This document shows, one piece after another, positions 1 through 64,000 of a DNA stretch of 64,000 nt. The stretch spans positions 10,337,655 through 10,401,654 of the forward strand of contig CAJINV010000004.1 in the NCBI GenBank assembly GCA_905178155.1, read 5' to 3'. Within the stretch, counting starts at the first letter, position 1, and every line of letters begins with the position of its first letter. The position numbers were made by a program, and so were the translations under genes. The notes under the pieces are model-generated. The model was given only the letters and a program-made list of their open reading frames with translations, searched no databases and was not told the DNA's origin. This DNA is from Amoebophrya sp. A120 (taxonomy: Eukaryota > Protista > Dinoflagellata).

Positions 1-1376
1 CCTCCCTCTGTTCACGAAGAGGCCGGCAGAGGGCGCCACCATCCGCCGTCTCTGTCTTGGAGGGTGCGCGCGAGGGAAGCAGGCGGGGGCGCAACAGATT
101 GCCTGCGGGCTAACACGGGGGGCGCCGTTGTTGTCCGGGGGTGCTGGGGGAGGGTGGTGGGCCCCTGCGCCTGGAGGGCAATGAGCGCCCCGCCCCGGCG
201 CCCGTCCTCCATCCACGCGCGCGGCAGGGGCCCCAACGCGCCCTCGTTCTGCAAGGCTGCGCGCGGAAGAAGGGCGGGGGGGGCACCAAGGCGCACAGGG
301 GCGGGGCACACAGGCAGGCGGCGCGAACGGGCCACACCGCAAACGCGCGGGCGGGGCGTCACGCTGCCGCCAGCGCCTCGCATGGCGCGGCCTGTTCCCC
401 CGTCCACTGGCGGCCGCCCGCTGCCGCGCTTTGCGTTGTTGCTTGGGCCTAAGGCTTGCCGCCACGCAAACGCGCGCCCAGTGCGGGCGGGGCCCTCGCG
501 CTCGCACGACGACGGGAACCACGAGCGCCATGGCGCTCCGCCTTCGTTCTTTCAGCAAGACGCGGCGCAGATGCCTGGCCCCGCCCTGCATCAAAAATTT
601 TTTCCCTTGCCCCTCTGGCGTTTTTCTTTCCCCCCCGTCCACTCGTTCACCCCCCCACTGCGCGACATAAGTTGCGGCCTTGTATGCAGATACGCCACCG
701 CATCAGCTTCGTCGCAAAACATGTGTAGTAGCAGCTACACCGTTTTTTTTTCCACAAAAGCCGTTCTTGCCCGAAGATAAGTTCACTACTTAGACTTACT
801 TGCTGCTGCAAATAACAAGCATAACGGTAACTCTGCATTTCGCTGTGCAATAAAGCATAAAGAAACCACTACCTGTTTTTTATTCCCTGTAAGAGCTCCA
901 GCTCGTCTTATCGGCTCTCTATACGACGTTCTTGTAGTTTTTCCTATATCATAAATCAATAACGCGAAACAGAAACATAAAGTAAGAGAAGAAACGTAGA
1001 AAAAAACTTCCCATGCAGCGCCGGATCAGAAACCCGATACAGGTCTGGAGCCGCGGCGCTGCAATCAAACTAGTACTAGAGCTTTATTTTCGTGTATCCA
1101 TCAAATTATGCAAGAATGAGTTCCTAAGGAACTGTTATAAAAAATCGGTCTTACGCAGTGAGTACTTTAGTTCTTTAGTGCTTTTTGCGTTCATAAGGAA
1201 GATAATCAAAAAGAACGAGAACAAGCGAAACCAAACGTCCTTCCTTGATGCCGAAATGCAACATCAAATGAGAAACAGTCATATTTTTTATCGTTATGTC
1301 GATTGTACAACGGTCCAGTGCCCCTTGTTCCTGGACGCACGTAAAGCCAAGCACTGCCAGGAGCGTCTCTGGTGGG

Positions 1377-4300
1377 TTACGCGGAGTTACAACTATCAGC
1401 CGCACCCTCTCTGTCTCCATCCACTCGCACGCCGTCGCTCCCGAGGCAGACCGGCCGACCAGACGGGCTAATCGTCAGTGCTGTGGACGCCCGGAGCGGG
1501 TCCTCGTCTTCGGGGCTGAGCGACTGTTCGTCCGCAGCAGTTTTTATTGCGGTGTCGGCGCAGAAGGGTTTATTTTCGTGTGGAGTTGTTGTAATTCTTT
1601 GTTCGGACGAGGACCGCCCGTGAGAAGGGAGATCAAATTTATTTGCCACCTTCCCTCCTGGTCCCGGCGTCTGCTCGGCAACGTCTTCGTAACGGTAACG
1701 CCCCGAGTCGTAGTTGTTGTCCTCGAAGAAGAAATCGTCTTCGAACCCGTGCGCGGCACCTCCTGGCACGACGTAATTGTGCTTGGTCTGCAGCGAATTT
1801 TCCCCTCGAACCGGTACGAAGCCATGAGCGCCGTCCCGTATGTCGTGCAGGTCTCGGTCTTCCGCCACCACCCGGGGAGGCGTGCCCGCGACGTTCTGCG
1901 GGGGTAAAACGAGTTCCGGAATGCGGCTGTTACGGGGCTGGAATTTTTTGTCGTTGAGATGAGTTCGCGACGACAAAACGGGGGAGTAATCCACACTGTC
2001 CAAAGGGGAAAAGCTTTTCGCCACTGGAGGGTCTGTGCTCAGGCTGCGCTTGCCGGTGTGAAGAGAACTAGCACCGGATTGCGCGGCCGAGCGACGCAGA
2101 GAATCGGCGATCTGTATGTAGTTTTTGCGGAAGGGAGTTGACCTATTGAGTCGGATCTCGATCTGAATCTGATCATCTGTGACACAGTATGCATGACATA
2201 TATCGTTCGCTGCGTTGCCTTAACAACTTCAGCGAGTAACTCTACAAAGAAACACTGTACTGTGAGGTAAGACGGCAGCTTCATCGGCGAACGCATTGGA
2301 GAGACACTTTGCCGCAAATCTGTCGTGCTCGTTTTGCATAGCGAGTACCGCATCTGTAGGTTGCGCGGCGCGATCGACGAAGACACAACCTGCATTGAAA
2401 AAAAGGTGTTTGTAATTCTTGCAATTGCATGCAAGAAAGGTGAATGTGGATGTGCATCACAGCAATATACAGCTAAATCTTTCTGATAAGTACTGTGACT
2501 GCAGTGTCTGAGTCTGAGAAGAGTATCGTCCTGTACCGCATCCACACTGCCTGGCACAGCTCCGCCGGCAGCTACATTTCCCGTCCCGACCGCCGCCGGC
2601 TGCAAACGACTGCTCGCAGACAGCACACCCTTTTTCGACTTTGGTACGTAGTTGCTGTAGCTGTTTTGCACGGTCTTCGTCGGTCCGCGGGAGGTCTTAT
2701 TCTTGGTGTTGCGCGTCTTGTATAGCGGCGGTGACACGTCAAGCGTGAAATCAGGCTCTGCGCTGCCCTTGAGGTCTGCGTTGCTGCCGTTGGCCTGTCT
2801 TCGTTTTTGTGTTTCGAAAAATGTACACCGTATCAAATGCCTTGCGTTCTTTCGCTGGGGAATCTATCATCGGTCATGCAGTTGCAGGGGAAATAATCAA
2901 CATAAAACGGAAAGAGCACTCCCAAGTTCGTATACATCAGTTCCGAAGGCAAACGCCGGCAGAGGAGAGGATCGCGACGGCGTCAACATGCAAGGATCCT
3001 CGACGCTCGTGGTCGAAACTCCTGCATTCAGTGTCTGTAAAGAACCCAGAAAACTGCTGTCGCACATGGAGATGCAATCCTGCTCCGGAATAATGCTCGA
3101 AGGAACAACTCCAGATTGAGATTCTTGTCTCGCAGAGTCTCCAGCCGTGTCAGGCTTGTCTATTTTCCTCGCCTCATTTGATACAGAAATGACACTGGGT
3201 GACGCAACAAGCGTCAAAATCGTCGTGTCACTGGAGGAACAGGTAGTATGGCCTGCCGGACGCCTGTGCCGGTGCGCGTGCGACGACGTACGAGCAGTCT
3301 TTTGCTTCCTTTATGAGCTGCAAAAGTATCGTACTCGTATAAATGCATTACAAATTTCCTCAGCGTGACAAATAAAATTTGTAATGCTCATTTACCTTAA
3401 GAGAAAGATTTGTAAATGCATGATTGCACTACGAGTACGATACTTTTGCACAGGATATCCTTTGTGCGACGTTGATCTCCTGCTCCCGCTTCGCCTCTGC
3501 TTCGGACGCTTCCAGCCGCTTTGTCAGGAGAGGTACTAAATTCGGGGCGGGCGGCTCCTCGTCACCAGCACAGAATTGGACAGTAATAGTCGGGGGCTCC
3601 ACCAGCGGAGCGACTTTATTGTTTTCCTGGTCTTCCTTCCTTTCCAACTCCGCCGGCTCTACTTGTGCGCCTACAACAGGTCGAACCGCCGACGCCACCG
3701 GAACATCGTCACTCATCGTGCTTGTAGAAGAAGTAGCGTCAGTTATTTGCTTCATCGGTGCCGCGCTCTTCGCAGGAGTTGGCAAGCGGACCATCTCAAG
3801 AACACGCGGCGCCGGGCTCGCCGAATCTTCACAGGATGCTTGTTCGTCCAAGGTTGGCGTTGGAGCGCCGTTGCCCACCGCCACCTGCTGCACCATGCCT
3901 TCGAGACTGTCTTCTACCGGTGCTGTAGCGCGGCTGTCATTTACAATATCCACGTGTTGAAGATGAGCGCAGAACGCGGGTAGTTCTCCTGTTTGCTCTA
4001 GTCCTGCGTCCACGGAGAGTGGCAGAGATTCCTCGTTGCAGACGATCAGATCTGGGTCGAGGGTCGCGGTGATACCATCATCAAGCTCGAGCACTTCCAG
4101 TTCCTGCGTCACTTCCGCCAGCTCCACCACGCGCGTCGTCTCGACTGGTGCGGACTCCACTTCATCACCGTCAACAGCGGCTAGTGCGACGTTCTCGCCG
4201 TCCAGAACTCTGGATCGTCGCGTTGTGGGCGCTCCTTCTACTAGCAGTAACTCCTCAACATGATCAACATCTGTATCAACAACTTCCTGGACTGTCAAGA

Positions 4301-7300
4301 CAAACTCCTGCTCCGATAAAGCTCGGGATGTGTTACTACGATCCGTCTCGAGAAGTACCATCTCGTCGGCGGAGCAACTGGTGGGCGCATGACTAATCTC
4401 CTCGACATTAATGGCCCCCTCGTGCGCCTCCGTTAGTTTTGTGTCATTCGTGCTGCCTTGCAAGCAGTTGCAGAGAGACGAATCTTCGACGAGCGCACCG
4501 TCGACGGGCGGGCTGGTGCCTGGTTTGGGAATAAAAATTGGCGTCCGCTGTAAATGCAGAGAAAAGGCGGTCTACAGAGCTCTGTATACAATTTCATTTC
4601 TTGAAGATGATGCTGCATTCCTGCGCAACAACAGAAAAGCGACATGGATGCGACTGTGGAAGGTCGTCGGGTAAGTACTTACTAAACATGTGTCTCCGGT
4701 TGATTCAATTTTGGACCCCCATACATCAAGGTTCTATACATGTGTAAGCAGCGGCAACAGCTGAGGAAGTTCCGTTGCTTTTCTTGTTCTCCGTCACCAC
4801 TTCTATTTCGCCAGCCTCCCCGGCCGCGGCCACGGGAGACAAAGCCCGGTCCTCGTTGGTTTTATTTCCTTGAGCGACAGCTCCTCCCGTAGCAGGCGGC
4901 GTGCACGGAGTCATGTCTGCTTCGTCGTCGTGCAAGAGCACCAGATCCTCGTCCGACCGGTCTAGGCTACTGCTAGTCAACTCGACGGATTGTCGACGGA
5001 TCTGCTGGTGATGCGGTTCCTCCTCCCCCTCGTCCGCGCTAGAGGAGCTGCTGCAGGAAGACTGCGGCGTGGTATACAGCAGAGCATTGTTCACCGGCGA
5101 GGAGTTGGCCACCGTGCTGGGCGTCACACGGTGATGCGACTGCGGGTCGACGAGAAGATCGGTTTCTTCAGAGCAAACACCCTTGTTCGAAGCGGATTTC
5201 ATCTCGACCAAGTCGCGTTCCTGGGCTTTGTCGTCCTCCTCTTCGCGTGGACGAGATGGAAGAACAGCTGCTGGTGAGGTCACAGTAGTAGACGCTGGGG
5301 ATTTGGTATCTGCTGACGCATCAGCACGCACCTGGTGTCTTTCCACTGATCGCGCTAGCGTGAGGCTACTTTTCTCGCCACTGGCACTGTCTGCTGCCGG
5401 CGTGCGCTCTTCATTTGTTCTACTTCCATGGTCATGATGTGCAGCTGCACCACAGTTCATCTTGCCGGCTTCCTCAGAAAGAACTTTCCTCGAACATGGT
5501 GGAGCAGCTCCTGCGGCACCTGTTCTTGCATCATCGGCTCCACCTGAAGATACTACGTCATCGTCGGGGGATACAGGTTTGTTCTCCACTTCTTTCTCCT
5601 TCTTCTTTGTGTCTGCTTTTCTCGTTGTACTTCGACTTGTGGACGGTTCATCTGCATCTTCGACGTGTTCCCCGAGCGAGATCTCTTCTTCGTCCAGTTT
5701 CTTTTTCATCATCAGAGTCGCTTTGTAGTGCTTCCGGGCGCTGTGCAGAAACGAAAAATCCGACAGCGACCCACTCGCCCTTTTCAAATCCACGTCGAAA
5801 ATTTTGTCGGTCAAGCAGTACAATAAGCGGTCCCCGAGAATGTCGATTCTTTCGATGTGGTTGCGACTCAAGACGACCGGATCCCCGTTATCCTGAGTAA
5901 AAACATCCCCACACCAGAGTCAAGATGGGGATTTTGCAACACAAACCTAGAACTTTTGGGGGTCACGCATCACAAGTCGCAGTCCGTAGTGTAGTGCAGG
6001 TTCGCAAGGCCAGCTGCATCAGAAATCCATCTGCTTATCCTGTTTACAGCATTACAAATTCCAAAACACGACTAAAAATGCCTCTCCTGGCGATGCGCAT
6101 TACAAATGTTCCTGTCATTGCAAATCTGCATGACAACTCTGGTGTGGGGACGTTTTTACTCAGGATACCCGTCGTCGCTCGAAAAGTCGTCGTCATCGAC
6201 AAAATTTTGACCCCCGCCGACCTCGTCCTGATACTTGACCATCGAGCCGTTCGTGCCGGATTGGTTTGAGGAGACAAATGACCGGTGCGTGTTCAGCTTG
6301 TTACTTTCAATCGCAGTAGAACCACTGCTATTTCTTCCATTATCAAACCCCGCCGCGTCCAGGTCCTGTAGCGCAGCGGCGCTGGAGGCATCTTCGGAGG
6401 ACGATGCTGCTGCCTGCGACTGTCGCCGAATTCCTCCGCTGTTTCTTGGATGCACAATCTGCTGCTCGCCGTAGACTTCGTTGCGAATGTAGAGGTGCGA
6501 GCCCTCTTCGTAGTGGCAAGAAGAGTACATGCAATTACCCGCCGACGTGCTGGTTTTCACCTTGGTCCCGTGCAAGTAGGCGCTGCGCGAGGGGCTCGCG
6601 GCATGCGGCGTGGAGGACTGATGTTCCACCTGCGACGGAGTTTGCTGGTTTCTCGTGGTGTCCTCATCCCCTGCGGTTGGCGATGGTTGTGGTTCTCGTA
6701 GTTCTGCAGTAACAACACCTTCCACACGATTCTCTACCTCCGGCCGGCCCAAATTTTTTGGCACTGCATCTTTCGGCTGCGGCGTATCCGGAGCGACGAC
6801 CTCGGCGAGAACGATCTTTATTTCCTTTTCGGCCCCGTTCGGACAGGATTCGGCAGAAGCAAACGCAGCGTGGTTGTTCATGTTCTTCTCTCCTGCGCGA
6901 TTCGCCTTCGGCTCTGCCGCTTCTTGCTCGGGACTCAGCAGCTGGCCCTCGTCCGGGCTCCGCAGTTCCTCGGGAGACGGAGAAAGCCCGTGCTGCGGCA
7001 CGAGGGTCATCATCTCGCCCGTGGGGCCGCGAAGGTCCGGAGAGAGCGTGCAGTAGTGATCATTTTCGTCCGCCGGCGAAACGGGCGAACACTGCCGCGG
7101 CAGGTCATGCTGCTCGGCGGCAATGTCGTCGTGCGCAAGAACCGCGGGGTTTGGTGGAACGTGGATGTGCTGGTGATCCTGTTTGAGAGATGAGAGGACC
7201 TCGCTTTGTTCCGCTTCACAGGCCGAAGGAACTGCGGGGGGTCCAATGGCATGCTGCGCATCAGGACCTCGACCTGGCGCAGTAGTTTGATGAGGTTCAT

Positions 7301-10300
7301 TGTCATTGTCTTCATCCTTGCCATCGCCCGCAAGACAAACATCTTCGCAGCCATCAGCAGTTTCAACTTTCGCGGGCCGTGCAGCAAGATCCGTGGTCAG
7401 ATCGACTACATCAGCAGCAGCTGTATCAACGTCCACCCCTTCATCTTCAAAGGTCACACGGTCTGGCGACGGCGGGGTGATTTTGATTGTATCCCAGTTT
7501 TTCCCGCCTGTCATCCCACTTCCGACCACCTTGGGCGTGGGCAGCTGCCCCCGGTCGGTATCGCTGTTCGAGTTTTCGGATTCGTGCGACCCTTCCTCCA
7601 AAGTTTCCATTCTTTGGTAGCGACCGAGTCCCGGCGCGCGGAGCCCGAGATTCTTCAAGCCCCCGTAGTCGGACCGGAAGGGGAGGAAACTAGCGGTCGA
7701 ACAGCGGGTCCAATCTAGAATTTCGCCCGGGAGGTCTTCTGGAGCAGCAGCGTCCTCGTCTGTCGTTGCGCCACCAGGCTCGGAAACATTGCAAAGAGGC
7801 GCGTCGAGCTCGGGATGATGATTGTCGCTCTTGGACTCCTGCTCTGTCACGCACACAACGTCGCAGGGCGAAGGTGTGATCTCCATCTCGGCAATAAAGC
7901 TCCTTTCGTGTGGCAACAAAACCTGCTCTTTTGCTGGATCCGTTTCTGTTTGCGGCTCCTCTCCACCCCCGTGTCCGTTAACTACATAGTCCTCGTCGAT
8001 CATCACATCACTGGCAGTTTCAGCTTTCTCAACGTCATCGACGCACGGAAATGGAACAGAAGTGGACGGTAGGACTACCTCTTTGTCCGCATCATGAATG
8101 TCGACATCCGCGCTGCTACGGGGCTGACTGTGGGTGCTAAAGTGAAAATCAAGCTCAACCCCTCCTCCCGACAACACTTGGTCCTCCGCGTAGCGAGGGG
8201 TCCGGGAAGGATTCCTGCGCAGCATCTTTCCGGTCCGGGTTATGAAGATCTTTTGTCGCGACGGTTCTGCACCAGATGCCCTCTGCCCGTCTGTCGTGCC
8301 CGCTCCTTCTTCCTCCAGCAACGTGTCTATCTGGTGTTGGTCTTCGTTAATATTTGACGTGGACTCCCGGCTGTTTCTGTTGCTACTGCTCCGCTCAACG
8401 ACTCGAGCGGAACTGCCGGTGCTGGACGAGGTAGCAGCATGGCCATCGGAGGACTGGCCGACGCTCGGTCTGCTCGAGGCGGCACTGTAACCGGTACCCG
8501 AAGAATCTTCACTGGTATTTGTTGACCTTCGACGCACCATCTTGTTGGTTCCTGAGGACGACGATCCATTCGTCGCGGCCGAAAAAGGTCGTGCCTTTAA
8601 GTCTTCCGTTGTACTGGCCGTGGCAACTACATCGACGGATGATACAGTGGCATTCCCGGGTACCTCCATAGCGTTCACGGCAGGTCGGTCTTCGTCATGC
8701 GTCTTGCTTGCCCCGAAATTATCCAGTTTCGAAGCCACTGCGACAGAAGCCGCACCGCTCTGGCTTTTGCTTTTCCGGCCGCTCCTTTTCTTCGTCTTAG
8801 AACTACGAGAAGCGCGGTGGATTTTAGTGTCCACCTGGGTACTAGTCGTGCTGTTTTCCGCCAGAGCCCCCCTGTCCTGCGGCAAACACGGCAGCGTCGC
8901 AGCGCACTTGCTTCTCGACGATTTCGCCCTGCCGTCGCTGCTACTGGACGAGCTAGAGGAGCCACCTCCAGACGAGGACGACTGTGCAAATGGGCTCTCC
9001 AGGTCCCGCACGGATTCGGAGGTGACCGAGCGCTCACTACTCGCACAGGAAGAATTCGTGTCTGCATCGATGAGCTGCACAAAACCCGTGGTAGTGGAGG
9101 CACTTATGGGGTTCTCAAACGTTACATTCTCAACTGTTACATGAATTTGTCATGCAAAAACACCATCATCATCCTCACGATCAAGAAGCTGCTCCGCGTG
9201 ACAAGTTTGCGAAGGGCTAAGCCGCGCCTAAATCTGCGCCAAACTTGTAATGCAAAAGGCGCAATCTTCCTCCTTTCACTTTTGCCAGTCTTGCATTACA
9301 AATTCATGTAACAGTTGAGAATGTAACAATTGAGAGTCCCATAGCGCTGCTGCTTTCGTTCGAGCTCGTTCCGTCCTCCTCGCCAGACGAACGGCTTGCC
9401 GCGTAGGAATTTTGCGGCGGCGTGAAACAGCGCTGCTCGTGTAGTTGTTCCTCGTCATCTACATGTTCCTCGCAGGAGGAAGCAGACGGAGGGAAGCTAC
9501 GGGCAGCTGCTTCGACATTCCCAGCAGTGAATGCGCAGGAGGTGGTACTAGTACTACTTCCGGCCGAACGGTGGTGGTAGCTTTGTTCATCGTCTCTCTT
9601 GCTTTTTCGAGGAACACCCTCCGATGGTAGCAGGGGCTGGCGTCCTTCCTTGTTATCCTCATCGCGACTCCCCGAACCAGTCGCTTGTCCGCCAGCTGTA
9701 CTCGTCCTAGCACAGCCCGTGCTACTGCCTGCGCTGCAGCTGCTCGAAGATGAACTCGACGAAGCAGACGTTTTCCCCGAGAGGCCCACCTCGCACCCCT
9801 TGTAGTGGTGCCAGGAGGAGGAGACACTTCTTGTCAGAACTACATTCTGCTTGCTTTTCTTTCGCCCGGAAACAGAGCAAAAAGTGGTTATCGGCTCCAA
9901 ATGCAGCTCCTCCGCGGATTCCATGCGGTCGTTGAAGGTCGTAGAAGAAAGCCGAAGGGGTTGCGGGTGCTTTGGAGGACCCGCTCCACGTAGTTGTTCG
10001 TGGTGGTCTTTAGTCGTGCCGGCCTCTGAAGAAAAGGGGCCACAGCCTTGCGACCGGCGCAGGGAGGTGCTGGCGCAACCTTGTTCTTGCGCGTGCCCTT
10101 GTGGTCCTGCAAACAGTTCCTGCTGGGCGGCGCTCCGAATCGACGTAGTGCAAGAACTTCTAGACGCCTGCGATGTAGTATTTGAAGACCTGTGTCGTTG
10201 CAATAGTCTTTTCTCGTCGACGATATCCAGTGGCTCTAAATCTTTCCGCGCAATCAAGAACGATTCGGTCGAGCAGTGCCGTGGCAGATGCAGGGAGCGT

Positions 10301-13300
10301 TGCTGGCGCTGTACCGCTGGAGGAGCAAGTGCAACATCTCCAAGTCCGGCTGTTTTGTTTGCTTCGATGCTCTGCTGCAAGACAAGTGCTCCACGCGGTA
10401 TCAGTTTGGAGTGCCGCAGGTTCTCGTCCGCAGATGGCTCGTGCTTGTCGTGGCGCAGTTGAGAAGAACATGCTGCTGTTGCGGCCGCTGACGATTGCAC
10501 ATGTTGAGACGCTGTCGCTTCGGCAGGACAATGATCGGTCGAAAAACGAACGACAGAGCTGGGTCTCCCTGATATCCTCGGTTCGTCGACACAACTTGCG
10601 GGATCGCTACCAATCATTCCCGGCACAGCCACCTCTACTAGTGCCGCTCTTGTCGTGCTCACGCGTGGTTCGGTGCGGCGTGAAGTTGTAGACTGGTCCA
10701 ACAGCTGCAAGCAACTCTCGTCATTATTTCCCGTTGTACCATCGTCCAGTACCTCGTCAAAGTTCTGATCGCCCATCAGCGCATCGTATTCGGCAGCAGC
10801 GCCGGCAATGTCTGCCTCTGCGTAGCGGAAGTTATTGGAGCCGCAGCGGAGTAGTGGGAACCGAATCTCGTCGTGGCCGGGCAGGTTGGTCTCATCGACA
10901 TCAAGGATATCGTCCTGCTCCTCTTCTATGTGATTGTCGTGCGCCGCAGCAAGAACGCCTGCGGCAGCAGTGCCCCCAGAAGTCTCATCGTTCGTCGGTG
11001 CTGACGTCAGTCGCGGTTCTTTCACCTGTCCTTCGATTTGTTCGTGGTCTACCAGTGCGACCTGTTGGTTCTTTTTCGGCGTGCTGCTATCGGGACCACG
11101 GAGGTCGTTGGCAGCAACTTCGTCCTCGATGAAATCCACGTTTTCCAAAGCCAGCGAGTGCTTATCAACTGTAAAAGTGTCTGGGTCTGGAAACTTGTGA
11201 TGCTGGTTGGCGTATCATGAGGCGGCCACAAGTGCTGGCTCAGCATGACAAGTTTCTGAGCTTCGAGGTGTTGCCTATTCTGCATGACAAACTGCGTTTC
11301 TGCATGAATGAAAAACGGGGCTCTTGCGTAACGTGCATGACAGACTTTGGGGTCATGCTGGCAGAGCATGACAGACCTTCCATTCTTCCAGACCTAGACA
11401 TTTTTACAATCCATAGTGCTCCAAATCATGCAAAAACTCCTCTGTCGCGGTGAGATTCACGTTGGTGATTGTGTCCATCTCGGAACAAGGTAGAACTTGT
11501 GGCACGTGGACAGCTCCTTCTGCGGTATTTTTGCTTCTGCAGCTGCTCTGCTGTTGTACGAGCGATTCTACTTGTTTGCGAGGGGGCGTCGAGTATTCAT
11601 GTTGCTGCACGTCGATAGGTGTACTAGCTCCGGGAACAACAAGAGAATTTCTCTCGGCAGGCTCCCTCAGCCCTTCGACGTGCGAATGTCCATTCCTGCT
11701 GCCCCTGTGCGACTTCGTCTTCCCTCCCGCACTAGACGCTGATGACTCGGCGGAAATCCGGCTAAGCTCCGTTTCCAGCAGAGCGATGCTGCTGTGCTCC
11801 TTATCAAATGCAAAAGTGTCTGGGTCTGCAAGGTTGGAACCTGTGATGCTATTTTCGGACTCTAAAAAAATCTGTATTGCATGACCAGCAAGAGGAGTCT
11901 AGTTTGTGCTACGCGGGGAGGGCGTTTGTCATGCGAAGTAGGCATCAGGAAGCCGTCTAAAAATCTGTGATGTTAGGCCGTGCATTACAGACAACCTGGG
12001 TCATGCAAAACATGCATGAAAAATTTCAGAATCTTCCAGACCCAGACACTTTCGCATTTGATACTCCTGTGCGTCGTGCACTTTCAACGCAAAGCTGGCG
12101 TCTTCCTGCCACAGCTCGCTCGACGGACGGAGAAACTTCGCCAAACTCGCCACGGACGCGCTGTGCAGCGGCCGCTCCGTGCTGTTGACGCTCGACCCAC
12201 AGAGGGTCGGCGATTGCTCAGGATCGCTGTTGTACGCCTGTTGCGGTGACGCAAGCATGATGTTTTTACCCGTGAAGGAGGTCGAGACGGTCGCTGGGAG
12301 GGTGACACGCTCCTTCTTCAGCTCAGGGGCGGGAACCAGGCATCTGCGGAGGATTTCGTTTTTTTATTCTTTTCATGCTGATTTTCATTTTTTTTTTTCG
12401 TGGACGTGGAATAAAGATTTTTTCGTTCGATTGTGTTTTTCGATCATGTCGACCAAAAGAATTCATGTGAGTCGTAAAGACGACCCAAATTAATACAGCA
12501 AACTATCGTCCTTTTCATTGCGAAAAGTCTCGATCATATCGCGATCCAAAACGGCGCCGGGGGCTCTTCTGGGCGCCGGCGGTAGTAGCTGCCCATCAAG
12601 TAGCTCTGCTTCCGAAACCGGACCACTTTCTCCGCAACGGCGCGATTTTGGTGCCACAATTATCGGAGTCCTCATCGCGCTCCTTCTCGCTTTAATTCTC
12701 GTCCCGTGCTTGGGCACCCCGCATGCATCGCTTCCGTGGTCCTCTTCCTCTCCGGTGTTGTACTTATCCAGCATGGCCTCCATGTACTTGACAAACATGG
12801 ATGCCTGGTTCGCCAGCTGAGAGTCAATCTTCAACAGCATTTCCCTCACCCCATCGTCTTCGATCGACGTTGTACTGGCGGAGGCTCCTGCACAACTCGC
12901 ACTGCTGCTCGAGGAGGTGGAAGCGCAGCTGCTACGGTTCGCTGTACAACTGAAGGTGCTCTTTCTGTTCGACGTGAGAAACTGGGACTGCGATGTAGTT
13001 GTTGACTGATTGTTCTTAGAAGTAGTACTGATGTATCCCGATGTTGAAGACCCTGCTCGCGAGAAGAGGGCACTACTCCGCTGCCCTTGTCCGTCGTGTT
13101 CAAAATCTTCACTTCGATCGTCCGGCGACAGGTTATCCAAACAACTACGGTTGTAGGCCAACATCGTGTGATGCTTGTTCGGCACCCTCGCATCGGTGGG
13201 ATCAGCGGCCAGCACCCTGGCAGCTCTTTGTCGAAGATTTTTGCGCACTGACATCCGCGTGGGACTGAGAGCGGGGTCGTCCCCATCATGGCAGGTGGTG

Positions 13301-13743
13301 TCTTGGTCCTCGTGTCTTCTAGTACCTGCGAGGAAAGCGGGCGCACTTCTATCAGTACAGGAAGAACGGCCAACACCGCGCCGCTCACCTTCGTCGATGT
13401 CTTGCAACAGCGTCGGCAGGAGCATCACTTTCTTTTTCACTTCTCCTCCGGAAGATGGGCTAGTTGTAGAAGTTCTTGCACCACCAGCAGCTGCACCAGC
13501 AACTCCTACTTTCGTGGGCGACGCAATGCTCAGACTCCTCCTCGCAACCGCGGGCGCACGTGGGGGAGACCCAGACGAGGATATACTTATTGCCGTTGGC
13601 ATGGGGCTCGTCGTGCGGACACGGCGGCGAGAACTTGCAGTACTAGCCGAGGAAAATAAGCACTGGGATTGTCGAAGGTCGGCTTGGGAACAACCGGCAA
13701 CGCACGCCGCTCCACCGTCATCCCCCGGCAGTCGCTCCTGCAT
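1377..13743 (-). CDS. Very large multi-exon low-complexity (Ser/Thr/Glu/Ala-rich) hypothetical protein with 5 introners plus ordinary introns
   Basis: ORFs 12001-12258, 11404-11610, 9304-11148, 6156-9080 and 4726-5871 join in frame when introner plus one TSD is removed (e.g. SDDG|DPVVLSR, SSSA|STTTGFVQLID, LEH|SLALENVD); likewise 3429-4463 with 2897-3217. Links through ~12345-12500, ~4520-4730 and below 2900, and the start codon, are uncertain. Confidence 0.55.
3312..3457. mobile_element. Introner family D (146 bp), TSD TCCTT
   Basis: TIR tatgagctgcaaaagtatcgtactcgta / tacgagtacgatacttttgcacaggata; removal restores frame. Confidence 0.9.
5889..6167. mobile_element. Introner family B (279 bp), TSD CCCGT
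   Basis: TIR tatcctgagtaaaaacatccccacaccagagt / actctggtgtggggacgtttttactcaggata; frame restored. Confidence 0.92.
8078..9533. repeat. Source copy of 1456-bp dispersed duplication (second copy 27118-28573)
   Basis: Same sequence and ORF translations at offset 19040, including the family C introner. Confidence 0.92.
9105..9343. mobile_element. Introner family C (239 bp), TSD GCACT/GCGCT
   Basis: TIR tatggggttctcaaacgttacattctcaactgttacatgaattt / aaattcatgtaacagttgagaatgtaacaattgagagtcccata; frame restored. Confidence 0.92.
11163..11415. mobile_element. Introner family A (253 bp), TSD GTGCT
   Basis: TIR tatcaactgtaaaagtgtctgggtctggaa / ttccagacctagacatttttacaatccata; frame restored. Confidence 0.92.
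11802..12063. mobile_element. Introner family A (262 bp), TSD CTCCT
   Basis: TIR tatcaaatgcaaaagtgtctgggtctg / cagacccagacactttcgcatttgata; frame restored. Confidence 0.92.
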
Positions 13744-14560
13744 CGTCGTGCTTAGTGAAGACCAGACGCAGGCGAAAGACGAAAGGAATTCAGGAAGATG
13801 ACCAGGTTCCTGACAAAGACGATGTCGAAACAAGCACGACAAGTGCCACCAGACAGGAAGATGAAAGCTGCAACGGCAGACCGAAGGAAGACGACACTCT
13901 ATCACCACTAGGAAGTTGCTGGTGAAAGCCAGCAGCTCTGCCGAAGTAAATTTCAATCAACACCGACTTTAATAAATACTGACTTGCACAGTTTGCGCCC
14001 GGTTTGGAGTCGCTCGTTCCCTAAAATGAGAATGTCAGCATTGTGTGTTGATTCAGTGCACCGAAGTGGATGTTGATCCCTGGGTTGAAGACAGAAATTC
14101 TCCTTTGTCTCTCATCCAGACGAAATTGGTTCGGCATTAATCCATTGTCAGGTAAAGATGTTGTGTGTACTTTTGAGTAGAGATGATTCATTGTCTCCAG
14201 TTAAATTCAAGCTCTATCTCTAGAAGCAGAACACGCGCACCCATGACTCTTCCTTCTATCTACTGCAAAACTGACATTCCAGTAATCCGGGAGAGCAGCC
14301 GGAAAACCTGCGGGCACTAGTGCGGACTACTACGGTAGCTCGGTTGCCCAAATTACAAAATGTCTTCTTGGAAACTGCGAAACCGAAACCACTCTGTCTA
14401 GTACCGTCGTTCCTCTACCTAGTACTTAATCAAACAGAACGAAACTGTGTGATCCATTGAAACGTTAGACACTTGAACAGAGAAACAAACTTCGGATGCG
14501 ATTGAGTTTGAGAACTGATGGATTACATAATCCTTGTTCTCAACACTCTTTACAGCTTCA

Positions 14561-17500
14561 TCACGCCGCGTTCGCCTGGTCGATTTTGTTGCTGTCGCTT
14601 CCCATGTTCGCTGCCAGAATTTCGATCTCCGGCAGGAAGTACCGCTGCATGAGGTAGAACAGCAGTGCCGTCGCGGCCGAGAAGATAATGGTCATCGCCA
14701 TGCTGAACAGCTCTTCTTTCGCTTTAAACACGCGGTCGATGTAGAGAATTTCCAAGTTCAACGCCTCCCCAATCAGAAAGAAGTCCGACGTCCTCAAAAC
14801 CCGGGCGGTGTCCCGCTCCAGAATCTGCAGGAGCCCGTAGGGCGCCGGCCCACGCGTGTTGAACAGCGCCCGGGCGGTCGCGAGCGCGTGCTGCGTGCGG
14901 AGAAAGGGGAGTTTCCGGATTTCCGCGTACTCCGTGTCCGGAATTTTCGACCGAAGGTGTTGATTTCTTCTCGTTTGGGTGATCAGCTTCTCCCACCGCG
15001 CCTCCCGCAAGTCGATGGCTTCTTTGCGCACCTCCCGGTGGCTTTTCTCTTCCTCCTCTACCGCGAGGGGAAAGAAAAATTTCTTAAAATTGAAGGACTT
15101 GTTCTTTTTACCGGCGCTGCTAGAAGACGTACTGGCGTGGCCAGACGACAGGTTACTGTTCGTCTCGACATCTTCGAGATGTTGCTGAGCACCCCCGTGG
15201 CCGTTGCTTCTGGCCCCTCCGGACATTTTTGAGCCACTTGATGACTCTTTATTGCCGTGCCGTACTACAGGAGTCTTTACTGGAGACGAGCCAAAGGTTT
15301 CCCCTGGAGCGGGTACGGCTTGCGGCGTGCCCCGGGGATGGTTTCGGACACCACGATTGCTGCTGTTCGGGCTGCTGTTCAGCGCCTCGCCCTCTTGCGC
15401 CTCCTGCTCCCCTTCCGGCGCTGCCTCCCGGTGCGCACCTTCACGATGGATGATGTTCTTTCGCGGGTCTACTTGGTTGCCACGAAAATCGTGGTCTACT
15501 TGCCCATCTACTCTTCCTTGCAACAAGGGCGACAGCTGCTCCTCTTCCACAACGTGACTGAGCATGTATTTCGGCACGGGTCTTGCCTTCGCCTTCGTCT
15601 GCTTCGGGGTTATCATGGGCGAGGCAGACGAGGAGCTCCGGCTAGAGGTTCCACCAATTGTTCCCCCGACGGACTTCGGCGACACGACCGCGTCGGCCCC
15701 GGCGGCCACCGGCCCCCGGTACCGTAGCGAAGGCAGCTCGTTAGAAGTAGCTGTAGTCGTTGTTCCAATTGCACCACCACCGCCCTGCTGCAACCTCTGC
15801 TGAAAGACGGTGCTTCCAGGGGACACCTGCTTGTTGCCGCCAGCGGGCGTCACACTTCCCGGAAATCCTTGAGGAGGACCAGCGGCTCCATAAAACTGGG
15901 ACGTGCTCTCGAACCCGCCAAACCCCGCCAGGGTTGCCGTAGTCAGGTTCGAGGCAAGGTTGGTGTTCTGGTTATTCACAACTAGCGAGCTGCCACGGGC
16001 AGAGTTCGGAATTTCCTGTTCTGGCACTAGTCTGGACTTCCACGGGTCGTAGTTGTGCCGAGTGTATGGGGGAAAAAACTACTGCGCTAATAGTGTCACT
16101 TGCTTGGGGCGCCGGCATGACAGATTCGGCTTGCGCTTGCATCTTGACAGAGATAAAAAACTGACGTGCATTGTCGGTAGCAGTGCGCAAATAGGGACAG
16201 GTTCACGATGTTAGAATGACTTTGTAAAATAATTCTTGTCTGGCACGACCACCCGGCCGAGTGACTGTCTTGCATGGCCTGCAACACAAACTTACACGTT
16301 TACATAGCTTTTTCCTGCGATAGGATGGGAATGTTGTTCATCAGGCTCTCCGCTTGCTATAAGGGTGCACAACTGCATCCTCGTGCTCCCTTCATGTTCA
16401 TTTGCAACGCAAATAAAAAGCAAGTCGAAGCTTTGTGTTAACTTTTCGTTGTGGTACCGTTTGCATAAAAAGCTCGGTCGGAAAACCGAACAGGGCAAAA
16501 GTCGAGGCGTGCGTTTCTTGCTTCGTCATGCAAAGGCTGTACTTCTGCTGTTAGTTGCTTCTGCTGCTGGTGTTCATGCACACGATCAGGTGAAGGAGAG
16601 ACATCGAGGGGTTGTGCACGACCAATTCCATACCTGCATCCTCGGTGACCCTTCCCCCGGCGCGGCGCACTTTCTCACCGGTTTCTTACCGGCGATTGCG
16701 CCGCCGCGAGTGGTCGCTGACGTCGCCGCTTTGCTCCTTGCCGTCGGGGTTGCAGTATTTCCTCCGGCGGTCGACTCGGACAACAGCGATTTTCGTTTTA
16801 CCGAGGACAAGGCTGGCTGCGGGTTGTAGACATTCTCTGGCGGCTGCAGCTGCCCCAGGGTCTCCTGGCGACGGAGCAGGGCCTGTAGAGTGTATTCAGA
16901 AAGGCAGTGACTCGGTCTGCCAGGCCGTTTTCGACGATCACGTAGAAGGAGTGTTCCCCTTCATATCATCTTGCTACTGGATGAGAATGACCTCATTGGG
17001 CGGGCACGTAGTTAAGCTGGTGAATCATGCACAACTGACATCGTCATCAAACATTCGCAACACAAACCAATACCGCCCGCACGACGCCGGAAAAGGTGTT
17101 CCCGCTCTTGTTACCGCTCTTGTTGCTCAGGTCGCTTTTCATCTTGAACGAGGTCTCGTACTGCCCCCTCGGCAGTGGTACAGTGCTGGAAGTTGCGGTT
17201 TCCCTTCCCGAAGTACGAGCAGCACCTCCACCGTGCGGGAATTGGCCAAGACCCGCTTGGTTCATCTCCTCTCCGGCCAGCTCTGAAAGTCCTTCTTGGA
17301 AAAACGAGCTTCTGTTGACCATGGTGTCGATGTTCCGGGTTTTCGATTCTTTCAGCATCTGCTGCAGATTTGTCTGCTCCACGACCGAGAGACTTTCCAA
17401 ATCCATGTAGTAGAGCAGCAAAATCGCCTGCACGGCCCGCTTGTTCGAGCTAATCTGGGTCATCGTCGCGAGCGAAATCCAGTGGTCGTAATAGGTGCGC

Positions 17501-19646
17501 CAGGTGTGTGTCGTCAAGACCATGTCGTGCATCTTTCGCAAGAAGCCGAGCAAGTACTCGACTTCCATCCGGTGGCGGAGCATCAAAATCCGGTCTTTCG
17601 TCAGCGCGAACCAGTAGCACCAGCCGCCCCACTCCGCGTAGTGGTAATTGTTGCTGGCGTGGAGGTATCAAATGCAAAAGTGTCTGGGTCTGGAACATTC
17701 TAAACTTGTGAGGCTGTCTCTGGATTCTGAAAAAATTTGTATTGCATGACCAGCAAGAGGACTCCAGTTGGTGCTACGCGGAGAGGGCATTTCTCATGCT
17801 GCAGAGGTATCACAATGCGCTCTAAAAATCTGTGATGCTACGGCAGTCATCACAGACATCATGGGTCATGGAAAATATGCATGACAAATCTAGAAATTTT
17901 CCAGACCCAGACATTTTTGCATTTGATAGAAGCAGGGAGGGCTCGATTCCGAAAAATTCCGCGGAACCCCGGTAGCGGAAGAGCGCGGTCTGGACGTAGC
18001 CCGCGTTTTCGAAGGACGCAAGGTACAGGTACGCGTCGGAAAAGTTTGTCTGGTGAAAATGTAGTCAGGTCGAACGGGATAGAAACGTTTGCTACTTTTC
18101 ATTTAAGGAGCACACATTTCGACGCAACACAAGGATCCACCATGAGAAAACAGATTTTCTTTCTCTTTTCCAGCACTTACCGCATGACAATTTAATCGAA
18201 CAGCCGGCTAAGAGCAACAAATACCTTGTACAGCACTGCGTCCTCCAGCGATGCCTCACTGAGATTCGCGCCCCGAAAGTTCGCCCCGTGCAGATAGGCA
18301 TATCGCAGCTGCGTGTGGCGCATGTCGCAGCCGCCGAAGTTCGCGTACCGTGCGTAGCAGAAATTGAACTTCTTCCGCACCAAGATTGCGTCCCCGAGGT
18401 CGAAGCGGAAAAGCCACAGACCTGACATGTCGCGGACGACGGAATTACTAGTATATTTTCTCGATGACCACGTCGGCGGGGGAGCCTCTTCTGGCTGCTC
18501 TTTTGAGTCTTTATCCTTCCGATCAGGCACAACTTCTCCCTCTTCGTGATCGTGCTCCCAAGCCGGCAAAATTTTGCTCAATTTTCCCTCCTCATCGAAG
18601 AAAAAAACGACGTCCGCCCACGTCCACTGCACGTCCTCCGCCCAGACGGGGATGCGGTTCTGCGTGTCGGGCTCGTTGCTGAGGAGGAAAGCAGCCTCGT
18701 CCGTCATCTTGACCATTTCCATCGCACAACTCCGTATACAATGCAAACGTATTGCATCGTACTCGTATCAATCAATGCATTACAAAGTTCCTCAGCATGA
18801 GAAATAAAATTTGTAATGCGGATTTACTTTAGCAAAAGGATCTGTAATGCATGATTTGCAATACGAGTACGATACTTTTGCAATGCATACTCCGAAAGTC
18901 GTAGCAATCCGTCACCGGGTCGATATCCGGCTCGTCTTCCAATTGTTGCCATTCCTTGCCCATCAACTGCAAAAGTCTCTGGGTCTGGAAGAGTGCACGC
19001 TTGTCATGCTTGTGTGGCATAACTCTTAAATCTGTTATGCCTGTTACCCAAGAGCCCCATTTTGCTGTCATGCAGAAACGCAGTTTGTCGTGCAGATTAG
19101 GCAATACCTAGAAGCTCAAAAGCTTGCCATGCTGAGCCAGCACTTGTGGCCTCTTCATGATACGCCACCCAGCATCACAAGTTTCCAGACCCAGACATTT
19201 TTGCAATCCATATTGCCGTCCCAATGCTCGAAGGCAAAGCGCGGCCCGTCCCAACAGAGGCTCCGCTCGGGCTCGTCGGTAGTCGTGTCGGAATCGGCGG
19301 CGGAGGAGGAGCTGGAGCTACCATAGCGGTCGCTGGAAGAAGAGGACGTTTGCTGCAACGCGGTAACTGCATTGGAACTCGCTGGGTTAATCCGCAAATG
19401 GCGGAAGGGTGGCTTCTGGACGTGCTTACACCGGGGTTTGGAGGTCGTGAAGTCCCGCATAAGCGGCGATTTGGAAGACTTGTGTTGGAAATGCTTTAGA
19501 TTTTCTAATTGTCGTGCGTCATTGGTCCTGTTCAGGAGATTCGCAAGTCCGTCCTTTTGGTTTTGGAGTGTGCGCGCTTCGCGCTTTTTTGCGTCCTCCT
19601 GCTGCAGCAAGTCAACGACGTGGTAGGGAAGCATGATGGGGGGCAC
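14561..19646 (-). CDS. Pentapeptide-repeat-containing protein, multi-exon, with a C-terminal hydrophobic (TM-like) segment if 14561-16027 is its last exon
   Basis: Spliced reading RYANFGGCDMRHTQLRYAYLHGANFRGANLSEASLEDAVLYK|TNFSDAYLYLASFENA fits A(D/N)LXX pentapeptides; in-frame joins across introners 18961, 18735, 17666 and GT-AG intron 18050-18224. Link from ~17070 to ORF 14561-16027 not resolved. Confidence 0.65.
17666..17928. mobile_element. Introner family A (263 bp), degenerate TSD GGAGG/GAAGC
   Basis: TIR tatcaaatgcaaaagtgtctgggtctggaa / ttccagacccagacatttttgcatttgata; removing element plus 5 bp restores frame (PSLL|HASNNY). Confidence 0.9.
18050..18224 (-). other. Canonical GT-AG intron (175 bp)
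   Basis: TACAAG|gtatttg...ttcaccag|ACAAAC keeps the pentapeptide register. Confidence 0.75.
18735..18889. mobile_element. Introner family D (155 bp), TSD CTCCG
   Basis: Degenerate left TIR; right TIR tacgagtacgatacttttgcaatgcata; frame restored. Confidence 0.88.
18961..19212. mobile_element. Introner family A (252 bp), TSD TTGCC
   Basis: TIR catcaactgcaaaagtctctgggtctggaa / ttccagacccagacatttttgcaatccata; frame restored. Confidence 0.9.
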
Positions 19647-20127
19647 TGTTTGCCAGAAGACTTTAGGAGCTTCACTTAGCTACGGGAGAGCCAATAGAGG
19701 CTTTTTACCGTGCGCAAAGGTGACGCGAGCATATGTACTACTTTCGATATGCGAATGAAAGAATCCACGTGTCTTTGACTTTGATCACGCTTGTCACGTC
19801 TTGTTGAACTTGAGTACGTGCACTCAACCACAATTTTGAAGGAGAGAGCGTGCACTTCTAACCAAAACTATCACCACTAGGCGGATGCCCGAAAGCGAAA
19901 GCACTAAAAGGACGAATGATGCGCAAAATTTTGTTGCAATGGACATCACAGGAGGTACAAAGATAGAAAATATCGTAAAGCGGTCAGCTGTTTTTGTCAG
20001 TTCCTCTCTGACATTCCTGCCCTCTCTGGAATTTTGATGGTTTCCGTCTCCTTGTCACGATCCAAAAACCTTCAACTTGCGCAGCACAAAGAGATGCGTA
20101 TTACAATATTTATATATGGAAGAAAAC

Positions 20128-20575
20128 GGGGCCGGAGAGGTTCCGGTAGAGGGTGGAGAGAGGTTGCGTAGAGGTAAAATAGAGGTTGGGAGAGGTAAAG
20201 GAGAGGGTCGGGAAAAAATAGAGGGTCGGGGAGAGGTAAAACGAGAGGTAAAGGAGAGGGTAGGGAGAGGGTGGGTAGTATGTCGGCCCGTATAGCGGCG
20301 CTATACGCCCGAAGAGGGTAGGTAGAGGGTGGACAGAGGTTAAGTAGAGGGTAGGGGGAGAGGGTCGAGAGGGTCAGAGAGGGTGCGTAGTATAGGACGA
20401 CCCTCTATGTGACCCTCTACCGCGACCCTCTCCGGGAACCTCTATTTTACCTCTCCGCGGACCCTCTCGGGACCTCTCCGACCCTCTCCCGGACCCTCTC
20501 CGGGACCCTCTCCGAACCTCTCCCGGACCTTCTCCCGGACCCTCTCCCGGACCCTCTCGCGGACCACCTCCAGGA
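20128..20575. repeat. Fold-back purine/pyrimidine minisatellite (AGAGG-rich arm, then CCTCT arm with ~12-bp ccggaccctctc units)
   Basis: agaggtaaaatagaggtt (~20171) is the reverse complement of aacctctattttacctct (~20437); tandem ccggaccctctc units ~20458-20560. Confidence 0.7.
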
Positions 20576-21190
20576 GCACAGCCTGCCCACTTGTCTGCGC
20601 GCGGCGCCCCCTAAAGAAGCTCGCTAGGGCGCAGCGACCGGCTGGCATTGTTTTCGCTTGCAGATCAGAGCGGCCGTTCAAAGTGCGTGCGCCGCTCTGC
20701 GTCCCCCAGAGGGGGCGCGGCGCCCCGCCTTAACCTGGTCGGCCACCTAGGGTGGCCGCAACTTCTTTCCAACAGCGCCCGCGCGCGCTGGCAGCAGGTG
20801 CGTCGCCCTTGTGGCGTCTTAAACGTTGGCGCCCGGAAATAGTTTCCTGTGCGCATTTTCCCACGGCGCGCAGCTACTAAGGCCGGGCATGCAGCAGGGG
20901 GTGGAAGTGTGGGACGCGTCCCCGCGCTGTCTGTCAGTAATACAGGCAGCGCCCTAGAGGCGCGCCCCTCAGGGTGCCAACCCATGCCGAAACATGGGCC
21001 GGGCTCTTTTTCTTTGGTTGCGTAGCGGCGCGCAGCGATTCATTGCTGGCGCCACCTTCTCCACCGGAACACCTCCACCGAACAGCCCCCTCCCCGGCGG
21101 CCTTCGCCGGGGGGTGGCTGGTATCGAAATAAGAGTAACTGGCATGCTTCAGCACTCGGCATGAGCTACATGACTTAGGAGCAATGAATT

Positions 21191-21455
21191 CCCTGCCACA
21201 CACAGGCACAACACCAGCAACGACATGTGACAGGCCATGGGAGGTGATCTCTCCATGGAAGCCTTTTGTCAGGCGAAAGTTTCATTCGCTGGACAATCAA
21301 TCTTCATCTTGGACTTCATTATCATACATACAAAGCAAGCTACTTGTCTGTACATACATTCAACAAACCTTCTAGTTGATACATATTATTTTTATACGCA
21401 TATTTTTACAGTACGTCTTTATCTGTGGTCAGGCGCTTGGGGCGCTCTAGCTTTC
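21191..21455. repeat. ~250-bp diverged direct repeat, copy 1 (copy 2 ~22441-22650)
   Basis: ccctgcca..cacaggc.caacacca.caacgaca.gtgacaggcca...ccatggaa.ccttttgtcaggc shared. Confidence 0.75.
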
Positions 21456-21480
21456 GCTTTAGGGGTAGCTGTAATGGCGC

Positions 21481-22195
21481 CAATAATAGTCGCGGCTACG
21501 GAAGTAGTGAGGTCGCAGCGGTTCTTTTGTCTGCAAGTCAAAAAAACGCAACTTGTATGCCTAATGTTATGCACTATGGCACCGCGGCCGCAAAAAATCT
21601 CCGCCCAAAGTTGCAAGCGATTTGGGATCCCGAGCGGAAAACCTTCTCCACATGCTGTGACCTCACCAGGGCCGGCGCTTTGGGCGTCCCAGATCGGGCC
21701 CGTAGCATGCGGGCTAGCGTCCAGCTTTTGGCGGCTGTTGTTTCTTGTGTTTTTTTTTGTCAATGGCGCGCAGCTTTTGATCCTCCACCCGCGTCTGAAG
21801 TGCCCGAATCTGTTAGCAGCATTCGCGACCTCCAAAACCGAACACAAAGAAATGGCGCCAATACCATAAGGATTCGCGGTTTCTGTCTCCTTGGCATTTT
21901 TCTGATGCTTCTTTTCGGGCGCCCCGAGCCGCCAGAAGCCACGGCGGTGGGCGCCTCAGCGTGGCGCCCCTTCTGCCGGCTCCCTTGCGTCGTTTTATCA
22001 AGCGGCAACCGATAGAATTCCGTCGGGCCTATTTGGCTTCAAGGCCCCGCTATATCAATTTGTAATTAAGTACTTTATCAACTAAAATTTTTTTTTGTGA
22101 GAAAACACCTCCGGCATCTTCAAAACTGCCGGTCGTGTTTCACGGCTGGTAGGTGGCAAAAAAACTGCCAGGATAGAACGTTCGCGCCCTCACTA
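21481..22195. mobile_element. ~715-bp non-autonomous element with asymmetric (subterminal) inverted repeats, copy 1
   Basis: Colinear with 42497-43221: caataatag...gtagtgaggtc at left, ctcactacatacaa at right, shared internal blocks (cggtgggcgcctcag, aaaactgccggtcgt). Confidence 0.75.
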
Positions 22196-22760
22196 CATAC
22201 AATAGCTGTAGCCAAAATTCATTTAAAGAAATATGATTCTTCATCTGGGGTTCGTAAGTGAAACATTTTGTCTTTTGCAGGCGTTCGCAGTCACACAACA
22301 TCATCCTGCTTCTTCACGAGAGCGTCTTGGGTCCGCAGCGGCGCTCCATGTTTGCGGCATGGATTTCATTTTTTAGTATTAGTCCTGGTTTGTATCATTC
22401 GTTGACGTCGCTGCCAGGCTACGACATGACTATAGTAGCTCCCTGCCAGGCACAGGCGCAACACCAACAACGACACGTGACAGGCCACGAAGGTTGATCT
22501 CACCATGGAAACCTTTTGTCAGGCAAAACTTTCTTATCTTGATAATTGTCATCATACAAGCAAAGCAAGGTACTTTTCTGTACAAAGGGATAAACATGAT
22601 TTTTTTATACAATATATCGGTCTGTCATGCACTGGGGCGCCCTAGCTTTAGTTGTATTTGAATTTGTTTTTGTGCGGGGGGCGGGGGCGGATAGTCGTAT
22701 ATTAATTATGGTAAAATACATAGGAATAGTTGTAATTGTAGTATTGAAAACCTTTATCAT

Positions 22761-23894
22761 CATCATCATCATCATATTTGTGCGTGTCCGGGATAAACAT
22801 TATCTTTTCTCATTCTAATGAGTGGACGGGCACCCAGTACTGCTGTGTGCGGAGTGACAGGAGAGTCACTCACTCTGCGTGCCAAGTGTTATCTTGGCCT
22901 TTGTAAAAGGAGACCCCGCAGACATACACTATTTCTCTTCCTGTGTTTTCGCAAAAATCCGTGCTGTCTGCTTCAAACACCACCTGGTCGCTTTCTTCTA
23001 GACGCCAAACTTCCCGTCTTTGGCCGGGTAAACGCACCCAGCTCTTGCCGCTGATCGTTTGAATTAGTTCCGCTCGCCCCCTTTCCGCTTGTTGCTGTTG
23101 CTGTATTCTCTTGCGCTGCTCCTCGCGCATTTTCTCGGTCTTCTCGGTTGCTGTCCTTGTTTGCTTGGGCCCGTTTCTTCTGCTCGTGTCCACTTTTCTT
23201 TTTTGCCGCATTGCTTCCTTCACTGCCGCTGCGTCTGGCGGCTGCTGCGCCATCTGTGCGGCATCGAAGCCAAAGTGCTGCAGGTCTTGCTCCACCAGCC
23301 TGCCCCATGGTGTTTTCGCCTTTATCTCGTTTGCTATCCACCACCCTGAGGCTTCTGTTGTGTCGCGGAATGCATGGGCAACCCATGCTACCCGCTTCCC
23401 CTGTAGCATCGTCTCTATATCGAGTATGCCTGCTCTTTTGCATAACTCGACGCGGCTGGTGTATTCTGCTTCCTCGTCTACCGGCCCCCCCTCTGCGTTC
23501 TGCTCCTCCTGCCTTTCCTGCTGCCGCTGCCACTCCCTTCGCTCCCCCGTCACTGTTTTCAGTGTCTGCATCTGGAAGTTACGCAAGACCTTGAGGTCGT
23601 GCTCGTGCGGGACCCAACACTCACTATTGTACAGCGCTACCGAGCTGCGCAACGAGGTGTATAGTTCCGCCTTCAGCTCCCGCGGGAGCCCTTTATCTGC
23701 CCAGATTTTTCGGAGTTGCTGCGTCGTTGCTGTTGCTATCCCCGTCCGCCTTTCGACTTCTTTGGTGGCGCTGGCGTTGCTTGCTATTTCTGTGCCCAGA
23801 TACTTGAAGGAAGGCACTGTTTTTATCTCGCTCCCATCTGCTGTCTTTAGGTCCGCCGGCACAAGCACTGTGGCGCGCTGTGCCTTGGCCTTTT
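22761..23894 (-). mobile_element. 5'-truncated non-LTR retrotransposon (RTE-like LINE): RT C-terminal/thumb region, (TGA)n tail
   Basis: EIKTVPSFKYLGTEI...EVERRTGIA...LRKIW...LKAELYTS...LYNSECW motif; (atc)n run 22756-22775; direct repeat CCTTTATCAT at 22751-22760 and 23895-23904. Confidence 0.85.
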
Positions 23895-24526
23895 CCTTTA
23901 TCATATATATAAGGATGTGTTTTGCTTGAGTTACTAGGGTTGGTACAGCAGTTGTAAACGAAATGTTTTTATATTTTTTACAAACATAACAACACAAGCG
24001 TTCGCGGTTACTACATAACACGCTTCGTCGCCACGGCATCTTGGGTCCGGACCGGTGCTCCTTCCCCCGAGCCTGGAATTTATTTTTTAGTTCAGATTTG
24101 TAGCACTCGATTTCGTTGCTCCATGCCTGTCCAAATGCCAATCGACAGAACCAAATCTGCGCCAAAAGTCTTTACCGCCGTCGCCCGATTGATCTGAAAA
24201 CTTCGTCTCCGCAGTTTTCGACACTTTGGCCAGCTTCGTGTTTATGGTGCTTTTGCTGGTTTCGGTCTCGAGAGTCGACACAGTAGATTCTTTCTCCTCG
24301 GCGGCACTCAGCGCTTGCGATTCACTGCCTGTCCCTGTGATGAAGGTTTCAATTTCATCTTGAGTTCTTCCACGACATTACGTTAGTATATTCATGATCT
24401 CCTTTTTTACACGAGCATCTCTGAGTCCGGACCTGCAATGCGCTCATATATGATATCAACAATATACACATTCTGGTGTGTCAGCCTCCATGCAGAAAAG
24501 ACACGTAATGCATGAGTGTGTCTCAT

Positions 24527-27500
24527 TTATGTTTCTAGACAAGACAATTTTGCTGTACCAATATCGCCGGTCTTCTGGTTTTCCGCTCTTTTCAGTTCGA
24601 TGAGCGGTGCTGGCTGAGCCACATCTTGATCCGGTGTGGGTATCTCTGTCTGGAAAAACCGCAACACTTGGTTCTCGCTCCCGGATGTCGTGTCTTCTTC
24701 AGCGACAGCAACAGCAAGTCCGCCCTCGATCGCACGCATCAATGGCGTACTTTTCTCGATCTCCCGCTTCGTAGCAGAGCTCCATGCGGCTACAATCCCG
24801 CTTCCGGATATTGCATGTTCGAAATTAAAGATAATCCCACCCAGCACACTGGCGATGGTCCCGGGGGCGCTCATCCGATTGAGAGCTGCCTGCACAGCAG
24901 TGCGTCTCCCACGCATTTCCGTCCCGCCCGGTTGGCCCTGTGCTGCTCCCTCCGAAAGCACGGCGATCTTGTTTTTCAGTGCCTCGATGAACGCCCCTGC
25001 TCGGTTTTCTTGTCCCGCACGGGTCCCCGTCTCAATGCACTCGGAGAGGATTCGCATCCCCTGCTGTTCTAGTCGAAGTTTTAGCTGTTCTAGCGACTCT
25101 TCGACTTCTTCGTGTGCTTCGGGATCCGGAACTGTGTTCGACTGCCCCGGGGACCTCCGACCGATACCAAGGGGAAAAACACAGGAAAGGGGAAAAATTC
25201 AAAATTTTGCCATGCCTCATTTTTGAAAGAGGTGAGAACCAAACGCATGCGCATGGCTTTGGTGATTTGCGGCGAAATCGCAAACGCCACAAAACCGCTT
25301 GCGGCGTATCAAAAGACACAATACGCAGAAGGCCTGCCCCCGGGCCTGTCTACAATTTGAAAACGCCCGCGCTTCGTTTTAACATCACTGCCGGGCCCCA
25401 GGCGGCGCCGGGCTCCGGGTCAGGGGGCCGGCGCCATTTCCCGAAGCCCCAGGCAATGCCCAACACGAGCAAAATCTGGCCCGGGCGCTACCGCTTGGGG
25501 TGGCCAAAAATGGCAGTCGGGGCCAAGGCAGTTTTTGCCTTCTAGTCTACGGCGTGTGGCTTCGGGCCACTTTTGGGGCCATTCCTGTGGATTTGAAATC
25601 CGACCTATCTGCCCCGGTTTTCGGCCCAAATCGGCCGCGCCATTGTCGCGTCCGGGGCTGCCCCCATTTCTGGGCATTCCTGTGGATTTGTAACCCGACC
25701 TATGTGTCCCGGTTTGTGGCCAAAAAAAGGCGTCGCTTTTGGGCTCTTTTTGATGGCCCCTGCCGAGGGGGGGGTGGCCCCAAGGGTACCCCCCCGCCCA
25801 TTCCTGTGGATTTGTAACCGCACCTGTGTGCCTTGATTTTTGGCCCATTTCGAGCCACCGCTACTTCCAGGTTTTGGCCCCTCTCCCAGACCCCACCCCC
25901 TGTCCATTCCTGTGGATTTGCGCTATAACAAACGTAGCCCATTGAAAGAAGCCAGGCGCGACGCTGTTGCGCCGGAATTGCGCGCCAAAAGTGTGCCCCT
26001 TCTCGGACATACAAACAGAGACCGGCCACAGAGCTGCAAAAACGTGGGGTCGTCCACCGCGATCAACAACAGCCGAAGTCGGGCGGCCCCGGTCCGGCTC
26101 AAATAGGGCCCGCCAACCCCCGGGCCCTTCGCGCCAATTCGGAAAAGAAAAATAAACGTGACGGCCAGGTCTTTGGGGCCTTTCAGCCATTTTGCCGGCG
26201 TTGCCTCGGGCGGGTTCGTGTTCGGCAGAAAAGTGGGCGCCCCACTTCCGGCACGAACGCGGCGAGCAAAAATTGGGGCGCAAAAATATTGGCGACGATG
26301 TGCCGATCTCGCGGAGAGTGGATGGCTGCGCTTTGCTGGAACTCAACAGGCAGAAGCGCCGCCGATAGGAGATCGCGCCGGGCCATCGGACCGGTGGGCC
26401 CGGCCATCCCTGTGCCACTAGATTTCTGAAGGGGGCTGCCTTTGCAACATACAAAAATTTTGAATTTTTCCCCTTTCCTGTGTTTTTCCACTTGGTAACC
26501 GAACATGTTGTTCTAGAAAATTCATCTTCTCGAGGGCTGCTACCGGTGGTGCCGGCGTTTCATCGTCGACATCAGTTCGAGCGGGGTTTGTGGATGCGGC
26601 GTCGTCCTTGCCGGGCGTCTGTAACACCAGCTTCGCGCCTAAGTCAGCCGACTTTCTGTCACTCTCGCTTTCCTGCGTGAAGCTCGGCTTTCCAGGCTGC
26701 TCTGCCACCCCACCAGCAGGTTCGTTTTTCGGCAAATCCACGACGATTTTCGCAGCCGCATCGAGGTTTCTCGTCGCAGCAACCGATTTCTCTGTAACTA
26801 GTCGGGCTTCCGGGATCATCGCGGCAGCCGACGACTTGTCCGTCACGGGCCCCGTACTTGTGGCAGCAGTGGGTGTCGCAGCCTGATGACCGGACGTCGT
26901 CCGCAACTGAGCGCTCGATGAAGCAAAGGACTTTGGAAGCCCAACGAGCGAACCGAAATCATTGTCGTTCTCGTCGTCCACAGAGGTCAACAACGTCTGC
27001 TGCTGCCCGCTCGGCTGCTGCATTTCCCCGGCTCCCGCGGTCGACGCACCCTTCTCCAGCGCTGGGGCCGACGTCTTGTGCTCCATCAAATCCACGAACG
27101 CAACCGCCCCGCCTTCTCCTCTTTGTCCGCATCATGAATGTCGACATCCGCGCTGCTACGGGGCTGACTGTGGGTGCTAAAGTGAAAATCAAGCTCAACC
27201 CCTCCTCCCGACAACACTTGGTCCTCCGCGTAGCGAGGGGTCCGGGAAGGATTCCTGCGCAGCATCTTTCCGGTCCGGGTTATGAAGATCTTTTGTCGCG
27301 ACGGTTCTGCACCAGATGCCCTCTGCCCGTCTGTCGTGCCCGCTCCTTCTTCCTCCAGCAACGTGTCTATCTGGTGTTGGTCTTCGTTAATATTTGACGT
27401 GGACTCCCGGCTGTTTCTGTTGCTACTGCTCCGCTCAACGACTCGAGCGGAACTGCCGGTGCTGGACGAGGTAGCAGCATGGCCATCGGAGGACTGGCCG

Positions 27501-30500
27501 ACGCTCGGTCTGCTCGAGGCGGCACTGTAACCGGTACCCGAAGAATCTTCACTGGTATTTGTTGACCTTCGACGCACCATCTTGTTGGTTCCTGAGGACG
27601 ACGATCCATTCGTCGCGGCCGAAAAAGGTCGTGCCTTTAAGTCTTCCGTTGTACTGGCCGTGGCAACTACATCGACGGATGATACAGTGGCATTCCCGGG
27701 TACCTCCATAGCGTTCACGGCAGGTCGGTCTTCGTCATGCGTCTTGCTTGCCCCGAAATTATCCAGTTTCGAAGCCACTGCGACAGAAGCCGCACCGCTC
27801 TGGCTTTTGCTTTTCCGGCCGCTCCTTTTCTTCGTCTTAGAACTACGAGAAGCGCGGTGGATTTTAGTGTCCACCTGGGTACTAGTCGTGCTGTTTTCCG
27901 CCAGAGCCCCCCTGTCCTGCGGCAAACACGGCAGCGTCGCAGCGCACTTGCTTCTCGACGATTTCGCCCTGCCGTCGCTGCTACTGGACGAGCTAGAGGA
28001 GCCACCTCCAGACGAGGACGACTGTGCAAATGGGCTCTCCAGGTCCCGCACGGATTCGGAGGTGACCGAGCGCTCACTACTCGCACAGGAAGAATTCGTG
28101 TCTGCATCGATGAGCTGCACAAAACCCGTGGTAGTGGAGGCACTTATGGGGTTCTCAAACGTTACATTCTCAACTGTTACATGAATTTGTCATGCAAAAA
28201 CACCATCATCATCCTCACGATCAAGAAGCTGCTCCGCGTGACAAGTTTGCGAAGGGCTAAGCCGCGCCTAAATCTGCGCCAAACTTGTAATGCAAAAGGC
28301 GCAATCTTCCTCCTTTCACTTTTGCCAGTCTTGCATTACAAATTCATGTAACAGTTGAGAATGTAACAATTGAGAGTCCCATAGCGCTGCTGCTTTCGTT
28401 CGAGCTCGTTCCGTCCTCCTCGCCAGACGAACGGCTTGCCGCGTAGGAATTTTGCGGCGGCGTGAAACAGCGCTGCTCGTGTAGTTGTTCCTCGTCATCT
28501 ACATGTTCCTCGCAGGAGGAAGCAGACGGAGGGAAGCTACGGGCAGCTGCTTCGACATTCCCAGCAGTGAATGATCCTGTCAAATCCACGAACGTCTTGT
28601 GCTCCATCAAATCCACGAAGGCAACCGCCCCGCCTGCACCTTGACCACCAGCACTACCTTCTTCCGCTTGCTTCTTCGCCACAGCCGCAGGCAGCTGTGC
28701 TGGAAGAAACACCAAGTCGTAGTTGCTCGGTGTTGTAGTAGGAGTGGATGAAACCCAGTGCGTCGTCATCGTTGCGGCCGTTGTTTTTTCCGGCTCCGTG
28801 GCGATTTTGGTAGAATCCCGTTGCTTTGCGGAGTCTGCTGCAGAGGTGAACTTCGCGACCTTCTGGGTAGCGACGTTCTTCGCAGCTGCCCCGGCCACGG
28901 AAGTAACCAGATCCGGTTTTGCGGCGGTTGTCACCGCGGCGAGATCATTCTCGTCGATCACGACCATTTGCGGCTTGACCTTGGACGCGGCAGGGGACAG
29001 GGACGAGCCTTCTTCCTTCAATGCGACTTTTCCTGTGGTCTGCCCAGCTTCTCGTGGTCCTTTCTCACCTGTAAATTTGAGTGAAAATGAAACTCATTCT
29101 TCTGCTCGCGAGTATTTTTCACTTCTACCACCCGTGAGCGTCGTATTTCTTCTTGCGTGTTCTCTATCATGCAGCAGGCATCATGTTCCATCAATGCGTC
29201 GTATTTGTTCTTGCGTGTTCTCTATCATGCAGCAGGCATCATGTTCCATCAATCTTCAGCACCTAGCACATCCTTATATTTCCGCCACAAAAAAATCCGT
29301 AAGTACCTTCCTCCCCCTGGGATTCAGATTTCCAGGTCCTTTCCATCTGCGCAGCTTTTGTGGCATCCACTTCCCCGCCGTTCGAGGTTTGCGAGTTCGC
29401 GGAGTTGGCCACGGTGGACAGAGACACCAGCTCCTCCGGCTTCTTCACACCTCCGTCCTCGTCGGTCGGCTTCGGCTCCACTTTGCGCCCTGCGATTTTT
29501 TGTTTTTTAGGTCCGTTTCTTTGCAGGACAAAATTAACGGCGCAGTACTACTTCATGCTCACCTTCTCTCCTATACACGAATCCAAAACCATTGCAATGG
29601 GATGAATGGAAATCATTTTGCAGATTCGTAAAACAAGTTCAACAACTTCATGAACAAAGAATGTCTTCTACCTCCCTTGCTCAGTTGATCCAGAGACTTC
29701 TTCATCATCTGCTGGACGGTGTCCGAGTCTAATTCGGCTTGCGGTTCGGCGGTACTGGCGCTTTCGCTAGTCGTGGTCATCTCCGTTTCGAGGAAAGAAG
29801 GAGAACCAGAGCCCTTGTGTTCGGTGGACTTCAACACTTCCTGCGTGTGTGCTGCACCTGCGATTAAGTTTTCAGCTGCAATAGGATTACCATAGAATGT
29901 TTCGGTCATGACTTCTTTCAAGTTCAAACAGCAAAAAGAAACGGGTGCTACGAACAGGCGCGGTCAATATTCGACGTTCCGCTAAAACATATATGATTTT
30001 CCTAAGTGTATTAGAACAGGGTAACAAGGAACGTAGACCTGACCGGGGGGGTCACGTCCGTCCGGCCGGACGGACGGCACGTGACCGGGGGTGATCCGGC
30101 CTCGGGGCGAGTTCGGCGCTGAATGCCGCAGCAACTGTGGCCCTCGGTAGCTAGAAGCCCCCGGCCGCGTCACCGACGGCGGACCAGGCACAGGAGTCGT
30201 GCCTTTTTCCGTGAAAGACCGAACTCATGACCTTTTTTTTTTAGTTGGGCGCCCGAGCTAGCTGACAGCCCCCGGCCTCGTGACCGGGGGCGGAGCGTGA
30301 CGAAGGGAAGCAGTTCTTCAGTAAAGTGCCGAGCTCATGACCCTTTTTTTTTTAGTTGCCCGGGCGCGCGGTCCACAGTGGCCACCACCTCCTAGCGCCA
30401 CGACCGACCCCCGGTCACGTGCCGTCCGTCCGGCCGGCCGGACGGACGTGACCCCCCCGGTCACGTCTAGGCTCCTTGTTACCTTGTTGTTAGAATACCT

Positions 30501-31480
30501 GACGCCGGTGTTTTCTCATTTTCCGTCCCTTTCATCTCGATGAAGGACAGCGGCGCGCTCGCGGTTTCATCTCCATCACCCACATTCTTTCCCTCCACGG
30601 CGCCAGTCGTTGGCCCGTCCTTCTCGACGGCCGCTGTCGAGGTCGTCCACAGAAGCCGCGTATGGTACAAAAAGACAACATCGCAGTCAAGAATTTGCAA
30701 GTTTTGAGCTTGATGTGAAGAAATAAATTTTTGTAGTATTATGCATTTACTTTTTCGCACGACACACATGACAGAATAGTCGATCAGGTGCACAGGATTT
30801 ACTTTTTATTTTCCGCAGATGCACAAAGGTGATTGCGATGATGATTTTTCTTGATTATGGGGCAATGTACATGTTGTACATACCGAAAAGTGTATTGGGC
30901 GCGGGTTCCCACAATATCAGAAGCAAATATGTCTGGGCCTGGGAGATCCTCCGAATTTGCGATGCTAGGTCTAGACCACACAAAAATCTGTATTCGAACA
31001 ATCGTTGCGAAAGCACGGCTCGAAAACGACATGAAGACGGCCTTTTTCTCATGCCGAATACATAGGCAGTTTTGAAGAGCCTTCGCAAAACTTTTGATGC
31101 TACAGTGCGCAACCAGCAAACTCTATCTCATGGTCATGCGACACCACACCTCGTGCATGACATACTTCTGCAGCAATCCACCAGATCCAGGCATATTTGC
31201 ATTTGATACACGGGGGTGCTACTCCGCCATTCTCTGCAGCGAGGTCGCGCATTCTGTGCTTCTCGGAACGCAACATTCCACCCCGCCGGGCGTGAATTCC
31301 ATTTCCGCCAAAGTTCGCCACCACAAAGATGGTGACCGGAAGCGCCACACGGGACCGCAAGATGGCTCCGGCCATTGCGCTCCGGCTGTGCTTTCTACTT
31401 TCCTTCATGGCTCTCCGCTCTTCGAGTGGAAGTTCCGAAGGAATGCCTGCTATGCTAACGCACTTTGCTACTGCGAACAC
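24527..31480 (-). CDS. Multi-exon hypothetical protein with hydrophobic N-terminus; probably disrupted by the inserted duplication and a TIR element
   Basis: Exon-like ORFs 31100-31480 (joins WEPAPN in frame across introner 30915), 29613-29927, 29263-29481, 28344-29021, 26418-27095, 24527-25057; frameshift near 27115. Confidence 0.4.
25165..26497. mobile_element. 1333-bp non-autonomous TIR element, TAC...GTA termini, TSD ACCGA
   Basis: ~45-bp TIR taccaaggggaaaaacacaggaaaggggaaaaattcaaaatttt; four internal cattcctgtggatttg repeats (~25580, 25675, 25799, 25905). Confidence 0.9.
27118..28573. repeat. Inserted copy of 8078-9533 flanked by a 44-bp host direct repeat
   Basis: acgtcttgtgctccatcaaatccacgaa.gcaaccgccccgcct at 27071-27114 and 28592-28635. 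Confidence 0.9.
28145..28383. mobile_element. Introner family C (copy of 9105-9343 carried by the duplication)
   Basis: Same sequence and flanks as 9105-9343. Confidence 0.9.
29138..29253. repeat. 58-bp tandem duplication (2 copies), probably intronic
   Basis: gcgtcgtattt.ttcttgcgtgttctctatcatgcagcaggcatcatgttccatcaat x2. Confidence 0.9.
30015..30488. mobile_element. GC-rich MITE (~474 bp) with ~75-bp imperfect TIRs, flanks ATTAG/GTTAG
   Basis: aacagggtaacaagg...gaccgggggggtcacgtccgtccggccgg at left, reverse complement at right; internal repeat ctcatgacc(c)ttttttttttagttg. Confidence 0.85.
30915..31208. mobile_element. Diverged introner family A (294 bp), TSD CACAA/CACGG
   Basis: tatcagaagcaaatatgtctgggcctgg / ccagatccaggcatatttgcatttgata; frame restored. 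Confidence 0.8.
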
Positions 31481-33662
31481 GTGCCTGGCGCTGCAACAAG
31501 TGATCGGATGCTACTACGTCTGATTGTTGAAACAGAAAATGGTACGATACGATGAGATTGAGGTTCGAGTAATTGTGATTTTTCCATAATGCGACTTTTC
31601 ATGCTCTACGAAAAATTTCCTTTAAGACTAAGAGTAAGAACTACAAACCGCATCCGCTCACGAAAAATACCCATCGCAATGCGTACGCTCCGCGGATTCG
31701 ACGCAAAATTTTTATATGCACTGCTACCACACGACCGCAAATGATCGCGCGACCCACTTGTACTATTTGAGCCAGATAAATCCGACGACTCTCACACTTT
31801 TTACAAACCGCGCGCTCCGGAGTCACTCTTTCTCTTCGAACCAAATCTGCTTCTGCGTCGTGTTTGTTGTTCTATTCTTCGTGATTGACGAGCAGGCACT
31901 AGATTTACGCTAAATTTTTAACCCGTTTCTAGTAAATCCTCTTCGAACAATTTCACCGGGCTTAATGGCGTGCGTATCGACGGTATTCCGGCGTCGCCTT
32001 TGTCTGTCCCAGCAGGAAGTATGGGAAAAGTAAAAGGCTTTTTCTTTTATTTCCGCTGCGAAGTATGAAAAGCATAAGAACTTTCATCTTCAGTTCTAGT
32101 TGTACAGGTCTACTTCCCTTGCTAATCCCTTCTCTATGATTAAGCTGAGGAAGCCCATACTCACTGTTACAACATATCTGTATACATCAAAATTTCTACA
32201 GTGAAAACGAAATCTTCTTTATTACATCCTACTCGGCAACTTCTACAGATGAAATCAATTACGTCATTCTTCATCAGAAGTAAAGCGCCACCGAAAGGAG
32301 AAGGACAAGGGGAAGAGGGCATCCGGCATTACTATTACAGCCTGTGAAGATCGTCGTCGATTTCATATTTGGACTCCACTTCTTGCACCTGAAGCACCGA
32401 GTCCGAATGCGAAGCCACTATTGTACATACTTTTGCTCCGGGCTTTTTTTCTATTTTATCTTCATACTCACATATGTACAGCACTCAGTAGGGTTTTTCA
32501 AGCGCGATATCCTGGTCTAGGTTCGATACATTTATTGTGGCTGTCAACGGGACGACGACGAGATTGGTGCTGTTACATAACTGATTGAAAAGTAACGATA
32601 TTTTGCCTGACGGCTCGGAACAGAAACTGTTAAGTGTAAAAGTAAGAACGAAAAGCTGTGCGGTAAGTAAAAGTACAGAAAAATTTAAATAATGGTTGTT
32701 TTTCGGTGAGTCTGTAAATTGCGACAAGTTAGTAGTGTAAGTAAATTTAACTCCGTTGATTTCAATATTGGTTTATTCGGTAGATTTACGCGTTCTGATT
32801 GTAAGTAGTGAAGATCTTCCTGTAGTCATTCTTTTTATTCCGCCCCGTCTTCTTCTTCTGGTTCTGCTTTTGGTTTGGGCTTTGGCTTATAGACCGAAAT
32901 TAAAGTTAGTGACTCTCGGGTCGTCTGCTACTAGCCCCCTCACAATCAGCTCCATCTTCTTAAGGCGGATTTGCCTCCGCGTGGCGTCGTTTTGTGATGC
33001 AAAACGCGACGTACATACAACCACTCCAGAGCAGCAGCATGGACTTGCATTTGCGCGCTTGCGATATCGTTATGTGTATGTTTCTATTCTTTTACCTTCT
33101 GCTTGGTGTGCTTTTTGCATGACAAACGCTCCACATCATCATGGTACACTCGGATGATACCAATGAACTTTTCCTCAAACAGGCTAGCAGCAGCCGTCCC
33201 GAAGATCACTCACTTCCGTTCCATACGACTTTGCTGCCGGCGGTTGCTCCTCCTCCTCGTCCGCCCCCTCCGTCGTAGGCGCAGGCCCACTTTTTGTTTT
33301 CGCTGGTTTCTCTGCTGGCGAAGGTTCGGCTTCCTCTACTTCAGCTGGTTCCTCCTCCCCGTCTCCCGCTGCACCCTCTTCCTCGCCCTCGCCGCCCTGC
33401 TCTATTCTTGTGGGGAAAAATTATCCCCCCGCATATTTTTCAAAAGAAGACTCCATGCGATGCCTGATTTTTTTTTGAGTGTGCGCACATGTTGAGTAGT
33501 GTAAGTGTTGCCAGAAAGCTGCAAAGTGAGACATACATTTCTAGTCTGGCTGGCAGGTAATTTGCTACGCTATTCTAGGCAAGGAGCTGGTTCCTGTCAT
33601 AGATACCGGGGACGCAACGCTTTCCCGTGCCAGTCCGCATCTCTTGTTCCCACCTTCTAGCA

Positions 33663-35666
33663 TCATGGAAACTCGAGTACTTGTGTAAACAAATGAGGGG
33701 TACAGAGGTGGCACTTTGAGTATGAGGCAGGGGGATTATTTTTTAACATTTTGATATGCTCCCGCTCCGCCTTTGCCTGCTCCGCTTTAAGGACTTTCGA
33801 TGCCTCCTCCTGCTCTTTCTGTCGTTTCGCCAGCTGTTCCTTGGCGCGCTTTTTTCTTCTCTGTTGCCGTTTACGACGCGCTGCTCGTCGTTTTTTCTGC
33901 AGTTCCTCCTCTCGCGCGCTGCTGATTCCACTAGCACCTTGGGCCAACTTACGTCGCGTAGCCGCTTGCTCGACTGCGAGTATCTCGTCTTTCGCGGCGT
34001 TGCCCATCACACTTTCATCGCGGCGTTTTAGGCGGCTTCTTTTGGAGGGACCAGACACGTGATTCTCCTGTATTTCTTCTTCCCTTCCGAGTTGGCCTTG
34101 GCCGTGCCCAAAAGTCGTCCCCAGTTCGGTGAAAGCGTTCACCGGGGGCTGGACCACATCCTCGTCTTTTTCTTCATTTTCTTCCTGCTGCAGGAGCTCG
34201 TCTTCTGTAGCCGTCTCACTCGAAGAAGCTGATGAAGGACTTCGCATCCGTTTGTTGTTGGGAAGATTACTGTTATTCTTCTTGCTGTGCTGGGCGTGTA
34301 AAATCTGCAGCGGCCCAGAACGACGAGATGGAGTAGGAGGTGAAGAAGCTGCATCAACGTGGTCAGTCTTGTCTCGCCCCCGCTCGTTCACACTCCTGGC
34401 CGGGAAGACGCTGGCCAAAGCTTCTCCGAGCTGCAGCAACGCCGAAATCGCGGGCACGTTGGGGAGACTCGCGAAGGACGACGCTGCGGGAAATGTACTG
34501 CCTGCGCCGACACTCGATGTTGACGAGTCTCGTCCACTGTTGCTCCCCCGTGCAGTCGTGCTACTTCTGCTTGAAGTTCTTCGCGCACTCATTTCGCCCT
34601 CACTCTGAAGGTCTTCTTCATCCTCATCCTCTTCAGACAGTAGCTCGTCGTCGACTCCTTCATTCTCTAAATCGGAAGAACCGTCTTCATTTTCTAGTTC
34701 TTCTTCCCCGAAGGTTCTGCTTTCCGCTTGGTCCAGTCCCAGTCTGCCAGCTGTGCCACGAGCAGGTGCGTGTTTTGATGCGTGAAGATCCGCCAAAGTT
34801 CTCTCCGCAGTTGCAGTACTAGTAGTTGCACTCACTTGCAATGCGGAAGCAGGCTTTGAAAAGGATGTTGACGTTCCGGAGATTATCGATGTTTTCCCCT
34901 TCTGCTCCTCAGCATCTTCTCTGTCGTCGACGACAAAGTCGACATCTTCGCTTACTCCCTTCTTGGAGCCCGCACTGCTGCTCTCAGCAGTGTCAGTTGT
35001 TGCGTCTTCTTTCATTGCGTCTGCAGCACCAGCACTAGAAGTCGCGTCGGGTTTTGCATCCTGTGTAGTTTCCCCTCGCTCTTCACCTTCGCCTGGTAAA
35101 ATTTGCTCGTCGTCCCCTCCTGGACCACTACGAGACGAGGCAACGACACCACCAGCTGTTCGGCGCCGTTTCTTCTTCTTCACCTTCACTTTTTTCACTT
35201 CCAGAAACGAACTCGGGGAGTTACTACCGACGTCATTCTCGACTTGGAGAAAAGAACTACTGCTTGCGGAGGTCGTCCCGCCTGGTCGTGTGGACGACAC
35301 CATTTCTTCGCCCGTAGCACGGCTGCTGGGTAGATTACTGGATTCATCTCCTGCTGAAGTCGCGGGTAACAAGGTCGGATTTGTTGTTCCTGCGACACCT
35401 TCCTCGTGTTGGGCCTCTATCCCGTCCGTATTTCCACTAGAAGAACTTGTGCTTCCGCCGAATATGCTGTTTCGTAGTTGGTTGAGCCGGCTCGTCACTC
35501 CTGCGGAAGCCGCACTGAAGGAGCTGGAGCTACTGGTCGTGTCGCCGGAGGTTTTTGTAGTACCAGTAAGAGCAGCAGCAGGCTCATCGTCTGCTGGTAT
35601 CTGCCGGTTGTTCCTACCCGCTCCCCGGAGGTTCCCCCGTTTTCTGTTTTGATATTGCGCTTGCAT
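33663..35666 (-). CDS. Low-complexity acidic/basic hypothetical protein (large exon)
   Basis: 667-codon ORF, Ser/Glu-rich with a Lys/Arg coiled-coil-like C-terminal part; additional flanking exons likely. Confidence 0.6.
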   Translation of the reverse strand: MQAQYQNRKRGNLRGAGRNNRQIPADDEPAAALTGTTKTSGDTTSSSSSFSAASAGVTSRLNQLRNSIFGGSTSSSSGNTDGIEAQHEEGVAGTTNPTLLPATSAGDESSNLPSSRATGEEMVSSTRPGGTTSASSSSFLQVENDVGSNSPSSFLEVKKVKVKKKKRRRTAGGVVASSRSGPGGDDEQILPGEGEERGETTQDAKPDATSSAGAADAMKEDATTDTAESSSAGSKKGVSEDVDFVVDDREDAEEQKGKTSIISGTSTSFSKPASALQVSATTSTATAERTLADLHASKHAPARGTAGRLGLDQAESRTFGEEELENEDGSSDLENEGVDDELLSEEDEDEEDLQSEGEMSARRTSSRSSTTARGSNSGRDSSTSSVGAGSTFPAASSFASLPNVPAISALLQLGEALASVFPARSVNERGRDKTDHVDAASSPPTPSRRSGPLQILHAQHSKKNNSNLPNNKRMRSPSSASSSETATEDELLQQEENEEKDEDVVQPPVNAFTELGTTFGHGQGQLGREEEIQENHVSGPSKRSRLKRRDESVMGNAAKDEILAVEQAATRRKLAQGASGISSAREEELQKKRRAARRKRQQRRKKRAKEQLAKRQKEQEEASKVLKAEQAKAEREHIKMLKNNPPASYSKCHLCTPHLFTQVLEFP

Positions 35667-37457
35667 ATAGAAAAATCCGCTGTGTCGTTCGATGTTTACG
35701 CATGTGCAGACATGTCCGACAGCGACTAGAAGATATGGCTATACAGAATATTTACAGCTACAGCATCACAATCACAAAAAAATAAAACAATACATGCGCC
35801 GCTCCACGGCATAGCTGCGGGTAGATGCGAATAACAGGAGAATTCCGCACCACAGCCTGGCGCTGCTGTGCATCAACGCACACTTTTTTCTCATCCACAT
35901 TCTCGTCGACACATCGCTGATTAAAGGCAGGGGGATGACGACCCAACAGGTCTTGCTCCGGACTTCTACTTCGTTCCTCACCTGGTCCTCGGATCTACTC
36001 CTTCGTCAGTGCCGATAGGTTGTGCTCTTCAACACGAGCAACCGTCGTACCAGTTTGGTTTGCAGTCTCTGTTCCGATTTTCCCTTGTTGGCGAGAAGGA
36101 GCCGGATGGACGTAATTTGTGCTGGTTGTGATGAAGCTGACGTCGTTCTTCGAACGTAAACATATACATAAACGTATCTGGTGGTACAAGAGCTATCAAA
36201 TACTTAAGTTAAAGTTGTACCCACCTCCTACTTGTGAGAACTCACGCAAGAATATTCTTGCGCGCCGTTAGGTCCTTCTGGCATTACATGAAAGTTGGAA
36301 GCGATTCGTCGAAATCGGCTTTAAAGCATGCGCCATCGCTCGGCTCTTGCCCTTCTAGCTTCGCACACTCTCTATACGAGCTCTCAATCCCTCACGAAGG
36401 CGCTCTTTGTTCTGTGCTTTAGGCAACACCTCACGAATTTCAAGTTCACGAGAAGCCCAACTGTCCTTCAGACCCACAAAACGAAATACATTCGCACGAA
36501 AATTACTACACAACAAAAGTGCACCTCACGGCCGAACTCGCACAGAGTGGTCTCTGCGGAGAATTGAGAATGAATTGTAAGTACTGTTGATGCGACAGTA
36601 CAATTCTTGAGTGATTTAGATTTTCTGTTCTTGAATAATATTAGTACAAATACATTTACAACATGCCAATCATGGTTCAAAATTCTCCAGATCGAAACGG
36701 AAACGTCACAATATCATTTTTTCTACATACCTTTTTTGTATTTGTTGTTTGTCATGTTCATCTATGGCGCATAAGCTTCGATGCGCGGTGGCACGTCGGA
36801 CGAGTGCGCTGCTCATGCCGATCATGTTTCGTGCTCGTCTGTATTGATAAAAGAGTTCGACATCTTGAAGTTGAAACCCAAAAATGCAACGATACGTAAT
36901 CGAGGTTATTTTTGTCGGCTACAAAATTTCCACAATTCATTTGTAAAAAACTACGCGACTACTTCGCAGCCGCCTCCGTTTTCCACTTTTTTCTTGGAAG
37001 TTTTGAAAAAACGGATATCGGGATGGCTTCTCACATTCAAAAAACCAAAACGCTTAAAAATTTGAATTGATATACGTAGGCATAAAATCCTCGTTCAATT
37101 TACTACCTTCTACTACGTAGAACAATTGCCGATGTTATCATTAGGTTTTAGGTTATATTATCTCATATCATGTAAACGATTATGATCTTTAGATTTGCAT
37201 GTCCTCTTATGGATATGGTCAAATTGTTTACCTGGTGGAAGTGGATGCACACCTACTACTAACCTGCTTCGTTTTTTGAAAAACAAGCCCCCTTTTGAAT
37301 TCTACAGTACTAACGGACCACAAAGTCAAGCAACCTCTGAGCGGAGTTGTCTTCTACTGAGCATCAATATGACAAATGTCTAACTATGTTTGTGATGACT
37401 TGCTGTTTTGAAGATCCCGTCCCACGCGCCGCCTCCGAAGACCCATAATTGTCGTCC

Positions 37458-40400
37458 TCAATTTTCGTCGTTTTTCACGTCAAAGGTGAGGTGTCCGAAG
37501 GTCCTCGTGGTGTATTTGGGGACGTCTTTGCCGACCTTCATGCTGAGCTCCTCCTTCTGCCCCGCAATGATGTTGCTTTTGAACGTCGGTCCCCCCTGCT
37601 TCATCGTAGTTTCTAGCTTGTACACGTCCCCGAAGCTGCGGAACGTCACATTGGTCGCCTGTGCGGCCACGGTGAACTTGGCGGAATAGTGCTTGCAGTA
37701 CTTCCGAAAACCGTCCTGGTCGTACGAGATCGCGTAGTTTCCGCTCGGTGCGTACTTCGGCACCGGCTGCAGCCCGGCGTACGGCGTGTTTATCGTGGCC
37801 ATCTATCCTTTGCAAAAGCTGTATCGCACTCGTTCTCGTAGTAATTGGAGTCAACATCAATGACAAATCAATGTCTTTGGGAAGGTAACTCGGCGGGACA
37901 AACTACACCACTTTTGCTTATCGTTATCAATAAATATATAGAAAGTAAAATCCCAAAGGGAAGTTTGAATCGAGCACAGTAGCAGGGCGAACTGAGAGTT
38001 GTCAATAAACTGAAAAAAATCATATATCGTATATGCAATCTTTATTTCATACTGGAAATAGTACTGGTACGATGCTCTTTTGCAATGCATATCATTTCAC
38101 CCGGCACAATCTCGAACGGTCGGCCCAGGCTGGTCTCGTCGCAAGGAACGCACTGCCGGGTCTCCAAGAAGGTGTCCGGATCGTAGCCCGCGGGCGCGAC
38201 GCCGCAGCATTCCGGGCCGTCCTCGAGCAAGCACGTTCGCGTGTTGTCGCCGTTGCGGCACCCCTGGGTGCGGTACAGCGGGATCTTGTCTTCTGAGCAT
38301 TGGTAGGGACACATTCCGCAGCTCCGTGGACAGGTGGCGGTTTCTGTGAAAGAACGGATCTTCTGCATGGCGCGGGTCAGCCCGTTCTTCGTGGTGCCAG
38401 TTTTCCCGTTCGAGACGGTGGGTTGTGGCTTGTTTTTCACTGCGTCCTCTATCACGAGAAAAAAGTGTATACAGTTACACATTTTTTATTGGAGTTTCTG
38501 CATCACAAATTTTCTCTGTGTGGCAGAGAAAACTTGTAATGCGAAGATCATATAGGGAAAACAGGAAGGAAACGAGGCTCCCAAGCATTTCCTGCATGAG
38601 AAAGGTTGTCTGTGTTGCCGGTCTTGCAACACAATGTGCAACTGTAACACTTTTTTCTCATGATATCCTCGTCCTCTTCGTCACTGCCGCCCGCCGTCGG
38701 GTCCTCCTCCGCGAAGGCGGTTTTCCGCGCTTCTAGCACTTCTCGCTGACACGCGTTCACCTTCGCCTGCCCGTCCGCTGCCTGCACCACCGGACTGTTC
38801 GCGGCGTCGCACACGTAGTCCTTCTGACATTCCAATGGTAGTAGATCGAAGCTGAAGCTAGACCGCTGTCCGTCTTCACTGTTCACCACCGAAGATTCGC
38901 TGTCAAACTCCGGCCGAATCTGCACCTGCCCGCTGGCCGCTTGCTCCTGCTCCTTCAGGTACTCTGCCATGGTGCAGTCCTGCTCGAAGGACTTGTCTTG
39001 CTTCGGCATCACTTCGCCCTCGTCGATTTTCTTCTTCCTGGCCTTGCAGTCTCTCCTTCTGTCCAATTCTTCCCGCTCCATCTTCGCCCGCAGCGACGCC
39101 TGCGTCGACCCGTCCGTATCAAATGCAAAAATGTCTGGGTCTCGAAGAATTCAAGATTTGTCATGCATATCTCTCATGACCAATGACGCCTGTAATGCTT
39201 GACCTAGCATCACAGGCTTTTAGACTGCTTCCTGACGTACCTTCCACGTCAGAAATGCCCGGCCCGTGTAGCAAAAAATGTACCCCTCTTGCTGGTCATG
39301 CAATACAAATTTTTTTAGAGTCCAAAAACAGCATGACAAGTTGCAATCTTCCAGACCCAGACAAATTTGCAATCCATAGTCCGCGCAGTCAACCGATTTT
39401 CCCACCCACAGCGGGTCCTCCCACAGGTATCAAATGGAAAAATCCCCCCTCCCCATATCGAAAACGAAATTTGTGATGCTGTATTTGAGTACACAAATCG
39501 ACTTGTAATGCTAGAAGGCCAAGAGCCGCAGTTGTGGCCTCGTTTGCAGGCGATTTGTCATGCTGTTTCCCACTTCCAGTTGTTTCCTGTCATGCTGAAG
39601 ATGCAAGGCTTCCCCACGCAACCCAGCACCACAGTCCGCATCTTTTCCCTTCTAGCATGACGAAGCTGATTTGTGACTGCAAATCTGCATTACAGATCTC
39701 CGTTTTGATATGGGGAGGGGGGATTTTTCACTTTGATAACAGGTTGCAGGACTTCATGATCCCGTTTTTGCAGTTCAGCGTCAAGCAGCCGTCGGGCGAC
39801 GACACCGCGTACTCGTGCCCGGAGGGGCAGCGGCAGAACCCGCCGTACCGGTTCGCCATGGGGTAAAAGGAGAGCAAATGCCCGGGGGGGACGAGATCGC
39901 CGGACACCGGCAACGAGTTCACCCGGTAGTGGTTCAGCAGCATCGGAGAACGCACGCCAATCACCCCGTAAACGCTGTTCGCTGCCTGGGGGAGGTCCTT
40001 GACGCTCTGCGCCGTGGCGTACAGAATGGAAGATCCGCACGTGACGCCCTCCACCACCGTGTTCGCCGCCCGCATCACCTCCGGAATGCGCTTGGGCTTG
40101 TCGTTGTCGCATTCCGTGGTGATGACCCCGTTCACGCAGTTTTCCGTGAAATAAGTCGGCTCGGAACAGTTCTTCAAATCCTGAACCGCACGGATCCAGT
40201 AGGTCTGGCTGTCCGGGCAGGTGCACAGCGCGCCGTAGACCGGGACGAACAGATTCCACGGCGAAGTCTCCAGCTGTCTCCACAAGGGCATCTCTAGCGG
40301 CGCTTTCACAATGACATTGGCCGCCGCCTCCTGTTCCGCGATCACGCGCGCCGCGGCCTCCTTCCATTCCTTCGTGCGCGCCAGCGTCGGTGCTGTTCCA

Positions 40401-43400
40401 ATCGCACCAAGCGGCGTCATCTGGGTCTGGGCAGGAGTTCCGACTTCGTTTTTCGGCGCGTTGATCGGGACCAGAGACGAGGCAATGTCCGCGTCCTGCC
40501 GCATCTGCATGAAGACTGCGGGCAAATTCGCCGGGTCTAACGGCGTGTTGCACGCGGCCGCAACGCCCCGCGCGACCCACGTGGCCACCTGCTTCTGGTG
40601 CTCCATCAGTTTGGTCTGAAACTTGTCAATCGTCCGCAGAAGGTCGCCAACCTTCGTCGTCCCCTTCCCCAGACTTTTTTCTCCAGCAGGGGCTGTGGTC
40701 GGTGTGAAGGGATCCTGTCGTTCAAAGCTGCGTTCATCGCGACCCTGTGTTGTTTGTAGAAGCGAAAACGTCGGCAACGCAGCAACCTTCTTCGATTCGT
40801 CACCTTCCGCAGCGTCAAATTTACGCCGCGCCTCGTCCGTGTCGAAACCGAAAGTTCTAGCTGTAGTGGACATGCTTGAAGGAGCCTCATCTTCTTGCAG
40901 AACAGTTTTCTTGCTTTCAGCCCTTCTCATCAGAGCCGCTTCTTGTTGCTCCTCCTCAGCAGCAACTTTCGCTTTCTTTTCCGCCACTGCAACTTCTCCG
41001 GGCAGCGGGTCCTCGATGTCGCCAAAGGCTTCCAGCGCCGCGCGCGCTAACGCCTGGAAGTTCATGTTTTGCAGTTGCGAGTACTCGTTGGCGGATCCGA
41101 CGCGGCGCGCACAGGCCAGCATCTTTTCCGCGTCGAGGTACACTTGTTTTCGCAGTTTCGCCTGGCTTTCCTCCAACTCCAACGCCGTGCCCTCCATGCT
41201 GGAGAATGCCGATCGGTCGCCCCTGGACATGGGCGGCAGCTCCGTGATATCCTGTGCAGAAGTATCGTACTCGTAGTAATCGCAATCTTCATGCATTAAA
41301 AATTTTCATCCGAAGGTAAAACAGCATGACAAATTCCATTTGTCATGCTTAACAGACTGCGCGACTAAAGCCCGGGGGGGTGCGGGGTCCGAGGGGTGCA
41401 CAATGCACGGCCCGGAACACCCGAACATGCCCCGCGACTGGCACAGGACCAGCAACACAACTATTATCGCCGATCTCAGTTTGTCGATCACGACGTAGCT
41501 GCGAAGCCGTCCATACGCCTGGCGCCCCAAGCCCAAATCAACCCCCGAGGAAAGGCCTCGACCCCAGAGGAACCGATTATGAGCTTACGGCACGACGAGC
41601 TAGAGCGCCTGTTTCTGGGAAGGAAGATACTTGATGCTTCTCTCCACTGCAAAACTGGGACATTCCATTTGTCATGCTGACCGAATTTGTAATGCGATTT
41701 CTACTGGTACGATGCTTTTGCAATGCATACGTGAAGCCCTCACCGACCACGACGCGGAGCTCGAACAGCCTATCAATTGCAAAAATGTCTGGGTCGGGAA
41801 GAATACAAGATTTGTGATGCAGGTTTTCCCTGATCCATGAGGTCTGGAATGCGAGACCCAGCATGACACATTCTTTGAGATCTCTATCATGCCTTTCCTG
41901 CATTAGAAACTTCTCTCAACTTGGTCAAAAGGGGACAGCTTTTGGCACTCACGCAACACAGATTTCTGCAATGTTCGGATTTAGCATGACAAGTTGCAAT
42001 CTTCCAGACCCAGACATTTTTGCAACCCATACAGCCTTTTCCGGAGCAGGCCGAGCACGCGCTGCCGCATTTCGTTCTCTTCGATTTGCTTTCGCGGCAC
42101 CCCGCCGAGCCAGTTCACTTGGCCGGTGAGTTTCGGCACGGCTTCGACGCATTCGAATAGCATCACCGCGATGTCCTGCAGTTCCCGGTTGAAATTGGCC
42201 TCGGTCGGCCAAACGGACGACTTCCGGAGTTGCTGCAACCGCTCGTAGGTCGGGTTTCCGAGATTGTAAGCCCAGTCTTTCAGGGTCCACTTCGTCGTAT
42301 TCGTCCCCCTATGCATTGCAAATATGTCTGGGTCTGGAAGAGTGTAAACCTGTCATGCGCGTTTTCGTTTTCCACGAGATCTGGAATGCGGGACCTAGCA
42401 TGACAGTCAGAGTCTGTGAGGTCTCTATCATGCCTATCCTGCATGAGCAACTCCCTCCCAACTTGGTCGAAAGTGGACAGCTTTTGGCACTCATACCAAT
42501 AATAGCCGCCGAGGCGGAGGTAGTGAGGTCGTGGGCGTTTTTTTGCCGACCGCAGCCTTGGCCGCGGCTTTGCGTTTTACGGGCTCGCCATACCGCCGTG
42601 AGTAACGTTATGCCGCACGGTATGGCGGCCACTTGGGAAACATCGCGAATTTTGGCAAATTCCCGAAATTCCTTTCCGAAAGCCAGCCCCCATGCTATGG
42701 GGCCGATCCGGGTGCCACGGGGGGCGCCCAAAAAGCGAAGGAAAATCGGGCCCATAGCATGCGGATTGGCTTTGCGCGTGCGGGCCGCTTTTTCTTTTTC
42801 GCGTTTTTATTTTTCACGCCGGCGCTTTTTGCAAAGCTTCCCAGGCTCTGAAACCGGCGAAAAGGCGGCCGCTTTCGCGGCCGCCCAAAATGCTCCGAAA
42901 TCGCGGCCGTGCCATGCTGTTTCGCTGTTCTGATTTTGGGCGCGTTTTTTGCGCGCCCCTTTTTGGGCGCCCCAAACCGCCAGAAACCAAGGCGGTGGGC
43001 GCCTCAGAAGGGCGCCCCTTTTGCCGGCTCCCCTGAGTCGTTTTATCCAGTGCGAATCGATAGAATCCGCCCGGGCTATTTTGCCGCAAACGCCCCGGCC
43101 GCTTGATAATTGAAGATTTTTTATGCCCAAAAACACTTCCGGCCGCTTGAAAACTGCCGGTCGTTTTTGAGGGTATATGTCAAAAAAACTCCCTGGTTAG
43201 AACCGTTCGGTGACCTCACTACATACAACACAGATTTTCACATGATTCGGATGTAGCATGACAAGTTGCAATCTTCCAGACCCAGACATTTGTCAATCCA
43301 TATCCCCCGGGCATCCACATGTTCGATTCCTGGTTGTTCCACGCCGGCATCTGCAACTTCGCCAGCGCCGCTGCGGTGGTTGCGGGGGTGGTTGCGTTCG

Positions 43401-46400
43401 TCGCCACCTGGCTCATATTTGAGGTTCCGTTCCCACTCGCGGTTGCGTTCCCAGTCGCTGCAGCGGACGGCTGCCCTTGCGAAAACTGCAAGAAACCCAC
43501 GCCCTGTGGTGATCCTGCGATGCGATAGGGTACCGCGTCTGCATCCGGGTTTCCCTGGAGGTCCTTTTCGGATTCATCTTCTATTTGTTCTTCTTGTTCG
43601 TTTGCTTGATCTTGGCTATATGGCGCCACACCGTCTTCAGGTCTTTCTACTTGCCCCTCTTCCCACTCTTCCCCATCTCCACCATCATAAGCATCTGCAT
43701 CTCCACCTGTTCTTTCCTCTACTGCGCGATTCGCCAATAACGTCGCTCCCCCGCTCGGCGCAGCGGTACTCCACGAGGTCAACGCGTTGCTCATCGCAGC
43801 CACATTCGCCGCCATCAGGTCCGCCGCGCTCGGCGTCGTGGTGGTGGTCGTGCTGGTCGTTTCCGTCTCTTCCGGATCATAGGGTGACCACACTGCTTCT
43901 GTTATCGTGAGAAAAAAGTGTTTCACTGTAAGGATTTTGCCAGTTTTGCATCATAAGTGCGTTACACATGACAAAGGAAACTTGCCATGGGAGGTTCCTA
44001 AGGGAAAACAGACCTGAAAACCCAATGTCTTGCAGGTGTGGCAAGACAAATGCATCTTTGTTCCATCCTATGCATCACAGGTTTACAGTGAAACAGTTTT
44101 TTCTTGCGATATCTGTAGTACTAGAAGTGGTTGTTGTGTTTGACTCGTTCACGTAGGAAGAAGTTATGCATTGCAAAAATGTCTCGGTCTGGCAGATTGC
44201 TGAGGTTTGTGATGCTGTGTCTGCTTGACACAGAAGGTGTGCCATGCAAGGCCTAGCATCGCAGGTTTCGAGACGGTTTTCCAATGCTTAATCCGCATGA
44301 CAAACACCTTCTTTTGGCGACAGGAAAAGGAGCTCCCTTTGCTGTCTAAGCATGACAGATTCTTGTGTGATCCAAGTATGCATCACAAGTTCGCATCCTT
44401 CCAGACCCAGACATTTTTGCATTTGATAGAAATGATGGTCGTGTTATCCGAGGATGTTTCATTCCCCTTATCCAAGAAAAAAACGTTGTTAGTGTAAATT
44501 TGTGATGCGCAACATGCAAATCGATTGCGCCTGTCAAGCTGTGCCTGCATTATAGGTTCCATTACAGGGCGTTTTCACGTACAATCTGAGCATGACAGGT
44601 TTTTGCTGTCATGTGAGAGATATTTGTCATGCTAATCCTCCAAGAAAGTTACACCTACAATCTTTTTTTCTTGGATATCCCTCCCCCGGCTGGTAGTACC
44701 CCGCGGTTTCCACTTTGGTGATGTACGAGATCTGGTTCGCGGCGAGCAGGCTCTGCTTCTGCACGTCTGCCGTCCGCTTTCCCACGAACACGCCGTTGTC
44801 GAGACAAGGGAAGCCGAGCATCATGTTCACGTCGGGAAAGAAACCGAAATCCGCGTTGCCCTCCGCGGCGGACGCGAGAATGGCGTCGTCGGCGAACAAC
44901 GTGCACTTTCCGTGGTCGTACCGTTCCGCAGCTCGCACGTACTTCACGAACCCGCAGTTGGTGAGCCAGGCCTCACTGCCCTCCGCACATCGTTTACTGC
45001 AATCTTCGAAAGAGCCGACGTTGTCAAATTCCGCGATCACCAACCGTGACTCCGGTAATTTCGAGTCCAGCATCACAGTGACGCCGTGGAGTCTCGGACA
45101 GCCGACCGTGCAGGGCAGACCGGACACGGAAAACGTACCACTGTCGTCGTTTTCATCGTCTGTTGAGGCGGTGGTGGCAACTGGTGATGCGCCACTTGAT
45201 GTAGAAGTTGCCGCAGTTGTGATATTCGGCGTCGGGGGGTCCTCGGTGAACTTGTTCAGCAGTTTGCAGGTTCCTTTGAACTTCAAAGGCACTCGGGGTT
45301 GCATTAGCACCGCCTTCCAGTCCGAACTAGGTACTTTTTGCCTTTTCCACGTGAAAGCCACGCAGCCCTTCTGGACGGCGCAAAGCGCGGAACAGGCGTC
45401 GGGGGAGTGGACGAATCGTAGTGTCTTGCCCATGCGCTCCGCCATCTGAAGTTCCATGTAGTCTTTGTTCACCTCAGTAAAGCAGCCGTCGTATTTTCCG
45501 GTACAGGGTAAACCAGCGGTAGTCCCGACAGACGCGACAATTTGCGGCAAGGCGTCGACAATCTTCTCCGCGCGAGCCGACAACAGTGGGTTGCTGGTCT
45601 CCTCCCGACCAAGCTGCAAACGGCAGAGACGGTAGTCGCTACGGGCGGGGGAATCGCCGTAGGTGAACATGCGACAACCGTGGGGGAAACGCTTGCCGCA
45701 GAGGTCCTGAGGAGTGATTTTTGGATCTTGTGCTGCTCTCTTTACATGATACGGGAAGGACTTCCTCCTGTCGCTGCCTATCCAGCTATACATCGCTAGC
45801 ATATCTCAACAAGATTAGACAAGGAAAATCGCAGAAGTTCATCAAAAATCGAGCACCCCCCTGTCCGGGGCTCCCGGGACATATAGTTGATTTGTGTGGG
45901 CCCCAACCATTTCGCATTTCCCCCCTGCGGAGCCCGCCCCGCCATGCGCTGCCGCTGGCATGTGTGTCGTTTTGAGTTCTCACGCCTGCGCATGTACGAG
46001 CCGAAGCGATCCCAGCACTTGCTTAACAGTCTTGCTCCGATTCAAAGACGCGCGTCTATGAGAAAACAGCTCCACAGGGTTCGAAGGTGGTGCGCGTTTA
46101 CAATGAGTCGCATTGTTCCGAAAACGTTGCCGGCCCCCATTTCTTGTCCTGTCGCAGCGCGGAGCCCTTACAGTTTGCCACCTGAATCGCTCGCGCAACC
46201 CGAATAATGTAGAGCAACGCCGCCACATTCACCAGCAGAACCACCCAAAGCGCCAGGGGCAAACCAGCAAGCGCCCAGCCCGTTTCCCCGCCCCGGCCCG
46301 GCTGTCGAAAGCGCCGGGCAAAGGCGTGCCCGAAAGCGCCGCGGCCCTGTCGGAAATCGCCGGCAGGGGCGACCGCGATACCAGTGGCGTGGCCCGATGC

Positions 46401-49400
46401 GGTNNNNNNNNNNNNNNNNNNNNNNNNNNNNNNNNNNNNNNNNNNNNNNNNNNNNNNNNNNNNNNNNNNNNNNNNNNNNNNNNNNNNNNNNNNNNNNNNN
46501 NNNNNNNNNNNNNNNNNNNNNNNNNNNNNNNNNNNNNNNNNNNNNNNNNNNNNNNNNNNNNNNNNNNNNNNNNNNNNNNNNNNNNNNNNNNNNNNNNNNN
46601 NNNNNNNNNNNNNNNNNNNNNNNNNNNNNNNNNNNNNNNNNNNNNNNNNNNNNNNNNNNNNNNNNNNNNNNNNNNNNNNNNNNNNNNNNNNNNNNNNNNN
46701 NNNNNNNNNNNNNNNNNNNNNNNNNNNNNNNNNNNNNNNNNNNNNNNNNNNNNNNNNNNNNNNNNNNNNNNNNNNNNNNNNNNNNNNNNNNNNNNNNNNN
46801 NNNNNNNNNNNNNNNNNNNNNNNNNNNNNNNNNNNNNNNNNNNNNNNNNNNNNNNNNNNNNNNNNNNNNNNNNNNNNNNNNNNNNNNNNNNNNNNNNNNN
46901 NNNNNNNNNNNNNNNNNNNNNNNNNNNNNNNNNNNNNNNNNNNNNNNNNNNNNNNNNNNNNNNNNNNNNNNNNNNNNNNNNNNNNNNNNNNNNNNNNNNN
47001 NNNNNNNNNNNNNNNNNNNNNNNNNNNNNNNNNNNNNNNNNNNNNNNNNNNNNNNNNNNNNNNNNNNNNNNNNNNNNNNNNNNNNNNNNNNNACCGCATC
47101 GGGCCACGCCACTGGTATCGCGGTCGCCCCTGCCGGCGATTTCCGACAGGGCCGCGGCGCTTTCGGGCACGCCTTTGCCCGGCGCTTTCGACAGCCGGGC
47201 CGGGGCGGGGAAACGGGCTGGGCGCTTGCTGGTTTGCCCCTGGCGCTTTGGGTGGTTCTGCTGGTGAATGTGGCGGCGTTGCTCTACATTATTCGGGTTG
47301 CGCGAGCGATTCAGGTGGCAAACTGTAAGGGCTCCGCGCTGCGACAGGACAAGAAATGGGGGCCGGCAACGTTTTCGGAACAATGCGACTCATTGTAAAC
47401 GCGCACCACCTTCGAACCCTGTGGAGCTGTTTTCTCATAGACGCGCGTCTTTGAATCGGAGCAAGACTGTTAAGCAAGTGCTGGGATCGCTTCGGCTCGT
47501 ACATGCGCAGGCGTGAGAACCCAAAACGACACACATGCCAGCGGCAGCGCATGGCGGGGCGGGCTCCGCAGGGGGGAAATGCGAAATGGTTGGGGCCCAC
47601 ACAAATCAACTATATGTCCCGGGAGCCCCGGACAGGGGGGTGCTCGATTTTTGATGAACTTCTGCGATTTTCCTTGTCTAACAAGATCAGTGACCAATTT
47701 ATCAACGAGCAACGAGTTTCGGTCGCGAAGGAACAAAATAGACCATCGAGTATTTAATACCATGCATGCCACCAGCGACGGCACCCGGACGGTCGTTGCC
47801 GTCGACACCCCAAGGAACGCCGCTTCCGGAAACAGATCACAGCCCCCCTGCGTGCTGCTCGGGTTGCCGCAGGCGTTCGTCTTCGGGTCGGTGCACGGGC
47901 CTTGGCACTGCAGAGACAAGGACTCCGGTTCCTTGCCCGGTTCCGCGCCGCACTTTTCCACCGTCGCACTGTCGGCTTCGTCCCCGGTGGTGCACAGGTC
48001 GACCGTGCCCCGCCGAACCATCACGGCTTCCTCCGTTGGGGTGAGCGGTCGCTCGTCGTTCCGCAACGCCTTCGTCAGCCGGTAGGTTTGTTTCTGGTAG
48101 CAAGCGGACTGGATGTCCGGGGTCGGGATGTTTTCCAATTTCTCCGCGGAAAAGAAACTGCATGTCATCTCCGCGGCGTTCAACGTAATCAAATTCCAGC
48201 CCCCCACCCGCCAATTCGACGCTTTCATAGACTGCAGTTGCGTCCACACTTGCCGGTCCGAATCCGAAACGGAGACGGTGATGGGGAGATCTGGGAGTTC
48301 CGACGGAGACCCGAGCGGAAACACGGTTTCGTTCATCAAATTTGCCTTTGCCTTCGCCATATGGATTGCAAAAGTGTCTGGGTCTGGAAGAGTCGTGCTG
48401 TTTTTGCATGACGCAGAAGGTCTGGCGTGGAAGCTCTAGCACCACAGGTTTCGAGAAGCTTCCGCAATGCCGAATCCGCATCACAAATCCCCCATTTTGG
48501 TTACAGAAAGTGCGCACTGCAACTTGAACTTTTGCTGCCTATGCATGAGAGATTTTTCTGTGTTCTGAAATGCGCATCACAAGTTTGTATTCTTCCAGAC
48601 CCAGACATGTTTGCAATCCATACGCCATGTCGTCCTCCCGCGCGTTCCCGTTTTTGTCCACCTTCGCCGGGCGGCACCAGGTCGGCCTCTGGAACATCTG
48701 GATTTGCGTCGTGTTCGGCGGCGCGGGGAACTCAATGAAGAGGTCCGGCACGATCGTGGTGTCCTCGTCATCGTTGTCACCGTTATCCGTTGTCACATCT
48801 GGCGAAATCAAGCACTTCGTCTTTTCCGATCCGTCGTTGCAATTTTCCGGATTTTCGATGCTTGACCCGGTAATTTCTACTGGTACAATGTTCGTTAAAA
48901 CCTTCTCGGGCCCTTCCGTGACTAGTGTCACGTCCCCGATTTCCCAGCAGTCGGTCAAGTTGTTCTGCGTCACGTACCTGCGTTGCGACAAGGACATGCC
49001 CACTCTGATCCGCATTTGGTCCCGTGGCGTGGCCACGGAGGTGAACCCGCTGCACTTCTCCCCCATACTATCGCAGAGCTTCTGACACTCCGCAACCGTG
49101 CCGCGGATGTCCGCCATGTCCATGATGACCGGCGGTTGGTCGGGCACCACTTCGATCATTTCCCGCTCTTCGAACGTGGCTTCCGCTTCGTATCAAAAGG
49201 GAAAATCCCCCCTCCTCATATCAAAACGAAACTTCTGATGCCAGATTGGCGTACACAAATTAGCTTTGTATTGCAGGCAGGCACTGTGGCCAGATCGTCC
49301 CCAGGCTGGGTAGGGGCCTATGGGTCTAGTTGTTCAGCATTGCAAACGGCTCCCCTTTGGGCCCAACAGCATGACAAATCGCTTCCCCAATGGGGCGGAA

Positions 49401-52400
49401 GCTGCTGCCCTTGTCTTCTTGCAAGACAAATGTGATTTGTGGCCTCAAATCAGCAACACAAATTTGCGGAAGCATACCTTTTCAATATGGGGAGGGGGGA
49501 TTTTCCTTCCGATACTTCGGACTCGTTCTTCAGCATCTTCCACTGCGGCGCGCACCTCGCGCGCTCGATCCGCTTGTACACGCCGAGGTCCCCGCGGGAA
49601 GTCTTTTCCGCGATGGTCATCAGCTCGTCGGGCGGTCTGTCCGGATCCGTTTCCTTCACGATCTGCTTGCAGCCTCCCACCGGGTACAGCCGGCACATCG
49701 CGGGCGAGACGAACTCCATCCGCCGGCACAGAGTTTGGATCTGACACAGCGTCGCACACTGGGTCGGGGTGGTGTATCGGCCGTCGTAGAACTGATACGC
49801 CTCCGACCGGTCGGCGCACCTGGTTTTCGCCTCCGAACTCAAGGGCACCATCAACACCTCCTTTGCGCCCGCCTTCGGGCACTGTGGGTTCGCGAGCGCG
49901 GGCGGGAAGGTCTGTTGGTGGATGCCGCCGGCCGGCGTCACTTCCACCTCGTCGTCTTCGTCGGGAGCCGGAGTTATTGTACTATTATCGACAGTACTAC
50001 TGTTCGACGACGCGTCGGGCGTCTGAAACTGCTGGGCTCTTCTCGCCGCGCCGAAAAGCAGCTCGTTTCCGGTATTTGCAATCGTTCTACTTGACAGACG
50101 CTTCGACGCCTCTCGCAAACTGTCCCGCATCAGGTTCTTCAAATGGGCCCTCTCACTGTCAACGGTCATTTGGAGCAGGGCCAGGCGCGTCTTTTTCTGA
50201 GGCTGTTGCCCTGCTCCTGGCCTCCTGTGAAACTCCACGACCTCCTCCCGCCGTTCGCCTATCTGCAACGTGATGATGTCGTCTTTGTCTAGCCGCTCGC
50301 TGTCCATTTCCGGTGCGGTGAGCTTCGTCCCGTCGATGGGCGAGAGTGCGCGTGGCGTCGGGAGCCAGAGGAAATCGGAACCCGGACGCAGAAACTTCCC
50401 CCCGTCCGCAAACCCGGCTTATCCTGAGTAAAAACGTACCCACACCATAGTCAAGATGGGGAATCGGCTAGACAAATCCACAAGTTTTGGCTGTTTCGCA
50501 TGACAAATTTGGACGCGTAGTGTAGTGCTGTTTGAGATAGTTCAGTAGCATTACAGATCTAGTCTCTCATGCTGCTTGTAGCATGACAAATTTCAAAACA
50601 CCATTAGAAAATGCTTCTCATGGGGCTCCGCATGAGAAACATTTTAAGCATGCAGATTTGCATGACAACTATGGTGTGGGTACGTTTTTACTCAGGATAC
50701 GGCTTGCCGGCACATCATGTCTGCGGCGTTGTCGTCCGCTTCGTTCCCACAGACACTGCCCCAAAACGCGCGGCTCAGATCGCCCGAGCGCCGCTGGAAC
50801 CGGGCGATTTGCGCCTCCCCGATACTGCTGTCTTGGAACGCCCCCGCGCCCGCGTTGTTTTGGCCGTGCGCGTTGGCCGACGCGTCCGGGAGGAAGTTGG
50901 TCGTGCTCGCGAGCCGCACCGACATCGAGTGCTCCGTGCGGCACTCCATGCGAAGGGTTTCGACCTCTTCGCGGAGCTCCTTCCGTTTGTTCACGGGGAA
51001 AAGCTGGAACCCGTTGATGCACCTAACGCAGTGCACCGCGCCGTGTTCTGGGCACTTCTCCCCCGTCGCGGCGAAGCCTGTCATGGTGGTACTCCCGGTG
51101 CTGGGGTCACTGTAGCTCGGGCAGGCGCACTGCTTCGGCGTGCAGGTTTTGGACACCAGGTTGTAGAAAAAGCCTGTTTCGCACGTCGTCGAGTTCGTTG
51201 TCACGTTGCTCGTCATCACCGGCGCCGCGCACCGCTCTTCAAACTCGGGCAAGTTAGAGCAGAGCGTGCCGACGGCGGGCTTGCCGAATTCGCACGTGCA
51301 CAAGCCCTCGACCTTGCAGGTTTTGGCGTTTGGCCCCAAGCCCTTCTCCCACGCAGAGGGGCCGGCAAAGGGACCGATGGAGGCAAAAAGCCGACACTGC
51401 TTCGCGGTCGCCTCGTAATCAAAAGCGACGCAAGAATCCGCGGCCGCGTCACAGGCAGCGGCGCAGGCAACGCCGTTTTGCTGTAATGTTGAATGATTGG
51501 AGTATAAATTGCATGATGTCGGTAATACTTCACAAACACAAACACGTGTGAAGCTTGATGACGTATCGAAAAACAAAAATTGTACAGAAAGGAAAACTAC
51601 AACAGAAGGAAAACTAAAATCCCCTACTACTTACCTCTGTCGACGTGGCCCCCGGTGCTGTAAACGCGGGTCCGCAGTCCTCCGTTGCGCACCGGTCGGC
51701 CACCATCGTTCCGACTTCGCACTCGTACGCTCGCGCGCTGCTGTCGTCCTTCTGCAAACCACCCGGATCGCCCAAAATCTGCACGTCCGAGAGCATGGCG
51801 TCCCCCTTTCCGTTGTTCACGACCGAGACTTTCAAGCCCCGCAGGTTGTTGCAGCTGATCACATCGACCACCTCCGGACTGGTCGCGCTAGCTGGTGAGA
51901 TCGCGTTTGAGATTTCTTCACTTGCTCGCGTCTTGCACTCTTGCTCGTCGACTTCGACGGAAAAATCGCCCGTGTCAGACAGTTCCGCTGCCGTGAACCG
52001 CACCTGCACACTCGCTACCCGCACCGGCTTCGGAAACGTCATACCCCACTTGCCGCCGACGGGTAACTGCACCTGCGTCGCCCGGTCGTCGTCCACCGCG
52101 GACGGCTTGCCCGCGGGGATGTCGGCGCCCGAGACCGATTCGACGCCGGGGGTCAAGCGGTAGCCGTCGATTAAGGGTGCGCGCTTCACCGCACGGTACA
52201 ATCCGTAGGACATCGGCTGGTCGTCGGTTAAAACAGCATCCGGCTCATACGCCGGCTCCACGGTTCTCGACACCAACTCACACGTCCCTTGCTCGAACGG
52301 CTTTTTGCTCCTCGGGTCGCGGGAAATCAAAAAGTAATCGCACCACCGATTGTTCAAGGCGCAGTGGGCCGCACAGGCCTTCGACGCCTCGTACCCGCTC

Positions 52401-55400
52401 GTGTCGCTGATCGCCGCGCGGACCAGATTTTGAAACCGGCTCTCGTCCCCGAGGCGAAACACGTACTTTCCCGCGGTCAGTGCCAAGTCACCACTAGCGG
52501 ACTTCTCCTTCATCACTAAAGGCAGCCCGCAGTGCACCTTCCTCCCCGCCCAGGGGCCATCCGCGCGGCGGCAAGTGCCGGCGACGCCGCCGTGGCAGAA
52601 GAGGTCCGTGCAGTCTGCGTCGGACACGGCGGCCGCGTACTCAATGCTCCCATCTGGGCACAGACACATGCCGCCGTTGCGATTCGGCGTCGCGGCCTGC
52701 TCCGCGACGTTTCCGCCGTTCAATATCGCGATCCTGTCGTCCAGCTTGAGCAGCCCGGTGTATCAAATGCAAAAATGTCTGGGTCTGGAAGAATGCAACT
52801 TGTCATGCTGAATCTGAAGCTTGCAAAAATTTGTATTGCATGATTTCCAAAAGATGTCCACTTTTGACCAGTTTGACAGGGAGTTTCTCATGCAGGATAG
52901 GCATGATGGACACCTCACAGCGATTATCATGCTAGGTGCTGCATTCCAGGCCCCGTGGGTCATGGAAAAACTGCATCACAAATCTTGCATTCTTCCAGAC
53001 CAAGTCCAAGACATTGTTGCATTTGATACGGTGTCGGCATTCACCACGTTCTCCTCCAATTTGACTTCGTAAACGGACACCCGCCGCCCCGGCACCCCCG
53101 CCGGCGTGCCGCAGGGGAATCTGGGGTCCTCGCCCTTCGCCGTGCAGGGGCCGCACTGGGAATCCGGCTTTCGCAAGCTGTCCATCGAGTCCGGCAGGTA
53201 AAACAAGCTGCAGAAACAGTCACTCGCCCCAACGGCGAAGTAATGGGTCGGCGCCGGTCCGACATCCGCACCGGTCGCGTTCGCGGTCAGATTCTTTGCT
53301 TCCCGATCGGCGTTTTCCGCGGTGATCAACGTCTGCTTCGCGGCAATCAAACACCACTCCCGGCACTCCGCGACACTCGCACTCTCCCCCACCGGGTAGC
53401 TGGTCGCGCGCGTCCAGGGGGTCGTTTCCGGGTTGGCGAGCAAGTCCGAGTCGAAGCAGCCCATGTGCTTCTGCGCGGGTTCGATACCCAAAGTCCCTCC
53501 TGCTTTCGTGGTGACGATATCCGCCTTCATGCAGAGCACAAAGTCGTCGAATCTCGTTGAGGTCGCGTAGGAACTGGCTTGCAAAATGCAGTGTCTTTTG
53601 TTCACGCTGTACTCGAAGGACTCGCAATCTTTGTCCCGCTTTTCACATTCCGCGGTGCACTCCTCGATGCCGACGTTCTGGATCGTGTTTGCGTCGTTCG
53701 TGACCAAGTCGATGTGCTGGAAGAACCCGAGCTTCCGTCTGTACCCGGTGGGGCAAATCAAGTCCGCCGTCCGGGAAAATCTCGGGACGAGGGCGGGGAA
53801 TTCGGGTGTGCTCCCCGCAAGTTTCGCGGCCCCCTCCCGCCAAAGTGGCATGGGCGCGCTCAGCAACGCTTTCTCGAAAAGATCCTTGATCGGCACGGAC
53901 TCCGGGGTCAAGCTCTGCGGCGTCGAAATCCGCAAAAACGCTGCGATCCCGCCCGGATCAGATAAAGTCGCGGGCACTGCGCGCACGGTCGCTGCGGAGT
54001 AGAAATCGCAATTCCCGCCGATCTTGTTGTACACAAAACCACCGCACGTCGGTATTAAAAGGAAAAGTCCCCCCTCCCCATATCAAAACGAAACTTCTGA
54101 CGCTGGATTTGAGTGCACAAATCAGCTTTGTACTGCAGGAAAGCATTGCAGTCAGGCCCCCAGGCTAGGTAGGGGCGCACGCGTCTAGTTGTTCAGCATG
54201 GCAAGCGGCTCCCCTTTAGGCCCAACAGCATGACAAATCGCCTCCATAATGGGGCGGAAGCTTCTGCCCTTGCCTTCTTGCAAGACAAATGTGATTTGTG
54301 ACCTCAAATCAGCAACACAAATTTTCGGAAACATGCCTTTTCAATATGGGGAGGGGGGATTTTTCCTCTCGATAGTCGGCACCGCGTCGTCGCACAGACT
54401 GCGACACATCGTGGAGGAGAGTCGCACCGTTATCATTTGTAAAAACGTCCCCACCCCATAGTTGTCACGCAATTCTGCATGCCAAAAAAGTTTCTCATGC
54501 GGAGCCCGATGAGAAGCATTTGCTGTTCGTGTTTTGGAATTTGTGATGCTGGAATCAGCATGCTATGCTAGATCTGTGATGCTTCTGAACCTAGCAAAAA
54601 AGGATTACACTACGAGGACAAACTTGTCATGCCAAACAACCAAAGCTGGTTGATTTGCCTAGCAGATTTCCCCTCTTGACTCTGGTGTGGGGACGTTTTT
54701 ACTCAGGATAACCGTTTCCGTCGTGTCGTCCGTTGCCGTGCTGTTCACCATGTTCCCGCTCTCCCCGATCCGGACCAGTTGCCGCTCCGTGACGATCGCG
54801 AAATCGGGGAGGATTTTGCCCTCCAGCACCATGCCACTCGCAACCCGAACGTACCCGTCTGTGTAGAGTGCGGTGGGGAGCAACGACCGGTAATGCGCAT
54901 ACGTGCCCGGGGTCGTTTTCGACGGAGCTAACGTCGCGGTCAAAATGCACCCCTCGGTCAACGACGAAGGGTCGACGAGCACCCCCGCGCACCAGTTCGT
55001 CGCCAAGCACTGCTCGGAGCAAGTGTCCGCTGTGAAGTTCCCGGGAACCGTTTGCTTCACAGACGGTTGGTCGGCGGTGCCGGTCAAGTCCGCCCCGTCC
55101 GTCCACAGTTCTTCGGTCAAAACCCGGTTAAAGCTCGTGCTGTACACGGCAATCCGATCGGTCGCGCCGCAGTACTCGGCGTCCAGGTTGCACCCTTCGA
55201 TATCGTACAGCCCTTTGCTGCACTCGACATCGTCCACTTTGGTGAGTTCCGCGGTGGCATTTTTGTCGCCGCACCTGCAGGAAACCGCGTCGCCACCGTA
55301 GAGCCCGAAGAAGGGAAAGGAGCCGCACATGCCGGAGCAGGTTTCCTGGGTCAGTTTGGAAACCAGCACCATCGCCGGGAAATTCGCGGCTTGCACCGTT

Positions 55401-58400
55401 TTATGGACTGCAAAAGTATCGTGCTCGTATAAATGCATTACAAATTTCCTCAGCATGAGAAATAAAATTTGTAATGCTGATTTACCTTAACAAAGGGATT
55501 TGTAATGCATGATATCCATGCGAGTACGATACTTTTGCACAGGATACGTTTGAAAGGAGGACTTCGCGGGTTTGCTGTAGTCCGGATTTTTCTCCGACTG
55601 GGTGGTCGTCGGGCCTATGCATTGCAAAAGTATCGTACTAGTGGAAATAGCATTACAAATTTTTCCAGAAGCAAAAATGGAATTTCTAATGCTGAATTCG
55701 CTAGGAACCCAGTAGATCTGTCATGCATGACTGCAATCCATACGAGTACGATACTTTTGCACAGGATAGGGCCCATCGCGTAGCAACCCAGCAGTTCTGC
55801 TTGCTTTTTCACCGCGGTGACGACAGGGGCTTGGTCTGACTGTGATTTGCTGGCTTGTTCCTCGTCTGCGAATTCACTCTCCAGCAATGCCGAATCCGTT
55901 GTTGTATCCGGTCGGGTACCACTAGCACTGCCACTTTCACCTTCCTCCTCCGATCCAAACCAAGACTTTCGCGAACTTTCAAACAGCGTCACAGCAGGCG
56001 GGGCATAATTGGCAGTAGCACCACCACCAGCAGGCTCTTCTTGTCCTTCCAGTGGCGTGGAGTCGGACAAGGCGAAGACAAAAACTCGGACCGGCTCAAA
56101 GACCGCGCCAGAGGAGGACTCTTTCCCCGACGCGACGGAAGACAACCCGACCCCGCTACTCGACTCGGGGAACGAACAGGCTTTCGGATATGGCGTTCTC
56201 AAATGTTACATTCTCAACTGTTACATGGATTTGTAATGCAAGAACAGCAACAGTGAAAGTGGCAACGTTGCAACTTTCGCATCACAGATTTTCCACAGAG
56301 TATCATGGTGTTTAGCCCTTCGAAAATTTGTCATGCTAAGCACCTTGATCAAGTGCAGGGCAATTATGTCAATTTTGCATGACAAATCCATGTAACAGTT
56401 GAGAATGTAACGTTTGAGAATCCCATATCGGATCGATACCACTTTGAAACCGTCCCAGCCTCACCTGCTGGTACTGCTTGGTGTCCGTCACAAATTCGCC
56501 GTTGAAAAAGTGCACGCCTTTGTCCTCATCCGTGGTGCACAGAACTTCCCCCTTCTCCGCATTTTTGCTCGCGGTCGGGAAACTTTTCCCGCCGCTGTGC
56601 AGCCAGTTCACCGCAGTCGGCACGACGGACTTCTTCACATTTTCGATGCAAGCCGCACTGTCCACGAAGTAGTCGCCGACGTCGCAAGGATCGGCCGTTT
56701 GCCTGTCCGTTTGCTTAGACGTGGCACTTCTACTACTTTTCTGGGCAAAAATCGCCTGTTGCTGTGCGGCTTTCTGTTTCGCGGCTAGCGTTTGGTCGTT
56801 GTTTTTCAAGCTGATCTCCCGGCCACTAGACGTGTCGGTCAGCAAATCCCGCAGGGACTTCCCTTGATCCTCGCTACGGAGGAACAACAGCGGGCCAAGC
56901 TTCCCGTTCTGCTCGACCTGCAGTGCCTTGATCGCAAAGTTGTATCCTGGATGGATTTTCGATCTTTTTCCAATCGTTTTCGGGCCGTACTCGTCCCACG
57001 CAGCACCGGCGTAGCGGAAGTCCTTTTCGTCATCCAAGATCTCCAGCGCCAGGTGCGGCCCTTGCGGCTGCACGAAGACCTGCACGGGGTGAAACCGGCT
57101 ATCGAACTGCTTCTTGTCCGCCTGGAAATCCGCCACCCCGGATGCGATCGACTGCAAGCCCACGCCCTCGCCGGACCGCGGCATCAAAGAGAGTTTATCA
57201 TTAGATTGACCAGTAGAAGAGGATGTTGTAGGTAGGTTCTGCAAAGCTGTACCGGTAGCTTGCTGCGTCTGGGAGTAGACTGTGTTGCCAAGGACGGTGG
57301 TAGGGATTTGGAAGTGATTCATCTTCGAAGTAGTCCCCTTTATTTCCTCCTGTTCCAACAGCGATACCACCGTCTGTGTCTGTTTCGTCGGCAGAAGACC
57401 TGCTTGTTGCGCTAGATCCCCTAGTTCGCTTCTCCATAACCCGATCCGCATTTTATTTTCCGTTGTGTACCCGTTGAAAACCAATCTGTCCAGGGGCGGC
57501 GCGTGCCTAACATCCGGGGTTTGCGCGAAGGCGTAAGGTGCGCCGGTCATTTGGTCCACTTGGATAGTAGAGTACACGTTGAACACGTCTGCGGTCGGGA
57601 CCGAAAGTTTTCCGGCAGACACCTCCCCGGCCATGAACCCGTATCAACTGCAACAGTGTCTGGGTCTGGAAGATTGCGAGACTTCTCATGCTAGTCTAGT
57701 ATGACTCTGCACTCTGTATTGCGTGGCCACCAAGAGGTCCTCTTGCCTATCATGCAAAAGCGCAGTTTCTCATGCGAAATACGCAGCACAGAAACACGAA
57801 AAAACTTGTCGTGCTTGGCGGCGCATTACAGAGCACTTTATTGCTCACGGACTTGCATCACAAGTTTTCAGACCCAGACATATTTGCACTCCATAACCCG
57901 TTTGTTTTCACCACGTTCCCGTTCAAAGCCACGTTTCCTAGGGGTGCTTGCACTAACTCGGACAGCGATTTGGAGGCGACAGACCGCGCCCCGCCCGGGG
58001 AGGTCGGTTTTTGCTTCTGGTCCTTCTTCAAATCGAAACTGACGGTGTTTGCGTTCATTGAGAGAATCACCGTAGACGCGGGCTTGAAATAAGCGTCTGT
58101 GACGAATATGACTTGCAAAAATGTCTGGGTCTGGAAGATTGATAAAACTTGTCATGCTAAAACCAAATCATGCAAAAATCTGTGCTGCATGACTGCCAAA
58201 AGCTGTCCTCTTTCGATCAAGTTGGGTGAGAGTTTCTCATGCAGGAGAGGCATGACAGAGACCTCACAGACTCTGTCATGCTAGGTCCTGCATTCCAAAC
58301 CTCATGGGGCATGGAGAATATGCATGAGCAGTTTGCATTCTTCCAGACCCAGACAGATTTGCATTTGATAACGAAGTTGCCACTGCCAAAGTCCGTCGCC

Positions 58401-61400
58401 TTCTGCACCGACCAAGCGGTTCCGTCGTATTTGAACTCCGGGGCGTCCGTCTGGATTGCGAGCGCAAGCTCCGGCTCGGGTTCCGTCATGGCGCCACGGC
58501 AAAGCAAACGCGTCCGGCCGGAAAGAACGGAGGTCGGAGGGGAAAAACTTGTTTGTTCCGTCGTGGGGTTTGTTGTAATCGCTGCTGAAGTTCCTTGTTT
58601 ATTCAGGTCCTTGCCGCTAACTGTGTTTCCGTACGACTGGTTGATTGTGTTTTGCGTGGTCCCAAAGCCAATTCCAATTGACACGGTTTTCGTCGGCTTA
58701 TTCGCCGGTGTAGTTCCAGAAGCGCCACCAATAACTGGGCTCTTGTACCGCAGCACAGCCGCGTCCGCAGCGCCGGTCGCCGCCGGCGCAGTCGTGTCGA
58801 TGCTGCAGCCGACGGGGAAAGCGGCGTCGCCTTCGATCTTCGGCTCTTTCGGTCCTGCTCCAGTCGCTTGTTCTTTTGCCATTGTTTCAAAGACGTAGGC
58901 GTGCGCGTCGCGGCACATGCTTTTCGACGTGATTTCCATGCCGGTGGGGCAGGTCTGCGTCAAGATCGGCATTTGGCGGAACGGACCGGTGTCACGACGG
59001 ACGTTTTCGTTCTTGCTCATCGTGGTTGTGGTCCCGCTGACATGAACATCCAGTTCGCAAAGCCGCAACCGCGGGTGCGGATCAGAAGAGGTGGCAGTTG
59101 ATGTCGACAACGGCGAAGCCGATGGATTATCCCCGGACGGAACTGACAGTCTGAATTTCCGCCCCGTCATCCCCGCCACCCCGCACTGCTCTGTTGTCGG
59201 CGTGCCTTTAATATCTTTTTGCTGCTTGCTGTTTCCTCCTGCACTTTTGTCCGATGAACCCCCTGCGACCTTAATTCCAAGCTTCGCTGCCGTGTATGTC
59301 GCTGTGGAAGAGAAGGTCTGCCGCTCGTAGCAATCCACTTGCTCCGAGTTTGGCGGTGGGACAATGACTTTGTTCGCGCCGGTTTGTTGATCCTGCTGTT
59401 CCAATTGCTCTTCCTTCTCCAACGTGGAAACAACTTTCGTCCCCAGCTTTTCCGACCGTACTTGGAAAAAGCACTGTCCGACACTGCTGGGTTCGTTCGA
59501 TTTGGAAACAAAGGTGAACCCCAAACAGCCATTCCCGAAACGCCAACAGTCGTCCTGGCAATCTGCGACCGTCCAGGTCCGTGCGAGCGGGTTCGACGGC
59601 GGGATTCTGCCCAGCGTGTTCTCGCCCGTTTTTCCGAACAGGCACTGCATGTTGCGGGATTTCAGCTTGTACTCATCCAATTTGGTCGGACACGGAATGT
59701 CGTCCACGAAAAACAGCATCTTCTCCGGTGGTGTTTGGTCCCCGAAGTTCATCGACATTCCCTTGACTTGTACCGGCTTCGGAAGCGTCATCGTGTACGA
59801 GGGATTGGCTAGTCCCTCGAGACTGACGCAGGTGTTCACGTCGGCGTCTATGGCGGCTTCGGCAGATCCTTCCGTGGTGTACAGTGCGTTTTCCCGCTCG
59901 GAAAGCTGGAGAACCTGCTCGCGAAGTAGATTCGCGTTTGATGTTCTGGCGCTACTAGAAGAAGAGGAACTGCTGTCACGCTCATTATTTCGCTTATTGT
60001 GCCTGCTGTCTTCTAGCAATGTCAGATCATGATCTTCTGCATGATTTTTGTTTCCCGTGGGAGGTGGACCTATCCGCTTCGACAACGCCAATAAACTGAT
60101 TGGGTTGGTCGTCCTCAACTTTCGCATGAACGCCAAGTATTGGCCGTGGGACAGGTTGCGGACGTGAGGGTCTTCTTGCAGAAACGCGACTTGGTTGAGG
60201 GAACTTCTGTCGGAGCTGCTCGCTCGACCGTTGTCCCCATACCACGAGCCGAGCGCCGCAGACCGCGGAATGGTTCCGATTGAGGACTTCACACCCTCAA
60301 TCTTTGCCACGTTTAATGCGTAGGTAGTTTCTTGCTGCCGGGTAGATCTGCTTTCAATGTTCTGGAGCGTGGACTTGGTGAGGGTACCAACTGCGCTGCT
60401 TTTTTCTCCTCTAGTTGTGCCATGGATTGCGTTCGTGCCACTGTGCGAATTCCTTCGGCAGATTTTCCGGAACAGCCCAGCAGAGGAATTTCCAGTCCTT
60501 GATGTTTTCCTACCCTGATCCGTAGTCTCCTCTCCCAGCCGTAGAAACGGGGACGAGACGCCGAGATTCCTCGCAAGTTCAGTCTTCTCAGAAAACGCGC
60601 AGCCGAGAGGAACGGCTTCCATTTCCCTCACTTTCGCCCAGCACTGCGTTGTCGAGGGGGCGGGGTGCGAACCGGTTCTTTTCGCATTGTGGTTTACTTC
60701 CAACCGGTCCAGGGTCGTCACTTCCCCGCGGAGCAGCTCACACACAGGTTTTTTTCCACTTTCATGCCACACGATAGCGCTGCATTCCGCGATGTTTTTG
60801 CACGCCTCCGCACAGGCTGCTGGCGTGCTCATGCCGGACCTGACAAGCTCGGTGTACGCAGTGGTTTGGAGCTCCTGGTTTGTTGTACTTGAGAAGCTGC
60901 CATCTTGGTACTCAAGGAGTTGCACTTCCTCGTCAGAACTTCTGGATTTTCCCTGGGACGCAGCGTGCAGGAACTTCCCTTTTGACGTCGTGCATTTCGT
61001 GTTGTCAAAGACCTCGAAACCTGTGTCGCTACCGTCGTAGAGATGGACGGAGGTTCTTGTGTAGTGTGATTTATTTCTCAGAGAAGTCCTTTTTCTTTTC
61101 GCCAAAAGCTGGAGGTAGGACAAAACGGCTCCTCTACTTTGCCGGCGCACAACTTCTTCTCCACTTGATGTAGTTCCCGCTTTCGGCGCTTGTTTCATCG
61201 TGGACTCGGAAACCAAAAAATCGAACGCCGCAGCGCACTCATCGGGGTCCATGATTTCCGCGCCGGCTGGACAGAAGTCGCTGCTGGCTGTGTACTCGTC
61301 CTGATGCCGCCCTTCTACTTCTCCTGCAGACACAGAGGCCGTGGTTCTTTTGGACAAAGCCGCGGCTTCCTCTTGCTCCAACGCAAGGGCCTGTGGGCGG

Positions 61401-63345
61401 TTGTTCTTTTGCTTCTTGTAGAAATTATGCGGATCCTCCTCTTCCTCCCTCTCCAGAGCGTAGTACTGCCCTCTACACCGGAAATCCTCCAGCAAGTAGC
61501 CTTCGTCACAAGAGACGCAATCCACGCCGCCGTGCAGCAAGCAAGTGTTCCCGACCGCGCCTCTTCCATTTGCGCAGCTGCTGCAGACATTCTGCTGGCA
61601 CGAGTTTGTCTTCAGATCGTAGTAGGTCCCCGGGGAGACCAGGCTGCAGTCCAGGCGTTCGCACGCTTTTTTCAGGGAAGAGACCGGGAAGCAGGAGCCA
61701 TTTTCCTGTGGTTGAATTGTGGGATTTTCTGGACTAGTCTACAAAAGAAGTAATCGCAACACAAATGCAGGTAGATGATCCGAAACATCATGAAATGCAA
61801 ATTGTAATGGGCTGCTCACGCTAAGGACATCAACACCTCATATTTGCATCACTTACCAGCATCGGCACGGTGAGGGCCCCGGCGGACTTCCTCCCCGTAG
61901 CTGCTGCCAAATTTTCCACCGACTCGCTGTGGCCCAGAAAAGCGTTGCAGGAACAGCGGTTCATCGGATCTGGCCCTACAAAGCTGCACGCTGTCGTCCC
62001 GTCGTACAGCTCTGTTTCGACCTCTCTCGACGAGTCGCAGAAGAGCGCGTTCGTGGTTATTGCACTACCAGTACCTGCTCCAAGCGGCCTGGCGCTCATC
62101 GAGGTGGACAGCAGAATCGCGCCGTTGATCGATGCCTGCCTGCTGGCATCCACACAGACAGTACTGGTCCTACTTTTCATCGTTGACGACTCACTTTCTG
62201 TTCCGGAAACAGAGCTCGTTGTTCGGAGAATATACCCCGCGGCACAGGAAAGACACTCGTGGCCGCCATTCGCCGAACATGCGGGGGAGGAGGACGCGCT
62301 TCGCGGTGCACCGTCAGTGCAGTGACAGATGTTGGGTACGCAGTAGGGAGCCTCGCCGGCGGTGCTTCCGGCGGCAAGGGCTACTGGGCCGTGAAAGCCG
62401 GCGTGGCACGACTTGCAAGCAATGCGGAGGGAGGAGCTGGAGGCGACGGATTTGTAGGTGTCCAGGGCGGAGGACGTTCTTGCGGTACTGTCACTAAAAA
62501 CCTCGTGCTGGGACGTGCTTGTTAACGCTGCCTCTCCCCGACCACCTCTCGAATCATCTATTTCCAGCAACGAAACTTTGCTTGGATCCGGCTGGTAGAA
62601 CAGGTCGGCTAAGGTCGACGAAGGTTTTTTTCGTCCGTAGTTCTCCAACGACGTACTAGAACTTGCACGACCTCCCGGTGCGCTACTACGATCTCCTCCG
62701 GAAAAATTACCACCGCCGATCGCGAAGCTCTGGGCCCAAATCTCCACACACTCCTTACTATCCGCAGGTTCGCCGCCCGGGCAGGCACACGTCGCCGGGG
62801 CGCAGGTCTCCGTGCGGGCGTCGAAGTAGTGGCCGGCATTGCAGGTCACGGTCTTGTCGCACCGATGCTCGTTGTGCGCGAGACACTGTTTTCCCACCGC
62901 GGCCTTGTCGCCCTGCTCGCAGGTGCAGATGTTCGGAGTGCAGATGGACTCTGCATTTGTCGCTGATGAAATGCCGTCTTGTGCCGAAGATCCTTCTTGT
63001 AGTAGCAGTGCTGTTCCACTTGCAGTTCCGGTAACAGGAGAAGAACTGTCAACGTTCCTCCTCTCTAAGTGAAACCCCGCGTCGCAGCTTTCGCACTGCC
63101 TGGCTGCGCGGGAACTGCAGGCCGGACCCTTTGCTCCAAATCCATTCTCGCAACTGCACTCGTTCTGCTGGCAGCTCCGCGTCATGACGCTAGTGGACGA
63201 CGCATCTTCGGTCTCCACCTGCAGAAAAAAACCCGCGTCGCAGCTGACACAGAACTCGAGGTTGCGCGCCGGACAGGTAATTTGCGTCTGGCCGGAGACC
63301 GCCGCTTCCCCGTTTGCGCAAGAGCACGTATTAGGATACTCGGCA
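37458..63345 (-). CDS. Giant multidomain Cys-rich extracellular/adhesin-like protein (EGF-like Cys repeats, PAN/Apple, WSC, SRCR, F5/8C-like, ShK-like); 21 introners and at least 3 other introns; 5' end outside window
   Basis: All 21 introner junctions and two GT-AG introns give one continuous frame by hand translation; the join across 45700-47760 is unresolved. Motifs: WGSVCGNEADDNAADMMCRQAG (SRCR), HMGCFDSD...AECREWC...YFAVGASDCFC (WSC), EECTAECE...CESFEYS...HCIL (PAN), TCPRSCGMC (ShK-like). Confidence 0.75.
37804..38091. mobile_element. Degenerate introner, family D ends (288 bp), TSD CCATC/TCATT
   Basis: tatcctttgcaaaag / cttttgcaatgcata; AT-rich interior; frame restored. Confidence 0.75.
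38450..38665. mobile_element. Introner family F (216 bp), TSD TCCTC
   Basis: tatcacgagaaaaaagtgt / acacttttttctcatgata; frame restored. Confidence 0.9.
39117..39378. mobile_element. Introner family A (262 bp), TSD GTCCG
   Basis: Family A TIRs; frame restored. Confidence 0.92.
39428..39738. mobile_element. Introner family E (311 bp), TSD ACAGG
   Basis: tatcaaatggaaaaatccccc.tccccatatc / gatatggggagggggg.tttttcactttgata; frame restored. Confidence 0.92.
41248..41729. mobile_element. Introner family D carrying a nested 312-bp insert, TSD CGTGA
   Basis: Family D TIRs; insert 41350-41661 flanked by 17-bp direct repeat attccatttgtcatgct; frame restored. Confidence 0.88.
41771..42031. mobile_element. 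Introner family A (261 bp), TSD CAGCC
   Basis: Family A TIRs; frame restored. Confidence 0.92.
42310..43302. mobile_element. Introner family A enlarged by a nested 725-bp element, TSD CCCCC/TCCCC
   Basis: Family A TIRs; the two halves align to 41771-42031; frame restored with 5-bp TSD. Confidence 0.88.
42497..43221. mobile_element. Asymmetric-IR element copy 2, nested in an introner
   Basis: gtagtgaggtc (42520-42530) / gacctcactac (43212-43222); ccgccgaggcgg hairpin near left end; CATAC on both sides. Confidence 0.8.
43903..44111. mobile_element. Introner family F (209 bp), TSD TCTGT
   Basis: tatcgtgagaaaaaagtgtttcactgtaa / ttacagtgaaacagttttttcttgcgata; frame restored. Confidence 0.92.
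44165..44428. mobile_element. Introner family A (264 bp), TSD GAAGT/GAAAT
   Basis: Family A TIRs; frame restored. Confidence 0.9.
44469..44677. mobile_element. Introner, F-like family (209 bp), TSD CCCCT/TCCCT
   Basis: tatccaagaaaaaaa / tttttttcttggata; frame restored. Confidence 0.88.
45815..47681. mobile_element. Long-TIR element (arms at least 589 bp) with unassembled interior, TSD CAAGA (or ACAAGAT)
   Basis: 45815-46403 and 47093-47681 are near-perfect reverse complements around a 689-N gap. Confidence 0.75.
46404..47092. other. Assembly gap (689 N)
   Basis: Run of n. Confidence 1.
48360..48622. mobile_element. Introner family A (263 bp), TSD CGCCA
   Basis: Family A TIRs; frame restored (DDMA|KAKAN). 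Confidence 0.92.
49191..49514. mobile_element. Introner family E (324 bp), TSD CTTCG
   Basis: Family E TIRs; frame restored. Confidence 0.92.
50420..50699. mobile_element. Introner family B (280 bp), TSD CGGCT
   Basis: Perfect TIR tatcctgagtaaaaacgtacccacaccatagt; frame restored (CRQA|GFADG). Confidence 0.93.
51481..51634 (-). other. Canonical GT-AG intron (154 bp)
   Basis: ACAGAG|gtaagt...ttacag|CAAAAC in frame. Confidence 0.8.
52761..53028. mobile_element. Introner family A (268 bp), TSD CGGTG
   Basis: Family A TIRs; frame restored. Confidence 0.92.
54053..54374. mobile_element. Introner family E (322 bp), TSD GTCGG
   Basis: Close paralog of 49191-49514; frame restored. Confidence 0.92.
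54431..54710. mobile_element. Introner family B (280 bp, opposite orientation to 5889 and 50420), TSD ACCGT
   Basis: Family B TIRs; frame restored. Confidence 0.92.
55402..55546. mobile_element. Introner family D (145 bp), TSD CGTTT
   Basis: Close paralog of 3312-3457; frame restored. Confidence 0.92.
55616..55768. mobile_element. Introner family D (153 bp), TSD GGGCC
   Basis: Family D TIRs; frame restored. Confidence 0.92.
56189..56427. mobile_element. Introner family C (239 bp, inverted relative to 9105), TSD TCGGA
   Basis: Family C TIRs; frame restored. Confidence 0.92.
57642..57895. mobile_element. Introner family A (254 bp), TSD ACCCG
   Basis: Family A TIRs; frame restored. Confidence 0.9.
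58107..58370. mobile_element. Introner family A (264 bp), TSD ACGAA
   Basis: Family A TIRs; frame restored. Confidence 0.92.
61706..61856 (-). other. Canonical GT-AG intron (151 bp)
   Basis: ATGCTG|gtaagt...ccacag|GAAAAT joins 61830-63536 to the frame of 58217-61540. Confidence 0.8.
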
Positions 63346-64000
63346 TACCGTAATAAGCGGCTAAAGTGGTAACTCTTTCCGAGCCACAAAACAAAAAAGC
63401 TATTGCGTCGCGCCGTGCGTGGTCCCCATAACACGAGCAGAAATGAAAACCCTTGCGCCAGGGCGAGGCGCCCCCTTTCTATTCTTGCGGAAAAAAGCCA
63501 AAGCTTCAAAGCGCTCCCTTTGCGGAAAAAAACCAAAGCTTCATCAAAGGACTAGCTTCCTATTTACGCGCTCAAATAGGATATCTATTTCTATGCTTTT
63601 CGAAAATGCAAAAACATAAGCTCCCTAATGGCCCGCGCCATTAGGGAACTGCTTCAGAGTTTTTGCATTTCCACTTGCGCATCATCGAGTGAAAAAAACC
63701 CAAAATCTCGAGCCATAAGTTCCCTAGTTGCACGTGCCAATAGGGAACTTATGTTTTTCGAAAATGCAAAAACATAAGCTCCACTTATGCCTCAGACTTT
63801 TTGCATTTTCGCATGATGGAGTGAAAAAAAAGAAAAACCCAAAATCTCGAGCCATAAGTTCCCTAGTTGCGCGTGCCAATAGGGAACTTATGTTTTTCGA
63901 AAATGCAAAAACATAAGTTCCCTAATGGCACGTGCCATTAGGGAACTTATGCCTCAGAGTTTTTGCATTTGCGCATCATCGTCATCGAGTGAATAAAACG
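63346..64000. repeat. Probable end of a larger repeat element (starts TACCG) with tandem palindromic subrepeats
   Basis: Cys-rich coding pattern stops at ~63345; repeated units cataagttcccta-N14-tagggaacttatg and tttcgaaaatgcaaaaacataag in 63590-63960. Confidence 0.6.

What the first reader, a model, noticed from the sequence alone, without database searches (positions are those of the whole stretch)
3312..58370. About 31 MITE-like elements in at least six families behave as precise non-canonical introns
Seen: each element has TIRs ending TAT...ATA (one CAT), a 5-bp TSD of arbitrary sequence and a position inside an ORF. Deleting the element plus exactly 5 bp restored the frame at all junctions I translated. 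No shift within the TSD gives GT-AG; a few allow GC-AG or GA-AG, and many (sense-strand TSD CCTGT, TCACG, AAACG, CACCG, TTCGT) allow no AG acceptor. Copies occur in both orientations relative to the host. Established: IR/DR-bounded non-canonical introners are described in Amoebophrya with an unresolved splicing mechanism. Inference: excision is directed by the TIR hairpin and TSD rather than by U1/U2 consensus sites, or the elements are excised at DNA level as ciliate IESs are.
Basis: partly seen in the sequence, partly recalled or inferred. Interest (0 to 1): 0.9.

Follow-up and report, generated by a model that had tools for sequence, protein, structure and literature searches.

The report
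Amoebophrya introners hide one splice register
These hairpin-shaped mobile elements in genes of the marine parasite Amoebophrya are an already described kind of intron that transcript contigs lack exactly, and mismatched flanking repeats suggest they are likely all cut one base before their first TAT and four bases after their last ATA, which would point to a loosened spliceosome rather than a signal-free or DNA-level process.

Summary
Observation confirmed; the class is known. The window is Amoebophrya sp. A120, and the 31 TAT…ATA elements with 5-bp target duplications are its published introner elements (Farhat 2021). Spliced contigs lack exactly element+5 nt at 15 of 17 elements in the laid stretches; 2 gave no signal. 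DNA-like contigs keep the elements, so IES-style excision is unsupported. NCBI's A120 protein already equals the spliced model of one host gene. New here: imperfect duplications bracket the cut. Three loci allow shifts 0–1 and three need shift ≥1, so the one shared register is N|TAT…ATA-NNNN|. That keeps T+2 and A+3, like the native GTATT donors, and needs neither G+1 nor AG. The 5′ TAT[CG] is better conserved than its 3′ mirror (0/36 vs 7/36; 1/114 vs 10/114 in another assembly). Two elements with little predicted hairpin are still removed exactly. Best reading: a U1-less, relaxed spliceosome (0.6) over a hairpin-guided non-spliceosomal route (0.27). One pair of extra elements deviates by 3 nt, unexplained. 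The scan noted a similar element in Prorocentrum (e1-7693921, not checked here).

The parts
3312..3457 (-). Introner, family B; inferred intron = start-4..end+1 (same rule for all below)
5889..6167 (-). Introner, family C
9105..9343 (-). Introner, family D, imperfect TSD; identical twin of 28145
11163..11415 (-). Introner, family A
   Evidence: joint skips 258 = element+5 in X1, X2
11802..12063 (-). Introner, family A
   Evidence: laid but no joint listed
16065..16322 (-).
   Evidence: joint skips 263 in 4 of 4 runs
16358..16632 (-). Extra degenerate element; TSD 4/5; shift 0-1; retained form also seen
   Evidence: joint skips 280 in 4 of 4 runs; X3 record 8 retains it at depth 6
17666..17928 (-). 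Introner, family A, TSD 3/5; shift 0-1
   Evidence: joint skips 268 in 4 of 4 runs
18735..18889 (-). Introner, family B
   Evidence: joint skips 160 in 4 of 4 runs
18961..19212 (-). Introner, family A; sense 3' end ATG instead of ATA
   Evidence: joint skips 257 in 4 of 4 runs
25165..26497 (-). Extra 1333-bp element, TAC…GTA termini, 44-bp TIR, perfect 5-bp TSD; two internal ORFs scanned, no Pfam hit
   Evidence: X1 piece begins exactly at 26498 (one-sided)
28145..28383 (-). Introner, family D, TSD 4/5; shift 0-2
   Evidence: X1 record 2 pieces adjacent, 244 nt removed
30915..31208 (-). Introner, family A-like, TSD 3/5
   Evidence: laid but no RNA piece or joint shown; spanned by X5 DNA-like contig
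32888..33225 (-). Extra degenerate element; TSD 3/5; shift 1-2
   Evidence: X1 piece ends at 32883 (one-sided; piece has 1 other letter, place not shown)
33403..33756 (-). Extra degenerate element, perfect TSD; with 32888 removes 699 nt, not 702
37804..38091 (-). Introner, family B-like, TSD 3/5; shift 1-4
   Evidence: X1 piece ends 37799 with 0 other letters; four-element sum 1097 exact
38450..38665 (-). Introner, group F
   Evidence: four-element sum 1097 exact
39117..39378 (-). Introner, family A
   Evidence: four-element sum 1097 exact
39428..39738 (-). Introner, family E
   Evidence: piece starts 39739; sum exact
41248..41729 (-). Introner, family B, 482 bp
   Evidence: piece ends 41242; six-element sum 2448 exact
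41771..42031 (-). Introner, family A
   Evidence: six-element sum 2448 exact
42310..43302 (-). Introner, family A, with nested ~730-bp repeat (42495-43225); TSD 4/5
   Evidence: six-element sum exact
43903..44111 (-). Introner, group F
   Evidence: six-element sum exact
44165..44428 (-). Introner, family A, TSD 4/5
   Evidence: six-element sum exact; register not shown
44469..44677 (-). Introner, group F, TSD 4/5; shift 1-5
   Evidence: X1 piece starts 44679 with 0 other letters
48360..48622 (-). Introner, family A
49191..49514 (-). Introner, family E
50420..50699 (-). Introner, family C
52761..53028 (-). Introner, family A
54053..54374 (-). Introner, family E
54431..54710 (-). Introner, family C (opposite orientation to 5889 and 50420)
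55402..55546 (-). Introner, family B
55616..55768 (-). Introner, family B
56189..56427 (-). Introner, family D
57642..57895 (-). Introner, family A
58107..58370 (-). Introner, family A
12344..12496 (-). Canonical GT-AG intron, donor GTATT
   Evidence: joint in X1, X2
16883..17073 (-). Canonical GT-AG intron, donor GTATT
   Evidence: joint in 4 of 4 runs
18050..18224 (-). Canonical GT-AG intron, donor GTATT
   Evidence: joint in 4 of 4 runs
14564..19634 (-). Host gene, pentapeptide-repeat protein P0001 (1159 aa, named Amoebophrya sp. A120), with 5 introners and 2 GT-AG introns
36614..61738 (-). Host coding region(s) for large PAN-domain protein(s) carrying 21 of the 31 elements

Best explanation
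These are the MITE-derived introner elements of Amoebophrya sp. A120: transcript contigs lack each tested element plus 5 nt while DNA-like contigs keep it, and they are likely removed from pre-mRNA by a relaxed major spliceosome at one inferred register, N|TAT…ATA-NNNN|. Steps: (1) A non-autonomous TIR element inserts in an exon in either orientation and duplicates 5 bp (anatomy shown; the transposase was not found). (2) Because both ends read TAT inward, either orientation puts TAT one base after the cut, so the TIR supplies positions +2 to +4 of a donor like the native GTATT while +1 is any base (register inferred from seven imperfect duplications; donor role inferred). (3) The 3′ cut falls 4 nt past the terminal ATA with no AG, so 4 nt of the upstream duplicate and 1 nt of the downstream one rebuild the original site and the frame (net removal shown; register inferred). 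(4) End-to-end pairing likely helps young copies but is not needed in decayed ones (folding predicted). (5) The catalyst would be the U2/U4/U5/U6 spliceosome reported for A120, which lacks a detected U1 snRNA and snRNP27 (from Farhat 2021; not tested here).
For: Identity: one exon is 100% identical to an NCBI/EukProt protein named Amoebophrya sp. A120, and that 1159-aa protein equals the translation of the 7-intron model. RNA-level removal: two-sided joints of exactly element+5 for 11163, 17666, 18735, 18961 and for the extra 16065 and 16358. Adjacent pieces show it for 28145, and the sums 1097 (4 elements) and 2448 (6 elements) are exact in one X1 contig. The same contigs skip GT-AG introns, and X3 has depth 0 over an unexpressed stretch, so they behave as cDNA. 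Register: shifts 0-1 at 17666, 16065 and 16358 (4 of 4 runs each); 0-2 at 28145; 1-4 at 37804; 1-5 at 44469; 1-2 at 32888. Only shift 1 fits all seven. At shift 1, +2 is T in 32 of 32, against at most 5 of 32 at other shifts; 3 of 3 RNA-confirmed GT-AG donors start GTATT. All 9 predominant A120 non-canonical pairs in Farhat Table S4 have T at +2. Asymmetry: the sense 5′ end departs from TA[TC][CG] in 0 of 36 and the 3′ mirror in 7 of 36 (Fisher p=0.011). In another assembly the counts are 1 of 114 vs 10 of 114 (p=0.0099), and 5 vs 6 when strand is arbitrary. The +1 base is unbiased there (A30 C29 G33 T22) and AG is not enriched (7 of 114).
Against: No single element pins shift 1; it is the only value shared, assuming one register. 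The three lower bounds are one-sided piece ends from run X1 alone. All RNA evidence is assembled contigs from 2 samples of 1 study, whose RNA status is a guess by the tool; raw RNA runs X9 and X10 laid only 10 and 2 reads. Nothing here shows lariats, a branch point or snRNP contact, and no fixed-distance branch motif emerged. Losing both G+1 and the AG removes the terminal contacts that spliceosomes normally use (own knowledge). T+2 at shift 1 follows from the TAT terminus itself, so it is not independent of the register. The 32888/33403 pair removes 699 nt, not 702. Unconfirmed canonical donors in the window include GTAAGT (2) and GTACTT (1), so native +4 is not always T. The asymmetry for TAT alone is not significant (0 vs 4 of 114, p=0.12), and host strand was called from open frames, with 126 of 240 elements dropped as unassigned.
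Confidence: 0.6

Rival explanations
1. A separate, structure-guided RNA processing route, as proposed for euglenid nonconventional introns, cuts the TIR stem with a 1-nt 5′ and a 4-nt 3′ overhang and ligates the exons without the canonical spliceosome.
For: No G+1 or AG is needed. The cut is fixed relative to the stem. 21 of the 30 independent original elements have predicted first-pair probability ≥0.7, and most fold far below shuffles. Euglenid introns with TIR pairing and TSD-like repeats are released as circles (PMC11282704 section 6).
Against: 16065 and 16358 are removed exactly in 4 of 4 runs with predicted end pairing of 0.18 and 0.03, and 37804 with 0.35. A symmetric stem signal does not predict the 5′-over-3′ conservation seen twice. 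The 5′ motif matches the native donor.
Confidence: 0.27
2. The junctions are reverse-transcriptase template-switch artefacts across hairpins flanked by direct repeats (artefact class recalled, not from a call), and the real mRNA keeps the elements.
For: All evidence is cDNA-derived, and hairpin plus direct repeat is the setting for this artefact.
Against: Retention would put stops in all three frames for 36 of 36 elements inside frames of up to 2719 codons. The spliced form dominates (41 vs 6). Weak-hairpin, 3/5-repeat elements are skipped exactly and in one compatible register.
Confidence: 0.04
3. The elements are excised from DNA, as ciliate IESs are, in the expressed copy of the genome.
For: TA-like ends and precise loss; only 15 of 578 joint rows were shown, and contigs drop rare variants.
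Against: X5 record 9 (7504 bp, 30459-37962, 0 other letters, depth 45) passes unbroken through three elements, and exon-TIR junctions stand at single-copy depth 41-47. RNA-like run X3 holds a retained form with no matching DNA background. IES loss leaves a TA (own knowledge), whereas these leave an arbitrary 5-mer.
Confidence: 0.03
4. Removal is spliceosomal, but the register differs between families or slides within the duplication (shift 0 in some, ≥2 in others).
For: Upper and lower bounds come from different elements. Published family calls differ ('co-opt both', 'co-opt 5′ carry 3′', 'carry 5′ co-opt 3′'). One pair deviates by 3 nt.
Against: Seven independent constraints share exactly one value. 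Shift 0 would give donors of TA. Elements with similar GAAAAA termini give both an upper (16065) and a lower (44469) bound, though BLAST does not link them.
Confidence: 0.06

Closest known systems
Amoebophrya sp. A120 introner elements / non-canonical introns (Farhat et al. 2021, PMC7789003)
   Same: Same organism; TAT-starting inverted repeats followed by an A run, 3-5-nt direct repeats, ~240-nt mean size, RNA-seq-supported, many families.
   Different: The paper reports no clear dinucleotide signature and calls splice sites variable relative to the hairpin, with border position unknown (Fig. 3 legend). Here imperfect duplications point to one register with a T+2 donor. The figures themselves (Fig. 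3, S19-S25) could not be seen.
A120 introner families in Gozashti et al. 2025 (PMC12130899)
   Same: 58 A120 families, mostly 'TIR DNA, Unknown' superfamily, many non-canonical sites (22 of 58 rows read).
   Different: Automated calls give mixed mechanisms and TSD lengths of 2-5. Here the TSD is 5 bp in 23 of 31 (window) and 201 of 252 (other assembly), with none of 4 or ≥6.
Fritillaria borealis non-canonical introns (PMC13326754; review PMC11282704)
   Same: MITE-derived, TIR/TSD-bearing introns removed by a modified spliceosome.
   Different: Fritillaria keeps U1 and has preferred ends (AG-AC, AG-AT), with duplicated U2AF. Here +1 and both 3′ bases are free, and Farhat lists single U2AF genes and no U1.
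Euglenid nonconventional introns (PMC6221363 abstract; review PMC11282704)
   Same: Stem joins the intron ends, TSD-like repeats, no GT-AG.
   Different: The euglenid stem pairs +4..6 with -8..-6, with Y|R borders and circular release. Here the pairing is +2 with -5, borders are unbiased, and the 5′ end is under stronger constraint.
Micromonas/Aureococcus/Symbiodinium TIR introners (PMC9860276)
   Same: DNA-transposon origin; one TSD copy lost on splicing.
   Different: They carry or co-opt canonical GY and AG. These need neither, so they can insert anywhere in either orientation.

Membership tests
Amoebophrya A120 introner elements (Farhat 2021) | Located in the A120 genome | tested here: met
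   100% identity to a protein named Amoebophrya sp. A120; spliced model equals it
Amoebophrya A120 introner elements (Farhat 2021) | Terminal inverted repeats starting TAT, then an A run | tested here: met
   TAT in 32 of 32 sense 5′ ends, A-rich at +12 to +15
Amoebophrya A120 introner elements (Farhat 2021) | 3-5-nt direct repeats overlapping the exon/intron borders | tested here: met
   5-bp repeats, 23 perfect and 8 imperfect of 31
Amoebophrya A120 introner elements (Farhat 2021) | Absent from transcripts, non-GT-AG ends | tested here: met
   15 of 17 laid elements removed, 2 uninformative; 0 of 32 can be GT-AG
Amoebophrya A120 introner elements (Farhat 2021) | Repeated families | tested here: met
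   67-89% identity among copies; 130 loci in another assembly
MITE (non-autonomous TIR DNA transposon) | TIRs, fixed-length TSD, short, non-coding | tested here: met
   5-bp exact repeat in 201 of 252, none of 4 or ≥6; stops in all frames
MITE (non-autonomous TIR DNA transposon) | Cognate autonomous transposase, or an empty orthologous site | tested here: inconclusive
   No Pfam transposase in 34 window ORF pieces; no genome held; no orthologous flank among 130 loci
U2-type spliceosomal intron | GT/GC at +1,+2 and AG at the 3′ end | tested here: not met
   At shift 1: GT in 12 of 32, AG in 1 of 32, both in 0; T+2 in 32 of 32
U2-type spliceosomal intron | Branch point and lariat intermediate; dependence on U2/U5/U6 | not testable with these tools
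   Contigs only; the motif scan found no fixed-distance branch motif
Euglenid-type nonconventional intron | Stable stem joining both ends | tested here: inconclusive
   Predicted for most copies, but weak in RNA-proven 16065, 16358 and 37804
Euglenid-type nonconventional intron | Y|R borders and +4..6/-8..-6 pairing | tested here: not met
   Border bases unbiased; pairing register +2/-5
Euglenid-type nonconventional intron | Release as full-length circles | not testable with these tools
   No usable raw reads
Ciliate IES (DNA elimination) | Element-free DNA in the expressed genome | tested here: not met
   X5 contigs retain elements at single-copy depth; rare alleles not excluded

The most novel reading that the evidence does not exclude
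All TAT…ATA introners of A120 (about 30,000 by Farhat's count) share one splice register, N|UAU…AUA-NNNN|. The organism runs a spliceosome that has dropped both G+1 and the 3′ AG, reads only U+2/A+3 and the next two bases at the donor, and sets the 3′ cut by counting four bases from the transposon end, so any insertion in any orientation is born as a perfect intron.
Probability: 0.45. Interest if true: 0.78.

Novelty: already known. Interest (0 to 1): 0.48.

Why it matters
The elements and their removal are published, so the finding as stated is a rediscovery. What is added is a way to close the gap that the paper left open. Mismatched target duplications act as rulers, and seven of them agree on one cut position. 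If that holds genome-wide, the reported 'no splice signature' in A120 is an alignment ambiguity hiding a simple rule: U at +2 is kept, G+1 and AG are dispensable. That rule gives direct tests (lariat mapping, U6 and Prp8 sequence changes, minigene mutants) of how far spliceosome chemistry can be relaxed, and it would let annotators place tens of thousands of junctions correctly.

Tried and rejected
No whole genome was held, so no genome-wide count, transposase search or snRNA search was possible. No RNA holder was on record; X1-X4 are guessed RNA. In one search the joint table was filled by repeat noise from X5 (15 of 578 rows shown), so junctions there were read from piece coordinates. 11802 and 30915 lay in laid stretches but gave no joint, which is no evidence either way. 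Deletions of +3, +4, +6 or +7 were rejected (in the other assembly ≥900 nt open in 75 of 240 for +5 vs 25-30). A 6-bp TSD reading of 42310 was rejected because the six-element sum fits +5. The subterminal motif GCAT[GCT]AC and its mirror are ~22-fold denser in elements than exons (96 in 11.3 kb vs 10 in 26.6 kb) but sit at varied distances from the 3′ end and are missing on the sense strand of 12 of 36, so they were not accepted as a branch point; a transposase-binding repeat is likelier. Selection for G at +1 or for AG was not seen. Rfam gave 0 hits. The 130 metagenome loci gave no orthologous empty site. The scan's notes by place and by sequence were empty. Literature searches listed no paper fixing the A120 register; Roy et al. 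2023 Curr Biol was not held, and Farhat's figures and files 13-14 of the Gozashti 2025 supplement were not seen, so prior statement there is not excluded.

Full report
1. Observation. A scan for TIR pairs with [TC]AT…AT[AG] ends found 23 elements with a perfect abutting 5-bp repeat, against 0 in each of 10 shuffles. Eight more have imperfect repeats, among them 42310-43302, found by BLAST. 9105 and 28145 lie in a 100% identical 1456-bp duplication, which looks real: run X5 has depth 86 there against 44 on the flanks. So there are 30 independent insertions. Deleting each element plus 5 bp joins minus-strand frames of 2194, 1600, 1092 and 2719 codons; other lengths do not. Retention gives stops in all frames for 36 of 36. 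No shift gives GT-AG in 0 of 32. Copies of one family lie in both orientations.

2. What organism and what genes. One exon matched a single protein at 100%, named Amoebophrya sp. A120 by NCBI. Its 1159 residues equal my model with five introners and two GT-AG introns removed, so the public annotation already treats these as introns. The hosts are a pentapeptide-repeat protein, large PAN-domain protein(s) and low-complexity unknowns (8 of 34 pieces had any Pfam row).

3. RNA versus DNA. Two stretches were laid: 26001-45800 and 10900-19800, holding 17 of the 31. In one search, joints skip exactly element+5 at 11163 (2 runs) and at 17666, 18735 and 18961 (4 of 4 runs). In one search, X1 record 2 joins across 28145 (244 nt). 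Record 4 lacks 1097 nt over four elements and 2448 nt over six, both equal to the sums of element+5; for these ten only the sums are shown. 11802 and 30915 gave nothing. The same contigs skip three GT-AG introns, and X3 has no depth over 12088-14166, so they behave as cDNA, although the tool only guesses RNA, and they are 2 samples of 1 study. X3 also holds the unspliced 16358 element at depth 6 against 41. X5, of unknown kind and possibly the assembly's own source, keeps the elements: a 7504-bp contig crosses three without a difference. DNA-level excision is therefore unsupported, rare alleles aside.

4. The cut position. Let k be the number of intron bases before the sense-strand TAT. Mismatches between the two duplicates limit k. 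17666 allows 0-1. 28145 allows 0-2. Piece ends give 1-4 for 37804, 1-5 for 44469 and 1-2 for the extra element 32888. These three are one-sided and from X1 only; the tool's leftmost convention was checked at perfect repeats. The only shared value is k=1: intron = N-TAT…ATA-NNNN. No single element proves it. One result does not fit: the pair 32888/33403 removes 699 nt where 702 is expected, with the frame kept either way. An AG three bases early at 33402 would explain it, but the middle piece was not shown.

5. What the register implies. At k=1 the donor reads N-T-A-T-[CG] in 32 of 32, with G at +1 in 12 and AG at the end in 1. The three RNA-confirmed canonical donors read GTATT; unconfirmed ones include GTAAGT and GTACTT. 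All nine predominant A120 non-canonical pairs in Farhat's Table S4 have T second, though aligner placement may shape that table. Since elements insert both ways, a purely symmetric signal should decay equally at both ends. It does not: departures from the 4-base end motif are 0 of 36 at the sense 5′ end and 7 of 36 at the 3′ end (p=0.011). I repeated this on 130 loci from another assembly: 259 hits, 252 unique, with an exact 5-bp repeat in 201. Of 240 with ≥3/5 repeat, 114 could be given a host strand by open frames and 126 were dropped. Departures were 1 vs 10 (p=0.0099) and 5 vs 6 on an arbitrary strand; for TAT alone 0 vs 4 (p=0.12). There, +1 is unbiased and GT-AG is possible in 3 of 114, all at k=1. 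Folding predicts a strong stem for most copies, but 16065 and 16358 have first-pair probabilities of 0.18 and 0.03 and are still removed exactly.

6. Mechanism. Shown: element anatomy, exact net loss in transcript contigs, retention in DNA-like contigs, and 5′-biased conservation. Inferred: one register; that the TIR's TAT acts as donor positions +2 to +4; that the 3′ cut is set four bases past ATA; and that the spliceosome is the catalyst. Farhat reports U2, U4, U5 and U6 and most proteins in A120, with no U1 snRNA and no snRNP27. Loss of SNRNP27K or METTL16 goes with +4U donors in yeasts (PMC10581693, abstract only), which fits but is a lead. I put the relaxed spliceosome at 0.6, a stem-guided non-spliceosomal route at 0.27, variable registers at 0.06, RT artefact at 0.04 and DNA excision at 0.03. 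No branch point was found; the invariant A at -7 is a guess to test.

7. Known or new. Every testable defining feature of the A120 introner elements is met, so the class is already known. As U2 introns they fail the terminal-dinucleotide test; as euglenid-type introns they fail the border and register test. The single register is not in what I could read. Farhat's Fig. 3 legend calls the border unknown, 22 of 58 A120 rows in Gozashti 2025 give mixed calls, and five searches listed nothing more. Figures and Roy 2023 were not seen.

8. Papers, as seen. PMC7789003: abstract, passages, sections 10-12, supplement part 1 and searched rows, no figures. PMC12130899: passages and supplement rows. PMC11282704: passages and section 6. 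PMC12005148, PMC11453091, PMC9860276: passages. PMC13326754: abstract and first part of the discussion; no mention of Amoebophrya. PMC6221363 and PMC10581693: abstracts. PMC13149111: term search, 0 hits. The scan's note e1-7693921 reports a like case in Prorocentrum; I did not check it and it did not change my reading.

9. Verdict. Real, precise, RNA-level and published as a class; interest 0.48 for the register, which makes the open mechanism question directly testable.

Noticed in passing
window 8078-9533 and 27118-28573: 100% identical 1456-bp duplication of coding sequence with one introner, placed in two different genes; X5 depth 86 vs 44 suggests it is real; the 28145 copy is transcribed and spliced.
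   Followed up: partly
window 25165-26497: 1333-bp element with TAC…GTA ends, 44-bp TIR (97.7%), perfect 5-bp TSD and internal repeats; X1 piece starts exactly at its edge, so it is probably spliced too; no Pfam hit in two internal ORFs.
   Followed up: partly
window 32888-33756: Two degenerate elements whose joint removal is 699 nt instead of 702; possible use of a nearby AG.
   Followed up: partly
window 42495-43225 and 21480-22199: A ~730-bp GC-rich repeat nested in introner 42310, 73% alike over 292 bp to an intergenic copy; the whole 998 nt is still removed.
   Followed up: partly
window 29605-29894 and about 30660-30883: Two further candidate degenerate TAT-started elements without RNA support.
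   Followed up: no
window 22873-24171 (-): 433-codon ORF that by eye resembles the C-terminal part of a non-LTR retrotransposon reverse transcriptase (recalled likeness; no Pfam hit).
   Followed up: no
window 30015-30488: Element with 63-bp arms at 92% complementarity and different termini from the introners.
   Followed up: no
window 63592-63970: Cluster of palindromic tandem units.
   Followed up: no
window 45815-47681: 689-N gap flanked by a 589-bp inverted duplicate at 99.8%, likely an assembly artefact inside the PAN-domain coding region.
   Followed up: no
window 16323-16352: A 30-nt exon between two degenerate introners, included in 4 of 4 runs.
   Followed up: yes
window 37804, 42310, 44469: In three imperfect duplications the inferred +1 base is A where the other copy has G, so G+1 seems to be lost freely; not repeated in the other assembly (1 mismatch at that position).
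   Followed up: partly
L001-L130: One metagenome assembly holds the same family-A termini densely (259 elements in 237 kb), up to 95% alike to window copies.
   Followed up: partly

Follow-up and report, generated by a model that had tools for sequence, protein, structure and literature searches.

Short subterminal repeats are bound in both orientations by the BED domains of the Hermes (hAT) transposase, and precise phasing of these repeats with the TIR is reported to be crucial (PMC10368747). [quoted passage not shown] The available text of that study, by Farhat et al., places putative transposases in strain A25 only and not in A120, and argues against transposase-mediated mobilisation. In the accessible part of the Gozashti et al. 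dataset, the A120 families are classed only as 'TIR DNA, Unknown'. As far as these sources go, the literature is split on the involvement of a transposase in these introners.

Introners in the window and their common motif

The window examined here is a 64,000-nt stretch of the A120 genome (GenBank assembly GCA_905178155.1, contig CAJINV010000004.1; forward strand, positions 10,337,655 to 10,401,654). It was found to carry 30 TAT...ATA elements (8,381 nt together) that match the introners as described in the available text of the A120 study (PMC7789003). In structure they are miniature TIR transposons flanked by 5-bp target-site duplications, perfect in 23 of the 30 and matching at 4 of 5 positions in five others. 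Six TIR families (A, B, C, D, E and G) could be defined, and the original prediction had called their TIRs and interiors unrelated. The families indeed could not be aligned end to end (blastn, word size 7, E<=1e-3), the only matches between them being a 43–46-nt module common to D and E and one 27-nt A–B match, but the TIRs all share the terminal pattern TAT-N7-AAA(A), as published.

The elements are listed below in window coordinates, with the flanking direct repeat, the number of exact copies of the motif GCATBACAR and, in element coordinates with orientation (+ or -), the sites with PWM>=10. The RNA joint is given for the elements skipped in RNA contigs.

3312..3457, family D, 146 nt, repeat TCCTT, 2 exact; sites 34+ 52+ 68-
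5889..6167, family B, 279 nt, repeat CCCGT, 4 exact; sites 48+ 79+ 128+ 161+ 209+ 240+; removal required for a 2,194-aa minus-strand frame
9105..9343, family C, 239 nt, repeat GCACT/GCGCT (4/5), 3 exact; sites 43- 92+ 141- 189+
11163..11415, family A, 253 nt, repeat GTGCT, 5 exact; sites 33- 81+ 120+ 173+ 204+
11802..12063, family A, 262 nt, repeat CTCCT, 3 exact; sites 40- 71- 125- 164- 181+ 213+
17666..17928, family A, 263 nt, repeat degraded (3/5), 2 exact; sites 41- 72- 126- 165- 214+
18735..18889, family D, 155 nt, repeat CTCCG, 3 exact; sites 43+ 61+ 77- 108-
18961..19212, family A, 252 nt, repeat TTGCC, 3 exact; sites 41- 72- 125- 164- 212+; first base mutated (CAT for TAT)
28145..28383, family C, 3 exact; sites 43- 92+ 141- 189+; first and last ~30 bases and flanking repeats the same as in 9105..9343
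30915..31208, decayed A-like, 294 nt, repeat 3/5, 0 exact; weaker sites 43- 178- 241+; no open frame across the junction
38450..38665, family E, 216 nt, repeat TCCTC, 2 exact; sites 51+ 85-; RNA joint 38444>38666
39117..39378, family A, 262 nt, repeat GTCCG, 4 exact; sites 42- 74- 91+ 184+ 215+; RNA joint 39111>39379
39428..39738, family G, 311 nt, repeat ACAGG, 5 exact; sites 44- 76- 128- 160- 228+ 260+; RNA joint 39422>39739
41248..41729, long D-like, 482 nt, repeat CGTGA, 4 exact; sites 46+ 77+ 93- 422- 440-; RNA joint 41242>41730
41771..42031, family A, 261 nt, repeat CAGCC, 2 exact; sites 42- 91+ 130+ 183+ 214+; RNA joint 41764>42031
42310..43302, long A-type, 993 nt, repeat CCCCC/TCCCC; sites 4+ 41- 72- 89+ 947+, only close to its two ends; no convincing ORF within; RNA joint 42305>43304
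43903..44111, family E, 209 nt, repeat TCTGT, 1 exact; site 170+; RNA joint 43897>44112
44165..44428, family A, 264 nt, repeat 4/5, 4 exact; sites 43- 92+ 131+ 186+ 216+; RNA joint 44158>44428
44469..44677, E-like, 209 nt, repeat 4/5, 3 exact; sites 32- 79+ 122+ 156-; RNA joint 44464>44679
48360..48622, family A, 263 nt, repeat CGCCA, 2 exact; sites 80+ 119+ 184+ 215+; RNA joint 48354>48623
49191..49514, family G, 324 nt, repeat CTTCG, 1 exact; sites 43- 76- 179+ 231+ 263+; RNA joint 49185>49515
50420..50699, family B, 280 nt, repeat CGGCT, 4 exact; five PWM sites, all +; RNA joint 50414>50700
52761..53028, family A, 268 nt, repeat CGGTG, 2 exact; sites 40- 71- 125- 213+
54053..54374, family G, 322 nt, repeat GTCGG, 1 exact; sites 76- 176+ 228+ 260+
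54431..54710, family B in the opposite orientation, 280 nt, repeat ACCGT, 3 exact; four PWM sites, all -
55402..55546, family D, 145 nt, repeat CGTTT, 3 exact; sites 34+ 52+ 68- 99-
55616..55768, family D, 153 nt, repeat GGGCC, 2 exact; sites 35+ 69- 103-
56189..56427, family C, 239 nt, repeat TCGGA (from the arms), 4 exact; sites 43- 91+ 140- 189+
57642..57895, family A, 254 nt, repeat ACCCG, 2 exact; sites 42- 126- 165- 182+ 214+
58107..58370, family A, 264 nt, repeat ACGAA, 3 exact; sites 43- 74- 128- 144+ 167- 184+

On both strands of the window, GCATBACAR was found 91 times (50 + and 41 -) where 100 dinucleotide-preserving shuffles gave 3.07 +/- 1.76 (maximum 8). The 30 elements hold 83 of these matches, against 0.97 +/- 0.98 (maximum 5) in 500 dinucleotide shuffles of the elements, and the remaining 8 lie in the 54,930 nt outside, so that density falls from ~9.9 per kb to 0.15 per kb. 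At least one exact copy was present in 29 of the 30 elements and in all six families, the exception being the decayed copy at 30915–31208. The earlier observation that the motif recurs across the introner families and is much rarer elsewhere was borne out, and the example words cited then all appear among the window matches.

A de novo count of 8-mers led to the same word: those that all six families share and that are most enriched inside elements are fragments of it, among them GCATGACA, with 41 occurrences in the elements and 5 outside. Among 98 GCATNACA words the middle letter was C in 25, G in 46, T in 25 and A in 2. In an independent set of 98 elements from another assembly, chosen without regard to the motif, the word was exact at least once in 93, and the interior 8-mer shared most widely was GCATGACA (70/98). 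No prior published description of this motif was found in the literature.

Geometry and constraint of the site

GCATBACAR forms the core of a 13–14-nt site, W GCAT B ACA R R T Y Y, present about four times per element in nearly every copy. The first site stands 31–32 or 39–43 nt from the element terminus, and neighbouring sites are 16–18, 30–34 or 47–50 nt apart, even among families that BLAST cannot align. A site was found within 110 nt of the terminus at 384 of 396 ends (61 TIR types), and where the ACA half points toward the terminus the distances peak at 31–32 nt (88 ends) and 39–43 nt (112 ends). In the unselected elements, 145 of 275 neighbour distances fell in the three spacing classes, compared with 21% on random placement (maximum 27% in 300 trials). 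The offsets from termini and between sites are thus fixed across many TIR types.

Inverted pairs of sites are common at 16–17, 34 or 47–49 nt, and the long TIR stem of families A, C and G includes their first sites, as expected if inverted copies of the word paired and served solely to build hairpins that join the intron ends. However, a stem requires complementarity rather than one sequence across unrelated families, and the sites of family B all share the same orientation. In TIR-embedded site pairs the middle letters agree in 14 of 30 cases against 12.5 expected, with no covariation, adjacent inverted sites often have different middle letters, and the flank letters of the same would-be stems are not conserved. 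A purely structural role is therefore scarcely credible.

Divergence was measured against the cluster consensus, on which the sites were called, in 13 clusters comprising 140 of 192 elements of <=450 nt. The seven fixed letters were the slowest-evolving positions in the elements, with 3.1% diverged (149/4,745) compared with 12.9% for the interior (1,793/13,877; odds ratio 0.22), 9.7% for the terminal 16 nt of the TIR and 8.7% for the rest of it. The free middle letter (15.9%) and flank positions 10–13 (13.1%) drift at an interior-like rate. Restricting the comparison to elements chosen without regard to the motif gave 4.6% for the fixed letters and 14.0% for the interior. Because this word is better conserved than the remainder of each copy, it is likely to be a docking site for a protein.

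A common ancestor made of ~16- or 31-nt repeat units, of which the word would be the slowest-decaying remnant, without function, could also account for the terminal pattern, first-site offset and 31-nt spacing common to all families, and for the D–E module. However, unselected decay cannot yield 3.1% beside a middle letter at 15.9% and a flank at 13.1%, the families are otherwise unalignable, and 93 of the 98 unselected copies still contain the word unaltered. Passive ancestry is already disfavoured and highly improbable, and the earlier proposal that the word is a recognition site gains from the same failure to align, the low fixed-letter divergence and the fixed offsets.

Orientation and removal from RNA

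Twelve window elements are skipped in RNA contigs, each together with one 5-nt direct repeat. Two minus-strand GT-AG introns (45706–47759 and 51481–51634) are missing from the same contigs, which therefore represent spliced RNA. Loss of the element with exactly one duplicate would also be expected of precise excision from DNA. The sites might be read by a host protein that binds DNA but is not a transposase, for instance one involved in chromatin or silencing, or a domesticated nuclease acting on the elements at the DNA level, and such a factor would leave the same strand-blind, sequence-specific signature of fixed geometry as a docking transposase; in the extreme case, transcribed nuclei would have lost the elements by programmed DNA elimination, as ciliates do. 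However, the contigs are spliced RNA, read depth over element sequence is present in the same RNA runs, and no candidate protein is known. This makes a host factor of that kind improbable.

The motif had also been proposed as the cis signal for removal, which at the RNA level would make it a site in the pre-mRNA, read by an RNA-binding protein or by snRNA pairing, that marks the element for non-canonical removal. All 12 skipped elements have at least one site, and no exact copy occurs in either of the GT-AG introns detected in RNA. Word counts can be read as a U-N-A-Y core in both orientations with the free letter at N, and the reverse complement UGU-N-AU presumably bears a loose resemblance to Pumilio-type elements. 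The first site lies 31–43 nt from the junctions, a distance typical of branch sites. As such a signal the motif could, for example, be a branch site or the anchor of a ruler set at a constant distance from the base of the hairpin. Singleton (private) changes, which in so small a sample also contain unsampled subfamily differences, affect 2.1% of fixed letters, 3.8% of the interior and 2.6–3.1% of the TIR, a depletion at the fixed letters that at least matches that of the TIRs. In the unselected elements they affect 3.25% of fixed letters and 4.8% of the interior (p=0.0016, a significance that Fisher tests overstate because copies of one family share sites and the counts are not independent). 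A transposase site need not be retained once the element has inserted, and this depletion therefore hints at a function in place, for example in RNA removal.

However, the sites show no preference for either orientation with respect to the coding strand. In the 71 elements with an inferable coding strand, 165 sites are sense and 161 antisense, and strongly one-sided elements divide into 19 sense-rich and 19 antisense-rich. About 10 sense-only and about 10 antisense-only elements (counted by eye) all lie in frames restored by removal. The B element at 50420, with all sites on +, gives a minus-strand transcript holding only the reverse complement, yet is skipped in RNA contigs, whereas the B element at 54431, with all sites on -, gives a transcript with the forward form only, and its removal is required for an open 5,129-aa frame. 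Element 43903 is skipped with just one site. In MFE folds the paired fraction of motif letters (554/720; 77%) only slightly exceeds that of the remaining letters (4,654/6,668; 70%). First sites occur in either orientation toward the terminus (253 minus, 131 plus), so a branch-site role cannot be general. The proposed RNA signal for removal was thus not supported, and such a signal is less likely than the docking of a transposase on DNA. Low divergence of the fixed letters together with random orientation indicates a constraint that is sequence-specific and blind to strand.

A candidate docking array on duplex DNA

The reading that we prefer, at a probability of about 0.5, is that the array consists of double-stranded DNA binding sites for a putative transposase or a DNA-binding partner; if the word is a docking site, the protein that docks there is probably the transposase. 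The protein would read duplex DNA through two half-sites, GCAT and ACA, leaving the base between them uncontacted. Several protomers on the array, in register with TAT-N7-AAAA, may bring both ends together for cleavage and then 5-bp staggered integration. Termini and sites would be kept because only copies with both still transpose, and the DNA between sites could drift unhindered; the failure of the families to align would follow from this. Removal from RNA would hinge on the terminal hairpin and the direct repeat, not on the motif.

The subterminal repeats of Hermes serve as the model for this end assembly. However, they are subterminal, whereas the array here occupies the whole 150–320-nt interior, a layout that counts against the transposase reading. 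The spacings of 31–32, 39, 48–49 and 52–54 nt, read from the distance lists, also fit no single helical period, and this misfit with helical phasing weighs against it too. No transposase was noticed in passing in the window or the other loci examined, and this, like the divided literature, is a further point against the reading.

The 13–14-nt site, its fixed geometry, the constraint on its fixed letters and its random orientation are new here. With TAT...ATA termini and the 5-bp duplication in common, a single transposition machinery for all families is plausible, in which case one transposase would mobilise every TAT...ATA family, and the motif offers a handle for fishing out the protein that binds it.

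The word and the elements that carry it

A total of 91 matches to the word GCATBACAR (where B is any letter but A) were found in the window, 50 on the forward strand and 41 on the reverse strand, compared with 3.07 ± 1.76 (at most 8) in 100 dinucleotide-preserving shuffles of the window. The 8,381 nt occupied by 30 transposon-like, non-canonical introns (introners) contain 83 of these matches, with at least one exact copy present in 29 of the 30 elements, and the remaining 54,930 nt contain 8. When the elements themselves were shuffled, 0.97 ± 0.98 matches remained (maximum 5; 500 shuffles). The original prediction, that the word recurs across introner families in both orientations and is, by eye, rarer in exons, was therefore confirmed.

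Alignment of the 91 sites revealed that information reaches past the nine letters, with a W ahead of the G and, 3′ of the R that ends the word (R9), a further R (58 A, 25 G), a T (68 of 91) and then two positions rich in pyrimidines, which gives the site W GCAT B ACA R R T Y Y. The letter in the middle was G in 46, C in 25, T in 25 and A in 2 of the 98 GCATNACA words of the window. A matrix derived from the 91 sites scored 10 bits or more at 131 sites in the elements and 24 outside them (15.6 versus 0.44 per kb). A variant with G for C at position 7, GCATGAGAA, was seen 10 times in the elements of the window, at fixed places in several families (for example at 11802–12063, 50420–50699 and 55402–55546), and may represent a weaker or second class of site. 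An Rfam search of the window gave no match.

The elements, of up to 1,100 nt, were sought as inverted ends bounded by TA and flanked by direct repeats, and the set was curated to 30 of 145–993 nt. All begin with TAT and finish with ATA, except for one with a mutated first base, and the terminal pattern TAT-N7-AAA(A) was found in all 30. The flanking 5-nt direct repeats are identical in 23 elements, match at four of five positions in 5 and at three of five in 2. Introners of A120 are described by Farhat et al. (2021; PMC7789003) as having inverted repeats in which a leading TAT precedes seven less-conserved bases and three or more A residues, 3–5-nt direct repeats over the junctions, a mean length of ~240 nt and no GT-AG ends, and as hairpin-forming, with many families per genome. 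By their terminal, direct-repeat, length and hairpin features, the elements of the window are the same object.

Families of elements in the window, grouped by their ends, with examples of end sequence
A: 13 copies and one decayed copy; TAT + 7 + AAAAGT
B: 3 copies; TAT + 7 + AAAAAC
C: 3 copies; ends with TCAAAC (3 A)
D: 5 copies; TAT + 7 + AAAAGT
E: 3 copies
G: 3 copies

Passive ancestry, whereby the word would be shared simply because the families align from end to end as descendants of one element, had been raised in the original prediction as an alternative. Between families, a blastn comparison of the 30 elements (word size 7, E ≤ 1e-3) gave only a 43–46-nt module common to D and E and one 27-nt match between A and B, so the families are not alignable end to end, and this explanation is highly improbable. 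The longest element, of 993 nt at 42310, lacks a convincing ORF, and a protein search with the 691-aa frame at 33666–35738 gave no match.

Two family C copies, at 9105–9343 and 28145–28383, agree in their flanking repeats (GCACT/GCGCT) and in the arrangement of their sites, and a local segment therefore appears to have been duplicated 19,040 nt apart. As only 58% of positions agree over the surrounding 3,238 nt, the duplication is short. Further repeats in the window carry no motif sites: a dense array of GGAGAGG-type words followed by its complement, with many overlapping inverted repeats, at 20000–20560; at 30015–30488, a G+C-rich inverted repeat whose 63-nt arms are 92% complementary and separated by 348 nt; and, at 63592–63970, a different repeat family without TAT...ATA ends, in which inverted arms of 36–88 nt (76–92% complementary) surround a short palindrome.

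Constraint and geometry in independent elements

Metagenome contigs were scanned with a pattern of three sites, which identified at least 128 loci, 83 of them in one assembly (contig names JACKZZ01...) and belonging to the same element families, with 77–94% identity over the element length only. None of the loci retrieved is orthologous to the window, the matches ending at the element length. The remaining 45 of the at least 128 loci were, by eye, unrelated short repeats, tandem or interspersed, which match the pattern in a trivial way, and the same pattern in viral contigs gave 2 loci, both tandem repeats. The 83 loci contain 168 TAT...ATA elements, of which 70 overlap the search pattern and 98 are clear of it (here called bystanders). 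At least one exact motif is present in 93 of the 98 bystanders (238 matches in 24,472 nt), and their commonest interior 8-mers are pieces of the motif, namely GCATGACA in 70 of 98, GCATCACA in 53 and GCATTACA in 44. The word GCATGAGA, which differs by one letter, is found in 44 of the 98.

Clustering of 192 elements of up to 450 nt, at 78% identity or more over at least 80% of the length, produced 13 clusters of four or more members that include 140 elements; a further 45 clusters, smaller and with 52 elements between them, are left out of the following table.

Divergence from the cluster consensus, and singleton changes, by class of position
Seven fixed letters: divergence 3.1% (149/4,745); singleton 2.1%
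Letter R9: divergence 7.0%; singleton 3.7%
Middle letter: divergence 15.9%; singleton 4.0%
Flank positions 10–13: divergence 13.1%; singleton 3.7%
Terminal 16 nt: divergence 9.7%; singleton 2.6%
Rest of the terminal inverted repeat (TIR): divergence 8.7%; singleton 3.1%
Other interior: divergence 12.9% (1,793/13,877); singleton 3.8%

It follows from these values that the fixed letters are the best-kept positions of the elements, ahead of the inverted repeats, and that the letter between them is free. In the bystanders alone, divergence was 4.6% at the fixed letters and 14.0% in the interior. Singleton changes were also fewer at the fixed letters than in the interior (odds ratio 0.54; 3.25% versus 4.8% in the bystanders alone, p=0.0016), and this shortage of private changes hints at a function after insertion.

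The sites are arranged at discrete distances. Pairs in the same orientation are 30–33 nt apart in the window elements (families A, B, D, E and G), and pairs in opposite orientations are separated by 16–17 nt (A, B and D), 34 nt (D and E) or 47–49 nt (A to E). In the 96 bystanders of up to 450 nt, 145 of 275 neighbour distances were 16–18, 30–34 or 47–50 nt, whereas random placement put 21% in these three classes, with a maximum of 27% in 300 trials. The spacings in the window were judged to fit no single helical period.

Ends were pooled from the window, the bystanders and the elements that overlap the search pattern, giving 396 ends of 61 TIR types (72% greedy clustering). A site was found within the first 110 nt in 384 of them, with the ACA half toward the terminus in 253 first sites, which peak at 31–32 nt (88 ends) and 39–43 nt (112 ends), and the opposite facing in 131, clustered at 33–36, 42–48 and 78 nt; as copies within a family are not independent, these site and end counts overstate the number of separate events. 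As in a subterminal array, a short word thus occurs in both orientations inside the ends, at fixed positions relative to the TIR. The test of position and spacing that the original prediction had proposed genome-wide gave, in the elements analysed, discrete site spacings and fixed offsets from the termini.

Removal from RNA, orientation and pairing

Contigs from two public sequencing runs (X3 and X4) were compared with positions 38400–58390. At least 12 of the 20 elements in this region, among the joints listed, were missing from these contigs, each with 5 extra bases. The contigs also lack two CT..AC introns (GT-AG on the minus strand), at 45706–47759 and 51481–51634, and the contigs, labelled 'RNA?' by guess, are therefore spliced RNA from genes on the minus strand. 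These elements are thus absent from RNA at boundaries that are not GT-AG. No exact copy of the motif was found in the two RNA-supported GT-AG introns. Cutting out all 30 elements with one repeat copy, together with the two GT-AG introns, produced minus-strand frames of 5,129 aa (38045–61738) and 2,194 aa (4729–12363); for the elements within 52600–58400, removal was deduced from this restoration of the frame.

Exons of the 5,129-aa frame, at 44678–45703 and 58220–61738 (minus strand), encode PAN domains (PF00024; E=1.3e-9 and 1.2e-5). No Pfam family was found in the remaining large exons that were tested, which fits a published remark that introns of the A120 type favour poorly conserved genes. 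One RNA-contig joint, 42018 > 42309, starts within the right-hand end of the A element at 41771–42031 and lands one base short of the following A element, with no shared bases; a contig that has jumped from one TIR to a similar one is a more probable cause than genuine splicing. Two raw RNA runs with the species label of the best-matching runs, X9 and X10, gave 2 and 37 reads on 38400–58390, all partial, 95–99% alike and with no joints, and probably derive from a different strain. The 2,054-nt GT-AG intron at 45706–47759 contains a perfect 933-nt inverted repeat (45815–47681) whose arms are 1 nt apart. A stretch of 689 N (46404–47092) occupies its centre, and the structure resembles an artefact of assembly or scaffolding, or else a large palindrome.

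If the word were a signal for removal at the RNA level, such as a branch site or splicing enhancer recognised by the spliceosome, a bias toward the sense strand would be expected. The coding strand could be assigned for 71 of 183 assessable elements, in which one strand alone is open across the repaired junction, and these contain 165 sense and 161 antisense sites. Arrays that are one-sided (a difference of 3 or more) were found in 38 elements, 19 of them sense-rich and 19 antisense-rich, and the strand bias that the original prediction had proposed to look for is thus absent. In family B of the window, all sites of a copy have a single orientation. The copy starting at 50420 presents only the reverse complement in the transcript and is skipped in RNA, and the inverted copy starting at 54431 presents only the forward form, its removal being needed for the 5,129-aa frame. 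Neither orientation therefore appears to be required in the transcript, the 54431 half of this argument resting on frames and not on RNA. An RNA-level removal signal is accordingly unlikely. The original prediction had read the word as a shared recognition site that may mark the elements for removal; the recognition site is upheld by sequence-specific constraint and fixed register, but its role as an RNA signal is opposed by the lack of strand bias and by the two B copies.

A structural role, in which the word would serve purely as a stem module, was also considered. Covariation of paired copies was not seen, as the middle letters were equal in 14 of 30 TIR-embedded pairs versus 12.5 expected, and the middle letter often differs between close inverted neighbour sites. 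Minimum-free-energy folds of the transcribed strand paired 77% of motif letters and 70% of other letters. G:U mismatches were not enriched over A:C mismatches in the terminal 55-nt arms of the transcribed strand (209 versus 246, p=0.09), a weak test as elements insert either way, and in the window only the counts were 70 and 70, with no sign of RNA-level selection. These results argue against an RNA or structural reading, and a pure stem module is barely credible. With low probability, the word may be the cis signal for a new way of cutting transposons from mRNA, independent of the spliceosome or much altered. A factor would then dock on the array and cut at the foot of the terminal hairpin, at a measured distance, taking the element and one target duplicate in either insertion orientation.

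Candidate binding sites and known systems

As the constraint is sequence-specific with a free centre, is strand-blind and does not stem from pairing, and as the sites are in register with common termini, the findings point to a protein that recognises a pair of short half-sites on duplex nucleic acid. The constraint, geometry, strand-blindness and the precedent of the Hermes hAT transposon favour the array as a set of candidate binding sites for a transposase or accessory protein, a reading to which a probability of about 0.5 is given. Each family would then have to retain its sites to stay mobile, and removal from RNA would rely on the hairpin at the termini and on the direct repeat. Several points count against a transposase site: A120 has no known transposase, and Farhat et al. 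argue against one (PMC7789003); Gozashti et al. (2025; PMC12130899) list the A120 families of 150–305 bp as 'TIR DNA' of superfamily 'Unknown'; the shortage of private changes among the fixed letters hints at some role after insertion; and the array occupies the whole element. A host DNA-binding factor other than a transposase could occupy such sites, and is considered improbable.

The BED domains of the Hermes transposase bind subterminal repeats, and exact phasing relative to the TIR is reported to be crucial (PMC10368747). Like Hermes, the A120 elements have many copies of a short word in both orientations inside the ends, with some palindromic pairs, and the distances of the copies from the TIR and from one another are fixed. 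In Hermes, the word is bound on duplex DNA by the DNA-binding domain of the transposase. A 4-nt word with an 8-bp duplication in Hermes contrasts with a 9-nt core with a free centre and a 5-bp duplication in A120. Unlike in Hermes, the A120 array fills an entire miniature element, the elements are also introns, and no transposase is known. If the transposase-site reading holds, the word would join the subterminal binding-site arrays of TIR transposons, with Hermes as the closest precedent found.

Nonconventional introns of euglenids lack GT-AG ends, their ends can pair and so bring the exons together, and some are derived from transposons. They are not known to share an internal word, and euglenids are a different lineage from A120. 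Introners of Micromonas, Aureococcus and free-living dinoflagellates are reportedly also the subject of work by Gozashti et al. in 2022. Like those introners, the A120 elements are miniature transposons that make introns on insertion, but the former carry or co-opt ordinary splice sites (PMC12130899).

Neither GCAT nor ACAA occurs in the main text of PMC7789003, which describes terminal inverted and direct repeats and in which no internal motif was found, and GCATGACA, TGTCATGC, GCATTACA and 'internal motif' are absent from the text of one supplement file, a statement that covers text and not figure logos (Fig. S25). An internal word common to families is not mentioned in a limited part of PMC12130899 and its dataset, and of 38 papers that contain two or more of four motif 9-mers, the 20 inspected appear to show primers, shRNAs or unrelated motifs. 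The elements are thus already published, and the shared internal word appears to be new as far as this literature goes, figures excepted, in line with the original prediction, which was aware of no description.

In the accessible literature, no transposase has been found and no U1 snRNA detected in A120, and both the mover of the elements and their removal without GT-AG ends are open questions. A word of 9–13 nt that is present in nearly every copy of each family, and kept better than the inverted repeats, offers a bait for the responsible factor, as duplex DNA or as single-stranded RNA oligonucleotides of both orientations. A position weight matrix of the site could find unclassified copies and autonomous partners genome-wide, and the offsets (31–32 or 39–43 nt from the tip, and ~31 nt between direct neighbours) constrain models of a complex assembled on the ends. 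The practical value of the word is thus a handle on the factor behind a striking intron system.

Follow-up and report, generated by a model that had tools for sequence, protein, structure and literature searches.

Intron multiplication is an old open question, and to our knowledge introners of the Amoebophrya type are its most extreme known case: most of the introns lack GT-AG ends, and no mobilizing enzyme has been identified. The stretch of DNA analyzed here, 64,000 nt of contig CAJINV010000004.1 of Amoebophrya sp. A120 (hereafter the window), contains many small inverted-repeat elements and raises the question of whether a single kind of enzyme moves all of them and how they leave the RNA. 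The reading that we prefer, to which we assign a probability of about 65%, is that at least six families of miniature inverted-repeat elements (MITEs) with TAT tips and a 5-bp target site duplication (TSD) are spliced out together with one TSD copy and likely depend, in trans, on a single kind of DDE transposase for their movement.

Inventory of elements in the window

Across the whole window, 31 full-length miniature inverted-repeat elements and 1 probable element, ~9.5 kb in total, lie between positions 3312 and 58370. With both strands counted, the pattern TAYNNNNNRNAAAA is present 59 times, compared with 5.55 ± 2.33 expected, and none of 100 shuffles gave 59 or more. All but two elements measure 145 to 324 bp; the other two reach about 1 kb and 1.3 kb. 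None has coding capacity. The tips are TAT throughout, save in one TAC element, and the terminal inverted repeats (TIRs) beyond the tip differ from family to family. The 5-bp TSD is exact in 23 of the 31 elements, matches at 4/5 positions in 6, and matches at 3/5 in 2. Both exons and intergenic DNA contain elements, which may point either way; no strand is assigned to those described below. X3 and X4 denote sets of transcript contigs.

Family A (fam01) is represented at 11163..11415 (253 bp; TSD GTGCT, exact; RNA skip 11156>11415), 11802..12063 (262 bp; CTCCT, exact; no RNA joint listed), 17666..17928 (263 bp; GGAGG/GAAGC, 3/5; skip 17660>17929, right copy retained), 18961..19212 (252 bp; left tip mutated to CAT; TTGCC, exact; skip 18955>19213), 39117..39378 (262 bp; GTCCG, exact), 41771..42031 (261 bp; CAGCC, exact), 44165..44428 (264 bp; GAAGT/GAAAT, 4/5), 48360..48622 (263 bp; CGCCA, exact; skipped in X3 record 9), 52761..53028 (268 bp; CGGTG, exact; between two transcript contigs), 57642..57895 (254 bp; ACCCG, exact), and 58107..58370 (264 bp; ACGAA, exact). 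At 42310..43302 (993 bp; CCCCC/TCCCC, 4/5), family A ends flank an unrelated insert of ~715 bp. The family A core had no match in viral contigs.

Family B (fam04) lies at 5889..6167 (279 bp; CCCGT, exact; RNA skip 5883>6168), where removal of the element joins a 992+387-aa minus-strand open reading frame (ORF), and at 50420..50699 (280 bp; CGGCT, exact; skipped in X3 record 9) and 54431..54710 (280 bp; ACCGT, exact; X3 record 10). Family C (fam06) lies at 9105..9343 (239 bp; GCACT/GCGCT, 4/5; skip 9099>9344, right copy retained), at 28145..28383, a copy of 9105-9343 within a 1.45-kb segmental duplication, and at 56189..56427 (239 bp; TCGGA, exact; X3 record 10). Family D (fam02) comprises the elements at 3312..3457 (146 bp; TCCTT, exact; RNA skip 3306>3458), 18735..18889 (155 bp; CTCCG, exact; RNA skip 18728>18889), 55402..55546 (145 bp; CGTTT, exact; X3 record 10), and 55616..55768 (153 bp; GGGCC, exact; X3 record 10 and X4 record 15). 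The probable element, at 37804..38091 (288 bp; CCATC/TCATT, 3/5), is D-like and has no match in the family library.

The copies named family E are found at 39428..39738 (fam11; 311 bp; ACAGG, exact), 49191..49514 (fam05; 324 bp; CTTCG, exact; skipped in X3 record 9), and 54053..54374 (322 bp; GTCGG, exact), where removal fits the lengths in X3 record 10. Family F (fam03) lies at 38450..38665 (216 bp; TCCTC, exact), 43903..44111 (209 bp; TCTGT, exact), and 44469..44677 (209 bp; CCCCT/TCCCT, 4/5), with an F-like element at 16065..16322 (258 bp; GAGTG/GGATG, 3/5; skip 16059>16323, right copy retained). A fam08-like element (TAT..GTGCACAAC) occupies 16358..16632 (275 bp; CTTGC/CCTGC, 4/5; RNA skip 16352>16633). 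The TAC-tipped element at 25165..26497 (1,333 bp) has 44-nt TIRs and an exact TSD, ACCGA; its ORFs contain no Pfam domain, and no copy was found among 138 related loci. Rfam and tRNA scans of the window gave 0 hits.

One tip and one TSD length in a wider sample

The wider sample consisted of the window and the 138 related loci (618 kb of related contigs; ~680 kb together); because a family A motif was used to pick the loci, there is a bias toward genic regions with family A. Motif-defined TIR pairs of ≤400 bp in this sample were flanked by an exact 5-bp TSD in 176 of 216 cases and by a 4/5 match in 26, and a control pair of pentamers taken 4 to 8 bases outward matched in 1 of 216. Using a motif-free scan of 472 repeat islands in the window and the 618 kb, we detected TAT tips with an exact 5-bp TSD in 261 and no second TSD class; 29 further calls were register or palindrome artifacts when inspected, and for the remaining 182 islands no exact TSD could be called, the sampled cases being boundary or merging problems. 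Apparent 6-, 7-, and 8-bp classes were all explained by a register shift of the 5-bp class or by palindromes (GTGCAC and TTGCAA) inside known families, and after inspection no 6-bp class was left in the window or the 618 kb. The 261 elements formed 20 clusters, 13 of them with at least three copies and all with TAT tips; family elements measured 109 to 325 bp, with up to 112 copies per family in the 680 kb.

A sequence-only reading of the window had quoted seven termini, all of which are present at the positions it gave, and had drawn from them a terminal code ending in AAAA, next to a 5-bp TSD, as the mark of a single mobilizing group of transposases. The AAAA part did not survive in the wider sample: it occurs in ~8 of the 13 multicopy families and is absent from fam06 (family C), fam08, fam09, and fam12. 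The invariant terminal part is TAT(C/G/T) plus the 5-bp TSD, and to that extent the shared code stands. TSDs of widely varying length, which that reading had named as evidence against itself, were not seen in the window or the 618 kb, where 5 bp was the only TSD class; with TAT tips and 5-bp TSDs as the sole outcome of the motif-free scan (261/472 islands), one transposition mechanism common to all families is well supported.

Several features of the insertions bear on how that mechanism might work. Target preference was at most 0.06 bit at every one of 25 positions. At a paralogous empty site (one case), a single pentamer was present and the alignment was gapless once the element plus 5 bases had been taken out. 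The elements have TIRs and a TSD of fixed length and are small and multicopy with no transposase ORF, as MITEs are. In the mechanism that we propose, all families would be mobilized in trans by DDE transposases of a single kind, which would make 5-bp staggered cuts in the target, probably recognizing the TAT tip together with an inner repeat block and integrating with no preference for target sequence. The idea that repeat positions 4 to 7 are a captured older TSD was rejected, since these positions are unrelated to the flanks and their entropy is only moderately raised. One related locus carries an RPB1 fragment that matches a EukProt protein at 86% and apicomplexan and dinoflagellate proteins at 60 to 67%, which places the host among the eukaryotes and, within them, the alveolates.

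Candidates for the mobilizing enzyme

Of 504 ORFs searched (236 window queries and 268 ORFs of ≥190 aa from the loci), none had a Pfam domain of a transposase or integrase, and the window queries bear out the expectation from the sequence-only reading that the window encodes no transposase. The 680 kb likewise contained no autonomous copy and no element of >1.4 kb that combined matching ends with coding capacity. One candidate of 3.5 kb (L070:6074-9622) is bounded by perfect 30-nt ends, but its longest ORF does not exceed 256 aa, and it probably represents two distinct small elements; the longer family A elements (481 to 993 bp) were dismissed as a clue to the parent, as their inserts are unrelated and have no sequence in common.

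Such results could mean that no dedicated transposase is involved and that the elements spread by other means, such as an RNA hairpin intermediate or the repair enzymes of the host. Transposase-free spread was put forward by Farhat et al., who reasoned that A120 has no transposase genes; the passages concerned report none in A120 and argue against general transposase-mediated mobilization (PMC7789003). Our 504 ORF queries point the same way, but the sample searched for transposases was small and genic (680 kb). Moreover, a fixed 5-bp duplication of arbitrary sequence beside conserved inverted tips is a signature of staggered-cut DNA integration, and copies are present outside transcribed exons too. 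We therefore regard spread without a transposase as improbable and return to a DDE transposase acting in trans.

Because of the tip sequence and the TSD length, this enzyme would most likely be an integrase-type DDE transposase from the neighborhood of IS3EU/GingerRoot, a group marked by an IS3/IS481-related DDE transposase, or of Ginger, and not a classical IS3EU enzyme. As characterized in the sections of PMC10045372 and PMC6839031 on these groups, IS3EU/GingerRoot elements have TA..TA termini like those seen here and no nucleotide-specific target apart from GC-rich sites. However, their TSDs are usually 6 bp (6 to 8), in contrast with 5 bp throughout here, and GingerRoot inverted repeats span 100 to 150 bp, compared with about 25 to 50 bp here. 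Ginger2/TDD elements and long terminal repeat (LTR) integrases, according to the same sections, come closer in TSD length (4 to 5 bp for Ginger2; 3 to 6, mostly 5, for LTR), but Ginger and LTR termini are TG..CA (PMC10045372), not TA..TA. The family listing in Gozashti et al. (2025; PMC12130899) annotates A120 fam38 as "Ginger; 5-bp TSD, TA/TA termini."

The 5-bp TSD by itself would also suit an enzyme from another superfamily that yields this length at least sometimes, such as Transib, a short-TSD hAT, or a PIF/Harbinger relative. Transib tips begin CAC and hAT tips read YARNG, and neither matches TAT(C/G). The hAT TSDs are listed as 5 to 8 bp in the relevant part of PMC4482050, and the listing in PMC12130899 records, from manual inspection, that A120 fam19 has terminal matches resembling PIF-Harbinger and a TSD of 5 bp. 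NuwaI elements are described as having GGG tips and TSDs of the form CWG, and TSDs of 0 to 4 bp are given for PHIS groups (PMC10045372 and PMC4482050); both groups were rejected for the window elements in view of the TAT tips and the lack of target preference. Overall, an origin in one of these other superfamilies seems to us a poor prospect compared with an integrase-type enzyme. Since every recognizable family in this sample has one tip and one TSD length, the search narrows to a single enzyme type, for which TAT tips, family-specific inverted repeats, and a 5-bp TSD provide the search key.

Removal of the elements from transcripts

The transcript contigs of X3 and X4 omit exactly the element plus 5 bases at 9 + 8 = 17 elements. 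We took these contigs to be spliced cDNA because GT..AG introns are also skipped in them; the RNA status of X3, X4, and X6 is a guess rather than a matter of record. Since the contigs skip element plus 5 bases, we consider the elements to be introns ("introner elements"). X1 contigs continue from exons into elements. Raw RNA runs X9 and X10 contained 0 and 2 matching reads, respectively, too few to test splicing. The sequence-only reading made no mention of the intron nature of the elements.

For most of the skipped introns, GT-AG ends are impossible in any register. The excision offset of element plus 5 nt holds even where the duplication has decayed, as at 9105, 16065, and 17666, and this fixed offset offers a testable hint about the mechanism of RNA cutting. 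Of 261 junctions, 63 regained a long open frame when element plus 5 was removed, compared with 19 to 31 for out-of-frame offsets; at window junctions, at least 100 aa were open on both sides in 9 of 29 tested. Orientation was unbiased (fam01, 14 same and 12 opposite; fam02, 7 and 4).

Formally, the tip and A-run could reflect selection for RNA removal, with several unrelated transposases at work and only copies with a UAU start and a U-rich 3' arm tolerated in genes. Three of four GT-AG introns in the same transcripts start with GTAT, so TAT resembles positions 2 to 4 of the 5' splice site used there. Whichever way an element points, one arm contributes an A-run that becomes a U-run near the intron 3' end, and splicing of elements is seen in both orientations. 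However, TSD length is set by transposition, not by splicing, and all 13 multicopy families share the same length of 5 bp. The copy at 52761-53028, between transcript contigs, has the same tips, and the four families with no A-run share tip and TSD all the same. We thus think it unlikely, though slightly less so than the two alternatives weighed above, that selection on splicing accounts for the common tip, and we retain the reading of a common transposase.

In RNA, the inverted repeats are predicted to pair into a long stem, which would bring the exon ends together. Folding predictions paired the repeats and gave z-scores between −5.6 and −10.2 (−10.2 for the family B element at 50420..50699 and −7.7 for the family D element at 55402..55546). 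A more specific version, which we hold to be doubtful, is that a relative of IS3EU/GingerRoot, a single DDE transposase of the integrase type that cuts with a 5-bp stagger, moves essentially all families and that the same code directs GT-AG-independent excision from the hairpin base to 5 nt past the last base, whatever the sequence; excision would then start at the element's first base and end exactly 5 nt past its last.

Relation to published introners

The terminal code is not new, having already been published for Amoebophrya A120 introner elements, and the descriptive core of our finding is in print. The introner sections of Farhat et al. (2021; PMC7789003) describe A120 inverted repeats at intron ends with TAT, 7 variable bases, and at least three As, together with direct repeats of 3 to 5 nt across exon/intron borders, noncanonical splice sites, a predicted RNA hairpin, an average intron length of ~240 nt, and genes in unidirectional clusters, all of which resemble what we observed. 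Unlike the direct repeats in that account, which are 3 to 5 nt long at variable positions, those seen here are uniformly 5 bp and abut the TAT tip; whereas family-specific inverted-repeat motifs are given there as not found, family specificity inside the tip is clear in our sample. The window elements start with TAT, have a 5-nt direct repeat, and are removed noncanonically from mRNA (17 elements), and the wider sample shows an A-run in ~8 of 13 multicopy families; the window elements are of the type that the literature names A120 introner elements. A120 fam65, with 4 copies, is listed as Mutator with 8- to 9-bp TSDs in the family listing of PMC12130899; thus, a genome of this kind may also have TIR families that do not follow the code. 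The introner MITEs of Symbiodinium, Polarella, Micromonas, and Aureococcus, as presented in the corresponding passages of PMC9860276, are likewise nonautonomous TIR elements with TSDs that create introns and leave mRNA length unchanged. Those introners, however, use GT/GC/GA-AG sites from the element or a co-opted TSD, whereas here the TSD is arbitrary and most introns have no possible GT-AG in any register.

Elements with TAT tips and a 5-bp target site duplication

The window has a G+C content of 54%, its minus strand carries nearly all of its long open frames, and PAN and pentapeptide are the sole Pfam domains in it. Between positions 3312 and 58370, we delimited 31 elements of full length plus a further probable one; elements occupy ~9.5 kb (15%) of the window and belong to families A to F of the sequence-only reading, with one copy resembling family fam08 and one 1,333-bp element with a TAC tip. 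That reading had proposed a shared terminal code, TAY-N(4-6)-R-N-AAAA with a 5-bp target site duplication (TSD). All seven termini it quoted were found where it had placed them, and its pattern TAYNNNNNRNAAAA occurred 59 times in the window (5.55 expected), so that the observation as a whole was confirmed. The left and right pentamers abutting the tips agreed exactly in 23 elements, at 4 of 5 positions in 6, and at 3 of 5 in 2.

Scanning metagenome contigs with the family A repeat core yielded 138 loci totaling 618 kb, a sample biased by the motif used to fetch it; all window families were also present there. The loci carry eukaryotic genes (RPB1, SNF2, and DNA ligase), and the RPB1 fragment of one locus was 86% identical to a EukProt protein and 60 to 67% identical to apicomplexan and dinoflagellate proteins; the host is therefore an alveolate, and the features of the elements suggest an Amoebophrya-like syndinian. 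In locus L053, several separate open frames made up the RPB1 gene, and family A was represented by a 972-bp element at positions 7016 to 7987 of the locus.

Among 216 motif-defined repeat pairs of no more than 400 bp, the 5-bp TSD was exact in 176 and matched at 4 of 5 positions in 26; a control pentamer pair taken farther out matched in 1 of the 216. We also ran a motif-free scan in which repeat islands were defined by all-against-all BLAST and any 3-nt inverted tip was accepted with TSDs of 5 to 10 bp. TAT with 5 bp was called in 261 of 472 islands, other calls were made in 29, and 182 gave no call. Each of the 29 proved to be either a register-shifted call of the TAT, 5-bp class or a palindrome inside a known family, and the no-call islands that were sampled were merged or mis-bounded copies. 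The 261 elements formed 20 clusters, 13 of them with at least three copies, and every cluster began with TAT followed by C, G, or T. The tip of the proposed code held in all clusters, but its A-run (positions 11 to 14) was seen in only ~8 of 13 and was absent from four. Inside the tip the repeats were family specific, with clans of the forms TGCAAAA..., AAAAA..CCCCC..., and CTCAAACGTTACA... No target preference was detected (at most 0.06 bit at each position), the targets being only mildly G+C-rich, and one paralogous element-free site had a single pentamer. With TAT and a 5-bp TSD throughout, every recognizable family in this biased sample showed one integration chemistry, as the single mechanism proposed earlier would have it.

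Across the family A ends of window and loci alike, the inverted repeat was far more variable at positions 4, 5, and 7 (0.9 to 1.7 bits) than at positions 8 to 30 (0.1 to 0.9 bits), and both ends of one element were often unlike at these three positions. The last 7 nt are unpaired in the predicted RNA fold of family D because element ends often differ there.

Excision of the elements as introns

When an element and one TSD copy were deleted in silico, minus-strand frames were joined at 5889 (992 plus 387 amino acids [aa]), 9105 (622 plus 982 aa), and 50420 (308 plus 323 aa; elements are named by their start coordinates), and 9 of the 29 window junctions tested were open for at least 100 aa on both sides. 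In the wider sample of 261 junctions, 63 were open at an offset of +5, 65 at +2, and 62 at +8; at out-of-frame offsets, 19 to 31 were open.

Contigs of sequencing runs X3 and X4 omitted exactly the element plus 5 nt at 3312, 5889, 9105, 11163, 16065, 16358, 17666, 18735, 18961, 48360, 49191, and 50420 and, by record-piece arithmetic, at 54053, 54431, 55402, 55616, and 56189. We take these contigs to be spliced cDNA, since ordinary GT..AG introns were skipped in the same contigs: 4519 to 4739 (joint 4518>4739; begins GTATAG), 16882 to 17073 (joint 16881>17073; GTATTG), 18050 to 18224 (joint 18049>18225; GTATTT), and 51481 to 51634 (GTAAGT). Contigs of run X1, with an even depth of ~45, continued from exons into elements. 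In three of the four ordinary introns, positions 2 to 4 read TAT, the sequence of the element tips.

For most element introns GT-AG is impossible in any register, because the TSD is arbitrary. Where the two pentamers differ (9105, 16065, 16358, and 17666), the transcript-upstream copy was retained in four of four cases; therefore, the excised piece is the element and the following 5 nt, give or take 1 or 2 shared bases. With four cases, a fixed excision register is suggestive only. Intron use occurred in both orientations (14 versus 12 for family A [fam01] and 7 versus 4 for family D [fam02]), and in predicted RNA folds the repeats were paired, with z-scores of -5.6 to -10.2. We conclude that the elements are introner MITEs (probability about 0.95).

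Relation to published introners

For Amoebophrya A25 and A120, Farhat et al. 2021 (PMC7789003) described introner elements, non-canonical introns with inverted repeats of 8 to 20 nt and direct repeats of 3 to 5 nt. In A120 the inverted repeats open with TAT, followed by seven variable bases and a run of three or more As, whereas the A25 repeats begin with TTA. Introner elements, including the motif that the sequence-only reading presented as a terminal code, are thus already in print. The same study reports no transposase in A120 and doubts transposase-mediated spread. In Gozashti et al. 2025 (PMC12130899), most A120 families are "TIR DNA, Unknown," with automated TSD calls of 2 to 6; the table gives fam19 a 5-bp TSD by manual inspection, a family of four copies as Mutator with 8- to 9-bp TSDs, and fam38 as "Ginger; 5-bp TSD, TA/TA termini," although the main text states that Ginger's expected termini and TSDs are absent from the fam38 element. 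What we add is modest: in all families of a 680-kb sample the TSD is strictly 5 bp and abuts the tip; neither target preference nor orientation bias was seen; and there are hints that the excision register is fixed.

The putative mobilizing enzyme

No Pfam transposase or integrase domain was found in 236 window open reading frame (ORF) queries, in agreement with the earlier statement that the window encodes no transposase, or among 268 loci ORFs of at least 190 aa, and no long coding-capable element was found in the window and loci. Assignment of the enzyme consequently draws on the TA..TA tips and TSD length. A 5-bp TSD is also that of Transib. As described in PMC10045372 and PMC6839031, and as the sequence-only reading had correctly stated for IS3EU, IS3EU/GingerRoot elements share the TA..TA termini of the window elements but have a 6-bp rather than a 5-bp TSD; Ginger2 has TG..CA termini and a TSD of 4 to 5 bp, and the 5-bp length is common to Ginger2, many integrases, and the window elements. 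We lean toward one transposase type mobilizing all families. That this type would be integrase-like is a tentative suggestion from the tips and the TSD length, and a classical IS3EU member would be less probable still, because the 6-bp TSD is not seen. The earlier interpretation was borne out in part, in its single integration chemistry and its lack of a window transposase.

Other structures in the window

Two 589-nt arms (45815 to 46403 and 47093 to 47681) are perfect inverted copies around 689 N (46404 to 47092), in an A+T-rich stretch (40% G+C); they are probably an artifact of assembly or masking rather than biology. A lone 474-bp inverted-repeat structure at 30015 to 30488 has AAC..GTT tips, its 63-nt arms are 92% complementary, and its flanks, ATTAG and GTTAG, match at 4 of 5 positions; it had no second copy within the window and may be a different terminal inverted repeat element that also produces a 5-bp duplication. 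Both copies of a ~1.45-kb segmental duplication (8078 to 9533 and 27071 to 28573) carry a family C element whose flanks are the same in each, so the insertion predates the duplication. Finally, a cluster of ~140-bp repeat units at 63592 to 63999, which is not a TAT family, extends past the window end; each unit has a 40-nt palindrome (CATAAGTTCCCTA...TAGGGAACTTATG) adjoining a TTTTTCGAAAATGCAAAAAC block.
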